A stretch of DNA of 64,000 nt from Antedon mediterranea (lineage: Eukaryota; Animalia; Echinodermata). The stretch's first letter is position 1, and the number at the start of each line of letters is the position of its first letter. The translations under genes were made by a program, and so were the position numbers. Shown piece by piece: positions 1-64,000 of the stretch. The notes under the pieces are model-generated. The model had not been told where the DNA came from, searched no databases, and worked only from the letters and a program-made list of their open reading frames with translations. Location of the stretch: contig NC_092680.1 of assembly GCF_964355755.1 (NCBI RefSeq), positions 15,943,045 to 16,007,044 of the forward strand, given 5' to 3'.

Positions 1-3000
1 CTACTGTTTAACTAAAACTGGCCATATGAAAATGTCACAACGGCCGATAGGCACAATCTTTATATTCAAATACGGTGAAGGTCAAATTACACGACTTACT
101 TTATTGAAGTTGTTGGGCGTGATGAAGCCGCACATATAGGCATAAAATGGTTTGGAGCTGAGGTATAAACATTTGTAATTCCTGTACATTGCATTGATTT
201 TTAAGACATTTTTCTTATGTTTCTATCGTTTATCCAACTATTTACTACACACAATTATCAGTGCGTTATTTAAAAAAAAAAGATACAGAACTCATGCGCA
301 TGCTTTTTGTAATTAACAATATTATATCGATCGTTCGCGTTATGTTTAACGAATTTGATTTTTATATTTAAAGCTACCACAAGGTTAGTTTGTATGTTTA
401 TCATAATTGTTATGTTCTGTTTTCCTGTAGCCATGGCTACTCATTTTATTATCCATTGATAATTCTATTGATGTAGGCGTCAAGATGGAAATTCCCATCT
501 TGAAAGTTGTTCAAACATTTATTTAAACCTGTTTGGCAATGGCCCAAATGGACGAGACAACAAAAAGTAAAAACGCATAACGTTAAAGATGTATTGTCCC
601 TTGAAACACAAAAAATGGAAAAAAAAAATATTCTAAATTTAAATTGGCCATATCAAAGTAATATTAAAGTTATTCACTTTAAGTCGAAAATTTGAGCCAA
701 AAACAAGTTGAGGTAATTAACAGGTACATTAATTTAATTACATTTCGTCTGAAAAATCGTCACAAGCGAAAGTAAACAAAGATTTCAAACCATGAGTATG
801 CATTATGCATGATGCTAATTAGGATTGTTTACAACTCGTTGCGGTTGAGAAGGTATTTTCACACAGATCGCGAAGAAGTTTTTTTATTATGCATACAGAG
901 TAGCCAAACAAGCGCGTTGCATTATGAGATATGTTTTGATCGAAAACCTCGACTAGAAGTCAAAGTAATTTTTTGAACAAAAAACCGTCTGTATTTCGGT
1001 TAAAGATGTATTGTCCCCAAAAAATGAAAAATAAAGATGAAAAAAATCTAATTTTGAATAGACCGTTCTGTAGTTAACATAAAGTTATTCACTTCCACCG
1101 AAAAAAAATCCGAAAAAAATATTGATTTCGCTTATAAAAAATCAAAATAAGTTTACCATTTTTTCGAACTCATCGGCTCAGAAATTAGGCCGGTAGAGCT
1201 AACTCATACATATGCATGATATGTTAATGAGCATCCACACAGCAGAGATCTGATCTAACAATGGACGATGCACGTTGTATGTACACAACAACACCACCAG
1301 AGATCGACGCGACTCGACTGTGGGTTTCCCTGGCCTGATCGTATAAATATGTAAAGCTGAGCTGTTAATTTGTCGGTAAGTAGGCCTAGACGGTTATTTT
1401 AAATATAATAATACAGTATATATAACGCAATAATAACAGGAAGGTAAATTAATTAACTTAGCCTGAAATTTTTTCAGTTCAGGGCTAGGCCTAGAATAAT
1501 TAATACATGCTGCTGCATATTACTAGGCTAGTAGCAAGCAGACTGTGACAATCGGGTCCCTGCAGAAGATGCCCAGCTAGGCCCTATACATTGTACTCTT
1601 CATAGACTGGCCTAGGCTATATGCCATCAATCTTAGCTACATTCCGAAAATACAGCCAGCTTGCTGTACCATATATATTTACAGTTGAAGCTTGTTTAAC
1701 TAATTTTTATGATAAAAATAACATTTTTCAGGGAAAATGGTTGCAATACAAGCCTGAAATTGAGAACCTTCCAGCAGCACTGTACAAGTAGACAGAGGGG
1801 AAAAGCCAGCTTAGCCATTTTACAACACAAACAAATGTTCTCTGTACTGTAGTAAGTCAAATATTTATTTTCTCTTTTTATAAGTTATAACGTTATAAGT
1901 AATGTGTTTTAATTACCATAGAAAGGTAGTATACTTATTTGACTATGTCAAAGTAAGCAATTTCACTAGCCCAATTTTGCACTAAATAAATACTTTGCTT
2001 TTACTTTTTTTAAAGACGTTGAGCTGATGAAGATTGGAACAGAGGTCACCCAAAGACAACAATGATAGACTCGGTATTGGAATATGATTGGATATTGCAG
2101 GAAAAATATTCCTGACTCTCCTGCTGCATTCGGCCAATATGTTCTTGTCCAGCTTGTAAAATATTGTATAATTTTTTTTGTATTATATATTATTTTGTAA
2201 ACATAACATTCAATAAATAAAAAAAAAACTACTACAACAGTACACAGGATAAATTCTTCAAATTTACTTACACTTCATAATTTTACTGTAAATATTACAG
2301 TGCAAAAGGAGTTAATAAAATATATATATACAGTATATCTTATTGAATTCCTGTATTGTTTTTTGTGTCAATTTGTCTACTAATTATCAATGTGTTGATT
2401 GTGGCAGTAATTACGACAGCTATAGTCTTCTAAGATCGCTCACATCCATTACAAAGTGTCATTTTAATAGTAAGAAACGTTTCAATAAATTGTGAATGTT
2501 GCCACTGTACGATACATTTTATGTTTCTCACTACTTGCTCTTATTGTTCAATCAATCAACCTAAAAAAAAAAAGAAATTTGTGTCAAAATATCTGCATAA
2601 AATGTTTATTTGCGGAATGCTAATTTGAACCTATTGCATTTGATACAGAAAATATTTTTAAAATATTGCATCAGTAAAACATCCAAACAATATTTAGATT
2701 TTCTTTTTTTTTTTTATTTTCACTGCCGAATAGATAGTTGAAATCTTTAAAAATTAAACCAATTCATCATGATAGAAACAAAAATACATCCCTTCTGGTG
2801 GTGGTCTACTGTAGCCCTAGCTAGCAGTGTACTGCCTAGGCCTACTACACTCTACTTCTAGAGACAGAAGTAGGCAGCAGTTAGGCTACTCGAGACTGTC
2901 AGTGCTAGTATTAGTAGTACAGTAGCAGCAAATTCGGGCCTAGGCCTAGCTAGGCCTCTCCTGTTAGCGAAACAAAAACTCACCTAAATGAATAAGATTC

Positions 3001-3067
3001 AACATCAAAGTTACCAACTGTAATTGTAACTTAGCATTCTGCATGCTAGCTATATGTCTACGACCTT

Positions 3068-4966
3068 ATGGATACAAATGATAAAACTGCGATGCTAGCT
3101 ACTACTCTACAAAATGCATATTATAGTAATTTCCCGACTGAGTTGCTGAAAATGAGGAGTACTGATCACCCATGGCTTTCGAAAAGAGTGAAACAACTCA
3201 TAAAGCAACGACAAAAAGCATATGTTAAATTTGGAAAATCTAGCAAGTGGAAAAAACTTCGAAATGGGGTACAAAAAGCGATTATGGACGCGAAAAAATC
3301 TTACTACCAAGACGCGATTTCTGGCCTTCACAATTCGGACTCCTCCAAATGGCACAAGAATGTTGGAAAACTTTGTAATCTTAATCAGAAGCAGTCATTT
3401 AGCATTCCAGGTCTTAACGAAAAGGAAACCGCTGAGTCAATTAATCAGCACTTTGCGGATGTCTGTTGCCAATTACCTGCTCTGGACCAAAACAACTTGC
3501 CTGCATATCTTCCATCCTCGCAGCCGCCTCCTGAAATCTATCCTGGACAGGTCCAGAGATTGCTACAATCAATAAAACCCAAAAAGGCAGGACATCCAGA
3601 AGACCTGCCTGCTAAACTTTTAAGAGAATGTGCTTTTGAACTAGCGCCCCCCATAACCAATGTGTTTAATTGCGCCCTAAAAGCAGGTATTTTCCCTGAT
3701 AGGTGGAAGCATGCGACAGTAGTACCTGTCCCTAAAATCAAAGGAGCTAATACCTGTAACGATCTGCGTCCTATTTCACTTACACCCTTATTAGCAAGAA
3801 ATTTTGAGACTTTTTTAGTTAATTGGATCATAGAGGACATTAGCGTTAAGCTTGATAGTAGACAATTCGGGAGCCGCAAGGGTGCATCCACCACCCATTA
3901 CTTAATTAGTTTAATTGATTCTGTATTGAAGGATACTGATGGTAAACATTGTTATGTTAATTTATGCGCGGTTGATTTTGCTAAAGCCTTTGATCGGGTT
4001 GATCATACTATAATTATTAACAAATTAATAGATATCGGAGTGAGATCATCCATAATACCCATCATCTGCAGCTTCCTTACTAATAGAGGCATCAATACCA
4101 GAGTGGGTAAGACCATCTCGGGTACAAGAAAGATCACCTGCGGCGTGCCCCAGGGCACTAAATTGGGCCCAGTTTTATTTCTGGTCATAATTAATGATGC
4201 CAGTCTAGGAAGCTGCAGAAGATGGAAGTATGTGGATGATCTCACTCTAGGTGAAGTCGTGAAAAAAAACAATAATTCCCATTTACAGGTCTCCCTTGAT
4301 GATTTGGATGACTGGTGTAAAGCTAACAATATGTTGCCTAAACCGTCTAAATGCCATGTTATGACAATTAATTTTTTGCGTAATGCTAGTGAGTTCCAGC
4401 CATTCACCCTCAACAATACTATCCTTGAATGTGTTGGCAACCTCAAATTGTTAGGGGTTACTATTCAAGATAATATGAAATGGGACATGCATGTCACAGA
4501 CATAGTCTCTAAGGCATCTCGAAAGATGTTTGCTTTATTTGTGATGAGGAGGTCTCACGCGTCTGTGAATGACCTGATCAAGGTGTTCTGTTGCTATATT
4601 AGACCTATTCTTGAGTATGCATGCCCTGTGTGGCATGGTGCAATTACTAAAAAATTAGCACATAAAATTGAAGCTGTTCAAAAAAGAGCTCTAAGAACTA
4701 TCCTGGGAAAAAATTATATATCGTACGATTTAGCTTTAGAGGAGACGCAACTCCTTTCGCTTGCGGCAAAGAGGGAAAGTCTGGTGCTTTCCTTTGGTCA
4801 GGGTCTCATAAAATCGACTTTGCACAGGGATATGCTCCCTCCTTGCCGCAAGCGAAAATTAAACCTTAGATCCAATGGTGGAAATCTGGAAGTGCCTAAA
4901 TGCAAAACCGACAGATATAAACGGTCTGCTGTACCGTATATTGTTAATCTGCTTAACTCGAAATAA
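3068..4966 (+). CDS. LINE ORF2 fragment: reverse transcriptase
   Basis: Motifs LRPISLT, QFG, DFAKAFDRVDH, GVPQGTKLGP, KYVDD, LLGV, LEYACPVWH; uninterrupted for 632 codons. Confidence 0.9.
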   Translation: MDTNDKTAMLATTLQNAYYSNFPTELLKMRSTDHPWLSKRVKQLIKQRQKAYVKFGKSSKWKKLRNGVQKAIMDAKKSYYQDAISGLHNSDSSKWHKNVGKLCNLNQKQSFSIPGLNEKETAESINQHFADVCCQLPALDQNNLPAYLPSSQPPPEIYPGQVQRLLQSIKPKKAGHPEDLPAKLLRECAFELAPPITNVFNCALKAGIFPDRWKHATVVPVPKIKGANTCNDLRPISLTPLLARNFETFLVNWIIEDISVKLDSRQFGSRKGASTTHYLISLIDSVLKDTDGKHCYVNLCAVDFAKAFDRVDHTIIINKLIDIGVRSSIIPIICSFLTNRGINTRVGKTISGTRKITCGVPQGTKLGPVLFLVIINDASLGSCRRWKYVDDLTLGEVVKKNNNSHLQVSLDDLDDWCKANNMLPKPSKCHVMTINFLRNASEFQPFTLNNTILECVGNLKLLGVTIQDNMKWDMHVTDIVSKASRKMFALFVMRRSHASVNDLIKVFCCYIRPILEYACPVWHGAITKKLAHKIEAVQKRALRTILGKNYISYDLALEETQLLSLAAKRESLVLSFGQGLIKSTLHRDMLPPCRKRKLNLRSNGGNLEVPKCKTDRYKRSAVPYIVNLLNSK

Positions 4967-5251
4967 TTTTTTTATATAGGATTTTTATAAGAAAATAAAT
5001 AAATTCATTTAAATTAATACTATTGTATTTATTGCTTAAAATAAATTAAAACCTTGATAAATATTTTTAAAATACTAGATAAATTTTAATGATAATGTAC
5101 AGTATATTTATTTTTCTTATGCATATTGTAAATTGTTTTGTATTTTTTATCTGTAATGTAATTTTTTTATATAATGTGCTACAATAATTTCAGACTTGTT
5201 CTGCTTTTTGTAATGTTTCATATACCGAAATAAATAAATAAATAAATAAAT
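3068..5251 (+). mobile_element. 5'-truncated non-LTR retrotransposon (L2/Crack/Daphne-type LINE)
   Basis: RT ORF followed by an AT-rich 3' UTR ending in (TAAA)n at ~5230-5251. No endonuclease domain is present and no TSD was seen. Confidence 0.85.
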
Positions 5252-7004
5252 ATAGTTTCCGTGTTTTCTTCAAGATTCGTCTCGCATCACTACTCGACTC
5301 TCTCGCACGCATGCATTGCTATCGTTGTTGGCTGTTGATTTGGAAAACATCATCATCCACACGATGTATATATCCATACAATATGAATATTTATGAGCTA
5401 ACTCAGGTCAAGGGTTAAATTAAACCGGAACACATTTGTCTTCCAGACAAATAGCTTCCGGTTGGTTAATTTTTGCATTAAATTGCGATTTTCCCGTGTA
5501 AAAAAATTATTTTTTTCAATCCAAATTGAGGTCAAAGTGAATAACTTTTATGTGCAATTAAAATGGCCTATTCAACAAAAATATTGAAAACAAAATTTTT
5601 TTCAGGGGGACAATACATCTTTAAATTAAGTTTTTTTTCGACTAATTTTTGGTGAAAGTTAATAACTATTATGATACTTCAAAATGACCCACTTTTTTTC
5701 GAAATAGTTAAAAAAATTTTTTTTTGAATTAGTCAAAGTGACAATACATCTTTAACACGCCATGCCTAAATACGAAACAGTACAGAATTCACTTTCTCGT
5801 GGTGGGTGCGGGAGTTTTATATTACAATATAAATATTTAAATAGTTTACAGTACTGTGCTGTTAGTCTGAAATAAATAAACAAATAATGTTTATTTCTTA
5901 TATTAAGGTTGGTTTGAAAACTTTTTTAACTGATTCTATTATAAAGCCACATTATTATCTTTATTAATGAGCACGTTAGCAAAGCTGTCTAAAATATGTT
6001 GTTGTAGTTTTTTTTTTCTTTCTTTTGTTTAAAATCGGGTTTTAAATAAAACGGCCGCTTATGCTTACGCGTTATAATGTTCAGTTAAAATGTACCATTT
6101 ATATTCGCATTTGCTTACCATGCCGTCATATTTACTGGGATATGCAATACCAGTTTTCTGCTACCTCTGTACCTTAAATGTGTGATTATAGGCCTAATTA
6201 GCCGATAGTTGCCGTCATTCTATTAAAAACATTGGTATACAACCGACATGGTATTGATACCATTTAGATATAAATAGTTTGTGGGAATTAGAAGATGCTG
6301 CACCTTATTAAAAGATAGACCATAATTTGAAATTTGTGTTTTATTGTTGAAAGTGTACAATTAAAAAGTAATTATAAATGTGTTAGGCCTATATTCTGAA
6401 CAAAACTAAGGAGAGGTATTGTCTCATTTTTTGTTTGTTTGTTTTGTATGTTTAAGAAATCGAAATTAGAATTATGTTTTATTTTCAGATTGAACAATAT
6501 AATACCAATGAAATTTACATTCTGGAATGTATAATAAAGTTATTTTGCAATCCTTGTAACATTATTCATTTGATGTATTGTTGTTATTATATTGTAATTA
6601 TGAAAGTATCTGAAAATGAGTTACGGGCCTACTCAGATTTACTTTTATTATACTGTATATAGTTTATTTATCATGTTATGACTCAGCGGCGTGTGCCGGT
6701 CCATCAGGCTGTCAGGTTAACACAGCCCTTAACTCTCTCCCTCTACGCAGGAAATATATCAAACGTGAATAAACGTCTTGCCTCACAAATTACATATTCA
6801 CAGGAAAACTTGCATTTACACAAGCTTAGGCACGAACAGTGCAGTTTCTTTGAATACATTATTTCTTTAAATAATGCAGTATTTATTAGTATTTTCTTTG
6901 TGCGTAAACTTTTTAGTAGAAAAACAAAAATTTTAAATCATGAACGAGGTTAATTGCAGATAGTTTTTTTAATGAATTGTCTGATTGATTGAGAAATATC
7001 AACA

Positions 7005-8654
7005 ATGGTGACAGTAAGGACCGTTATCGGAATAGTTGCCGTTAATTTTATATTTTTAGCAGAATGTACTGTCTTTATCAAATTGGGAGGCCAGGATTTG
7101 ACAGTCACGCATGGAAAGAATGTTTTGCTTTACTGTCGAGCACCTGAAATCACCACACTAAAGATGTTGCTAGGAAAGCAGGGACAAGTTAATTTATCAC
7201 TTAAGGATACAACATGGAGTCGTTTTATGTTCATGTGGAACGGAATTAATAAAGGATTTGGACTGATACCTATTTCAAGACGTGAAACACAATGTCAATA
7301 TTTACTGAGGTTTATTCGCTCTATCGCTGGCACAGGTTCTGTTACGGTACTGTCAGCGCCTGAGGTCGGTTCCCCTTCCTGCACGATGGATATCCCATCA
7401 TCACATCTTCATGTTGGAGAAGAAGTCCGCTTAACATGCACTTCCAGTGGTGGTAATCCGCCAGCTGAATTGCAATGGTCTTCCGGAGGACGTCAAATGC
7501 AACAAATCGCAACTAGAAAGTCAACCATAACCCATTTACTAGAACCACCTGATAACGGCGCTGTATTCACTTGCACTGCGCGTAGTCGCGCAATGGATCG
7601 CCCACGCAGCTGCAGCCTGCAACCACTAAATATCCAACCAACAGTAAGTATTAAACCTGTTACTAATTTGGTGGAAGTTGAAGAAACGGCCATGTTTAGA
7701 TGCAAGGGTGATGGTGTCCCTCGGATTGAAAGTTACAAGTGGTATTTTGGTGACCAGTTAATAACATCGACGACAGGTAGAATAAGAAAAGTAGGCCGAG
7801 AGTTGTACATAGACGAAGTTTTTTGGCGGGATCATAACGTCATTGTTCGATGTATAGTATCAACACAAAATGGATTGACAGCTAACACGACAGGAGTTGT
7901 ACGAGTAGTTTATGATCTTGAACCAACAGCGCTCCATGCAGTACCAAATGGAGGAGGCGGATACATACCACCCATGCCCACGGACCATTCGAATACTAAA
8001 CAAGTTAGTAGCCTCGTAGTACTAATAGGGCTTGGAATAGCTGGATTATTATTTGGTACGGGTACAATTATGACATATATAGTCTATGTTAAATTATCTA
8101 ATAAAAAGGAGAATGAAAGATATGGGCCTTCACTATTAAGAAGAGGTCGTATTGATAAACAGGCACAGACTAGTACGAGGCATCGAAGTAAAACGTCGGT
8201 GTTTAGCATTTCTTCAGCATCAGGTGGCATTAACAACACTATGCAATCATCAACTCAAATAGAAGAGAAACCCAGGAATAGTGCGTCATGCCGTCTTGAA
8301 AGAGTTCCAAGTGAGGCATATAAACGAGGACAGAGTTTAGTAGCAATAAACGAAGAAGCGAGTTTGTCGTATGAACAGATAAATCATCCGGATGATGCTG
8401 GAAGTTCTTATTATGACTTTTCTGGAGAATATCTTCCTGATATTATTGATTACGATGATGTCTCTCTAGAATCTCAGCAAAGTCGTGATAATAAAACAGC
8501 TGACATGAATGACTTCTATGAAGCTTTGCGTCCAAATTCTGATTTTCTTGATGATGCGGACATCAATGAAATAATTGAAGCCGCCATGCGACGAGCATCC
8601 CTGACGCGCGATGGCCAACTATTTTACGTCAGTTCGAAAAGTTGGGCTCTTTAA
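7005..8654 (+). CDS. Intronless Ig-superfamily type-I receptor A (atypical D1, C2, Ig, TM, Tyr-motif tail)
   Basis: Signal peptide MVTV..LAEC. D2 LTCTSSGGNPPAELQW..DNGAVFTC; D3 FRCKGDGVP..YKW..VRC. TM LVVLIGLGIAGLLFGTGTIMTYIVYV. Tail has LSYEQI, IDYDDV, FYEAL. Confidence 0.85.
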   Translation: MVTVRTVIGIVAVNFIFLAECTVFIKLGGQDLTVTHGKNVLLYCRAPEITTLKMLLGKQGQVNLSLKDTTWSRFMFMWNGINKGFGLIPISRRETQCQYLLRFIRSIAGTGSVTVLSAPEVGSPSCTMDIPSSHLHVGEEVRLTCTSSGGNPPAELQWSSGGRQMQQIATRKSTITHLLEPPDNGAVFTCTARSRAMDRPRSCSLQPLNIQPTVSIKPVTNLVEVEETAMFRCKGDGVPRIESYKWYFGDQLITSTTGRIRKVGRELYIDEVFWRDHNVIVRCIVSTQNGLTANTTGVVRVVYDLEPTALHAVPNGGGGYIPPMPTDHSNTKQVSSLVVLIGLGIAGLLFGTGTIMTYIVYVKLSNKKENERYGPSLLRRGRIDKQAQTSTRHRSKTSVFSISSASGGINNTMQSSTQIEEKPRNSASCRLERVPSEAYKRGQSLVAINEEASLSYEQINHPDDAGSSYYDFSGEYLPDIIDYDDVSLESQQSRDNKTADMNDFYEALRPNSDFLDDADINEIIEAAMRRASLTRDGQLFYVSSKSWAL

Positions 8655-11591
8655 TAAATGATAGGAGACTGAATTACTAATATGACTAAATTAATTTTGC
8701 AGTACACTGCTCTTTCCAAAATGAAGTAAAGTTGAAAATATATCGACGTTGTTGCTAAACGTCTTCGATTTTGTTTATTCGCCATGAACATCAAACATTA
8801 TTAGAAAAGAGAAGAGCGAGATTGATGTCACCCTTCCCCTATTATATTATTTACGGTAGTTTATTCGAAACGAATTATAATTTAGAAAATTTATGTGAAA
8901 TCAAAAATATTATTTTCTATTTCAAGAAAGCATTATGCTTTTGGTATACACTTCTTTCACTTTTTTGAACCCACTATTTGACCTTACATTTTTTGTCATT
9001 ACTGATTTTTAATCAAATTATCCCATAGGCTTAATATTTAAAAAATGTAATTTCGTTAATACTATAATACTAACAAGACAGCATTCAGACAAGTATACCA
9101 CCTTAAGGGAAATGTTAAAATTAGAATACGCGATAAACACACAACTTCCCTTCCTTCGTAACGGGATTTTCCGGTTATGAATATTAATTTTCTTTATTAA
9201 ATTATTTTAAATATGGAAAATGAAAAGATTTGTTTTTAAAGTCGAAGTATTCTGGAAATGACTTCGTTAAAATCTGAAAATATATGTATATTATCACCAT
9301 TTGTGCTATTAAGTAAAACAAAATTAGCAGCCGATGTTTATTGTTGCCAGTAAACATGATGGTATTATATTAGAGTACATTTGAAATGTACATTGTGGTT
9401 ATGTAAATAAGTAAGTAGCAGTAGTAACGTTATTCCAGTTCATTTAATATACTGTACAAACAATAAAGATACAGAATGGAAAAAGAAAATGCAAGCAAGA
9501 ACAACAAAAGTTTTAAACTTGTGGAAAAGAAAACAAAACATTATATATGTACACGATGCATGCAGGCGGGTCTTGCATTGGTGCGGGCACTCACTTGAAA
9601 CTGTAAAAATATTGATATATAAATAAAGCAAATACAATGTTGTTTTATGTGTAAGTGTGTGTTCATCACGTTATAGTACTGTAGCTTCAGATTTTAAAAA
9701 AATAATGGGAAACAAACATAAAAACGAACAATTACAAGGAATGATTTACCTCAAATGAGCTCGTCAACCCAATTTTAGGTTTCTTAAAAAGATATATTTT
9801 CAAAATTATTGGAAAAGCTGGATGTGGACCGCTGACTTCTTTTTTGTTGTTAAATAAAACATGTCACCATTTTAAACAGTTACAGCAGAATTTAAAAAAA
9901 AACACACACAGTTTGTCTAAATGGATTAGCAAACCGAAAGGTTAACATAATTATTCATTTTTTATTCATCATTATGAATAAGTTGAGTAATTTAAAATTT
10001 CATTTTAGATATATACATTTAATTACATGATTACTTATTAACTTTATTAGACCTTTTAATGTTATATGACAATTATGAAACATTTACTCTTTTAATCTTT
10101 TAAAATTGGCAAAGATCCATTTTGACGAAGATTGTGTGTGTATGATTTTAAAGGAAATGACGCTATTGAATCTAATTCGGCTGTCCCAAACAGGATGCTA
10201 AAATTCGATGAACCTGAAATTATTTAACGCAGCAATAATACAAATGTATGCTAGCTTTGGTTGAAAAGAATAGCCTAGCTCTACATTTTCTCTCACTTTA
10301 TATCAAAGCGAATACTAGGATAATCAAACTGGCAATTAAATATAATATACGGAAGTAGATGAATTTACTGAAAAAAGGGGAATTTAAAACAATGAGTATC
10401 ATGATGGGATATAAAGAACTCTAGTAGTGAGAACGATACCTTGTACTGATAATGTTTTGCTGAAACAATACAGTATATTAATTCGCACACAACTTGGCAG
10501 AATTCGTTTTAACCTCATAAAACAATTACCTACATTTTTAAATGCGCCTTTAGCAGTCTTGGGTGGTATGTGCGCTATAAAAATCCTGTTATTATTATTA
10601 TTATTATTATTATTAGTGTTATTATTATTATTACATATATATTATATTGTTTTATATAACACCTAAATAAATGCCTGTCATTTCATCCCAATCATAAAAA
10701 TTAGTTATTTGTGTAATATTAGTCTACTATTGAACTGCTGTTTACATAAAACACTTACTTTAAATTCTTACAAATAAATAGGTAGTAATTTAATGACTTT
10801 CGATATGGTGATGTGAATTTCTTTTATTACTATTATTATTATTATTATTATTTCGAATAATTTCAGTCCCTGGCATGGTCTCATGAACTCTGTTACGATG
10901 AAAATACCTATATTCATTATGGCTACGTTGTGTTTTAACAGGACATGAATAAGACCGTGGTCGTTCCGATACAGGTTTCCGCACTATCTATGACTCAAAC
11001 GTCTCTATTGCTCTAATAATGGTCTTTCTGTAAACCAGACTTTAAACAAAAAACCCTGTATCGTATTAGAATTAGTCCTCCCGCCTGTAAACTGTAATAA
11101 TACAGGTAGTTGTTATAATGAGATGTATTTATTAGAGATAGGAATATACATCCAGTTCCCTAGATCAATGGTCTTACTGTTGGTTAGTTGACTTCGTTTA
11201 AATTAATGTTATTTCATAGGCCTGTCATCGGATGGTATCATAGAACATTAAATGAAGGCAATATAAACTCATTACTGTATAACAAACACCACGGAAGACG
11301 TGTTTTCAAAACAATGGCCATGAATATGTTCAGAAACTGATTTATATGTTCTAATAATTATAATAAAAAAAAAGCACAAGAGAATAGCGTATTCATCAAG
11401 AAAATCATGAAATGAATCAACAGCGCCACCTACCAACACACAAATAACTAGAGAGGGCGATATGGTTTTATAAGTAAATAAAGTCAACGTATATAAGAAC
11501 TTCATCAAAGTAAGTAGGTAGGTCCATTTCATTTAAATTAATTATGTATTTTTTATTATTTTATTATCAGCTCAAAGTTTCATTTTTCCTT

Positions 11592-11615
11592 TATATATAT
11601 ATATATATATATAGA

Positions 11616-11683
<68 letters not shown>
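11592..11683. repeat. (TA)n microsatellite
   Basis: Direct inspection. Confidence 0.95.
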
Positions 11684-14453
11684 TACTTTTCTCTATTCCG
11701 ACATCACCATAATGACTATATTTAATTGTCCTTTTACGTACGGTGATTTAAAGCCGAATATAAAATTAAGTCTGCCTAAAAGATCCCAACATTGACACTG
11801 TAACAGAAACAATTTAGGTCCATTAGCATAAACATACATGCACATCAAGATGGTTGATCGTAGACAGACAAAATAAAAGGTGGCGTAGTTTAGATTCGTA
11901 TCTAGATGACTGGCAATAGTCAGTTAATGTCTACCTAGTGATAGCTGCAGAATTAGTGTGCAAAATACAAATGAAAGTATTAACAGCACATTGCCTCACA
12001 GCCTGCTTCCTATGGTAGACTTATTCGTTGGAAGATCCGCATGGCACTGACGTTATCAACAGAAGTGCTGATAACAGTATATTAAGATGGTGACAAAGGG
12101 CAACACGACTCGGCCTACCAGGCATATAATAGGTTACTATATAAAAATGGGATGAATAAATGAAGTATCCCAATCCATGTTGTATTATTTCCTGCGGCGG
12201 AATACCTGCATGGCACTAAGGTAATAAACGGAAGTATTACTGTACATTAAATGGTGACAAACAGTGTGGAATAGCCCACTATACAGGTTGCAATTGGAAA
12301 TAATGAATACGTGTTAATTATGCTTCCTACGCGTTGGAATACCCGCATGGCACAAAAGTACTAAACGGAAGCATTATGAGATTACTGGTGAAAGACGGTG
12401 GTATGGAATTAACTAAAGTATTGCAAGCACATCAATTGGTGACGTAGCATAATTCTAATTAGTTACTAAACAGGTTGCTATAAAAAAAAACCTCGTTAGA
12501 AGATGACACTAAGGTTATGAACGGAAATATTATTATGACATAATATAAAGACAGAAAAAAAAATGACAAACTAGCAAACAATGAATGACTTCTTAAAATT
12601 GTAGGAATTAAATGTATTACACATTCGTGAGGTGTAATAGTGGTAATGTTGGTTGGGTGGTTAACACACAGAATAATCAGCACATAGTTATTACACAGTA
12701 TATTGTATTGGTATTATTAACCACTTCAATGACTATATTATACCGGAACACCAGTGATACTATTAAACAATTCCTAAAATCATCGTTAATAATAAAGCAA
12801 CCAAGACCACAATGATAAGATTAGATCAAGGCAAGATAAATCATGTGCATCATGATCATACTTAACTTTAATATGATTGTAACTTTACACTAATATTAAT
12901 ATCTGGTTTGTAATACCAGGGAAGCGTTAATAACATATAATACTCTTCCTTGGTAATAATACTACCGTACCTGACATTCATGGTTATGGAGAATGTTTCA
13001 TTGATAATTGCAATCATATCCTACTGGTGGTAGTTATTGTCAAAACAAACACTGGAATGTACATAGGTGTCGGAAGATACATTATGCTATTATATCTTTA
13101 TCATCAGTTTACTATAGTATTATACTATATTATGTTAATAATATATTATATTGGTTGTAGACTAGACTAATAAAGTTCAGTAACCAGGTTTTTAGTAACT
13201 GTAATCTAGGATACAGCTCATAACTCAAGTTGTCGGAGACACCTGTTTGATATTCCATATAAGGAAATTGTTACAGCTTCTTACTAAAGATGATGATGTC
13301 ATTTGAATTTCATCTTCAAGCCAATTTAATCTTCTTTAAGTTATTTGATGAGATCATTATGATCACCCCATTTATCCTGCATAAGAATATAAATAGTGGT
13401 ACCATATTTAATCAGTCCTAATACGAATACTGATATAGCTAAGCTAAATGCTGTTAAAGTCTATTAAAGTATCTAGAAGTTTGTTTGTTTTGGAACAACT
13501 GAAGTAAAACTGTATACTGTATTAGCCTTGGGTTCAGCTACATTTGTAAGTCTTAAGGGGCGGGGGGGGGGGGGGGTCGTCATCCGGGAAGAACTTGACA
13601 TTTAACTTTAACTTGAACCATTTTCCTCATCATCCATTCACAAATGCTTGTAATATCAATATGTTTATTTTGTTTTGTTAAAATAAAACGTTCTTGATTC
13701 TTAACCATCCCTAATTCTCATACACAGTTCCAGAAATCACGCATCTCGCCCTGGACAAACAAAAACAAGTATGAGCTTTGTATTTGGTGCCGATCCATCT
13801 CATGGGAAAAAATAGCGTTAAGGCAAGTTAACCTCTCAAAAGGCTATCAAGAAAACTGACATCGGATGTGAAATATTATTCATGTAAATGTATTTCCCAT
13901 AGGAACATATGGATGCATTCACTTTAGTTATTATATAGTCTTAACTGTATTAAGTTACAGAATAATACGTAATTTGTTTAATCATACTATTTTATATTGG
14001 CCTAAACCAGATTGGGCTCAACTGGTCTCTATATTATGACGACGCATTTGTAATACATGTCACATGGTACCTGTACAGATACGAACAAAATAACATGATT
14101 AAAGGGGTGATTCAACTGTTAAAGTTATGAGAATAAAAAGCCTTGTTTACGATGACTCAACATACGAATCTGACTTAAATCTTGTTTTACCGGTCGGCCT
14201 GTCTGTGTAAAATCAGCATCATCGCTAGCTTCACGAATATGCAAAGCGTCCGTGACAACCATTATTCTATTCTAAAGGAAATAATATTATAAAACTGCGT
14301 TTGGACTTCAATATCAGATCCACCAACCTTATTTGGTTTATCTAGAAGTGACGTCATTTAATTGTTCCTACTGTTATACTTATTCGCTACCTGTGCAGTA
14401 ATTCAACAATTGGTGGTGGAACTAGCTGTATCACGTTTGACTATCTTTTTCTG

Positions 14454-16283
14454 ATGATCAAGATGATGTATAAAGCAATATTATTGACTCTATCAGTGTT
14501 TCTTCAGCTAGCAAATGGAATCGATTTTCTAATAAGGCCTTCAAATAAGCGTGTACTTGTCGGTATGTCAGTTACACTACGGTGTTCTTTTTCGAATAAA
14601 GGTAGTGGTAATACCGTTTACTGGTATAGACCAGAAACAGAAAAATATATATCTAACAATGAGAATCTCTACACACAAATGCCACGGTATCAAATAATTG
14701 GAAACACGGGTGAGTACTCTCTTCAAATTACCAATATTCAAGTGACAGACGAAGGGGAGTATAGATGCGGATTCTTTAAGAATGGTATGTTTACTTATGC
14801 ACGAGCTGTTATTGTTGTACTGGTGACTCCGGCTATGGGAAACCCAAAGTGCTCAAAGCGCCCATCGTCAATGCTACGGCCTGGGGATTCTGTTAGTCTG
14901 ATATGTCAATCATCAGGTGGTCGTCCTCCAGCCTCGTTGCGTTGGTTCCGAGGTGATCAAGGTATGATCGGTACATCTCGAATATCCCCTAACGAAATTA
15001 TGACGGTTCTGCAACCGGGTGACAATGGAAGGAAATTTGTTTGCAAACTTACTCATGAAACGATAAACGCACAAAGAACTTGTAGCATTATTCCGTTGAA
15101 GATTTTACCTGTTGTTATTGTAAATCCTGACGCTCTGACCGTGGACGTCGGACAAGATGCTTCATTCCGATGTGACGCAGAGGGAATACCACGTATCAAC
15201 AAAATAACATGGTTAGTTAACAACACATTGGTAGTTAACGGAATGCACAACCGTTTCGTACTAAGACAAAACTCAATTGTTCTCATAATTAGGAACGCAA
15301 CGCTTATGGACGATAACACGGTTGTCACGTGTCGGGCCTCAACACCAAACGGTTTGATCGGCTCGGACACTGGGATATTATTTGTAATTAAGGGCTATAT
15401 ACCAAAGACTACTTTGGCAACGACTATAATACAGACAGGCGCATTCACTACAGATTTAGAAGAGAAAGATTATGTCAACGAAGACGGAAACAACACAAAA
15501 GAAATTTTAGGAACATTTTTTGGTGTAGTTTTAGCGTTCCTAATTGTTGCAACTGTTCTATTCATAACCGTTCGCTTGTGTGAGAAACGGAAAAAAGCCA
15601 ATGAAATGAATATGTCTCAGTTGCGAGGCAACGGCTCTGTGTATTCGATGACTAATGAATATGGCCCAGCACCGACTGTCACAGATCCCGATCCCAGTAA
15701 ATACAAAACCCTCGGAATCGAGGGAAAGTTACCGTCTGTTTATCAAAACCTGATCGAGAATACAACGAACCCGGCAGTTGTGTCCCAAATATCCGGATAT
15801 ACAAACGGAGGGCCAATAGTGGATAATTTAACAAGCACTGGACTGCAGCACTATGAAGTAGTAGTGTCAAAGAATGATTCACTTGATGATGAAGATATTA
15901 ACGATTATGAAACGCTAGGTCGTGATGGTAACGGTATCGTTGGCCGTGTTCCTCCACAGAGACGATATGACACTCCGGCTTCGGTGCTGTCTCCGATTAA
16001 CAACAATACCCATAATGCAGACATTGGAGAAACCAATGCTTTTGATGGTACGTACGAGATTCCAACTGCCGTCAAATCGCAAGGTCTTCGAAAATCAGAT
16101 ACTCTTGATAGTAAAGGCTATGTTTGTCCTAAACAACTTTATATTTCGCATTCTAAAGCAGATTCAACCGATAATTTATTAGAGAGTAGTTGTGACATTG
16201 GGGTACAGGATTATGTTGATATGGAAACAAAAACTCGATCAATTATATATCAACAGTCGATAGAATGTCTCGATCAAACATAA
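14454..16283 (+). CDS. Intronless IgSF receptor B (V-C2-Ig-TM, Tyr-rich tail)
   Basis: Signal peptide. V domain LRC..VYW..YSLQI..DEGEYRC; D2 CQSSGGRPPASLRW..DNGRKFVC; D3 CDAEGIP..W..VTC. TM ILGTFFGVVLAFLIVATVLFITV. Tail has YKTL, YQNL, YETL, YDTP, YEIP, YVDM. Start could also be a nearby downstream Met. Confidence 0.92.
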   Translation: MIKMMYKAILLTLSVFLQLANGIDFLIRPSNKRVLVGMSVTLRCSFSNKGSGNTVYWYRPETEKYISNNENLYTQMPRYQIIGNTGEYSLQITNIQVTDEGEYRCGFFKNGMFTYARAVIVVLVTPAMGNPKCSKRPSSMLRPGDSVSLICQSSGGRPPASLRWFRGDQGMIGTSRISPNEIMTVLQPGDNGRKFVCKLTHETINAQRTCSIIPLKILPVVIVNPDALTVDVGQDASFRCDAEGIPRINKITWLVNNTLVVNGMHNRFVLRQNSIVLIIRNATLMDDNTVVTCRASTPNGLIGSDTGILFVIKGYIPKTTLATTIIQTGAFTTDLEEKDYVNEDGNNTKEILGTFFGVVLAFLIVATVLFITVRLCEKRKKANEMNMSQLRGNGSVYSMTNEYGPAPTVTDPDPSKYKTLGIEGKLPSVYQNLIENTTNPAVVSQISGYTNGGPIVDNLTSTGLQHYEVVVSKNDSLDDEDINDYETLGRDGNGIVGRVPPQRRYDTPASVLSPINNNTHNADIGETNAFDGTYEIPTAVKSQGLRKSDTLDSKGYVCPKQLYISHSKADSTDNLLESSCDIGVQDYVDMETKTRSIIYQQSIECLDQT

Positions 16284-16706
16284 GAAAAGTGAATTATCTC
16301 AAAAAGTTTCCGTGAAAATTACGCTCAAGGTTTACAGATATAAATACTGTTTTTAGTAGGCCTACTTAAAACTATTTTACGATTGAGTATTTATTAAGTA
16401 CGTATTAATTTCATGTTATACGTACATAACCTCTGTGTAGACAAAAAACGAGTAAAGCACTGTTTACAATATGAAACTTCATGTGGCAACAAATATGCCC
16501 ATATAATAATGATAATGTCATATCACTAGTTTAGTATATCATATTTGGCAGATCACACTTTTTGTCAAACTAGTTTGATAGTGTAGACAGAGCTTTGTTA
16601 AGTAGCCATATTGCATTAATATTGATCCCCACTTGGACGCAATGCAATGACGTATGTACAACCCAAATGTGTTGACCAATCACATGCGATGAATTATTAT
16701 CGCTAA

Positions 16707-16865
16707 AGCTTGGTTCCCACTAGAACGCAACGCAAGGACGTAAGCCGCAACGCAAGCGGATTGACCAATCCAAGCGATGGATTATGCGAACCGTTCCTTG
16801 TGATTGGTCAATTCGTTTGCATTGCAGCTTACGTCCTTGCGTTGCGTTCTAGTGGGAACCAAGCT
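16707..16865. mobile_element. Palindromic MITE (PIF/Harbinger-like), nested in an older relative (~16620-16904)
   Basis: AGCTTGGTTCCCACTAGAACGCAACGCAAGGACGTAAG and its reverse complement; TAA/TTA flanks. Confidence 0.85.
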
Positions 16866-16954
16866 TTACGTTGCGTTGCGTCCAATAGTGGGAACCAAGT
16901 ATAATTATTCGTACAAGATTACTGTAATTGTTAAATTGCCTTCATTAACTATAA

Positions 16955-17133
16955 AGCTTGGTTCCCACTAGAACGTAACGCAAGGACGTAAACGCAACGC
17001 AAGCGTTTTAACCAATGACAAGCGAAGTTATAGACAGTTAGCAATCACAAGCGAATAAGCCATCGCTTGTGATTGGTCAATTCACTTGCGTTGCGTTACG
17101 TCCTTGCGTTGCGTCGCTAGTGGGAACCACGCT
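16955..17133. mobile_element. Second copy of the same MITE family
   Basis: Same TIR with a few mismatches; TAA/TTA flanks. Confidence 0.85.
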
Positions 17134-17386
17134 TTACTAAGATAGGATGTGATACACCAAACACCTTTAACCTATATTACCAAATCTTACTATTATTGTC
17201 TATTTTTTTATATTAACTAACATATAAACAATCTTATATTCACCGGTTAGATGAGTATTTTGAATTAGGAATGCGGCGTTGTTTTTACATAACAAATGTG
17301 ATTAAATCTCCCCAATTGTATATGCACAATTTACATATTATGTTGTTCCATTGTTGCAGTTGTATGAACGTATGAATGTCTAACTA

Positions 17387-17735
17387 TTTAAAATGATTAT
17401 ACTTAAAATATTGTCATATATTACATATAACTTTTTGTAACGCGTTAATTGTTGTTTGTAACGCAATAATTGTTGTATCATGTAGGCCCTACTTATAATC
17501 ATGTATGAATGTCTCGAAGCATTGATCTCCCAATTGTACGTACTAATAGGCCTACCATATTATAACACAGCCAAAGATATGATTGTGATTTATGTAATTT
17601 GTTATTAGATGATTTATGCGTTAAACGCAACTCATTTAAAATGATTATACTTAAAAATATTGTTATAAATTATATAAACTGTTTGTAACGCGTTAATTGT
17701 TATTTGTAACGCAATAATTGTTGTTGTATCATGTA
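17387..17735. repeat. Local direct duplication (~100 bp unit)
   Basis: TTTAAAATGATTATACTTAAAA..TGTAACGCGTTAATTGTT..GTAACGCAATAATTGTTG occurs at ~17387 and ~17635. Confidence 0.85.
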
Positions 17736-18909
17736 CTTATAATTATGTATGATCGACATTATATGCTGTAAATGAATGTACAAATACAATAGTTGTTATT
17801 GTTAATGCATTTTTATTAATTAATTGTATTATTCATAACCTGATCACGTTATATTGTAAACATGTTTTGTTAATTATAAATAATTGAAATAATATTAATA
17901 GTGTTACATCAATGGCCTGCTTAGTGTCACAGTATTCCCCTGGAGGGCTCAGTTCATGACTCAATACATCGATTGTTAGTCGTGGGAATATTGAAATTCT
18001 AAAGAATCAGAAAAGGGGAGTAGAAGAGGTTTAGGCTAACAGCCTACGATAACAAGATGAACTGTAACTCAGACGATATATCAATCATTCAAAATGACCC
18101 TAAATAAACCGTACTATAACTCCACTAATTAAAAAAATCCGAACACACGGGACACTATTTTGAGAAACAAACGAGATGAATATGTCTTTTTTTAATTTTG
18201 AAAGTGTGTCCTGAAGCCGATTTTCGATGCACTAGGCAACAGAATAATTTTAGAATATGTGAACTCCAAGGAGGTATTTTCATAATGAATAGCATTTATT
18301 ATGATACCAGATAACTACAGATATTTTAAATGATTTAAAATCAAGGTAGCATTGTTATATAACTGTCCATACGTACGTCAATCCTTTCCCGCGTCCTTCC
18401 TGTCAGATAAGTTTAAAGGCTATTCTTCACATTAAAATAATATTACTAAAAGTCAAATTGTAATTTCACGAGATACTAGGACTAATACAGTACACAGACT
18501 GTGCTAAACTTCCTTCCGAGGTCACAAAAATCCGTTTGTAAGTATATTGTGATATGAATGTTGGATGTCTATTTAAGTACAGTACTGTGACCATCTATGC
18601 CTAATAGCACAATAAAAAATTCTTGTTTAACAGAGACACCACCCCCCCCCCCTCCCCGCCTCCCACAACCCATTGTGACGTACAGCTGAGGAGTTTATGG
18701 GGCCTCTGGTCTCTGCTCTCGAAACACTAAATATTTACTGAATTAAAACATTTTCTTAAATGGTCTAAGTATGTTGTTTTATACCACAGGTGATAGCAGT
18801 GGTATTAAAAACTTCTAATTCATAAATCTTATTCACCCTAGTTTTAAATAATATAGTAAGTATAGTTATTAATAATAATTATGAGTAGGCCTATAATAAA
18901 AAGGCCATA

Positions 18910-18990
18910 TACATGGCTGCAGTCACGTGCTCAAGTTAATGATTACCGACCAACCGACCGACCAACCGACATATGAGCTGTAGAGTCGTA
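18910..18990 (+). repeat. Interspersed repeat with (CCGA)n core; inverted copy at ~38465-38542
   Basis: ATGGCTGCAGTC.CGTG.TCAA..TTACCGACCAACCGACCGACC..GACATA.TGAGCTGTAGAG appears at both sites; resembles Helentron/DINE-type ends (inference). Confidence 0.65.
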
Positions 18991-21474
18991 AAACCATTAT
19001 ATTTGTAGCTCCTATTATTTTGACAAATTTTATTGTTTATTTAAACAAACTAACATGGTAATTAATTGATATATATTGGCGTTTATTTCGAAGTAGCCCT
19101 TTTATTATTTAAGTATTAATGAATTAGGCAAGTTTAGTCTCCTTCTATAACAAAATGATTAAAGCGAAAATGAAACATAATTTGAACCTGTAGTCGGTAT
19201 CACCAATAACATCTTTTGGTCATCGGCAATGCGTTTTTTTAATACTTTTTGTTATGGCCTACTACCTAAATGTCCTACCTTTGATTATTATCGTAAACAT
19301 AAGCATAAATCTATAAACTGGCAGACAGTTGTAAATTTTAAAACTGATTTCGATGTGGTGGTGTATAATGGTTCATTTTTAAACGATAACATGCAATATG
19401 GTTTTACGCTTTCAAAAATTGGATTCATCAAAAAGGTTAAGTAAGTTACCCTTTAACAGAAATACATTTCAAGGGTTCAATTTGCATAATATTGTTCTAG
19501 CCCTATTTAACTATGAACTATTATCATTTTAGGAAACCGGAGCACTCCCGAGTTCGTGCGAACCTCTAGTTGCTTTACTTCCTTCCATGTTAATTGTGCA
19601 ATGCTTGCTCACAGAAAAACAAGTACATCTGTCAGCTAATCACTAAATAGAACCAACCACTTGATAACATTAAGAGAAATCTGCACAAACAACTTTTGAG
19701 TCATTGCATCGTTTATGATTAATATAAAGTTCCATTTTCTTGATCCATATTCTAAATGTTTCGTTTACCATGTAAGAAATGTGGCCAGTTAACCTATGCT
19801 TGTGAATTCATTTCCAGGATATATGGAAGGTGATGTTGACCATGAGTTGATCGTGTATCATCTAAAACAATTGAATCTCTGTCGGCCGGGCATAAATAGA
19901 TTTAGATGAACAATAAATTGCTGTTACATCAGCTGTCCATGTCGCCAACAGGGCAGGGCTAGTAGCAGTTTGCGCCAATGCGGGATTTGGAAGAAAGTGG
20001 TTGTTGCACAGAACAATTGCTCTGGGGTTCCACTCCGTGTACTCTTAAAGCAATTTTCTATGGTCAATTATAAACCACATACTAATCTACCAAGAGACAG
20101 ATCACTTATATAAATAATGGTCTTTAACGGATTTAAGTTAATGCAAATCCACCTGCATAAGCTTACAAGTATCGTAGTCATGATTTCGGTTGAAGGTTGT
20201 TTTTTTAACATGTTTATTTACAAAAAATACCAATAATTTTTAACAAATACCATAATAGTATAGCTAAATATACAAGCTTATATTTAGCGTTTTTTTATTA
20301 GCAGGAAACTAATCGTTTGTGTCAAAATACAACTTCCGAAAGTAATAATCGAAATCACGTCCAAGTGCATTACACCGTTTAAAAACAATACGAATCTAAT
20401 TCATTTTTAAATTCTTCCAAAATGTATTATCATATGTGGCACATGCAAGAGAAATAAGTAGATTCGCATCGGTAGATTTGTAGACGGCCAAAACAATATG
20501 AGGCTGAACATTTTTTTTTTCGATAATATTTATTTACATTCCCTTGTTGTTTTTCTATTTCGAGACAAATGAATGCATGAATTTTGTGTCGTATGTGGTT
20601 TAAACATTTTTCCAATGTGTTGATTTTGAAAAAAAAATGTTTGCATAATAATAGAACGATAGTTAATGAACGAAGGTTCATTGAAACACAACACTTTTGA
20701 CAAGGCGTAAACTTAAACGCCCTGTTTATTTTGTTGTACTTTCCTGTTCCTTAATTTTATCAGCAATTTGCTCAAAACACTATTATTGTAACAACAAAAC
20801 TTTAGACTAAAGATATGTTTTCAGCATTTTAAATCTTGGATTATGTAGTTTCTCAATTTTGAAAATTCTAATTTATGTCCGATTCCGTTTGCCTGTGATA
20901 CATATTGCTTTTCGTATGAACTTTTGCAGCTAAAGTTTTCTAATTATTTCTAACAAGGACTAGGCCTTTATTATATATTACATTGTACCAACAGTGTACG
21001 TTCTATTACTTTTTGAATTATCTAAGGATATTAAATCTTAATTTTATTGTTTTCAAAACTATAACAATTACCAAAAGACAATTAAAGAAGTATCATGATT
21101 TTCATTTTATTGCATCCTGACTTTGTGTAAGACATCCTTGGAAAATGATAATAATGATGACACCACAAAAATAGCCTGCGATGGCGATAACCACAATGCC
21201 TTTCTAACGGAAATGACCATTACCAATAATAACTTTTAATCGTGAAAAATGTCGCCGATAACAATAGTGTACACTTTTTGGGAAAAGAGTAGACATAAGA
21301 CTACGGCCAGTTGAATTATTCAATTGCACTTTCCAATATAGGCCTAATAATAACAAGCAAATCTAATTTGTATGTGATCCGTCCAGAATACCAATATTAT
21401 TGGTATCACTTGTTGTTTTATAGTGTACACTACAGGTGCTGTTTAATGTCTACCTATGGAAATAGCAAATTAAT

Positions 21475-21990
21475 ACCTTCGGAGGCTTTTCCGGGAAGGG
21501 TAGAGGGGGGGGGGGGTGGGCTGGGGGTTATTCGAGAGGCGTTTATTTGGGTGTAATATGCTAACATGTATACAGTAATCAAATAAATACTGTACCCCCT
21601 TATAGATATGAAACAATACAACACCATTAAAATACAGTAAAAATATTTGGTAAATCATAGATCACGTCAATCAATGAATTATAACAATAGAAATGTGTTA
21701 TTATAATACAATATTGTGTGTATGCATGTGGCGGGGCTTTTATTCGAGTGGACGTTTATTCCAAATGATTTTCTTTAGGGGAGTGGGGGTGTTAATTAGA
21801 GGGAGACGTTTATTTAAATTATTATTATTATTATTTATTGCCAAAAACCAGTTACAAACATACAAAAACACAGAAACTAAGGGAGTAGGCAGGAACCTAA
21901 AAGTGAACCTAATCACTATAACAAGAGTTCAGGTTCCGTACTCCCAAAGTAACAACAATGATATAGGACGTTTATTCGAATAAATGTAAC
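21475..21990. repeat. Interspersed MITE-like repeat; related copy at ~32410-32750
   Basis: Both share ATAGATATGAAA, TTGGTAAAT, ATACAATATTGTGTGTAT and repeated G(G/A)CGTTTATT motifs ending in ..GTTTATTC.AATAAAT. Confidence 0.6.
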
Positions 21991-23282
21991 AACAATTATA
22001 TAAATTGAACAACACAAAATAAAAAAAAAAACATATAAAAATATTTCCAGTAAATTGTGTTCATTATGATGAAGAATTTACAAACACTTAGCAAACAAGA
22101 CTGTGTCGTCGTATAGTTCATTGACTTTTGCAATTCTAAAACTGTAATGTCTAAGTAAAATAAAACAAAAATACATTTGAAAGTTAAATTTTGAGATTAC
22201 GATACGTGAACATACTGTACCGAAGTACTGGCGTTTAAAGGAATGACTATATCGTTTCCTTACTTTAATGGGTTCACAGACACACCGACATCATTGTGGC
22301 ATGGTCGATGCTGACTAAGGCCCCACGGGAAATCCTACCTTGCAGCTGCGACTACTGCTAGGAGAACACTAACTGCATTTGGAGTGCCATTTCCTAGGTA
22401 AACTACATCACGATGTCACCAATCGAGCCACTAAACTGTGATCTAACAAATTCAAAACATTATTATTATAATGTGCTGCATAGGGCCTACTCTCCTAATG
22501 TAAAATAATGTCTGTGGAATAATAATATATTATATTCTCTCTTTTGTTTTTTTTTTATATGAAATAAAATATTGAACTGATTTTTATAAGACACAGGACA
22601 TTCGTTGTGTACTGGTTTATTTTATTTAGTGTATCCTTGCTATCTGGTTAGATAACACACCTGTGTAGATTCCTATTATTTGATTATTGGGAGATTGTGG
22701 GGCAAATGATATTAATTGATTACTAATGCAGCTAGTAATCAGCGCAAAGTTATTTCTTGATCTAACCGTCATTTTATTGTCACAAAATAGTTATTTTACC
22801 TGTCAGACAATGGTTTTGGGGTTTCTTTTCTATTTTATATGCTGGTCAAGCACATCACAAGATGACAGTTTTATACTTTTGCTTTTCCGCTACTCCCCTG
22901 TTATACTTATATGTTTGTTTTTTTACTATGTAGAAAGATTGAAAATAAATAAAAATAAATAAATATGTGAATAAATATTATTTTGTTGTTACAGAAGTGA
23001 ATACTCAATTTCACTTTAGTTAATTTTATTGCTGTCTGGGGGTCACTTTATCACCCTAGATATTTCAAATGTGAATTATCCTATTACAAACACAAACTTT
23101 AATGGACTGTTTCGATAATAATTCAATGAATAACTGACAGTGAATTACAGTCAAAAGTCAGTATTATAGTCAAATAGGACTCATAAATACCAGAAATGCT
23201 TTGGGATTTGTAATTTTAGCATGACATGTCCTAATAGACTCTTTTCCCAGACGTTTTTTGGGTCTAGAAGCTGGAAATCTAT

Positions 23283-23740
23283 AAATTATAGTGGAGTTTC
23301 CATTTTCGCAAAACTGTCGTCCTTAGAACTATAACTGCTGCTTACTTTAGCTTCTGATTGAGTAGTCCTAATGGGACGTAGCGGGCTAGAGCAGCAGCGT
23401 GAAAAATGCAAGGCAAGTGGCAATTTGGGATGATATAATAATATCTTGCGTTTTTCTTATACCGATATTTAATTTTTATATGCAAAAATAAAAATAAAAA
23501 TTTGAATAACAATGAAGTTAAAGTTATATGGTAGGCCTACTGTATTTGTGTTATGTTATATTTTTATATGTACAATAATGATTAAGAAATGATGAATGGA
23601 TTTATTACATGGTTAAAAATTATAGTGGAGTTTCCATTTTCGCAAACCTGTCGTCCTTAGAACTATAACTGCTGCTTGCTTTAGCTTCTGATTGAGTAGT
23701 CCTAATGGGAGGTAGCGGGCTAGAGCAGCAGCGTGAAAAA
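23283..23740. repeat. 124-bp direct duplication (23283-23406 and 23617-23740)
   Basis: AAATTATAGTGGAGTTTCC...GCAGCAGCGTGAAAAA occurs twice with about 3 differences. Confidence 0.92.
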
Positions 23741-24004
23741 AAAAACAGAAGCTGAAGGAATCAAAGTACATTTAAACTCCGGCGTTTTTAGGTCAAAGGT
23801 CATCATCACACGATCATGATTTCTTCACTTTTATTTTAAATAAATTTAAATATTTGTGCAAAATATATAGCAGTTTTAAAAAATAAGAGTATGGAAAAAA
23901 TGATTATATGACTTCTGAGTAGTAAATGCTTATTAGACTATACAAAAATTAGTAATTTATAAAAAGATTCTAATGATCGTCGTCGCATGTAAACAAACAT
24001 AATA

Positions 24005-24553
24005 GAGGGCGGTATTTACGATTTTACTTTAGACTCCCGGTTGCTAGGTCGTTATGAATGTTCACCGACCATGGAGTATCTCCAGGGTTCCTCCGGAGTT
24101 TTCCTGCTGAGTTTGATGTGAAACGGGTAGTATTGAACGTAATAAAACCTGATACCTAACATATTGTTGTTTCTCCTTTTTATTCTTTATAGTTATGAAA
24201 TATCACACGTCTATCTGATGCTAATTGTAATTTTTCTAGGAGATATTTTCATATATCAATTTAACACGAATTTTTTTTAATTTTGATATGCATAGGAGAC
24301 AAGATACCATATTTTTAACAGGTGAATTCAAACATTAATATAATTATTAATATTGATTGTGATGTTTATGTGCATTATTAGTAAAGTCGGTGCTTCTAAG
24401 GTAACACAACTGAACCCCGTTCATATTGTCGGTGAACTGGAAATACAATTAGTGAACTCGGAGTAGAACCATTTATCGGTATTGACAGTGAATTAACTCA
24501 CTGGTCTTGGAAATGAACTTGATGCCAGTATTCCGCCTGGGAATACCGCCCTC
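24005..24553. mobile_element. Possible small TIR element (Sola2-like GAG...CTC ends)
   Basis: GAGGGCGGTATT / AATACCGCCCTC 12-bp inverted ends; 4-bp flanks AATA / AAGA are imperfect. Confidence 0.4.
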
Positions 24554-26253
24554 AAGATGATGAACATATTTTAGTTTTATTTTCCAAACGTCCTTTGATT
24601 GTTGAAGCTATTTTTTTAATTTTTATTTTATTCATTTCGGCAATAAACATAAAATAATAGTTACAAAAACATAGAAAAATAAATATATATGAAGGACAAC
24701 ACACGAAGCCGAGGAGAGACAAAAGCATTAAACAAAACGCTGTCACCGGTAAGGTGTGTGTCTCTCCAACACAAAAATTACAAATAACAAGAATATAGGC
24801 CTATACTAAAATAACAGACATTTCACAAGATAGAAAAAAGGATTTAAAAAGTTAAAAAGTTTCTCTCAGACATTTAAAATAAAGCTTTAGAGATAATTTA
24901 AAATTAATAAATGAACCATTAACAAAAATATCGCGAATCTCATTGGGTATGGAATTCCAAGTTCTAGTGAATCTGGTCGGGATGCAACATTTTGACATAT
25001 CATTACTGGAGCGAAGATGCTTGAACGTGACTTTTCCTTTAAATATTCACTTTTCTCCGTTGTTATTTACTTTATTATGATAATTATGTTTTTGTTTTTT
25101 ATAATTGTTTGTTGATTGTTTCATTTTTGTTGTGTTTGGACACTTTGATTTAAATGTTTATTGATCGGCCGTCCATACATTTTGACTATAATTTTACACG
25201 TGTGGGACATATTTATGCAATTTATAATATACATAACAACTAATTAAATTTCTTTTATTTGATTTAACGACTGTGGGTCGTTAAATAGTACCTTTTTCCG
25301 TTTGTTGACTAATATTGCAAAACAATTATATATATATTTGTTTTTTTATAATATTAAATATTATATTTATTTGGATTGTATAAGAACACCTACTGTAGTT
25401 ATAAGTATGTCAACAAACGACCAAAACACTTCATGCCTAGCTAGGCTAGCCTAACTACTAATAGGTCACGTTGAAATATAACCTTTCACCCTTCACATCA
25501 GGGCATTACCTGTACCACTACTCATACACATTCATTTGTATATTATTTAATAGACCTGTATTATTATTATTTCAGATAAATACATATAAGCATGTTTACT
25601 ATAGAAATTACTAGGCCTACAACATACCCATTACGTAATGAAATACATTCTGACAAAAGGCCTATATATACGAATATATAACAAAATAAACATTCGTCAA
25701 ACGTTTTGTCATACATACAAATACAGTAGGTAGGTTAAATTTTCAATAATAAACATATATTAATCAAATTTTAATTAATTATTCAATCCTTACATATTAC
25801 TAATTAGATATAATTAATTTGACTACTTCTGTTTGTGATTCAGAGAAACTTTAAATGATGTCTTCCCCTCAAATAAACGTGTGTCCGGTGAGATTTAAAC
25901 AAGGACACGTTCATTCTAATTTATATGGCCATTTCTAGAATAGGGAACATTAACTTGATTGGTGACCTCTGAAATACGTGTGTATAATTGTGTATGTCGT
26001 CGTCGCCTGGGCCCGAAACAAACTGTGTCGAGTATTAAACGGTTCAACTTTCTCGCATGCGCACAATGCATTGACTTCCTAAATTGTCGTTAGTGAATCC
26101 ATAAAAATACAATTTTGATTTCCAATTATTTTTATAAATAATACGCAAATGCAGCCTTTTATTGTATAGCTGGCTAGAACTTAAATCTTATCTACCATGA
26201 GTAGATTTATGGACAATACATTAAATGAAATAAATATTTATATCAAGAAAACT

Positions 26254-28068
26254 TTATTTTACACTGTTTCTTATTTCGGCATATTCATTGCCTCGCAATC
26301 TGAGCAAAACTTGCATTAATGTAGGTGAATCATACGGTTTTTCTTTAAATTCCAAATCTGCGTAAACTAAGACATTTTGCTGATGTATTTTCAACCGTCC
26401 AGGATGTGTTTTCCGTTTATCATCTTGTTCGGACATCGCTGCGAGACTCACTTTCCCAACTGAATCGCCTCTGACACGTCCACAGGTCACCGGATGTGAT
26501 TCACTCTGACACACAATGCTTTTAACAGAGCAATTGTTTGAACTATTTGTTGTAATATTGTTATATGACCCATCTTCAATTACAATTTTAGGCTTTATGA
26601 ACAGTTTTTTTTTCGATTTTGGTGATGGTTCTTCATCGATTGCTACTAAATCATAGAATGGTTCGCAATTACTTTTACCTGCTGTTTTGTTTTCAAGTGC
26701 AAATCTAACGCGTTTCTGTTCGTTTGGAGTTGACGAATTTCTATTAAGGTTTCGACTTATTCTTGCAAACAGTTGCATGAAACTAAATCTACCATCTACT
26801 GTTGAGGCATTTTGTAGGACTGCATCCGATTCTCTGGGCGGTGCATCCCTGCTGATAGATTGTTTTTTTTTTCGAATAATTATAACCGCAATTACAACCA
26901 TTGCCAATATAAGAACACCTCCTCCGGCTAATCCACTCCCCAGTTCAATATTGCTACGTAGTCTCCCCTTACTATCAGGTACATACGCGTTAGTAGTGTC
27001 CTTGTAGTATACAGATGTACTGTGGGTACGTGGAATAATGTTTTTAATTGTAGTGGTAGGCGAAGAAGGAATCACCACACTTGGGCTAGGCAAAGACACG
27101 TGTAATACAGCATGCGTCGAAACACGTCGTCTGGTGTCGGTAATAACTTCGCACATGATGCGGGTTTTGTCGTCACCGGGTTGAATATTTTTTATTTGTA
27201 ATATTTTACGTTCGTTTATTAACTCAACACGTCGACTAGTTAGTAACATATTGTTGGTAATTGACCAACTATAACGTGGTCGTTCGGTTGTTTTTAAACC
27301 TTGCACATTGCAGGTAAAACGGGCTTCCTCCCCTACTTGTGTTCTGAATATAGATGGCGAGATATGTACCTTTAACGACGCCTTTTGTGGGAAAATAAGG
27401 GGTACAATCCTACATGACTTATATTGACCTGTTATTAAGTCAGTAACGTTGCATATAAAAGCAACACCATAATCGTCATGTGATAAAATGAAATTATATG
27501 ACAGATACTGATCCCCAACTATGTTTACTAGTGTTGCTCCGTGTCTGCTCCACGTAATTTGTGTATTAGGGGTTGTTCCTGCCGAACCGGCATCACAATT
27601 CAAATCGACTGAATCGTAAGGTGCGATCAAGTCTAGCGATTGATCAGCGTAGCAATTGGGATGCACCTCCACCGTTGAGTCCCGAAACACATCTAATTTA
27701 GCTGATTGTAGGCTATGTACAGTTGTATTTCTAATGTATCCACATGTATACATCCCAATATCAGTCACTTGCACATCAACAATGTTAAGATCAAAAGTGT
27801 TACCCGATAAAGGTGTTACGGAATAGCGACTTCCAAGTTTAGAATCAAGCAGTCTATTAATCTGTCTATCATAGCTTAGTATTGTCTGCGATCCATATTT
27901 CCATATAACTAGTTCATTAGATCCTTTATCTGCAATTTCACAACGAAGTCGGACGATTTGAGACGGTGACGCAGCGAAGTGTGTAGGTCCTAATATAAGG
28001 CGGATGCCGGTACATTCACACATAACCAGAAACACACAGAACAATGTACAAATACTTGAAGTCTTCAT
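26254..28068 (-). CDS. Intronless IgSF receptor C (V-C2-Ig-TM, ITIM + ITSM-like tail)
   Basis: First ATG at 28068 (MKTSS; the ORF track starts at a GTG). V domain LRC..VIW..FDLNI..DIGMYTC, then two more Ig domains. TM GLAGGGVLILAMVVIAVIII. Tail has KRVRF, LVYADL, NEYAEI. Confidence 0.92.
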   Translation of the reverse strand: MKTSSICTLFCVFLVMCECTGIRLILGPTHFAASPSQIVRLRCEIADKGSNELVIWKYGSQTILSYDRQINRLLDSKLGSRYSVTPLSGNTFDLNIVDVQVTDIGMYTCGYIRNTTVHSLQSAKLDVFRDSTVEVHPNCYADQSLDLIAPYDSVDLNCDAGSAGTTPNTQITWSRHGATLVNIVGDQYLSYNFILSHDDYGVAFICNVTDLITGQYKSCRIVPLIFPQKASLKVHISPSIFRTQVGEEARFTCNVQGLKTTERPRYSWSITNNMLLTSRRVELINERKILQIKNIQPGDDKTRIMCEVITDTRRRVSTHAVLHVSLPSPSVVIPSSPTTTIKNIIPRTHSTSVYYKDTTNAYVPDSKGRLRSNIELGSGLAGGGVLILAMVVIAVIIIRKKKQSISRDAPPRESDAVLQNASTVDGRFSFMQLFARISRNLNRNSSTPNEQKRVRFALENKTAGKSNCEPFYDLVAIDEEPSPKSKKKLFIKPKIVIEDGSYNNITTNSSNNCSVKSIVCQSESHPVTCGRVRGDSVGKVSLAAMSEQDDKRKTHPGRLKIHQQNVLVYADLEFKEKPYDSPTLMQVLLRLRGNEYAEIRNSVK

Positions 28069-29438
28069 ACTATTTTCAAACACATTAGCAACGTTTACTA
28101 TCTGCTTCGATGCAGTAATATTTCATGTAGCTGCATAGCGAGACAAATTTCACCGGCTCGCATTATCACTTTCATATTCTCCTTGCCTCTGACCTGATTA
28201 TATGGCTGGTTGTGATACGTACAAACTTATCAGACTTTGCTTTAAATACATATTATTAATAATTTCCGCATCCTTTAGTGCTAATAAAGGTGTAGGGTAA
28301 GAAACCTAGTCTCGGTGAATTAGAACTATAACGGCAGATAATTCATATCTAAATACACTACCTCCATTATCACAGTCGGCTAGCTGTACGTATTACCCAA
28401 TGGGACGCTGACAAACGTGTCCCAGGGCAAATTTAATTTTGTGGCCGGAAGGTTATCTTTGAAAAGGTCTAACGGTGTTGAATCTGTTCATATTCATGAG
28501 TAACTTTGGTTATATGTTTAACATTGGACGATTTTAATAGGTCAGTCGAGTCAGTTCCCAGGCAACACAAAATATAAGTCATGGGTGGTGTGCGTGTGTG
28601 TTGTAAGATACGGTATAACATGTCCGAACAATGCATTTTACGTCACGCTTGCATTGTAATAATAGTGTAGGCTGGTATGTCGTTTATATGAATGTCGTGT
28701 ATATTTTTTGTTAAAAGCAAACTTTGACTTTATTTCATATCTTGATAATATAAGGAATGAAAAAAAATATGTTGCCATTTTTTCAAAAGACCTTTAAAGG
28801 ACCAAATTCAAGATGGCCGCCAACATTCAAATAACCCTATTAAAAATTAGAATATCACCAATAATACAAATTATGAATGTGGAACAAGTCCGTTTTGATG
28901 GTATTACTGTACCCATTATACAATCCTAACTATGTAAAGCGATAATCTGTCGGCCATCTTGGATTTCAAAATGGCCGCCACTAAAAATTAAATTCTTTAA
29001 ATAATTTTTTTTTAAATGTGTGCATAAATTGTTGTTTGTACACAATGTTCTAAAATTGTTGTCACTTCTCACAGGATTGTAAACTGTAAATATAAGGCTA
29101 AAGTTGTCAATGTCCTGTATAACAGATATATAATACCCCACTATGACTATTAAATTAAATAATCGTTCAAAGTTGGAGTTGCAAAAGTATGGAACAAATT
29201 AACAATTTATATCAAATATTCAACATCAATTACGTCTAACTAGAGGGTTAGACCTCTAGTTCGCTAGCTCCCATCTAGGAAGTGTAAACGAAGGTTCTCG
29301 GAAGGATAATGACTCGGGTAAAAATGTTTTAGAAGGACGTTCTCCTTGTACGTTTTCTGTCGGTTACCATTATTGAAAATGCTTGACATTTGAAAAACTA
29401 AACCTACTCTGTTTCACAGTGTCTTAGATGATTAATAA

Positions 29439-29440
<2 letters not shown>

Positions 29441-29472
<32 letters not shown>

Positions 29473-32390
29473 CATTTTTTTTTATTCATTTTAAAAAATA
29501 CAACCATAACACAAATCACTTAAATATAAAGTAATAGGTATCAAAAAGATATGAACGTTTAAATAAAGTAACTTACAGTGATCAAACAATATTAAAAACT
29601 ATAAATTATTAATTCCATTTTTTTTTTAAAGTAAATAATTAATTAATTTGGTAAATGCTGTGTTTTCCACAATTATGTAACTAATCTAACTAAATATAAT
29701 TGTATTAATCAAATTAGCCAGAGATATACATTTACTAACATATTAATTTTTTTTTTGTCTTTACATAGCAATAATAAATAATACTCATATCTATACATAC
29801 ACATACATACACACAAATATATCTTAATCTGTACTATTACCAATGAACTATAATATAATTGTGTTAATTAAAATCAGATACATACATTTAACAACATAAC
29901 CATTTTTGTTTCTTTAAAATAATACATATATATTAATAAAATACATATTTTTAATTATCTGTATTGTAACCAAGGAACTAATAGTATGCCTATAATAAAT
30001 ACTTAAATATATCTAACAAGTGCAAATAATAATTTCTGGTTTACATTTTAATTTAATACAATAATAAAGAGCAAGCGTAATAATAATAATAATACACAAA
30101 AGTAAGTCATTTCCTCGAGAAACAGTATCGTTAAGTTATCAAATATAATCTTCTATTAATCTCCACTTTTGTCTGAAATTATACAATGTACTTCTTTTAG
30201 AAGCAATGTTTTTCTCTACGTTATAATTAAATTTTAACCGATTAAAGAAAACCTGGAAGACTGGCTTTTTGTGAGTTAATTTGTAACTAAATATAATTTT
30301 CTTAATCAACAAAATACATAGATTTAATAACATATCAGGATTTTCTGTATTGTAACCAAATAATATGGAGGTTTTATCAAGGTAAATCTTTGTTTTTGAA
30401 ATGTTTTCCCACCAAGTTGTGAATTCATCCCATAGTTTGGTTGCAATGTTACATTCAACCAAAAGATGGGTCATAGTTTCACTATTTGATTCACAATAGG
30501 AACACATATTACTCGGCACAATATTCATTTTATGTAGTCTACTATTAGTTGACAAGCAATTCACATTAATTTTATACTGAAATATTCTGGTTCTTACCTC
30601 CTGAGAACATTTAAATGGTAATACATAGATATTTTCCCATTTATCGCTATCTACACCTAATTCATCCTGCAATTTACTTTGAGATGTTGGTATTTTAAAG
30701 ATTTTTTTAATTAAGGCTCTGTATATATTTTTTGTACTCATACTTTCTAATTCTTTCTCTTCATTCTTTACTTCCACTATAAACCCTCTCTTTTTATAAT
30801 TTGTTCGTAAAAACCCTAGCTTCATGTTTGCTTTCCACTGTGGGGGTATTGCAGATATCGTCATTCTCCAGTGCATGAAATTACTTGTCGATAAGCCTCT
30901 CTTTATCCACGTATTAAAGGGAATGATATTACCGTTTTCATAAAAAAGGTCGCTTACTAAACATATCCCAACATCTCTGAGGCTCTTGTAATAAAATGGC
31001 TTGCCATGTATATGCATGTGCCTATTAAACCATATATATTGGGACCCTTCGTTTACTGTATCAGGATGTATTAATTCGAAATAAGCGTTTAACATATCCT
31101 TATAAAACAATGGAATATTTTTCCAACTACGGACACAGTCCGCGCTTACATTACAATAAAAAATAGTGTCGCCTCCTTGCTTATTTAGGAACCTATGTAG
31201 TAGAGATCTCCATGCTGCATTGACATTTATGTTATATCGTTGTATCCATTTTACCTTTAATGCCTTAAACATACTTTTGATATCTACCATTTTTAAGCCG
31301 CCTTCTTCAATATTCCCAATTAATGTTGTTCTTTTTATCATACCTTTACCACCGTTCCATAAGAAATTAAATAGAATTGTTTCAATTGATTTAACTACAT
31401 GGGGCGGTATATGTATGACAGATGCTAAATATATAAATTGGGATATTGCGAATGTTTTAATTAAAATTATTTTTCCTGCTAAGGTTAGTTGTCTGGTTCT
31501 CCATATGTTTAATATTGTTTTTAGTTGTTTAATTTTCGTTTCGAAATTACATTTTTCCCGTTGTCTTTCATTATAAGAAAAGTAAACTCCTAATGCTTTT
31601 ACTGGTTGTTGTGGCCATTGCATATGTATTGGTTTGTTTTTACATCGCCTATTTGAACCAAGCCATATAGCCTGCGATTTGCTTATATTTAATTTCAAGC
31701 CCGATATTTTTGAAAATTTCTCTATTAAGTTAATTATATTTTTTGCTGACACTTCATCTTTCAAAAAGCATGTGGAGTCGTCTGCATATTGAGTTATTTT
31801 AATTTCTCTATTATTTACTGCAATCCCCTTAATAGTTTTATCGTCTCGTATGGCACATGCTAGTAATTCTATTGATAGGATAAATAAGTAAGGGCTGAGG
31901 GGGTCACCCTGTCGTACACCCCTTCCAACTGGAAAATAACTTGATGACTGCCCATTATTTATCACGCAACTACTTATATCAGTATATAATGCTTTTATGA
32001 ATTGAATAAATTTTTCTCCGAGGTTTACTTTTTTTAAAACCTGAAACAAAAAACCCCATTCAAGCGAATCGAATGCTTTTTCATAGTCCAAAAAAAGCAT
32101 AATTCCTGGAATATTTTTTATTTTGGTAAACTCCATAATATCTTCAATTGTTCGTACTGACTCGCCAATGTATCGGCCCTTTACAAAACCGGTTTGATCA
32201 ATGTGGATAAGGGAAGGAATAAACTGGCTCAATCTAGTGGATAGTGCTTTCGATGCTATTTTGTAGTCCACATTTAGTAATGATATGGGTCTCCAATTCT
32301 TTAATTTGCATCGGTCTTTGCCTTCTTTTTCAATAAGAGTTATTACCGCCTGTCTCTGTGAGGTACTCATTTTTCCGCTATTTAAACCTA
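29441..32390 (-). mobile_element. 5'-truncated Tx1/L1-clade LINE with poly(A) tail and TSD
   Basis: Poly(T) on + strand at 29441-29472. TAATAACA(TTTT) is duplicated at 29433 and 32391, and the right copy is followed by AA (TTTT/AA endonuclease site). Confidence 0.88.
30139..32370 (-). CDS. LINE ORF2 fragment: RT plus C-terminal zinc knuckle
   Basis: NWRPISLLNVDYKI, DQTGF, LDYEKAFD, GVRQGDPLSP, QYADD; CSYC..H....C near the C-terminus. The Met is internal to a truncated ORF2. Confidence 0.9.
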   Translation of the reverse strand: MSTSQRQAVITLIEKEGKDRCKLKNWRPISLLNVDYKIASKALSTRLSQFIPSLIHIDQTGFVKGRYIGESVRTIEDIMEFTKIKNIPGIMLFLDYEKAFDSLEWGFLFQVLKKVNLGEKFIQFIKALYTDISSCVINNGQSSSYFPVGRGVRQGDPLSPYLFILSIELLACAIRDDKTIKGIAVNNREIKITQYADDSTCFLKDEVSAKNIINLIEKFSKISGLKLNISKSQAIWLGSNRRCKNKPIHMQWPQQPVKALGVYFSYNERQREKCNFETKIKQLKTILNIWRTRQLTLAGKIILIKTFAISQFIYLASVIHIPPHVVKSIETILFNFLWNGGKGMIKRTTLIGNIEEGGLKMVDIKSMFKALKVKWIQRYNINVNAAWRSLLHRFLNKQGGDTIFYCNVSADCVRSWKNIPLFYKDMLNAYFELIHPDTVNEGSQYIWFNRHMHIHGKPFYYKSLRDVGICLVSDLFYENGNIIPFNTWIKRGLSTSNFMHWRMTISAIPPQWKANMKLGFLRTNYKKRGFIVEVKNEEKELESMSTKNIYRALIKKIFKIPTSQSKLQDELGVDSDKWENIYVLPFKCSQEVRTRIFQYKINVNCLSTNSRLHKMNIVPSNMCSYCESNSETMTHLLVECNIATKLWDEFTTWWENISKTKIYLDKTSILFGYNTENPDMLLNLCILLIKKIIFSYKLTHKKPVFQVFFNRLKFNYNVEKNIASKRSTLYNFRQKWRLIEDYI

Positions 32391-35300
32391 TAATAACATT
32401 TTAAAGTATAGTGTTTATTGTTTAATAGGGCGGAGGTGGGGAGGCAGAGTTCATTTGAGGGAGATGCTTATTCGAGGAATTTTTTAGTTTTAATAATATC
32501 GTAACATTTATAATCAAATAAAATCCTCTAATAGATATGAAAAGTGGTAAAAAATTATAACAAATGCTTGGTAAATTATAGTTAACAGTGTAATGAATTC
32601 TATTATAAATAGTATATACAATATTGTGTGTATAATTAATGTAGATGGGCGTTTATTAGATAGTTGGGTAGGTGGGGGGGGGGGGGGTGTAGGCGATTAT
32701 TATTCAAAGTGATGTTTTATTGGGAGGCGTTTATTCAAATAAATACCATCATAATACATTATTTCATTTAAACATCTTTTAAAACTAACTTCCGCGACAG
32801 TGTAGGCCGTTTCGGCCCAAGAAGGAAGATGTTTTTAGACTGCTTGCAATATGGGCCCTAATGGGACACAGATAGCCTACAGTTATTCCTGCCAGCTTAC
32901 TCAATAAAACTCGGCTATCGGGATTTTATTTTTTAACTACTGTACCTTCACACGCGCGGTCCGATCCGAAAATAAACAAAAAACTAAAATAGCTATAGCC
33001 ACTAACGACCAACTTAACTGAAACCAGGTAGTTGCAAGGTGAACCTGTGAACTCATCGTGAACCTGGAAATTACTTTGACCGCGTACAATTGAAATTGAG
33101 TTGAAAATCTACCGATGAATCAGAAATTTTGTTTAAAACTCTTTATAATATATTCCTAAGATAGAAATATGGAACAATATCGTAATAGTGAAAACTGTTT
33201 TACATTTCGCGGTACACCTGAGATAGTTCAGGTAGGTATCCAAGGCAGAAATTTGTTCCAAAGTTTTTCCATTGTGCTCGCCTATGTCAGAATTAACCAT
33301 AATTTATATATAGATTCTAAATTACAGATCTCATTTCTTTTCATGAACCTGAAACTTGACAGGAGACAGGACCACAATATACAACAAGTGCATTTATAAC
33401 TTATTGTGAAATCCTGTATAAATATGTTAAATAATAAATGCGTTATTGCTATGTAATTCAATGTCTGAACCTTCAGGGCCATAGTCACCAGTATGGTTGG
33501 TAAGTTTTCAACCTGTCAACTTTTGGCAGAAGCTTGAAGGAAATACAGATACACCTCTGCCTATAAATAACCTTGTAAATGAATGAACTCCTACTTCTCA
33601 TCTTCTACAATCTCAACCAATTTCATTAGATATGTACCCCCTACAGACAGACCAGCATTATACACTGGGTTGATGAGTGCACATGGTTGTGGTATAAAAA
33701 CTCATGTACTAGGGAAAGACAAGAATGCCTGGTGATGACTCTTGCCCAAGATGAGTGGAGGTGGACAGAGATGACATCAAAAAGCAATTAGTATGTCGAC
33801 CCGGTGAACTATATGGCTTTTGGACATGTAGCATTGTGAGAATAGTGTTGAGGCAGGTGCTTTTGTTGAAACTGAACTTGTATTACCTATACAACCAGTG
33901 ACACAAATCGGGACACAAATATCTTAAATGGAAAACATCTGTAAAGGACAAAACCACACTAATTCTGCTTTCTCTCTACAACTTGCTTCTACAAATGCAG
34001 ACGGAGAAAGAGATTCTAAGTTAAGTATGTATATGAGAGGACATGTATGTGTGGGACTTGCTGGATTTACACCAATTGATCAGGGTCATTGAGCATGGTA
34101 TCATTGGAATAACACAAATTAATGATTTCATCAGAGCTGGCAAATCTAGTTAACATTTAAAGAGAGATGATATCCCGGTTAATGAAGAATGCTGCAATTC
34201 GCACACAGGTGTTTGTTGGCCATGGCATGATGAAATTGGACAGAAAATGTTTGAGGCATTGGTAAAAGTCTTGTAGAAGGCAAACTGTCTATATGGGATC
34301 CTAAGAAAAAGACGAATATTGGCAAAAAAAATATATATGACGGTGAATACAGGTGACAAACTTATCAAAGTAAAAGAAGACTCCTATAGAGATTATTTGC
34401 CGGTGAAATGAGGTCTTTCAGTTATTTTGCCAATTTGTTTCTGAACAAGGTTGTTGGGAACGGAGATCAGTCTGTGGAAGTTTGATGGATACAGTAGTAG
34501 AGAACGAAGGAAGGTCAACTTACTGTATCGCATTCAAGATTAGAAATATTTCATTGAAGGACTTTGGCAGAGTTAGTTGTCATTTAACTGAAGAAGTTTA
34601 TGAGATGTTTTAATATGAAGAAGTGTACAGTCAGTACTATAGACCTCCTGATGGTCAACATTTTGTGTTAATCACCATGTTGTTGTCATAAGCATATCAT
34701 TTTGTATATTTCAATCTAATTTTATTTAACAAGTTTTAATAAGAAATTTAACCCATTTAAAAAAAAAATGTTGTTTTATTTGATTTTATGTGATTTCAAT
34801 CAACGTCATAACTTGCACATGTTTTAATAAGAAATTTAATCCATTTTTAAAAAAATGGCGGCCATTTTGAAATTCAAAATGTCAGAATACTAATGAATAT
34901 AGGTTTATAATAATTCTTATATAGCAGAGAACCCATATGAACTTAAAATATTATTCATAATGGGTGTTACTTTGTCCAATATGGTACATTTATTGGATAT
35001 TTTACGTATTGGCGGCCATCTTGGATTTGACACCCTTAAGCTTTTTTAAAAAAATGGCAACATATTTTTTTCATTACTTTACATCCTAAAGACACTAAAT
35101 CAGCTGGAATTTTGCTTTTAACAAAAAAATGACACGAAATTACATAGTGGCCTACACTATAAGCTGCTAATGCATTTCTTTCTGTTGCAAGATTGTTAAA
35201 CAACTTTTTTCTATTGGTGGAAATAATATCAAGATGTTATTTTATAAATTTAGTTTATTTTCTCAAGAAATGCCGACTTAATATGATTAGGAAGATACTA

Positions 35301-35723
35301 ATGAACGGACTTTAATCGTATATCATACTGACTCAGACTTTAGTCATCCCACTAACTTATTCCTATTCTAAATTATGTGTGATATTTCAGCAATAAACGT
35401 TTCAGACAAACAATTCATCACCCCGCCCCAAAATCCGAGCATATTTAAAATAGACATAAGTTATTTAACAACTGTATAAAATACGTAACATTTTCAACAA
35501 TTGTCAGCAATAGATGGAATTGTGAAAATACGTTCACAATTGAATTAAATTAGGTATAATTCATAACAAACCGTTGAGGGAGCTAATTTTACTATGTTTA
35601 TACAGTTTTTTTATATTACTGTAGGCGGATAATTCTGCAAAATCAATCATGCATTGATTAACCGCTGGCGACTTAAAAAAAAATTCAAAATTTCAAAATA
35701 TAATAATTTTAATATAGGCTATA

Positions 35724-35885
35724 TATCGTTTAAAATTAATTAATTACATTTTCAGTATATCACCGGGCGGTTTAGAATTAATGTTCTTTGCCTGATTTGT
35801 TTATATAAACACATTAGGCAAAGAACATTAATTGTAAACCGCTCGGTGATATACTGAAAATTTAATTAATTAATTTGAAACGATA
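35724..35885. repeat. ~160-bp near-perfect inverted repeat (hairpin)
   Basis: TATCGTTT..CAGTATATCACCGGGCGGTTTA..GTTCTTTGCCT is mirrored by AGGCAAAGAAC..TAAACCGCTCGGTGATATACTG..AAACGATA. Confidence 0.9.
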
Positions 35886-35915
35886 ATGAGGAAATCTGTG
35901 AGAATGAGAAAAAGT

Positions 35916-35987
35916 CGCCCCAACCGAGACTCGAACTCGGACCGCCTGCTTGATATGCAGATGTCCTAACCATTATACCACTGGGGC
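35916..35987 (-). tRNA. tRNA-like gene with ATC (Asp) anticodon; probably repeat-associated or a pseudogene
   Basis: Minus strand GCCCCAG-TG-GTATAATGGTTAGGAC-A-TCTGC-ATATCAA-GCAGG-CGGT-CCGAG-TTCGAGT-CTCGG-TTGGGGC-G. Acceptor, anticodon and T stems pair; A and B boxes present; TTTTT follows. Confidence 0.55.
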
Positions 35988-36717
35988 TTTCATGGTATTG
36001 TTCAAACTCGTTGGTTTGGTGCAAATTGATATTTTAATTTGATTGTATTGAAGATGCTATTGTTAATACTTTGGTAATATAAATCTATGCTTCATAACCT
36101 AGGCCTAATCCCATTCAAAGGATAAAGAAAGTAAGCTACTAATATTACACTGGGCATTTTTTCTCATTTTCATTACTATCCGAGATAAAGAAATAGAATG
36201 AATAACAAGCAAGATTAGTTTTGAAACAACAAATTGATTTAGGGCTAGAATAAGCTAAACATTTTGGTCAGCAAGCGTATCTAGCTCAGGCTTATATTGT
36301 TTGGTCCTAGTAAGTACAATAAGGACGGTTTCTCTATACGTTGATAAAAATTGATTATATTCTGAATTACGTATACCGATTTCCCACAATTTTGCACTAC
36401 ATAAACGGAACACCAAGTAATTCTTTTCAGTTGCATAAGTACCGTGATTTTACCAAAACAGGTTATCAACTGACAGCAAGACTTTCTATGAACATTATAT
36501 TTTATTTTGCAGTCAGGCTTGCTCTATGTGTGTGTGTGTGAGACTGTGAATGAAACACAAATATAGATGATATAATGATTTGGATAATTAATATTTATTC
36601 TGAAAAGTCCAGTGAGCACGGATCACGGCAAAATATACCTATTGCCCTCTTTGGGGGATAAGTGATTAAGTAGAAAACCTATTTTATTAATTTATATATA
36701 TTTTAGGTGTACCAATT

Positions 36718-38061
36718 CTATAGATTGATTGTTTCTTGTTTCGCAAATCGGACTCGTCTTGTATTTGTTTTAGGTGTACGAGAATTACTGTTAAAACTCG
36801 GAAATAGAAGAGCAACTAAGCTACGACTCTTTTTGGTGGAACAATCATGCGCATCTACACCAGAATAAACGTCATTAATGGAGCGTCGTGCGGGAGTAGA
36901 TCTTTGCTTGTTTCGTCTACAAACCATTAAGTACACAATAGTTATTGCAATAATAACAAATAGGGCAGTTATAACTAATGCAATTTTTAGTCCTACTTGC
37001 GTAATCTTTGTATCATCCTCATCTATTTTAGATGTAGTTTTCGGTGACGGAACATCATTACTTTGAATCTCATTTGGTGACGGAGATACGTATAATATTG
37101 AGTCTCTTGATCCACGGCGACGACTTGCATCCGTCATAACTTCACATGTGAAGCGAGACCTGTCGTCGGTTGCTTTAATATTTATAATTTTTAAAGACCT
37201 ATGTCCATTTTGTGGTTGTGCTCGTTGGCTTATTATGAGGTCGGTATTAAGTATGGACCAACTGTATCTAGGTTTTTCGTACAATGAAAGACCGTGCGCA
37301 TTACAAGTAAACAGCGCTTCGGTGCCAACTGCGGTTGAGATTACGGCTGGTGTAATCGTAACAGTCAAAGGCCTACTTTGTGAAATTAAACTGTTAGGTA
37401 TTGTAATGTAACACATTTGGTGTTTCCGAGTTAGTAGGTTAGTAACCTTACACGTATACGTAACTCCAAAATCATCGTTGGTTAGGATAACTCTATGGGA
37501 CAGTGATGACAATTCGACCTGATTTAATAAAGTTTTACCAGACCGGCTCCACGTCAGTTCTGTGATTGGTGACGCTACCAAACCTGAATCGCAATTCAAA
37601 TCCAATGAAGCATGTAGTCTAATCCCTTCTAGTGATTGTTTAGTATAGCAATGTGGATAGTAATTGGCATTCGTTTCTTCCATTACCTCCAGCTTGGCTG
37701 ATTGCAAGTCAACGATTGTTTTGTTACTGATATAGCCACATGTATACATTCCGGTATCAGTCAAATGAACGCTCTTTATGACAAGATCAAAACTCCTTTC
37801 ATGTGAAGGTTTTATCGAATAGCGACGACCAACTTTGCGATCCAAAAGTGAGTTAATATGTCCGTCATAACTTAGAATAGTTACCAATTCAAACAGCCAT
37901 ACTACGGTTTCGTCGGAAACCTTCTCGGCGATTTCACATCCTAATCGAACTTGTTCGAACGGTGAAACTACCACATTAACTGGATCCAACTTTATGTCTA
38001 CACCACGACATATGAAGAAAATATTGAAAAGGCATATGAAAACAATTTTGGAAATATACAT
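36718..38061 (-). CDS. Intronless IgSF receptor D, closest paralogue of C, short tail without the ITIM pair
   Basis: First ATG at 38061 (MYISK). Shares TILSYD..IN.LLD.K.G.RYS, D.GMYTCGYI.N.T...LQSAKL and PRYSWSI with C. TM IALVITALFVIIAITIVYLMVC. Ends RRVRFAKQETINL*. Confidence 0.9.
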   Translation of the reverse strand: MYISKIVFICLFNIFFICRGVDIKLDPVNVVVSPFEQVRLGCEIAEKVSDETVVWLFELVTILSYDGHINSLLDRKVGRRYSIKPSHERSFDLVIKSVHLTDTGMYTCGYISNKTIVDLQSAKLEVMEETNANYYPHCYTKQSLEGIRLHASLDLNCDSGLVASPITELTWSRSGKTLLNQVELSSLSHRVILTNDDFGVTYTCKVTNLLTRKHQMCYITIPNSLISQSRPLTVTITPAVISTAVGTEALFTCNAHGLSLYEKPRYSWSILNTDLIISQRAQPQNGHRSLKIINIKATDDRSRFTCEVMTDASRRRGSRDSILYVSPSPNEIQSNDVPSPKTTSKIDEDDTKITQVGLKIALVITALFVIIAITIVYLMVCRRNKQRSTPARRSINDVYSGVDAHDCSTKKSRSLVALLFPSFNSNSRTPKTNTRRVRFAKQETINL

Positions 38062-39096
38062 TGCTTCAAGTATCAGACGTATAAACGGTAGTGTGTCACA
38101 ATGAAGACGGTAATATCTCTGTATAATAGACAATAAACCCACTGCTTACACTATATTAGAATAACAAGGCAATCAACCGAGTAAAACGATATATTGAAAA
38201 TCAGCACTGTGACAATGTATTTTTAATATTATTATACAAATCTTAGATATGCTACTATTTTATCGTGGATTGGCCATATTTACCCTTTTTACTCTCAGAC
38301 ACAGAATAATGCAAAAACAAAAGCCTCATTTATGAAACACATGGCTGTAGCTTGGTCATTTGATTGTTATTTTCATATAACGTGCAGTTCACTATTAGTT
38401 ATACTAAACAGTAAACATGATATTTACTGTTTGGTATTAATACTACTTGCACATTAAGGTTTTTAGTCTCTACAGCTCACTATGTCGGTCGGTCGGTCGG
38501 TTGGTCGGTAAACACTAATTTGAACACGCGACTGCAGCCATCTACAACAATTGAGATTGTGGTGCAACGGACAGTTGGTGACTGTTCAAAACTTATATAT
38601 AGAAAAACATACCTACAAGTGTGTCTGATGTATACGAACTGTTCTTTATAAATAGGCCTGCAATGATATCGTTTTCTTCATCTCTCGCCAAGAATCGAAA
38701 AAGATAGGAATTTTATTGAATTACAACACAATTTTCCAACTAAATAGGAGAAATTCTCGAGAATCTAGAGTGAATTTTGTATTTGTGTTTTGTATAAAGG
38801 ACACATCCCTAACCATATGATATGAATGCTCATATTATATATTTTCAAAAACAGGACTCGTTAAATCAATCTATATGTAATTTATTAATTCGGTTATGCA
38901 AATAAATGATAGACGAAAAAAGAAAAGTAATGGAGCACTGAATGAAAATAATGTTTCATGATTAATGTTGTAGAATAACATGTGGGCCATGTGTTCAAAT
39001 CATTCACTGCAGTTTCCTGTTTAATTTCCTACAATCATGTTCAACTTGCAAAACATTTAAACATCTACAAAATCTAAAAGTCATATTGGTCAGCAT

Positions 39097-39345
39097 ACAT
39101 TCGATATCACAAGGTTATATTCTCCAACGTCACGGTTACCTTCTATTGAAAGACGATTATCATTCACAGAAGCCAACATCCTACCATCAGAACTCAAGAA
39201 CATATTCGATGTTACAATGTTGCCAAAACAAAGAGTCTCCATGGGTCTTATTTTCAACTGCACATTCTAAAACTACAGTTTCTCCTTGGAAAACCTTAGC
39301 AGAATCTGGTCCATACCTGAAACTTATACATAAGGCTAGGCTAGC
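39097..39345 (-). pseudogene. Duplicated V-domain fragment of receptor E
   Basis: Matches 41330-41577 with about 10 substitutions and one 1-bp insertion (manual count). No start codon. Flanked by identical CATATTGGTCAGCATAC copies (39082-39098, 39345-39361). Confidence 0.92.
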
Positions 39346-40098
39346 ATATTGGTCAGCATACTCCCGGAGAAAATATAATATAAATAATATTTAAAGAAAA
39401 ACACCATAAAAAAGAAAATTAAGTGACGTGAAACTATTAATTTTACTTTAAAGAAATAATGTTTAATTAGTTACACCAGTACAAGTTTGATTGAATTGGA
39501 TTGAAAACGGTAGTAACCCGTGTTTTTATCTGTGAAATAAAATAACGGTGATATAAAATAACGGTGATAAACTAAACATGATTTATAAGGTATTAAATAT
39601 AACCAAAAATACATACATTTCATTGTATTGTATTTTATTATTTAAATATATTATAGTGTATAGGTCAAATGTTCGGAAATGTCCGAGTGGTTAAGGTAGT
39701 GGCCCCGTCTAAAGAGGCAACATACACAGTTTGTACGCGTTATGTGCACTTTAAATGAAACAGCTCATCAATCTAGACGAGTAGGGGTAAGGGGGGGGGG
39801 GGTGGTTACACCAGTGAACTGGCTCACTAAAAACCCCAGTATTTAGGGAGATTACCACTTATCTTATAGGACAGATGATCACTTACTATTATATAATATA
39901 AATCATTTGCCACATGCGCCTAAAGACATAAAAAACATATAAACAAATCAAATTAAAATCATATATTATAAAGAAAGAGATATTTCTAAATCGTAATTCC
40001 AAACATTCATTAAAAATTCTGAAATAAATAATTTGAATAATGATTTTGGATTAGTGAATATCAATTATCTGTAAATCTCAATAGTATGGTAAATGTTT

Positions 40099-41607
40099 TC
40101 AATTACTTGATTCTTTGATTCCTCCGTTATTTATAACATACAATGGGTTATTATGCATAGCAAGTTGGTCTTTATTTGCATCTTCTTCCTGTGTGTTGGC
40201 AGAATTCTCAATTTTACTGTCCTTCAGATGTTCCAAACGCCAACATCTGATAAGAAATATCACAAAAGTAATGACAACGAAGAAGCACACACCTGCAACT
40301 ACCAAGATGACTGCTACAGACAAATTATCGTCTGCAGACTGTGAATCATTGATTGGTGGAGGCACGGCATCATCATCGTCGTCGTCTTTAGGCGGAGTCA
40401 TTCTTACTGTCGTCTGTAGTTGTACAAGAGGCTTACTTGTGTCCGCTGGTATATCTGTTGATACTACTGAAGATGTACTATCTCTGGATGAAGTATTTAC
40501 CATCGGCGTTGGCTCATCATGAACATAAAGATGTGTTGCAAATGTCGAATTGTACTTTTTTGACGTGTCATCAAGCAATGTCGATGCGAGTGTTACTAAC
40601 GTTGATTTCTCTAATTCCGAAATTGATTCTGTTTGAAGTATGATGGTTGATAATACTGTTGTTTCTATTCCGTCTAGTGATAACACTATGCTGGCTTGAC
40701 CTTCTACGCCAGTTGTCGTTATACCAACGCATGTTACATTTTTACCATTATCGATTCCTTTCGACAGAGGAATAATAAAGACCTCCCCGCTTACAACATA
40801 GTCTTTAGAACCAGAACCAATTATATGTCTACCATCAACGAACCAACGTGTTTCTTTATACGACGGTAAAGCATTCTCTACATTACACATCAACGTGATT
40901 GGTTCTCCAACAGTATAGGTTACATTATCTGGAGATATCATCACTGTCGGTTCAATAGTCATTGGTGTTATAGAGCAGAATCTGGTATGAACCAAAGCTT
41001 CACCAGATGCCTCACAAACATAATCTATTCCATTGTCTTCTGGTAATAGCTTTAATATAATAAAAGCTGCGTTTATATCTTTTATAATTATAGAACCGTT
41101 GTTTTTCCAGGCTAGATCAGTCGGGGGACTTCCTCCAATAGATATGCAAACTAGACTGACTGTGTCACCGGGTTTAGGATCTACACTCTCCTTGTTAATG
41201 CTACATCTTGGATAGAAATCGTGTGGTGGGATTAACAATGTTAAATTGGCGTCCCGGAATACAAACACACTCCCTCCGTTGTCTGTCATTTGGAATCCAC
41301 AACGATAAAGTCCTCCATCAGGAGCATCAACATTCGATATCACAAGGTTATATTCTCCAACGTCACGGTTACCTTCTATTGAAAGACGATTATCATTCAC
41401 AGAATCCAAAATCCTACCATCTGAACTCAAGAACATATTCGATGTTACATGTTGCCAAAACACAAAGTCTCCAGGGGTCTTATTTTCAACTGCACACTCT
41501 AAAACTACAGTTTCTCCTTGGAAAACCTTAGCAGAGTCTGGTCCATACCTGAAATTTATACATACGGCTAGGCTAGCCTGACATAACACTAACCAAACAA
41601 TCTCCAT
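40099..41607 (-). CDS. Intronless IgSF receptor E (V-C2-Ig, Ser/Thr-rich stalk, TM, short NPxY tail)
   Basis: Signal MEIVWLVLCQASLAVC. V domain LEC..VFW..YNLVI..DGGLYRC; D2 CISIGGSPPTDLAW..DNGIDYVC. ~110-aa S/T-rich stalk. TM VAVILVVAGVCFFVVITFVIFLI. Tail has NNPLY. Confidence 0.92.
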   Translation of the reverse strand: MEIVWLVLCQASLAVCINFRYGPDSAKVFQGETVVLECAVENKTPGDFVFWQHVTSNMFLSSDGRILDSVNDNRLSIEGNRDVGEYNLVISNVDAPDGGLYRCGFQMTDNGGSVFVFRDANLTLLIPPHDFYPRCSINKESVDPKPGDTVSLVCISIGGSPPTDLAWKNNGSIIIKDINAAFIILKLLPEDNGIDYVCEASGEALVHTRFCSITPMTIEPTVMISPDNVTYTVGEPITLMCNVENALPSYKETRWFVDGRHIIGSGSKDYVVSGEVFIIPLSKGIDNGKNVTCVGITTTGVEGQASIVLSLDGIETTVLSTIILQTESISELEKSTLVTLASTLLDDTSKKYNSTFATHLYVHDEPTPMVNTSSRDSTSSVVSTDIPADTSKPLVQLQTTVRMTPPKDDDDDDAVPPPINDSQSADDNLSVAVILVVAGVCFFVVITFVIFLIRCWRLEHLKDSKIENSANTQEEDANKDQLAMHNNPLYVINNGGIKESSN

Positions 41608-42399
41608 ACTACCAAATAATTATAACCGTTATTATGAATGTTTAGTTTATACAAATGAATTTAAGTATCATCTTATTGATAATTCACGAAAGCTTAGCCA
41701 TGACAACAAGGTACTTAAGTACTAAATATGTAGACCAACACAAAAGATATCATATCAGATATGCTAATTAATCCGAAGAAAGTTAATTTATTGTTGCTGA
41801 GGATTTTCCAAAATTCAAAACACAAAGATAATAGTTAACTAAGATTTTATTTCCAATGTATTGCACAGCAGTCATTTACAATGCTCTATTCATTAAAGGT
41901 GACTGACTTGACTAAAGGCTTAATAATAATTATTTCAATCTAATACGTTGCTATGTTTTTTAAAGTATGAATTTATTTAAATCTTCATAATAATTCATAA
42001 TATTTTAGTCAAAGCTGTCGATTATTAGTTCTGAAACAGACTGTTTAAATAAAAAATGGAATGTCGCCCTCCATACTTGAAAAACTGTTTTCGGAATTTC
42101 TAGACCAACAGTAGTTCCGGAATAGTAATACGGTACAACATTTGTATTTACTTACTATATACATATTGTTTTTATTGAAAAAGTAGTATTACAATTAAGG
42201 AGCTTATTCACAGTAGACAAATTAAAAGAAATAAATGGGCTTCTTATACGCTGTATTCTCGTGTTAAAATCACGTTAAGCTTTCCTAATATGATCTTAAA
42301 TCTGTTTCAGATTGACAATAATCGATCATTTACGAGGCAACTTTATAATTCACATATTATTTAGTTTTAACTTTTAATAAACTATAGTATATCTAAGGG

Positions 42400-42685
42400 A
42401 ATAGACATAGCCTTTAGATTGCTGGTTTATTAGGATTGTGGGTTCGAATCCAAGGCTTGCCGCATTGCTTTGTATCATTGACAAGATACTTTACTCACCT
42501 TTTCCTTTCTCCACCCAGGTGTACAAAGAGGCAGGGTCAAGACACAACTTTGCGCTGATTACTAACTGCATATGGGAGTATGTTTCCACAGTTTTTTTTA
42601 TACAAATGACCGGGGTAATAACGTGTACATAGCACATACAGTTTTTACAACATTGAGCGCTTTATAAATCTAGGATTATTACTAT
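42400..42685 (+). mobile_element. Degenerate tRNA-derived SINE
   Basis: B-box GGTTCGAATCC, conserved SINE core CTCCACCCAGGTGTA, L2-type tail GCGCTTTATAAAT..TTATTA. Confidence 0.6.
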
Positions 42686-45067
42686 TGACAATGTATAGAA
42701 GGGGTTATTATAATATTTAAATTGATTTAGAAATGGCTTTCTTACCGTAGTCTAGTCTTTAATTTTGACGTGACCTCCAGTTGCGTGGTTAACAGGATAT
42801 GCGTTGTTCGTTGAGTTTTCAATGGACATGCATTTGCAGATAGATGTCGTTTCCATGTATAATAAATAGAACCGTACAGATACTATATAATAATATATCT
42901 GCGATGCAACTAATGTTAATTGTTTTAATATTGTTATCGGTAGGTAATATTGTTATCGGTAGGTAACATGTTTTGAGGCTCCATGAATTTAATTTTTCCA
43001 AATATTTTTTATTTATATTGTGGCGGTAATACCATGTGTGTGATTGCAACCCGTGTAATTACAATCAGTTGATTTAGTTGGCCAGAATTTGAAACACATA
43101 AATGAATCCTCATGAGTATGAATTAATCTTCCATCCTAATCTTCAGACAATTAATAATAGTAGTATAATGACTTCCTGTATTACTTTGCACTGGCTTGTT
43201 AGGCTGCATTAGATATAAGTACACTGGTATTATCCTGCACTGGCAAGCTAATCGCTGAGTATACTGTCCTGTCGGGGCCTACTTCATTTACACTGTGCAG
43301 TACAGGTAACTGTGCTGTATTAATGTACTGTATTCACTGTATTCAAATGCATTCATTGGTAATTAAAAATGGTGCCTTCACCTCTACTAATGTACTGCAA
43401 TTAAACAGAACAAAGGACAAACTACCTATAACAAAAGACTCTCCTAACCAACCAAGTGGTTAAAAGTATATGCAAATTAGGGAAAGCAATGAGTAAACTT
43501 AAGCAAGTGGACAAAACCTATTCAAGCATTAAATCATAATAATAGCTACTGCCTAATACACTGCAGTTGCAATGAGATTACTATGCAAAATGATTATAAT
43601 AATCCTATATATTGACAGTATTCGTAATCCTCTATATTGACAGTATTCGATGTAGTAAGTAGTCATTCTTGTTACCCCAGTCTCTATATAGTTTCTGAAA
43701 TCTCTTTTTGATGCCCTTATTCAAATAGTTGAATTCCACCATAACATGCATGTTATAGAATCTAAAAAACATTGGCTTTTAGTGGACTTGATGCAATCTT
43801 CCCGCATTATATTGCATACGAATCGTACGCAGCAATCGAAGGCAAATACCAGAAGATTAAAATGATTAAATTGGGTTATGTAAAGACAAAATTAAGAATT
43901 CATGAACATTCCCTGTATGTCTGGTCTGATACGTCACCCGGAGCTACAGATTTGAGGGAGAGAGAGAATAATTTTCTATCATTGGTCAGTCAATGTTAAA
44001 TTTTCGCCGAAATTGTGTTTCTATATTTGTTTGTATGTCCCAATTTTAAAAGGTAATTTTTCGAGTGTGACGTCACTTTACAGCTACGGTATCCGTTATT
44101 AATTACGTCATTGTTTGCCGGTTACATTACCCATCGCTGGCGTACGAAGCATTAACGAGAATGAAGCAACATAATAGGCGCGTACAACTAGCATAACACG
44201 CCGCGGAATTGTTAAACGTTTCTAATTTAGTACGAATACTACTTTCAATTACAACGTAACTTCTCTAACTTATTGTATCTCGCATAAAATTCAATCTCCT
44301 CACCACATACTATATAAAACATGTTAGCATTCTAGCAATATCGTAGCAATGCTATAGTACAACCTAACTTGTTCATCATGTGATCTCAAATAATAAACAT
44401 GCCAATTCTGATTTCCAAATAAATCGTACACTATTATGTATTTATTATTTCACCATTAGTAATTATCGCTTACAGTTCTCACGAAGAACTAACGCATATA
44501 GGTCCCAATGTTTTGTGACCAAGTTCTATATTTTTTTGTATTTCGCTTAATCTCATGTGTACATTTCAATGGATTGGTCTACAAAAATCGTTTATTACAC
44601 AATGTAGGCATACCGGTATACGTACATTATTACCGCCGCTCTTATATAATGTAGTATTCATTTTGAGAAATAACAGAGTAGGCATAGTCATTTTTACACA
44701 ATGAATATAAAAATAGATAATTAACTTTATTTCAAGGTACAAGTCTACTGTCTGTATTGCAGTTAGCAAATTATTGTTTTCTCCAAGTTTTCAGGCAAAA
44801 CAAAATTAATAATACATAGAGGGTGCTATTGACATGTGACGTAAACATGTACACACCCATAGTTGATGATTTTCTGCATGTTCACGTCACAGCAGTCGTT
44901 CAAACCGGTATCGAAATATATTTGCCATTTTTTAAGTTTTAGTTATCTATTCGTATGGAAGCTATCCTTTCCATCCTTAAATCAAAACTGATCATGTTTG
45001 TATCACATTAATTATTCTTTATAAGGTTTCGGCCTTACACGTTGAGCAATGTCACCAGTCCTGAACT

Positions 45068-45449
45068 ATAGAGTATCACGGTGTGACGTCACAACGTTAG
45101 AGGGCGCTGCATGGTTGCTAGCCAGCCAAAAGTGCGTTCAACGCTACTATGTTGATAAATCGTAAAGAAATGTATTTCTATCAAATTATGTATCTTAGCT
45201 TGTTTTTTTTTTAATTTAAACTGTAGTTGAAAAATAAATAGATTATTAAAAACAAATATTTAGTGATCTTTTGAGATTTTAGTTTGTTTTTATTGAAAAT
45301 TATTAAGTTTTAAAATGACTACTTCAATAAGCCTATTCCAAACCATTGGTAACCTTGGAGTCACTCTGGCAGGTTGAACGCATTTTTGGTTGCGCTAGCA
45401 ACCACGCAGCTCTACCTACCGTCGTGACGTCAGCACCGTGATACTCTAT
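45068..45449. mobile_element. MITE with ~75-bp imperfect TIRs, ~160 bp 3' of the receptor F stop
   Basis: ATAGAGTATCACGGTG.TGACGTCAC.ACG / CGTCGTGACGTCAGCACCGTGATACTCTAT. Confidence 0.85.
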
Positions 45450-45608
45450 AGTAAAATTGTATCAAAATATAAAAGTTAATAACACCAAGGAATTATTGTG
45501 TCACGTTAACTTATATATGTTGAAGTGATGCGCCTAATCTATCAAAGTTCCCATCAGTTAAATGTTTTTTGGGAGTGTACTCCTTAATAAAACTAAATGT
45601 ACAAAATG

Positions 45609-47174
45609 TTATGGAATAACGACATCGACTTGAATAATGTGTTCAGTATTGTCTATAACACGTGGTGTGTTAGACTCTGTTATTTCTATGGGAAAGTCAG
45701 CAAATAAAATATCCTTTGATTGTAAGTTAAAAGTTGTGTTTGTTTCAATTTGGTCATTGACGTCATCAATATCGACAAGTTTGATTACCGTATCTGGAAC
45801 TTCCTCTTCGTCAAAAAATCCACTGTTATCTTCATCGATGTCTACCGGAAGAGCGGCAGCCTGTTTTCTAGCCATTGCTCTCATCTTTCGAATACGAGAA
45901 AAATTAGATGGTGATTGTTTTGGAGACAAGTTTGGAAGAATAAAAGTTACCCTTTTCTTTACTCCAGTAGCATTATAAGTCTGCGTGTCCGCTGTTCGCT
46001 TTATTATACTTTTCGTTTGTTTTCCATCATATACATCACGATGTTGGACTCGTTTTACAAAAGTGAAAAGAAAAACCAAGGCTAGTAAAAATACCGTAAT
46101 AGATAGAATCACTGGTAAGACTACATTATTTCCACTGGAAGAGGAATTTGGTACCTGTTTATCTACGACATCATAATCCTGTGTCGGAGATACTGATGGT
46201 CGAACTTCTGAGAGTTTGATTGTAACCGAGCCGTTAGCCTGTAGACCCGAAAGTGTTTTTACATGACACGAGATCAAAGTGTTGTTGTCTGATGGCATAA
46301 TACTTGGTATGACTATTCGTTCACCTTGCATTAATATTGCGAGCCTGTTCTTTGATTCTGTCATAACCCTTTCGGTATTCCAATACCAATGTATAGATTT
46401 GATTGTCCCTATAACATCAATTTTACAATGAAGTGTTAGCTCTTCATATAATCGAGGGTTAGGATCCGACATGTGTATTTCGACTGTTGGTAGAATAACC
46501 ATTGGAAGGACATAGCATGAACGTGGTTCAAGAAGTGCCAATCCGGTTGCTGAACATATGAATTCTACACCGTTATCATCCGTTGTTAAGGTGTGAGTTA
46601 CGGTAGAAATAGTGTTCATTGGATCTACTATCATCGTGTTATTTTTCCACCAAGAAAGCATAACTGGAGGTGTTCCACCAAAAGACACACAACCAAGTGA
46701 AATCGTATCCCCTGGTTTAAGGTATTCTATCGTTTGTGTTGACAAGCTGCATTGAGGGTAGAATGATGAAGGTGGACTCAATAACGAAATCCTGGCTTCT
46801 TGGAAAACAAATTCGCTTCGCGTATCATTTATAAAATAAAATCCACATTGGTAAGTTCCTGCTTCCTCTGTGTTTACGGCAGGTATCACCAAGTCAAACT
46901 CACCATCGCTGTGGTCGCCCGCAATGATGTACCTTCCAGCTCGAATATTGGGATAAATATTGCTATCGTAACTGATATACGTGTTGTGTTCAACAAGATG
47001 CCAGAATACAAAATTACCTTTCAGTTTATCATCCACTGCGCACCTAAGCGTAACTTGTTCGCCGTTGTGAACCTGGCTTGAGTCTGGACCCTGACGAAAT
47101 TTAATGGCGTATACAAATCCACCTTGGAACAGTAAAAATACACATAACCGTTTAAAATGAGCACCCCAGCACAT
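45609..47174 (-). CDS. Intronless IgSF receptor F (V-C2-Ig-TM, basic then acidic tail with RVxF)
   Basis: First ATG at 47174 (MCWGAH). Shares F-R-x-GPDS, FVFW, KPGDT and GGxPP with E. TM VVLPVILSITVFLLALVFLFTFV. Tail has KKRVTF. Confidence 0.9.
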   Translation of the reverse strand: MCWGAHFKRLCVFLLFQGGFVYAIKFRQGPDSSQVHNGEQVTLRCAVDDKLKGNFVFWHLVEHNTYISYDSNIYPNIRAGRYIIAGDHSDGEFDLVIPAVNTEEAGTYQCGFYFINDTRSEFVFQEARISLLSPPSSFYPQCSLSTQTIEYLKPGDTISLGCVSFGGTPPVMLSWWKNNTMIVDPMNTISTVTHTLTTDDNGVEFICSATGLALLEPRSCYVLPMVILPTVEIHMSDPNPRLYEELTLHCKIDVIGTIKSIHWYWNTERVMTESKNRLAILMQGERIVIPSIMPSDNNTLISCHVKTLSGLQANGSVTIKLSEVRPSVSPTQDYDVVDKQVPNSSSSGNNVVLPVILSITVFLLALVFLFTFVKRVQHRDVYDGKQTKSIIKRTADTQTYNATGVKKRVTFILPNLSPKQSPSNFSRIRKMRAMARKQAAALPVDIDEDNSGFFDEEEVPDTVIKLVDIDDVNDQIETNTTFNLQSKDILFADFPIEITESNTPRVIDNTEHIIQVDVVIP

Positions 47175-48329
47175 TATTGCAATTACTGCAGCCGGGATTT
47201 GTCTTCTGCTGCCCGAGTAGTGTTCTACTTTCGGTTGTTGTCTCAATTGTTAAATGATAGATATTTTGATCTGCTATATTTTACTGATACATCCACAAAT
47301 CCGTTTCAGAATTTCGAAAGAATTTGATGTACCGCCTTGTAATCTCTAGATTAGAGTGAATTTATCCATAAGTATGCTTAAGTGACCGTTTACTTGGCGG
47401 AACAAAATGTAAAGTTTATCTAATCCTCTTGTTTACAATTGTAAAAAACTTCTTTAGAATTTTACATTCCAGAAATTCTTTCATTGTCAAATAATTCCCG
47501 GTTATAAACAATAATATTCTTTCGAAGATTATTATGTTTCTATAATTTTTCTGATCTAGATGTGACTTCAGATCGGCTTGTAGCTATCCATAACAGGCCT
47601 AGATTAGTTGTATAATATCCGTAACTGCCAACAATCGACTAGCTCAGACACCAAGAAAAATAATAATTCGGTAGACAGTATTTAAAGTGTAACGAATGAT
47701 GGCATTGATATATTCTATGATAATATTAATATAAAGAATCTATCATTATTATTATATTATTTTCGTAATAATGGCAAGATATTCATTTTAGAAACTGTTT
47801 TAAGATATCATATCGTACATAAAAAAAACCGTTTCTGTCGTTGCTTTTTACTATTGTTGGCTGGGTTAGCAAACGAATTTCTACAATCTATACAATTTTA
47901 CTATCGCCTTTTAATTTTTTTTTTTTTTAATTTGTCTATATAGGCCTACTAAGTTTTTTTAGCTTTACTACAGTATTTTATTAGTTTTTACATGTTTATA
48001 TTCAGTAATAAATAATGAGGAAAATCCATAAACCAAAGTATATGTAGAACAGAACCTCTAACCTAGTCTTTTGTTTCTAATCCATTATACTTGGAAAAAC
48101 AAGAAAATAAGTAGTCCTACTCGTCTGAAGTGTCTACCTGGATATGACAAAGGTATAGAAATAGAACGTTGCCATTGTATGCAAACACTTCAAAATAGTT
48201 CGGACTAAGGTCAAATAAATAGTCGGCGTGTCAAAAACGAAAATAAAAACAATGATTGGAATATTAAAAATGCATTTTAGCGTCATTCTTGACCGGATTT
48301 TGCTTATTTTCTTTTTGTGGCCCACTTAA

Positions 48330-48706
48330 GGCCTATTTACATCAGGGCGATAACGATCGACGATAAATAGATCAATATGCATTTTTTTCACATCTGAAAC
48401 AAAAGACATTAAAACAGTTTTCATCCTAGTACTATTATAGGATAGCCATCTAATGTATGCTGCCTTTGATGAAAATTATATTTTCACAAGTTTATTCAGA
48501 GCCATAATATCGTGACAATACAACGATGTTATTATTTTTAATTTATCATGACGTCATTTGATTGGAAAAATCGTTTTCATCAAAGACAGCATAAATGATT
48601 AGCCTACAGTTCTAAAACAAAACCCTAATTTATTTTTTTTTTATGCAAGAAAAGTGTATGTTTATCTACTTATCGTCGATCGTTGTCGTTCTAGTGTAAA
48701 TGGGCC
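48330..48706. mobile_element. MITE flanked by TTAA (Harbinger- or Kolobok-like)
   Basis: GGCCTATTTACA..GATAACGATCGACGATAAATAGAT / ATCTACTTATCGTCGATCGTTGTC..TGTAAATGGGCC. Confidence 0.8.
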
Positions 48707-49779
48707 TTAACAGATGAAAGATGTTAATTGTATCAACCTTTACCAGTATTCAAAACACATTTACGTTATTTTGTGGACAAATAAAGATTATTAATGACAA
48801 TTATACTTGCTTATGAGTTGTCAATAAGTATGGCGAATATATACAGTTGCAATTAAATGAATGTACAAATCTGGTTAGTTACTGGTGGAACTAGTTATGC
48901 AGTTTGTCCAATAAATGTTTATTTAGTTCTGTAGCAAAAGTTGGACAATACTGTAGTATTTAAATGTTAACTATCTTTGAATTGATACATTATTACCACG
49001 TGATCAAGTCAAATTAATTTTAAAGTTTCGTTTATGCCCTCTAAAAAAGAAACATTTACTTTATTGTTGTTAATACAGTGCGTAGTAATCGAATTATTAC
49101 ATTGAAATAAGTACAAGTGGCAACAATGATAAAGTTATATAAATAATAAACTGTGGATATGGGTATTTATTCTTGAAGAGATGAACTTCCTAATTATAAT
49201 ATACCTATTTAGTTAGAAGACTTTCTAAAAATATCTTACATTGAAGCAAACTAATTGTTTTCTATCAGAAGTTGTCAATATTATGATTAAAAGTATCAAA
49301 TTCCGCAAGTTTTCTATAATTTAGAAATATTATTTAATAACATTTCATTTACGTATATCCCATGTTGTGTCAGTATTTAACTAAACGAAACAAAATTTGA
49401 ATAAACGAAATTAAACCTACCCAAATGACGTCACTACATAATGATTTAATTATATATATTTGCTAAATTCAATTAGTGAGGCATAATAGGGTACATTACT
49501 TCAAATTATGACGTGTTGTTTTTATCCTTTAACTAGGCTAACAGTATCAAAAGATAATGTTTCTCTTTCAAAAAAATTACTATATAGCGCTGGAAATGAA
49601 CAAATAATAAATAATGTAGTATGAATAGATGTCTTGAATTCGGATGAAAAAGTATTAAAAGCTGTTCAACTACCAACTTTAACTTAACTTTATAAAACAC
49701 ATAAACTTGATGCAAAACTAATAAGTTGAATAAATGATATACTTTGTTACAATGCATTATGATGTCCATTCATTTTCTT

Positions 49780-49983
49780 GGGCCTCTGTCTCTGTTTGGA
49801 ACAGTTTACTAATCTATATCCGTCAGGCAAGACCTTCAATTGCTTATTTCAAAGTTGACCTGAAAACAAACCTTTTTTTACTCTTCTTTTTGTCGTATTA
49901 TTTTTCCGCTTTTGTTTATTATGTTTAAGTGCATTGAGGCTTTGCATAATGCGCTATAAGTCACGTTTTATTATTATTATTAC
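49780..49983 (+). mobile_element. L2-type LINE 3' end remnant (similar tail at ~10540-10632)
   Basis: Encodes WNSL..FK..LKTNLF, then GCGCTATAA and (TTA)n. Confidence 0.6.
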
Positions 49984-52654
49984 GCACAAACAATATGCAG
50001 GTCTAAAATTGAGGAAAATTGTTAAGTGACCTTCTACGCTTACCTATTTCGATCAAAAGTAGCCTAGAGTACAGTAATTTATATCAATAGTTAATCAGAG
50101 TTGGTAAGATTAAACATAATGTGTTCTTATGTGTAGTTATTAGAAAAGAAAGTGACTTTACCTGATTTACGAATCTAGTTCTTCAATTTTTTTTTTGAAA
50201 AATCAGTTTCTTATCGTATGTGCATGTTCGGTACTTAGGCTTATCAGCGATTTACAGTAAGTTCATGACGTGACGGATGTTGAGAAAATATTATTTACAA
50301 ATTATGCATAATATATAACAACATATAATAAGATGTTTAGTAAGAACATGTGGATGTGAGTTACATGCTGTAATGATAAAAATAATGTTTCATGATGAGC
50401 CGAAGCCGAAGACATTTAGATTTTCGTTTGTATAATGGAATATAACGAACATTGTATAGAACATATCAAACCTGTTATTTGCTTTCATCCATCCGAAATG
50501 AAATACTACAACGTCCGTTCATAATATGTTGAACGCCAACGATAAGTTACTTAGTCTTTGCATATTCCTCGCATATTTTGAACTTTGACACAACGTTTAT
50601 AACAACTTACTACAAATCATAACTCAATCCCCATGAAGTTTATAATTGTGATAAGGAAACAGTAATTGTTAGCGTTTCCATTCCAATGTAGAACGCCAAG
50701 TATGATAGTCTGAAAAAAGTAAATAATCCGCCACATACAAAACCGTATTTATGCACAAGGACAACCTAAATTCAGAGAGTTATATCGGTTTTAATATGTC
50801 CCGTAGGTGCTGTGTCTTTTTTTACAATAAGGTTTATAATATTACGATTCATTTTAACATAGGCCTACTTACAGTATGTAAACAGAGCTGTGGTAGGCAT
50901 AAGCCAAGCAGAATTGCATCTGTTCATTAATAGAACAAATTAGAAACGTTCTCTGATATTAATAGTATGTTTAAATAATAATAATGATTAAGGTTGAAGT
51001 TTAATTATTAAAAGTGCTAAGTCATTTACGTATTTTATGTTTTAACGAATAAAACTAACAGGATTTATTTTATATTGTTTTACTTTCGTCTGATTCATCT
51101 CACTTCATCAATTGCTGAGAGGTAACTATTAAAATATGATAAAAAACATCTGTCTTTTGGGCAATTGTTGTTGAAATATCCCTGGAAATTACTGAACAGA
51201 AATGGGCATCACAAGTAACCACAATATCCGCTATGAGTTAACCTTAGGCCTAATCAGTATTTTTTTTAAACAAAATTTTAAAATATTACAACACGTAGGC
51301 CTATTATTGGTTTTGTATCATTTAAATCGTTCTTAAGCAACTGTGTGTAGAATCAACAGACACGGGTTGTCGTAAATATAAACGTTGAAGTCTAGAATGG
51401 AATTATAATCTACATAATTTCACAAAAATTGTTTTATCGGACTATTAAATTGTAAAGTAGGCTACAATAACTGTTATTTAGTTTTTTTGTTATATATTAT
51501 AAAAGTTTACCTATAATATTGTGAGCTTGTAAAATAAATACATTTTGTACAAAATACGACTAAACTTGAGGATGACGCCAAGAGTAACAGGTGAACAGAT
51601 TTTATTGGGTCAACATGTTACTAATCTAATACAAAACATCAGATTCTTAGTAGCAAATTAACATTGTCTAGACTTATACACATGTGAAAATGTATATTAT
51701 GTTTTATTAAGAAGAATGCATTGTAATGTATTTAAAGACGGTAATATAACATTTAAATGTATCCTTGTTATCTCATTGTTCATTTCCTATTATCAGTATT
51801 TTCTCCCATTTCCAACCACGTCACATCAAACAGGACGGTAGTAATTGATCATAGATTGTACAGTAAAACACGCGATTATAACTGTCTTAACTAGTTACAT
51901 TATAATTAATTTAACCTATTTGAAATTATGTACAAATATTTTTTTACATTTCTTTCTAAACTGAAATGAAAAAGATCGTAATTAAAATATCGTATTTGAC
52001 GTTTTATTTTAGTTTACCTCTTAAACGAAGCCATAAATCTACATAAATATCAGATTTGTTTTTATCGCATATGTTACATTGACACAAAATATATACAAAT
52101 GAAACTCTTGTAATCTAGTTTTGCTTTTAAGTATAATCCAACTTTAAACCCTCACCTCCAAAAACCCACCTTCCAAAAAAATATCTATCTACGATCTAAA
52201 TGGTCATGGACGAATTGATCAATAAAGAAGCTTGACGTCAATGGAAGTTGATGGACTTTAAGAGATGGATTTATCAGACGTACAGGCGTCTCTCGCACAA
52301 TATTATGTAAAGCAGAACAAAGTAATAGAAGTGAAAGACATAAGTCACATCCATATAAGAATGTATATCAATATCTCTTAAACTGATTGTACAGTGTAAA
52401 GGTCAATTACATAGACGAGGAGTAACGGCAAGAGTAAAACAAACGGTAAGCGGTAGCGGACCACACACGACGCGGAGCCGCTCTGAGCGATACAACGCTC
52501 AGAGTAGATACATTTTGCTACGTAGGAAAAGCTACGCGCTTTTCCGCTTACCGTAGTGTATATTGACCTATGCATATCTTAGCTTGTTTGTTTACAACTG
52601 AGAGCTTGACGTAAACTTAAAATAGCTTTACAGGAAATTAATATAATGATATTG

Positions 52655-55009
52655 TCAGATATAATCGCTGATATCGCTACACTCCATGTTCATATAATCG
52701 CTGGAATCCACACAACTGATATCCGATGACCCTTTACTGAGTATATCATCAGATTTAGCTTTGTATGAATTATCCAACGCTTTATCTGGAACTGTTTCGT
52801 AAACATGGTGGCCTTTTTCACAACATGCTTGTGCTTCTAGGCCAACAATATCTGGCGCGCTTTCAGCTACACGTAAATTTGAAATAAAAGAGCCTGGGTA
52901 TACAATGTTATTTGTATATTCCTCGTATGGATTATTCTTAGGGCAACTTTTAGTACGTCTTAGCCGCGACCAACACGTAACAGATGCCCTTCGTGGTAGC
53001 ATGGTATGATTGCTATTTTGAACATTGTCTTCAGGTATTGAACCGAAGAATTGGCCTGGATATGGCTCGTTTAGAGATAGTTCAGTTTCGAAGTCAACAT
53101 CATAAAGCTCAGCCGACGTTAGGTCATCACACTTTACCGGTATCAGGAGGCGTCTTTCAAGATTTCCCAATCCACCAGATCGATAGTTTTTATTGTTCTT
53201 TTTTACTCGAGCATATGAAGGGCATGTGCTTCTTGAATGCTCATCACAACCACACGGAGAAGGATTACGAGACCATTTCTGTGGTTTCTTTGAGCAACAA
53301 TTGTCTGATACCTCTGGAGTTATGACGAATGATGTTCTGTCGGGTATTTGGTAATATATCTCATCTGGTTCGGGTAGTAGGTTGTCAGTCGCTTCACTAC
53401 TAGAACGAACAGATAACTCAGTACCACAGTACAACATATCATCATCACATGGTGGTGGACTAGATTGTGTCTGGTAAATTCCATCAGGAATCTCTGAGTA
53501 CAGATCCGGCGCTATTAACCGCGTTGGTTTAGGAGGCAAAGGAGGTGCAACTAAGCCTGACGCCTCGTGATGATGAGATTCAAACATAAACGAATTGTCA
53601 TTCCCATCGATAAGCGGATCAAGTATGTCATCCTCGTTTAAAGACGGATTACATTCGTTGGTCGTCAACAAACTTTTAAAATCAATATCGTTGAATAGCT
53701 CGGCATATACAACATTGCAGTGTGATATTCCTCCACTTACAGATGGAATCAATCTTCCAGAGCTACGACCTCTTCGAGTTGTTATATCAGGTAGGTCAAG
53801 AGATGCAGGTTTCTGATTACATGCAAACATTAACAACGTACCAGCTATAAGTATCAAAATACAGATTGTAATAACGGACGCAATGACCGCGAGTAAACTA
53901 AATCCAAACGCCTTAATTGGTTTATAGCCATCCTCTTCTATAATTATCTTATCTGTTGCTGATGATGATGCTGTAATTGTTGTCCTCGTTAGTTGTGTTT
54001 TTGAGGGGGCATTAGTATGACGGTGTATATTCGTATATTGATCACTTACTGTCATTGTTGTACTGGCAACTGCATACAGACCAGAACTAATGTAAGCCTG
54101 GCATACAATAGTCGATTGATTATCAGCAATATCAACACCACGAACCTTTAAAGTTCGCCCATCCCCAATCAAATCATATTTCATAGGATAGAAGATTTCC
54201 TGATTTATAACGTATCCATCGTGTATCCAATTATACTTTACAATAGTTGGCAAACCTGATGCATTACAGACAAACGTAATGTCATTGTTCACCGTTATTT
54301 CTGGTAGCCTGGGTGATATTTCAGCAGTAGGATAAATATTCATTGGTTTTATAGAGCAATTATGCACATCTAGCGTCACCGGATTAATCTCAGTACAGGT
54401 AAAAATACGCCCGTTATCAAAAGGTGTTAACATGATCTCCGTTACGTGCCAACCATACTGAAATCCGGTTAAGTCTTTTGTTCCATTTTGCCATTTTACT
54501 ACCAAATTTTTACTGGCACTTGAACAGTTAAATAATACTCTCTGGTACGGATTTAATGGTGGGTCTAAGTTGTGTGAACTACATATTGGAGTCTTCGTTC
54601 CAACCTCTAAAACTGTAAGTTTGGCTCTACCCGATTTTCCAAAATTTCCTGCCGCAGTCGACATTTCTCTTGAAAAATAACATTCAAAAAATCCTTCATC
54701 AGATTTAGAAACATTTTTTATTTGTAGTTTATACTGACCTGCAACATCACTAATAATATTACATCTTTTATCAAATCCTGTTTTGTAGCTAAATACCTTG
54801 ATGTCAACACTTATAAAACGCGTTCCATTGAAAACCCATAGTATTTGACTAGCCCCCTTCGAAGCAACAATACATTCGAAAGTTACCGTATCACCTTCAT
54901 ACACAGTTTTATCGTCAGGACCTTTCCGTAGTACAATCGCGTCTAGAGACAGTACTTTTAAAAGAATACAGATAAGTATAATCCGTACAAAACGTATATC
55001 CGACTCCAT
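52655..55009 (-). CDS. Intronless IgSF receptor G (V-C2-Ig-TM, ~390-aa multi-Tyr tail)
   Basis: First ATG at 55009 (MESDI). V domain FEC..ILW..YKLQI..DEGFFEC; D3 CNASGLP..YNW..IVC. TM FSLLAVIASVITICILILIAGTLLMFA. Tail has VVYAEL, PPLPPKP, YQIP, YETV, YMNM. Confidence 0.92.
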   Translation of the reverse strand: MESDIRFVRIILICILLKVLSLDAIVLRKGPDDKTVYEGDTVTFECIVASKGASQILWVFNGTRFISVDIKVFSYKTGFDKRCNIISDVAGQYKLQIKNVSKSDEGFFECYFSREMSTAAGNFGKSGRAKLTVLEVGTKTPICSSHNLDPPLNPYQRVLFNCSSASKNLVVKWQNGTKDLTGFQYGWHVTEIMLTPFDNGRIFTCTEINPVTLDVHNCSIKPMNIYPTAEISPRLPEITVNNDITFVCNASGLPTIVKYNWIHDGYVINQEIFYPMKYDLIGDGRTLKVRGVDIADNQSTIVCQAYISSGLYAVASTTMTVSDQYTNIHRHTNAPSKTQLTRTTITASSSATDKIIIEEDGYKPIKAFGFSLLAVIASVITICILILIAGTLLMFACNQKPASLDLPDITTRRGRSSGRLIPSVSGGISHCNVVYAELFNDIDFKSLLTTNECNPSLNEDDILDPLIDGNDNSFMFESHHHEASGLVAPPLPPKPTRLIAPDLYSEIPDGIYQTQSSPPPCDDDMLYCGTELSVRSSSEATDNLLPEPDEIYYQIPDRTSFVITPEVSDNCCSKKPQKWSRNPSPCGCDEHSRSTCPSYARVKKNNKNYRSGGLGNLERRLLIPVKCDDLTSAELYDVDFETELSLNEPYPGQFFGSIPEDNVQNSNHTMLPRRASVTCWSRLRRTKSCPKNNPYEEYTNNIVYPGSFISNLRVAESAPDIVGLEAQACCEKGHHVYETVPDKALDNSYKAKSDDILSKGSSDISCVDSSDYMNMECSDISDYI

Positions 55010-56559
55010 CAGTTTCAGCGACTGCTCCGTGCGTAGACGCGTGTGGCGACTGTTCAAGCCAAAACAGTACTAATTGGAAGGGTCATGAGTCAACCCCTGA
55101 TTTCAATATATTTAGCTTACGACGTCACGCATTTTGCGATCTTAACTTGTGTAGTGCTGATAGCAAAACGCATTTCTTCCTTAAAGTGCACACAAAGTAT
55201 AGATAAGTAACGTTTAAATCAGACAGAGGAAACAGAATGTCATAGTCACGTTTTCAGAAATATGAAATAATACCTAACAGATAATGAGGCAAAATGTAAG
55301 TTAATGTTGGCATGACGGGTGGCTTACGAAGTCTATAAAAAAGTTTGAAAGTAACTTATCTTATTTCTTTACACGTTGAAACATGTGCAAATAACTGCGA
55401 GGTACGTCGATATCAGGGACGCAATGAGTTCCTATACATACCGCGGGGACAAGCGGCAACATATTATAAGCTAAGTTTTATTTCCATCCGGAAATCAGAA
55501 ATTTATTCTGCATTTTCCACCAAGTTTACGACTTAATTTTCAGGGTATCATTACACCATTCAAGTATATTATAAATGTATTGAACTGAATTTCTAAATAG
55601 TATTTCTGATAAAATAGTTCTATAAATAACGAACTTGTTTTTGCAAAACAGTAATATTAGGGGAAGTGTTAACAATTAGGATTGGCAATATGCCACTGTA
55701 CATCGCCAAAAAATTCGTTAAGGTTAAGGATTTCTAGGATCTGGTAAAGCAAAGCCGCATTTGCCTTCCTATGCATAATTATATTTAATATATTGAAACT
55801 AGTTTATTGTTAAAACAAGTAATAAATACAGACTAAGCGCCGTCTGTATGTTGGCTTAGTATGTTAAGTGAGGACGTCCAGGAAATTATTTTTTGTTTCC
55901 ATGTATTTATTTGACAGCAATACCGGGTCAGTAAAATATTAATCGCTCTAGCATCAATGTTGTAATAAAACAATTACGATAAAAGAAAATGTTGTAATGC
56001 TCCTCGTCTGATATTAATTTCTTTAATTTATAACAACCTCAACCTGAATTAGAAAAGAGGAAAATTTAGTTTATAAGGTTGCTTGTTCGTAAATGTAAAA
56101 TAACTAAAGATTAAATTATCAATCCAGTTTCCCCCAAGGGACAATTTTTTGCATTTTTTTACACAATTCCATTAAAAAAATAATAACAAAAGCACAGAGA
56201 ACACCTTGTTAGCAGAAGCAGAAGAGAAGCATTAATCTACACTTAAAGCATTAAAGAGAAATATTTAAAACAATATCTTAGACAATAAATACAGTTTCCC
56301 TTAGAACTTGGTTGTGGTTAAATTATGTAAAGATACTTGTAAAGAATAAACCCTTGCAACTTGTGAAGAAAGTTATTACTGTATTGTATAGCAATAATTT
56401 TTAATTATTTTTAATTAACGTAACAGTTGATTATGTAGCTTGTCCATTAGGTCTATAAATACCGTGGCTTTATAGTATCTAAAGGGTAGTAACAACGTAT
56501 TAGTATTCCGAAAAATGTAAAATAATTGAAATCGATCTTAACAAGTTGATTGAAGTATA

Positions 56560-56755
56560 TATTTATACTGCGTAACCTCTTCAGTCGAAGACTGGTCTCC
56601 CAGAGGGCCCAGCTGGTGATCAGTGGCTGTGACGTACTAATACACCGGGGTAACCAACTCCCTACTCGTCTCGAAAGATGTACTAGGTTCTTTAAAGTGC
56701 ACACGAGCTAGATGTGTACACTGGACCTACGGTTTATAGTCCTTATCCGAGAGGT
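56560..56755 (-). mobile_element. SINE fragment, Nin-domain-like; related remnant on + strand at ~39673-39920
   Basis: Minus strand GTGTGCACTTTAAAGAACC..GACGAGTAGGG; the 39.7-kb copy has an A-box-like start plus TGTGCACTTTAAA and GACGAGTAGGG. Confidence 0.55.
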
Positions 56756-57234
56756 TACTCTCAAACTAATACAAAATGGACTTATTGTTATGTGTATAAA
56801 GTCTAGAAGTTGCCAATGTTTACAATTTAACAATATGTATACAATTTACGTACATGTGTTGCAAACATTAACATGTATAAACAGCTTGCATGGTTATTAA
56901 TATAAACAATCTGTAAAGTTTAAATTTAAATTATCGACTGTTTATAAACATTATTCTCCAAAGTTTCTAAAATGAACATGACTGATACTAATGTATTTTA
57001 CAGGTATCTGGATATAGAATGTTTTTCACAAATGATATGTAACGTTGCACCAACAACAATAACTCGATACTGTACAATGTTACACTAATTGGCCGACAAC
57101 ACAGTTTGTTCAGTGATATGTTATAGTTCAACAACAATGTATATTCAACAGAGGTTGTATACGGTAGTCAAAGATGAAGAATAAGTTTCACTATAATACC
57201 AAAGATAAAGCATGAGATGAATCATGATACGAAA

Positions 57235-57873
57235 TTAAGTGTCACGGCGAAGCATTGCCCGACAATCCCATGTATCTCCAAACTCTTCAGTATCATCTAC
57301 AATTAAGCTTGAAACTATTTGTCCTGTAGTAATATCAATCACAGATTTTCTGTAAAGTCGAGGAACAGCATAGATATTCGAATCCCTGTTACTACCACTT
57401 GCCTCCAGTTCATCGGTATTATTTTCCATGATTCCGCTGTTATTTTTAATATCAATTTCACTGTAATCAATACTACGACTCTGCCAATATATCGCAATCA
57501 CGATACCAACTAAAAGTAAAATTCCACTCAAAAGTCCAATAATAGAAAACGTATCGAAAAAGTGTTTAGACGATTTACCAGATTCTTCTGTAGGTTCAGC
57601 TGAAAGTTTTGATATAATGTTCTTCTCTGTTGATCCTTGCAAATCAGGGTCCAGGCTGCTTGTATCTGAAATCGTTGCCATTACTTCAGTCCCAGTTTGA
57701 CTAGTATAAGTTTGAGGAATAGTCTGCAACAATTGCTTCAATTGTGATCTGTCATGCAAATCAATAAATACATTGCGTTCCTCAATATGTTTCTCACCGT
57801 ATGTTGTAGCAACAAACACAGTAATATGTATAAAACATAAATACATACACACATGCAAACGAGAAGCATTCAT
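57235..57873 (-). CDS. Ig-less type-I membrane protein H1 (adaptor-like)
   Basis: ATG at 57873 (MNASRL). Signal peptide; ~80-aa Cys-free ectodomain; TM FSIIGLLSGILLLVGIVIAIYW; tail has NIYAVPR. The frame is conserved with paralogue H2 despite indels. Confidence 0.85.
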   Translation of the reverse strand: MNASRLHVCMYLCFIHITVFVATTYGEKHIEERNVFIDLHDRSQLKQLLQTIPQTYTSQTGTEVMATISDTSSLDPDLQGSTEKNIISKLSAEPTEESGKSSKHFFDTFSIIGLLSGILLLVGIVIAIYWQSRSIDYSEIDIKNNSGIMENNTDELEASGSNRDSNIYAVPRLYRKSVIDITTGQIVSSLIVDDTEEFGDTWDCRAMLRRDT

Positions 57874-57959
57874 GTTGAACAAAAGTCCTACTGAAAAGTC
57901 ACAAGAGTATAAAACTCAGGTAAGTTAGATTTCAAAATGACCCAAGTAAAAAGTAACAA

Positions 57960-58187
57960 TGTCTTTTATAATAATTTTAAAAATAAAAATAGATCAAGCA
58001 AACATTCAAAGTTATTAAAATTATGAATTCTTTCCTATATTAATTGTGAAGGCCAAATGGGATGTACAATATTAATTGTGAAGGCCAAAATTGGATGTAC
58101 AATTGTGAAGGCCAATTTCTATTGCAGCTGAACAATACACATCTCAATTGGTATCTATTCTATCCCAAGGTCTCGTTGCTTACGTCA
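57960..58187 (-). promoter_or_regulatory. Putative H1 proximal promoter, conserved with H2 (60355-60568)
   Basis: TATAAAAGAC ~90-100 bp upstream of both ATGs and ATGACGTAAGCAAC (CRE/ATF-like) ~300 bp upstream are retained in both duplicates. Confidence 0.55.
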
Positions 58188-59582
58188 TAGTAAGACAGGT
58201 AGATATACCCTTGTTATAACAATTTGTTTTAATTCCATTCAAACCTCCTAACTTCACATGCTCCATTTATAAAGTGGAAAATCATTACTTTTTTGTTGAA
58301 CCCAACAAAAAAAAATTAAGGCCAAATTGTATAAATACCTTAGTGACGTTTCGTTGACAAACTGTGTGCTTTATTTTTTTGGGTTAAAAAAAAAGTAATA
58401 ATTTTCTACTTTATTATATCCGGAACCAGATGAATTTATTTAATTGCTCTATTTATACTTTCTTTCATTCTCCGCCTTATACTATTAAGAGATGTTGATT
58501 ACGTGGACTATTATTTTTAACATATTTATATTATTTATTTGGAAGGGTTGTACATAAATATATGCAAAATACTTTAAAGACGCAGGTTGTTGATGCACCA
58601 TCGCCGTCATTGGTAAAATATAATTATACCAACGTTGTAGTATAAAACAATAGTCTAACGTACACAGTATGTTTAAACTACTAACTTGTAGCAATGCTTT
58701 ATTACAAAATATTACAATCAAAATATTTAATATTTAGTAAAGATTATTCTTACATTAATGGTAATTATGCAATGTAATGTATACGTGTATTTACATCTAA
58801 TAGGTGGCGGTGGTGGATGTAATATTTAGAATAGAAAACTAATTACTCTAATCATTAATTTCTATAATTGTATTTAGATTATGCTGAAAGCAATTACAAT
58901 TCTAAACATTTTTTTCTTATTTATTTTTTTGCAATGTGATTTTTGTTAACCAGTACTGTAGGTATCTCTTAATTAAACGAATCGTTTTTATTTTATATTA
59001 TTATCTTACGCTAGATTTTTAATAAAACAATACATTATTTATATAATAGTATTAAGTATGTCTGCCATAACTTGAAACGGTTCGTATGTCCAAATATTAT
59101 AAAAACATCTCCCAGTTAACTATAACTACTAATTATGCTACGTAATAAAGACTTTCAGTATTTTTGGTATACATTTAAAAAAAAAGAATTTCAATATATT
59201 TGGTAAAAAAGAATGTGGCGGTATAGGCAGTGTATTTCATAATTATATTCTAGAAGTAGCTAAGCATATACCCATCATTGTTTTTTTTTTATAAACGGCT
59301 AAATGTTTTATTATCAGCTGCATGTATTTAACTACAGATACAAAATACAAGAACTCGGTGTGGAGGGTGGTTGGACAAAAAAAATCAACTACATGGCCAA
59401 CGACGGCCATCAAGCAAAACCCTGCCGGCCCGGAGAGGCACCACTGGACGATATTGTTTATGTCTGTGCACCGTATCATGATGAGTATCTATACATTGTA
59501 TCTCATCTCTTACGTCCCTGAGATTAACTAGAGACAAAATCGGTAATACTATTAGGCCTAAATACTACATTTACCAATCACA

Positions 59583-60263
59583 TTAGTAATAAGTATCCTG
59601 ATGCAGCATTGAATGACGTTTCCATGTAGGCATAACATAACCAAAATCTTCAGAATCATCAACTATCAAGCTTGATACAATTGTTCCTGTCTTAACATCA
59701 ATCACAGATTTCCGGTAAACTCGAGGAATAGCATATATATTCGAAGTCCGATTACTACCACTTGTTGTCTCCAGTTCATCGGGATCATCTTCCATGATGA
59801 CGCTGCCGTGTTCGTCGTCACTTGTGACGCTGCCTTGTTCAACGTCACGTGTGTCACTTAGATCAATATCAATATCATTACGATTCTGCCAATATATCGC
59901 AATCACGATACCCACTAAAAGTAAAATTCCACTCAAAAGTCCAACAATAGAAAACGCATCGAAAAGGTGCTTTGATGATGAGATGAATTCTGTTGGTTCA
60001 GCAGCATTAAGTGGATACATCGTGTTTCGACGTCGTCTCAAAAGAGAATCCTGGTTATATGTGTCTGGAACCGTTGCCATTACTTCAGGTTGACTAGTTG
60101 TAGTTAGAGAAACTGCTTGTAAATTGTGTTTCAATTGTGATCTTTGTGTATCGATGTATACATTGCCTTCCTCAATATGTTCATCACCGTGTATGTGAGC
60201 AGCAAATACAATAACTTGTATAAAACATAAATACATACACACACTTAAACGAGAAGCATTCAT
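59583..60263 (-). CDS. Ig-less type-I membrane protein H2, tandem paralogue of H1
   Basis: ATG at 60263. Near-identical signal peptide and TM to H1; RRRR in the ectodomain; tail NIYAIPRVYRKSVID..TG.IVSSLIVDD. Confidence 0.85.
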   Translation of the reverse strand: MNASRLSVCMYLCFIQVIVFAAHIHGDEHIEEGNVYIDTQRSQLKHNLQAVSLTTTSQPEVMATVPDTYNQDSLLRRRRNTMYPLNAAEPTEFISSSKHLFDAFSIVGLLSGILLLVGIVIAIYWQNRNDIDIDLSDTRDVEQGSVTSDDEHGSVIMEDDPDELETTSGSNRTSNIYAIPRVYRKSVIDVKTGTIVSSLIVDDSEDFGYVMPTWKRHSMLHQDTYY

Positions 60264-62947
60264 GTTGAATAAAAGTCCTATTGAAGTCACAGAAGACAGC
60301 GAGTATACAATTTAAGTATTGGAATTTCAAAATGGCTTAGTAAACTTGTAACAGGTCTTTTATACTATTTTTAATATAAAAATAGATATTGAAATGTACA
60401 TCAGTAAGTTATCACAATTATTAATCCTTTCCTATATTAATATTGAGAAGGTTAGTCGAGAAGGTGCATTTTCGAAGGTCGACGTGTAATGCAGATGAAC
60501 AATACGTTTACCTTGATTGAATTGGTACCATTAGACTACAGTATTTCAAGGTGTTGTTGCTTACGTCATAATCATACTGGTAATTATAATATTATGATTT
60601 TTTAAATATTATACAATCTATATTATACACAATTTTCACATATTTTGAATAAAAAATATGATTGTTTATATAATTATATATAATATTTGTTTTACAAAAG
60701 AAACACATTTACTTGCTTTCCGTTATTTCACAATAATGTTTTTTTTTCTCCACCTTAGGGCATAGCATACGTTTATTTTTCTTAATCCGATACGATCTTC
60801 AGAAATAGGAACATACTATTCAGCATTTCTTTTTTTCATATCTTATCAAAATCAAAATTATTAATTTCTTTTTTTTTTTTGTCTTATGTGGGTTCAGCTT
60901 TTATTTCCATCATGTAACTTTTCATATATTTGTATTTTTGTTATCATATGTTTACATAGATGATTTTGTTGTTGGAATCATTTCTCTGCCCAGTATCATT
61001 ATTTACTATAATTTTTGTTGATTTTTATACATATCTTCTTTTAATATATTAGTTCTTATATATAGGTTCTACATATATTCTTTTGTTTATTAATTAATTA
61101 ATTAAATAATTTCTTATACAATAAATATTATGAAAACAATATTACAGTTCGTTTATGAACTTGTATCTTGCATAATTACTGAACGTGTAGAAAGTACATG
61201 ATGTATGTAAGTCATTATACGCATATTAACCTTGCAGATACAAGGCTGACATGAATAACGACCACAATAAATTGGTACGTAGTGTTATTTTTGACAATGA
61301 CTGCATTGCAACAACAAGAAGGAAGCGGGACCACGCATATCGTCGCTTTTCTAAAAGAGGGCGGTATTAGTAATTTACTTTTATTTATTATAATGCGATG
61401 ATCAAACATCATTGGTGGTTTTCTTCTACCCTTAAAGGTATGATGTAATTATTCAGACGATATTGCTAACCGAAAGTTATTGTTATATATACATAGTAGA
61501 CCCAACGAAGAATGACGTTATTCTGATAGATTTGTTTACTCGCTATTGTTCTTATAATCAATTTTGAAACATGTCGCTTGTCAATTATACATGATATCGA
61601 ATCCACTTTAAGTCATATTTTGTTTGAAAGAAATTATGATTAGAATATAAAGCATTTGTGAATAGTGTGAGTGGTTAGGCAATGTCCGATAATATACTAG
61701 ACTAAATCATCCTTTAGGGACATTTCGAGGCATTTGCTAGGCCTACAGACTTAATACACACTTGTGTACAAGTTCAACAGCTCTTTTTCTATTCGATTCA
61801 TAAAAAACAAACAAAATTCACAAACAAACAAACAACATGACAATACGTAATTATGTGATTTCTGAGCAGCACAAATTTAGTTATTTATTCCTAATTTGAG
61901 TTCTGGCGTAACGTCCCAATTTTCGAGGTTTTGTATCTTAACCAATCTAGACGATTTAAGGATTAACAAAAAGGTCAGAAGGAAGACAGAATGATCGTCA
62001 TTTAGAAGTTTAATAACATAGCCTACATTATTCTAAATCCATATTAAACATTTGAATTTATGATACGAAGTTAATTGAGGAATTAGTGAGTAGGCTTTTG
62101 CATCGACAACAGAAAGACTGTAATCAAAATCCACTATTATTTACATGTTATTTATCGTTATTAGTAATGCAACTTGGTTTTTATTTATAAATGAATCTGA
62201 ATCATTTACATTTTTTTACAAATAATCACTGAATATTGATTATTATTATTAGGCCTATATAAAACCTTCAGAACCTTAGCCCCTCCGAACTATCTCCACT
62301 CTACCATAGTCATCAATATACCATACTACGTGATCCAGCACACTCGACCCATTACATTATATATGTATAGGCCTACAAACAAACATACTTGGGGAAAAGT
62401 GGGGAAGATAACTAAAATTGGATTCAATATGGCGCATAGTGTTCAAATTATATATAAACATTTCCAGTACAATTGTGGTCATGTTAATACCCCATAAATA
62501 GGAAAATGTGTACAACGAAGAAACCTACAAACCTTTTCTCACTATCGTTCCATTTCTCATACATTACCTAATCCTTAATTAAACACACTATTACTTTGGT
62601 GACATTTGTTACACTTAAAATCGAAACTTTTGTTTAAGTTAAGAAAGTACCAATTCTTAAAACCCTCATCCGATTGAGTCATTTTAACAAGGTCTTTTAT
62701 TAGAACAATACTTTGACGGAAAGTAGTTGTCTGTCTCAATAATGGTCCTGAAACAAGTCACTTCCTAAATAGCCGTATTGGTAAAACAATAAACTAGTGT
62801 AAAGGCACAAAACATGACGTCACCCCAGGGTTTCGATTTGAAGTATAATTTAATATTTATATCGATAAAAGGAGATAAAAGAAAACCCATATTCTAAAAT
62901 ATACTCCTAACTTGACTACACACAACGTTTGTCGTCTTACATTAAAG

Positions 62948-63742
62948 ATGTCTTTACTTTACTTATGTATTTTTGTATTATATTCTGGAATTTACAATTG
63001 CAATGCTGCAGCATTGACAACGAAGCAACCGTTATACGAACGAGTTCAAGAGAAGATTGTGAAAACATTCGGAGACACTGTTGTATTGCACTGTAGTGTA
63101 AATCCTGCAATTGTCCACAGCACACTAATACAATGGGTCTTCGTAACTAACAACGACGAAGTGCTTACACAAGGAAAATTTCTGCAAACTTTAAATGTTA
63201 ACAAGAGATCTCGATATTCTGTGAGTGTAGATAACAATTTCCATCTACAGATAAAAAACATTCAATCAGAAGATGTGGGAACGTACATTTGTAGGTCAAT
63301 GTTCAGCATGGCAAGTTATGAAACTATTGCGACAAGGGTGCTTTTTGCAGACAATAAACAGCACAATGAACCACCAGTTTTAGAACAAACACATCAACAT
63401 CCTGCTAAACCATCAGAAGCACCAAAAGAAGAAGAAAGGATAACAGGACAATCCAGTGGACGAGAAGATGAAGAATCGCCAAAAGGAAGCAAACATTATG
63501 ACGCACTCTCTGTGTTTGGTCTTTTATGTGGAATCGCTCTAATAGTTGGAATTGTTGGATCAATAGCATGGAAGAATGGAAGGAAAAGTGGTAGAAAGAA
63601 TGTCGAGAAGACGACTGATGATGAACCTACAAAAGCTAGCTTGGCAGATTCAACGCGCAAAATACAAGTACCCAATGTGCGAATGATGCGGGGGTTAGAC
63701 AGCGACATGGAATGTAATAAAGCGAACGCGTACAGGTATTAA
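62948..63742 (+). CDS. Intronless single V-domain type-I receptor I
   Basis: First ATG at 62948 (MSLLYL). V domain LHC..IQW..RYSV..FHLQI..EDVGTYIC; charged stalk; TM LSVFGLLCGIALIVGIVGSIAW; short tail ending AYRY. Confidence 0.9.
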   Translation: MSLLYLCIFVLYSGIYNCNAAALTTKQPLYERVQEKIVKTFGDTVVLHCSVNPAIVHSTLIQWVFVTNNDEVLTQGKFLQTLNVNKRSRYSVSVDNNFHLQIKNIQSEDVGTYICRSMFSMASYETIATRVLFADNKQHNEPPVLEQTHQHPAKPSEAPKEEERITGQSSGREDEESPKGSKHYDALSVFGLLCGIALIVGIVGSIAWKNGRKSGRKNVEKTTDDEPTKASLADSTRKIQVPNVRMMRGLDSDMECNKANAYRY

Positions 63743-64000
63743 TCCCAGTTATGTATATAGTAGTTAACATAACCATCAATAAATTATTTCTTTCGTATTG
63801 TACTCATTTGATTAATACAACAATTTATTAGATACTATGCTACTCAGCCATGGCGTGATTGAGGTGTAAGGAAAAATCTTAACCCACGATTTGATTTTGC
63901 TTGTTTTTTTTTAAGTAGGCCTATGATTATAATAATTTATCAAAAGCTCTAGAAATCTTTTTATAAAACATAATGTTAACTTTTCTGTATATATTATTGT

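Follow-up and report, generated by a model that had tools for sequence, protein, structure and literature searches.

What does a cluster of invertebrate immunoglobulin (Ig) receptors with homologous heads and differing tails recognize? The question is raised by a 64,000-nucleotide stretch of DNA from the crinoid Antedon mediterranea (NC_092680.1, positions 15,943,045 to 16,007,044; hereafter the window), for which the original prediction was an immune or self-recognition receptor complex that had expanded independently. That ten single-ORF type-I membrane protein genes lie within 57 kb was confirmed, each being an ATG-to-stop open reading frame (ORF) exactly where it had been placed (Table 1).

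Table 1. Receptor genes and one partial copy in the window, with their counterparts (TM, transmembrane segment)
Feature	Positions	Strand	Product	Counterpart (identity; tail residues)
g1	7005..8654	+	549 aa; Trp-less conserved first domain, C2, I, TM; 186-aa tail, 9 Tyr	P0013 (70% overall)
g2	14454..16283	+	609 aa; V-C2-I, TM; 236-aa tail with ITAM-like YxxL-x9-YxxL, YxxP, YxxM	Anneissia XP_033121855.1 (64%; tail Tyr kept 13/13)
g3	26254..28068	-	604 aa; V-C2-I, TM; tail with RVxF and C-terminal tandem ITIM-type module (Y569, Y596)	P0024 (53-55%; ITIM-type Y569 and Y596 both kept)
g4	36718..38061	-	447 aa; g3 paralogue; short tail stopping after RVxF, without ITIM	
g5 5' partial copy	39092..39345	-	frameshifted; g5 codons about 11-93; 95% nucleotide identity	
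g5	40099..41607	-	502 aa; V-C2-I, long S/T-rich stalk, TM; 49-aa tail with NPxY	P0020 (48%; NPLY kept)
g6	45609..47174	-	521 aa; V-C2-I, TM; tail with RVxF	Anneissia orthologue XP_033121828.1 (51%; its two C-terminal ITIM-type Tyr missing from g6)
g7	52655..55009	-	784 aa; V-C2-I, TM; 388-aa tail, 17 Tyr, PPLPPKP motif	P0014 (54%; Tyr kept 12/17)
g8	57235..57873	-	212 aa; Ig-less, short S/T-rich ectodomain, g10-type TM; tail ITIM-like and YxxP	
g9	59583..60263	-	226 aa; g8 duplicate (57% aa, 73% nt); tail with YxxP motifs	
g10	62948..63742	+	264 aa; one V-set (Pfam E 1.6e-10), stalk, TM; short tail lacking Tyr signalling motifs	Anneissia XP_033121857.1 (56%)

All ten products have an N-terminal hydrophobic signal and a single 21-residue TM, and Pfam Ig models match eight of them, with zero matches in g8 and g9. 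The V-C2-Ig head expected in seven genes is intact in six (g2 to g7), the exception being g1, whose first domain is not a normal V-set. Three domains can be aligned across the seven, which have in common six invariant Ig cysteines and an additional Cys pair in domain 2; pairwise BLASTP identities are 21-40% (E 1e-7 to 1e-100). The GGxPP and DNG motifs, noted beforehand for most heads, occur in four and five of them, respectively. The single-V gene g10 and the Ig-less g8 and g9, which both resemble g10 in the TM and juxtamembrane segment (E about 4e-9 and 4e-10), are best read as three shorter derivatives beside the seven three-Ig genes.

The coding sequence of g1 to g7 is intronless, as judged from single ORFs that align end to end with their counterparts. 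The deposited protein products of g2 and g7 equal the ORF translations exactly, and contigs of X1, a run from another study that we guess to be RNA, are colinear with both ORFs, one contig spanning g7. X1 contigs also cover g8 and g9, and one spans g10; those listed include none for g6, which is not evidence of g6 silence. Upstream of g7, a candidate splice acceptor near 55333 has no matching joint among those listed. The first domain of g1 lacks a Pfam V-set match, the C-strand Trp and D-x-G-x-Y, and its predicted fold is of low confidence (pLDDT <50, model residues 23-86). We rejected a frameshifted or mis-assembled V gene: none of the reading frames recovers a V domain, DNA run X3 (6986-7693) contains no indel, and P0013 has this unusual domain at 80% identity. 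At g1, run X1 shows 4 gap letters inside 6933-7245, at low depth and with their exact place unlisted.

Seven of the ten genes (g1, g2, g3, g5, g6, g7 and g10) have one-to-one full-length counterparts at 48-70% identity; the three named ones (of g2, g6 and g10) are Anneissia japonica proteins. For g4, g8 and g9 the searches, which were constrained by shared words, length and clustering at 50%, gave no counterpart, a result that does not imply absence. Identity to the counterparts is 64-80% in domain 1 versus 51-77% in domains 2-3, so that by this sequence measure the V domain evolves no faster than the rest of the ectodomain. The three-Ig array appears old, its paralogues, at 21-40% identity, predating the split from the counterparts. 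Over g1, g2 and g6 to g10, allelic differences amount to about 1% or less in two other samples, each represented by one contig haplotype. Run X1 departs from the window at 3 of 3733 letters over g7, at none over g8 and g9, at 2 over g10 (both beyond the stop codon, on its 3' side), at 16 of 2136 over g2, of which 3 are listed within the ORF, and at 14 of some 1700 over g1; a DNA contig of run X2 spans g6 with 0 differences. Given these counterparts, a V domain that is not faster-evolving, the few allelic differences and the lack of a charged TM residue in any of the ten genes, an independently expanded, fast-evolving immune or self-recognition complex is unsupported; an immune role has become less likely. 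What we found instead is, for the most part, one-to-one orthology, low polymorphism and an existing description in terms of adhesion or fusion.

These data make a polymorphic allorecognition locus like Hydractinia Alr or Botryllus fuhc/FcoR very improbable. Such loci resemble the window in their clustered IgSF genes with alignable heads, unalignable tails and ITIM/ITAM-type motifs, a pattern described for Alr (10.1101/2022.03.04.482883) and for FcoR (PMC12582321); Alr orthologues outside Hydractinia were at first not found (10.1101/2022.03.04.482883). Against this stand the low ectodomain polymorphism of the seven genes compared in two samples and the clear counterparts in another crinoid. Moreover, Alr and FcoR genes have several exons, undergo alternative splicing and vary strongly between alleles, and their products contain Fn3-like or Sushi domains, whereas the window genes are single ORFs, conserved across crinoids and with few allelic differences.

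Most tails had been noted not to align, and this holds except that those of g8 and g9 align with each other and those of g3 and g4 do so up to the RVRF motif. Tails of g1 to g7 range from 49 to 388 residues, five of the seven having 148-388 aa and four of those being Tyr-rich, and their C-termini differ. Counts over all ten tails are 28 for Yxx[LIVMP] versus 14.7 in shuffles (0/5000 reach 28), 3 for RVxF versus 0.3 (P 0.003) and 7 for ITIM versus 3.0 (P 0.03); the single ITAM-like motif is by itself not beyond chance (P 0.12). Over seven gene-counterpart pairs, 39 of 49 tail tyrosines are kept, compared with 32-63% of other tail residues. An invertebrate cluster of homologous Ig receptors with diversified, functional-looking tyrosine tails is thus borne out. 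The genes nonetheless turn over: g6 has lost both ITIM-type tyrosines (which come back in no alternative frame), g4 is truncated, g8 and g9 have lost the Ig head, and the partial copy of g5 (Table 1) is recent and broken. Gene g4 is 40% identical to g3 overall (41-54% per domain) and forms one group with g3 and P0024 (SH-aLRT 100); no distal-tail remnant was found downstream of g4.

To place the family, we built a 49-position junction profile from the window genes only and ran it against 1.84 billion proteins, of which 117 matched; profiles of the whole ectodomain or whole domain 2 had been dropped, as titin-type proteins outscored everything. By eye, P0028 and P0015 match the published Aj-KirrelL and Aplc-KirrelL over the roughly 400 residues shown, and by the same comparison P0012, P0017 and P0022 resemble KirrelL, and P0105 and P0093 Kirrel2L. 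These KirrelL/Kirrel2L-like matches align with g1 to g7 at E 1e-14 to 1e-52 and 23-37% identity. In a quick tree of 66 rows, none of them a vertebrate KIRREL or CADM sequence, 61 three-Ig rows (the seven window genes and 54 full three-Ig relatives passing the filter) split from five nephrin-like rows with SH-aLRT 100, and a second quick tree, of 32 rows, set KirrelL/Kirrel2L plus g1 to g7 apart from nephrin-like proteins with the same value. A family HMM gave 245-280 bits for six KirrelL/Kirrel2L-like matches and P0093, and 67-90 for nephrin-like proteins. The additional domain-2 Cys pair, our own rather than a published diagnostic, is present in 61/61 three-Ig rows and 0/5 nephrin-like rows, one of its cysteines being included in the profile itself. 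On these alignments, g1 to g7 group with the intronless echinoderm KirrelL family, apart from nephrin-like proteins.

None of the window genes is kirrelL itself: none falls inside the KirrelL group of the trees, and the best identity to P0028 (Aj-KirrelL) is 31%, versus 48-70% for true counterparts. They sit on separate deep branches, but a crinoid-only expansion of the cluster may still apply, as an AU test does not reject a single clade (p 0.236). The window contains 12 copies of TAATNNNATTA, which we take to be the Alx1-type palindrome, versus 9.4 expected, and is not enriched in it. The kirrelL gene is free of introns in every echinoderm examined, with a retrocopy origin proposed, is required for skeletogenic cell fusion in the sea urchin and is expressed in adult skeletogenic centres (PMC8903837); expression in regenerating brittle-star skeleton is also on record (PMC7814545). 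Kirrel2L, Hypp1164 and IgTM are related PMC-specific Ig proteins; in the text available, a fusion function is on record for KirrelL only, and neither such a cluster nor a tail analysis was found (Khor and Ettensohn 2022, PMC8903837). Hypp1164 and IgTM were not identified among the profile matches. We found no published description of this ten-gene cluster or of ITIMs in the KirrelL family.

With a probability of roughly 0.55, we read the locus as an old tandem array of intronless three-Ig KirrelL-family cell-contact receptors of mesodermal, most likely skeleton-forming, cells. The window genes share with KirrelL and Kirrel2L the signal peptide, V-C2-I, stalk and TM, the domain-2 Cys pair and the DNG..C..C..P pattern, and with kirrelL (for which alone it is stated) the intronless gene; unlike KirrelL, they comprise seven deep paralogues in tandem, together with a one-V gene and two Ig-less genes. 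ITIMs recruit SHP-type phosphatases, ITAM-like motifs Syk-type kinases, NPxY motifs PTB proteins and RVxF motifs PP1. The N-terminal V domain would bind a partner, like or unlike itself, on an adjacent cell. Phosphorylation of the tail by Src-type kinases would follow, with outputs that differ between paralogues: g3 through its tandem ITIM and an SHP-type phosphatase; g2, g7 and g1 through Syk/Shark-type or adaptor recruitment by ITAM-like, YxxP and YxxM motifs; g5 through PTB or endocytic adaptors at NPxY; and g3, g4 and g6 through PP1 at RVxF. What these signals would adjust is actin, contact by filopodia, adhesion or fusion. An intronless founder followed by local DNA duplication would explain the single-ORF gene structure. 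The function proposed here is borrowed by analogy from paralogues about 30% identical.

The motifs extend beyond the window. In 46 distant family members we counted 54 ITIMs (31 proteins) versus a shuffle mean of 14 and maximum of 27, and ITAM-like motifs in 6 versus 0.6 expected; the tandem C-terminal ITIM module is present in 18/59 family tails, spread over deep branches, those of Anneissia and Acanthaster KirrelL being outside the 18. Since the Kirrel2L-like P0105 carries the tandem module of g3, ITIMs in this family are not a mark of immunity. Two pairs, P0023/P0018 and P0025/P0026, combine close ectodomains with long and short tails, as in paired immune receptors.

Among vertebrate paired receptors, activating members couple to DAP12/FcR-gamma through a charged TM residue, and the genes evolve by recent birth-and-death, with near-identical ectodomains and an accelerated V domain. 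The window resembles SIRP, Siglec, LILR, KIR, CD300 and NITR in its clustering, V-type N-terminal domain, g3 tandem ITIM and g3/g4 long/short-tail pair, and differs in its uncharged TMs, deep rather than recent paralogues and conserved domain 1; we see no sequence link beyond generic Ig similarity. An innate immune array by analogy with these systems is possible but doubtful: inhibitory (ITIM) and activating (ITAM-like) receptors on coelomocytes would read conserved self or microbial ligands in the SIRP/Siglec/CD300 manner, KirrelL having been co-opted for the skeleton. The family-wide motif excess and tandem module, the g3/g4 pair and the ITIM loss of g6 agree with it, as do recent-looking expansions among other family members, but the window paralogues are older than the counterpart split, domain 1 is not faster-evolving, no TM is charged, and the characterised relatives are skeletogenic, one of them with the g3 module. 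Adult sea-star coelomocytes do show allorecognition, with no receptor named in the part of the report available (PMC9763293).

Unlikely, too, is a broader version, in which KirrelL proteins would be a phylum-wide intronless ITIM/ITAM family built by echinoderms independently of vertebrates, and the cluster a crinoid coelomocyte complex for reading self. Inhibitory g3-type and activating g2/g7-type members would read self on coelomocytes, g4, g6 and g10 as tail-less decoys and g8 and g9 as Ig-less adaptors would tune the response, and KirrelL skeleton-cell fusion would be a co-option of the same recognition machinery.

Fold comparison brings in a quite improbable neural or epithelial recognition code: selective binding among the paralogues, of the Dpr/DIP, IgLON or nectin/CADM kind, would guide nerve wiring or epithelial patterning. 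By Foldseek, the ectodomain predicted for g2 (pLDDT 85.6) is nearest to those of DIP, IgLON and Necl-4 (TM about 0.5), the Atlas neighbours are CADM, MCAM and lachesin (g9 has no reliable family there), and the automated label, predicted to be nectin/CADM-like, is indeed 'cell adhesion molecule 2-like'. Stable one-to-one paralogues would suit a fixed code, and the three-Ig V-C-I layout is that of CADM/Necl, nectin, IgLON and DIP. The fold matches are, however, generic, at about 15-23% identity and with nectins, SIRP and CD22 close behind, and the sequence family is KirrelL, with a predicted additional domain-2 disulfide. DIP and IgLON are GPI-anchored, and CADM and nectin tails are short with FERM- and PDZ-binding motifs, unlike the long, Tyr-rich tails of the window genes.

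KirrelL, familiar as a lone fusion gene in the skeletogenic network, is here placed in a large ITIM-rich family. The ten-gene crinoid cluster supplies candidates on two counts: for the partner of KirrelL-type cell fusion and the pathway through which it signals, and for the receptors that mediate self-recognition in echinoderms. A further lesson is that an invertebrate Ig cluster with ITIMs is not necessarily an immune one.

Twelve ATG-initiated ORFs of at least 200 aa were found in the window: two reverse-transcriptase ORFs and g1–g10, the ten genes numbered in window order, each of which encodes a hydrophobic N-terminus and a single transmembrane (TM) segment. The cluster of ten single-ORF membrane genes is real. 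The V-C2-Ig ectodomain originally predicted for seven of them was recovered with Pfam models in g2–g7 (V-set, C2 and I, here domains 1–3), while g1 has the C2 and I domains but an atypical first domain. A single V-set domain was matched in g10, and Pfam models matched no Ig domain in g8 or g9. The mutual identity of g1–g7 is 21–40%. AlphaFold modelled g2 as three beta-sandwich domains (mean pLDDT 85.6); the predicted fold resembles DIP, IgLON and CADM, and would speak for a neural or epithelial recognition code, although the likeness is generic and we regard this explanation as improbable.

Features of the window (high-copy status judged from very deep contig piles in public runs)
Feature	Position	Strand	Remark
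Non-LTR retrotransposon ORF	3068-4966	+	RVT_1
g1 domain 1	7068-7355	+	shortened, without Trp
High-copy repeat	16560-17140		inverted-repeat structured
Non-LTR retrotransposon ORF	30139-32370	-	RVT_1 and zf-RVT
Inverted repeat	within 35724-35987		162 nt, 93%; possibly a tRNA-derived repeat
tRNA-like sequence	35916-35987		adjoins the inverted repeat
Frameshifted copy of g5 5' part	39092-39345		254 nt
High-copy repeat	45065-45452		inverted-repeat structured
High-copy repeat	48326-48710		inverted-repeat structured
Region including most of the g8–g7 gap, covered by X1 contigs	55312-57924	-	
High-copy repeat	56546-56752		
g8 and g9	57235-60263	-	
g10	62948-63742	+	

The first domain of g1 was missed by every Pfam V-set model and is the best-conserved domain of that protein (80% to P0013, a match of the family profile search); 25 of 26 TM residues are identical in P0013 and the C-terminal KSWAL is retained. 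This domain may have a specialised or non-Ig fold.

We consider it somewhat probable (about 0.55) that the window holds an old array of contact receptors of the family of KirrelL, the echinoderm skeletogenic cell fusion protein. A profile of 49 positions at the domain 2-3 junction, built from g1–g7 only, gave 117 matches among 1.84 billion representative proteins. From 121 identifiers we kept 54 proteins with a family-HMM score of at least 140, full ectodomain cover and a length of at most 800 aa; two records of the window itself were left out, as was every fragment or multi-domain protein. Compared by eye with the sequences given in PMC8903837, over ~400 residues, P0028 matches the Anneissia japonica KirrelL (Aj-KirrelL), whose gene that paper lists under NW_022748342.1, and P0015 matches that of Acanthaster (Aplc-KirrelL); by the same comparison P0012, P0017 and P0022 appear KirrelL-like, and P0105 and P0093 Kirrel2L-like. 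Quick trees placed the window genes with KirrelL/Kirrel2L-type proteins on one side and nephrin-like matches on the other (SH-aLRT 100). Domain 2 has an additional Cys pair in all 61 three-Ig rows but not in the nephrin-like ones. No kirrelL orthologue was found among the window genes (best identity 31%), and an AU test on a quick tree did not reject a crinoid-only clade of these genes (p-AU 0.236). PMC8903837 describes kirrelL as intronless in all echinoderms examined, necessary for skeletogenic cells to fuse and expressed in the skeletogenic centres of adults, and puts forward retrotransposition as its possible origin. In three further, very long matches (P0007, P0008 and P0009; 1513-3688 aa) the family domain 2-3 junction recurs 7-17 times, which suggests giant tandem-repeat members of the KirrelL family.

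Word-based searches with g2, g6 and g10 each returned one close relative, all from Anneissia japonica (XP_033121855.1, 64% identity; XP_033121828.1, 51%; XP_033121857.1, 56%), with one additional weak catfish match for g6. The profile search added full-length counterparts for g1 (70%), g3 (53-55%), g5 (48%) and g7 (54%), so that seven of the ten genes have one counterpart each; neither search found one for g4, g8 or g9. Branches between paralogues are several times longer than the distances to counterparts. Accession numbers and record data make it likely that the Anneissia japonica cluster is syntenic with that of the window. Our literature searches turned up no description of such an arrangement; the cluster is conserved and belongs to a known family.

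The data do not support a fast-evolving locus. Domain 1 is conserved in the counterparts (g1 80, g2 65, g3 69, g5 72, g6 65, g7 64 and g10 65% identity). Among the six three-domain pairs, g2 is the only one in which another domain exceeds it by more than 1 point. Two samples from public runs, whose contigs represent one haplotype each, differ little from the window over g1, g2 and g6–g10; among the 40 of 241 and 40 of 90 table rows listed there are 17 coding differences, eight of them residue-changing and none of these in domain 1. This low variation argues against a polymorphic allorecognition locus, which we judge very improbable.

Using ITAM and ITIM consensus patterns from 10.1101/2022.03.04.482883, we found Tyr motifs above chance across the ten window tails. 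All 13 tail Tyr of g2 are retained in its counterpart (P 0.003 at 63% background), as are 8/9 in g1, 4/5 in g3, 1/1 in g5, 12/17 in g7, 1/2 in g10 and 0/2 in g6. In 46 distant relatives with a TM, 54 ITIMs were seen versus 14 expected, spread over 31 proteins, and ITAM-like motifs were present in six proteins versus 0.6 expected. Of 59 tails, 18 carry a tandem C-terminal ITIM-type module, among them those of g3, of the Anneissia orthologue of g6 and of P0105; this spread suggests that the module is ancestral. Both ITIM-type Tyr were lost in g6, g4 stops upstream of them, and g8 and g9 lost the Ig head. The last two share their TM and flanking segment with g10 and appear to have come from a g10-type gene by loss of the Ig domain; they have a Gly-rich (GxxxG-like) TM and new Tyr motifs and could serve as transmembrane adaptors.

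Some relatives pair close ectodomains with long versus short or different tails (P0018/P0023, P0025/P0026, P0056/P0075, P0050/P0053 and P0106/P0115), resembling a paired-receptor-like pattern in other lineages, although gene calling may have left some of the short forms incomplete. Such pairs, together with the ITIM and ITAM enrichment, would fit an array of innate receptors on coelomocytes; the stable orthology, the conservation of the V domains and the neutral TMs (no charged residue in any of the ten) speak against this, and we hold it to be rather unlikely. A juxtamembrane RVxF motif, of the PP1-docking type, was seen in the tails of g3, g4 and g6 (three versus 0.3 expected), in P0093 and in both available counterparts.

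For an array of KirrelL-family contact receptors, we infer ligand, partners and tissue as follows: the V domains would bind between neighbouring cells, contact would lead to tail phosphorylation, and each paralogue would recruit its own phosphatases, kinases and adaptors, which might adjust how skeletogenic or other mesodermal cells adhere or fuse. SH2, PTB and PP1 are binding partners of such tail motifs. Candidate pairings would be SHP2 with Y569/Y596 of g3, Syk/Shark with Y417/Y430 of g2, and PP1 with RVxF.

Run X1, a public run from one other study, was treated as RNA by guess only. Its contigs begin 51-54 bases upstream of the ATG in g8, g9 and g10 and are colinear along g7–g10 and along the greater part of g2 and g1; several unique intergenic bins lack X1 cover, yet are covered by DNA runs. 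If X1 is RNA, as we guess, this pattern fits unspliced coding regions in transcripts. X1 contigs also cover nearly all of the gap between g8 and g7, on both sides of a repeat, as might arise from an extended g8 3' UTR, from read-through or from an extended g7 leader.
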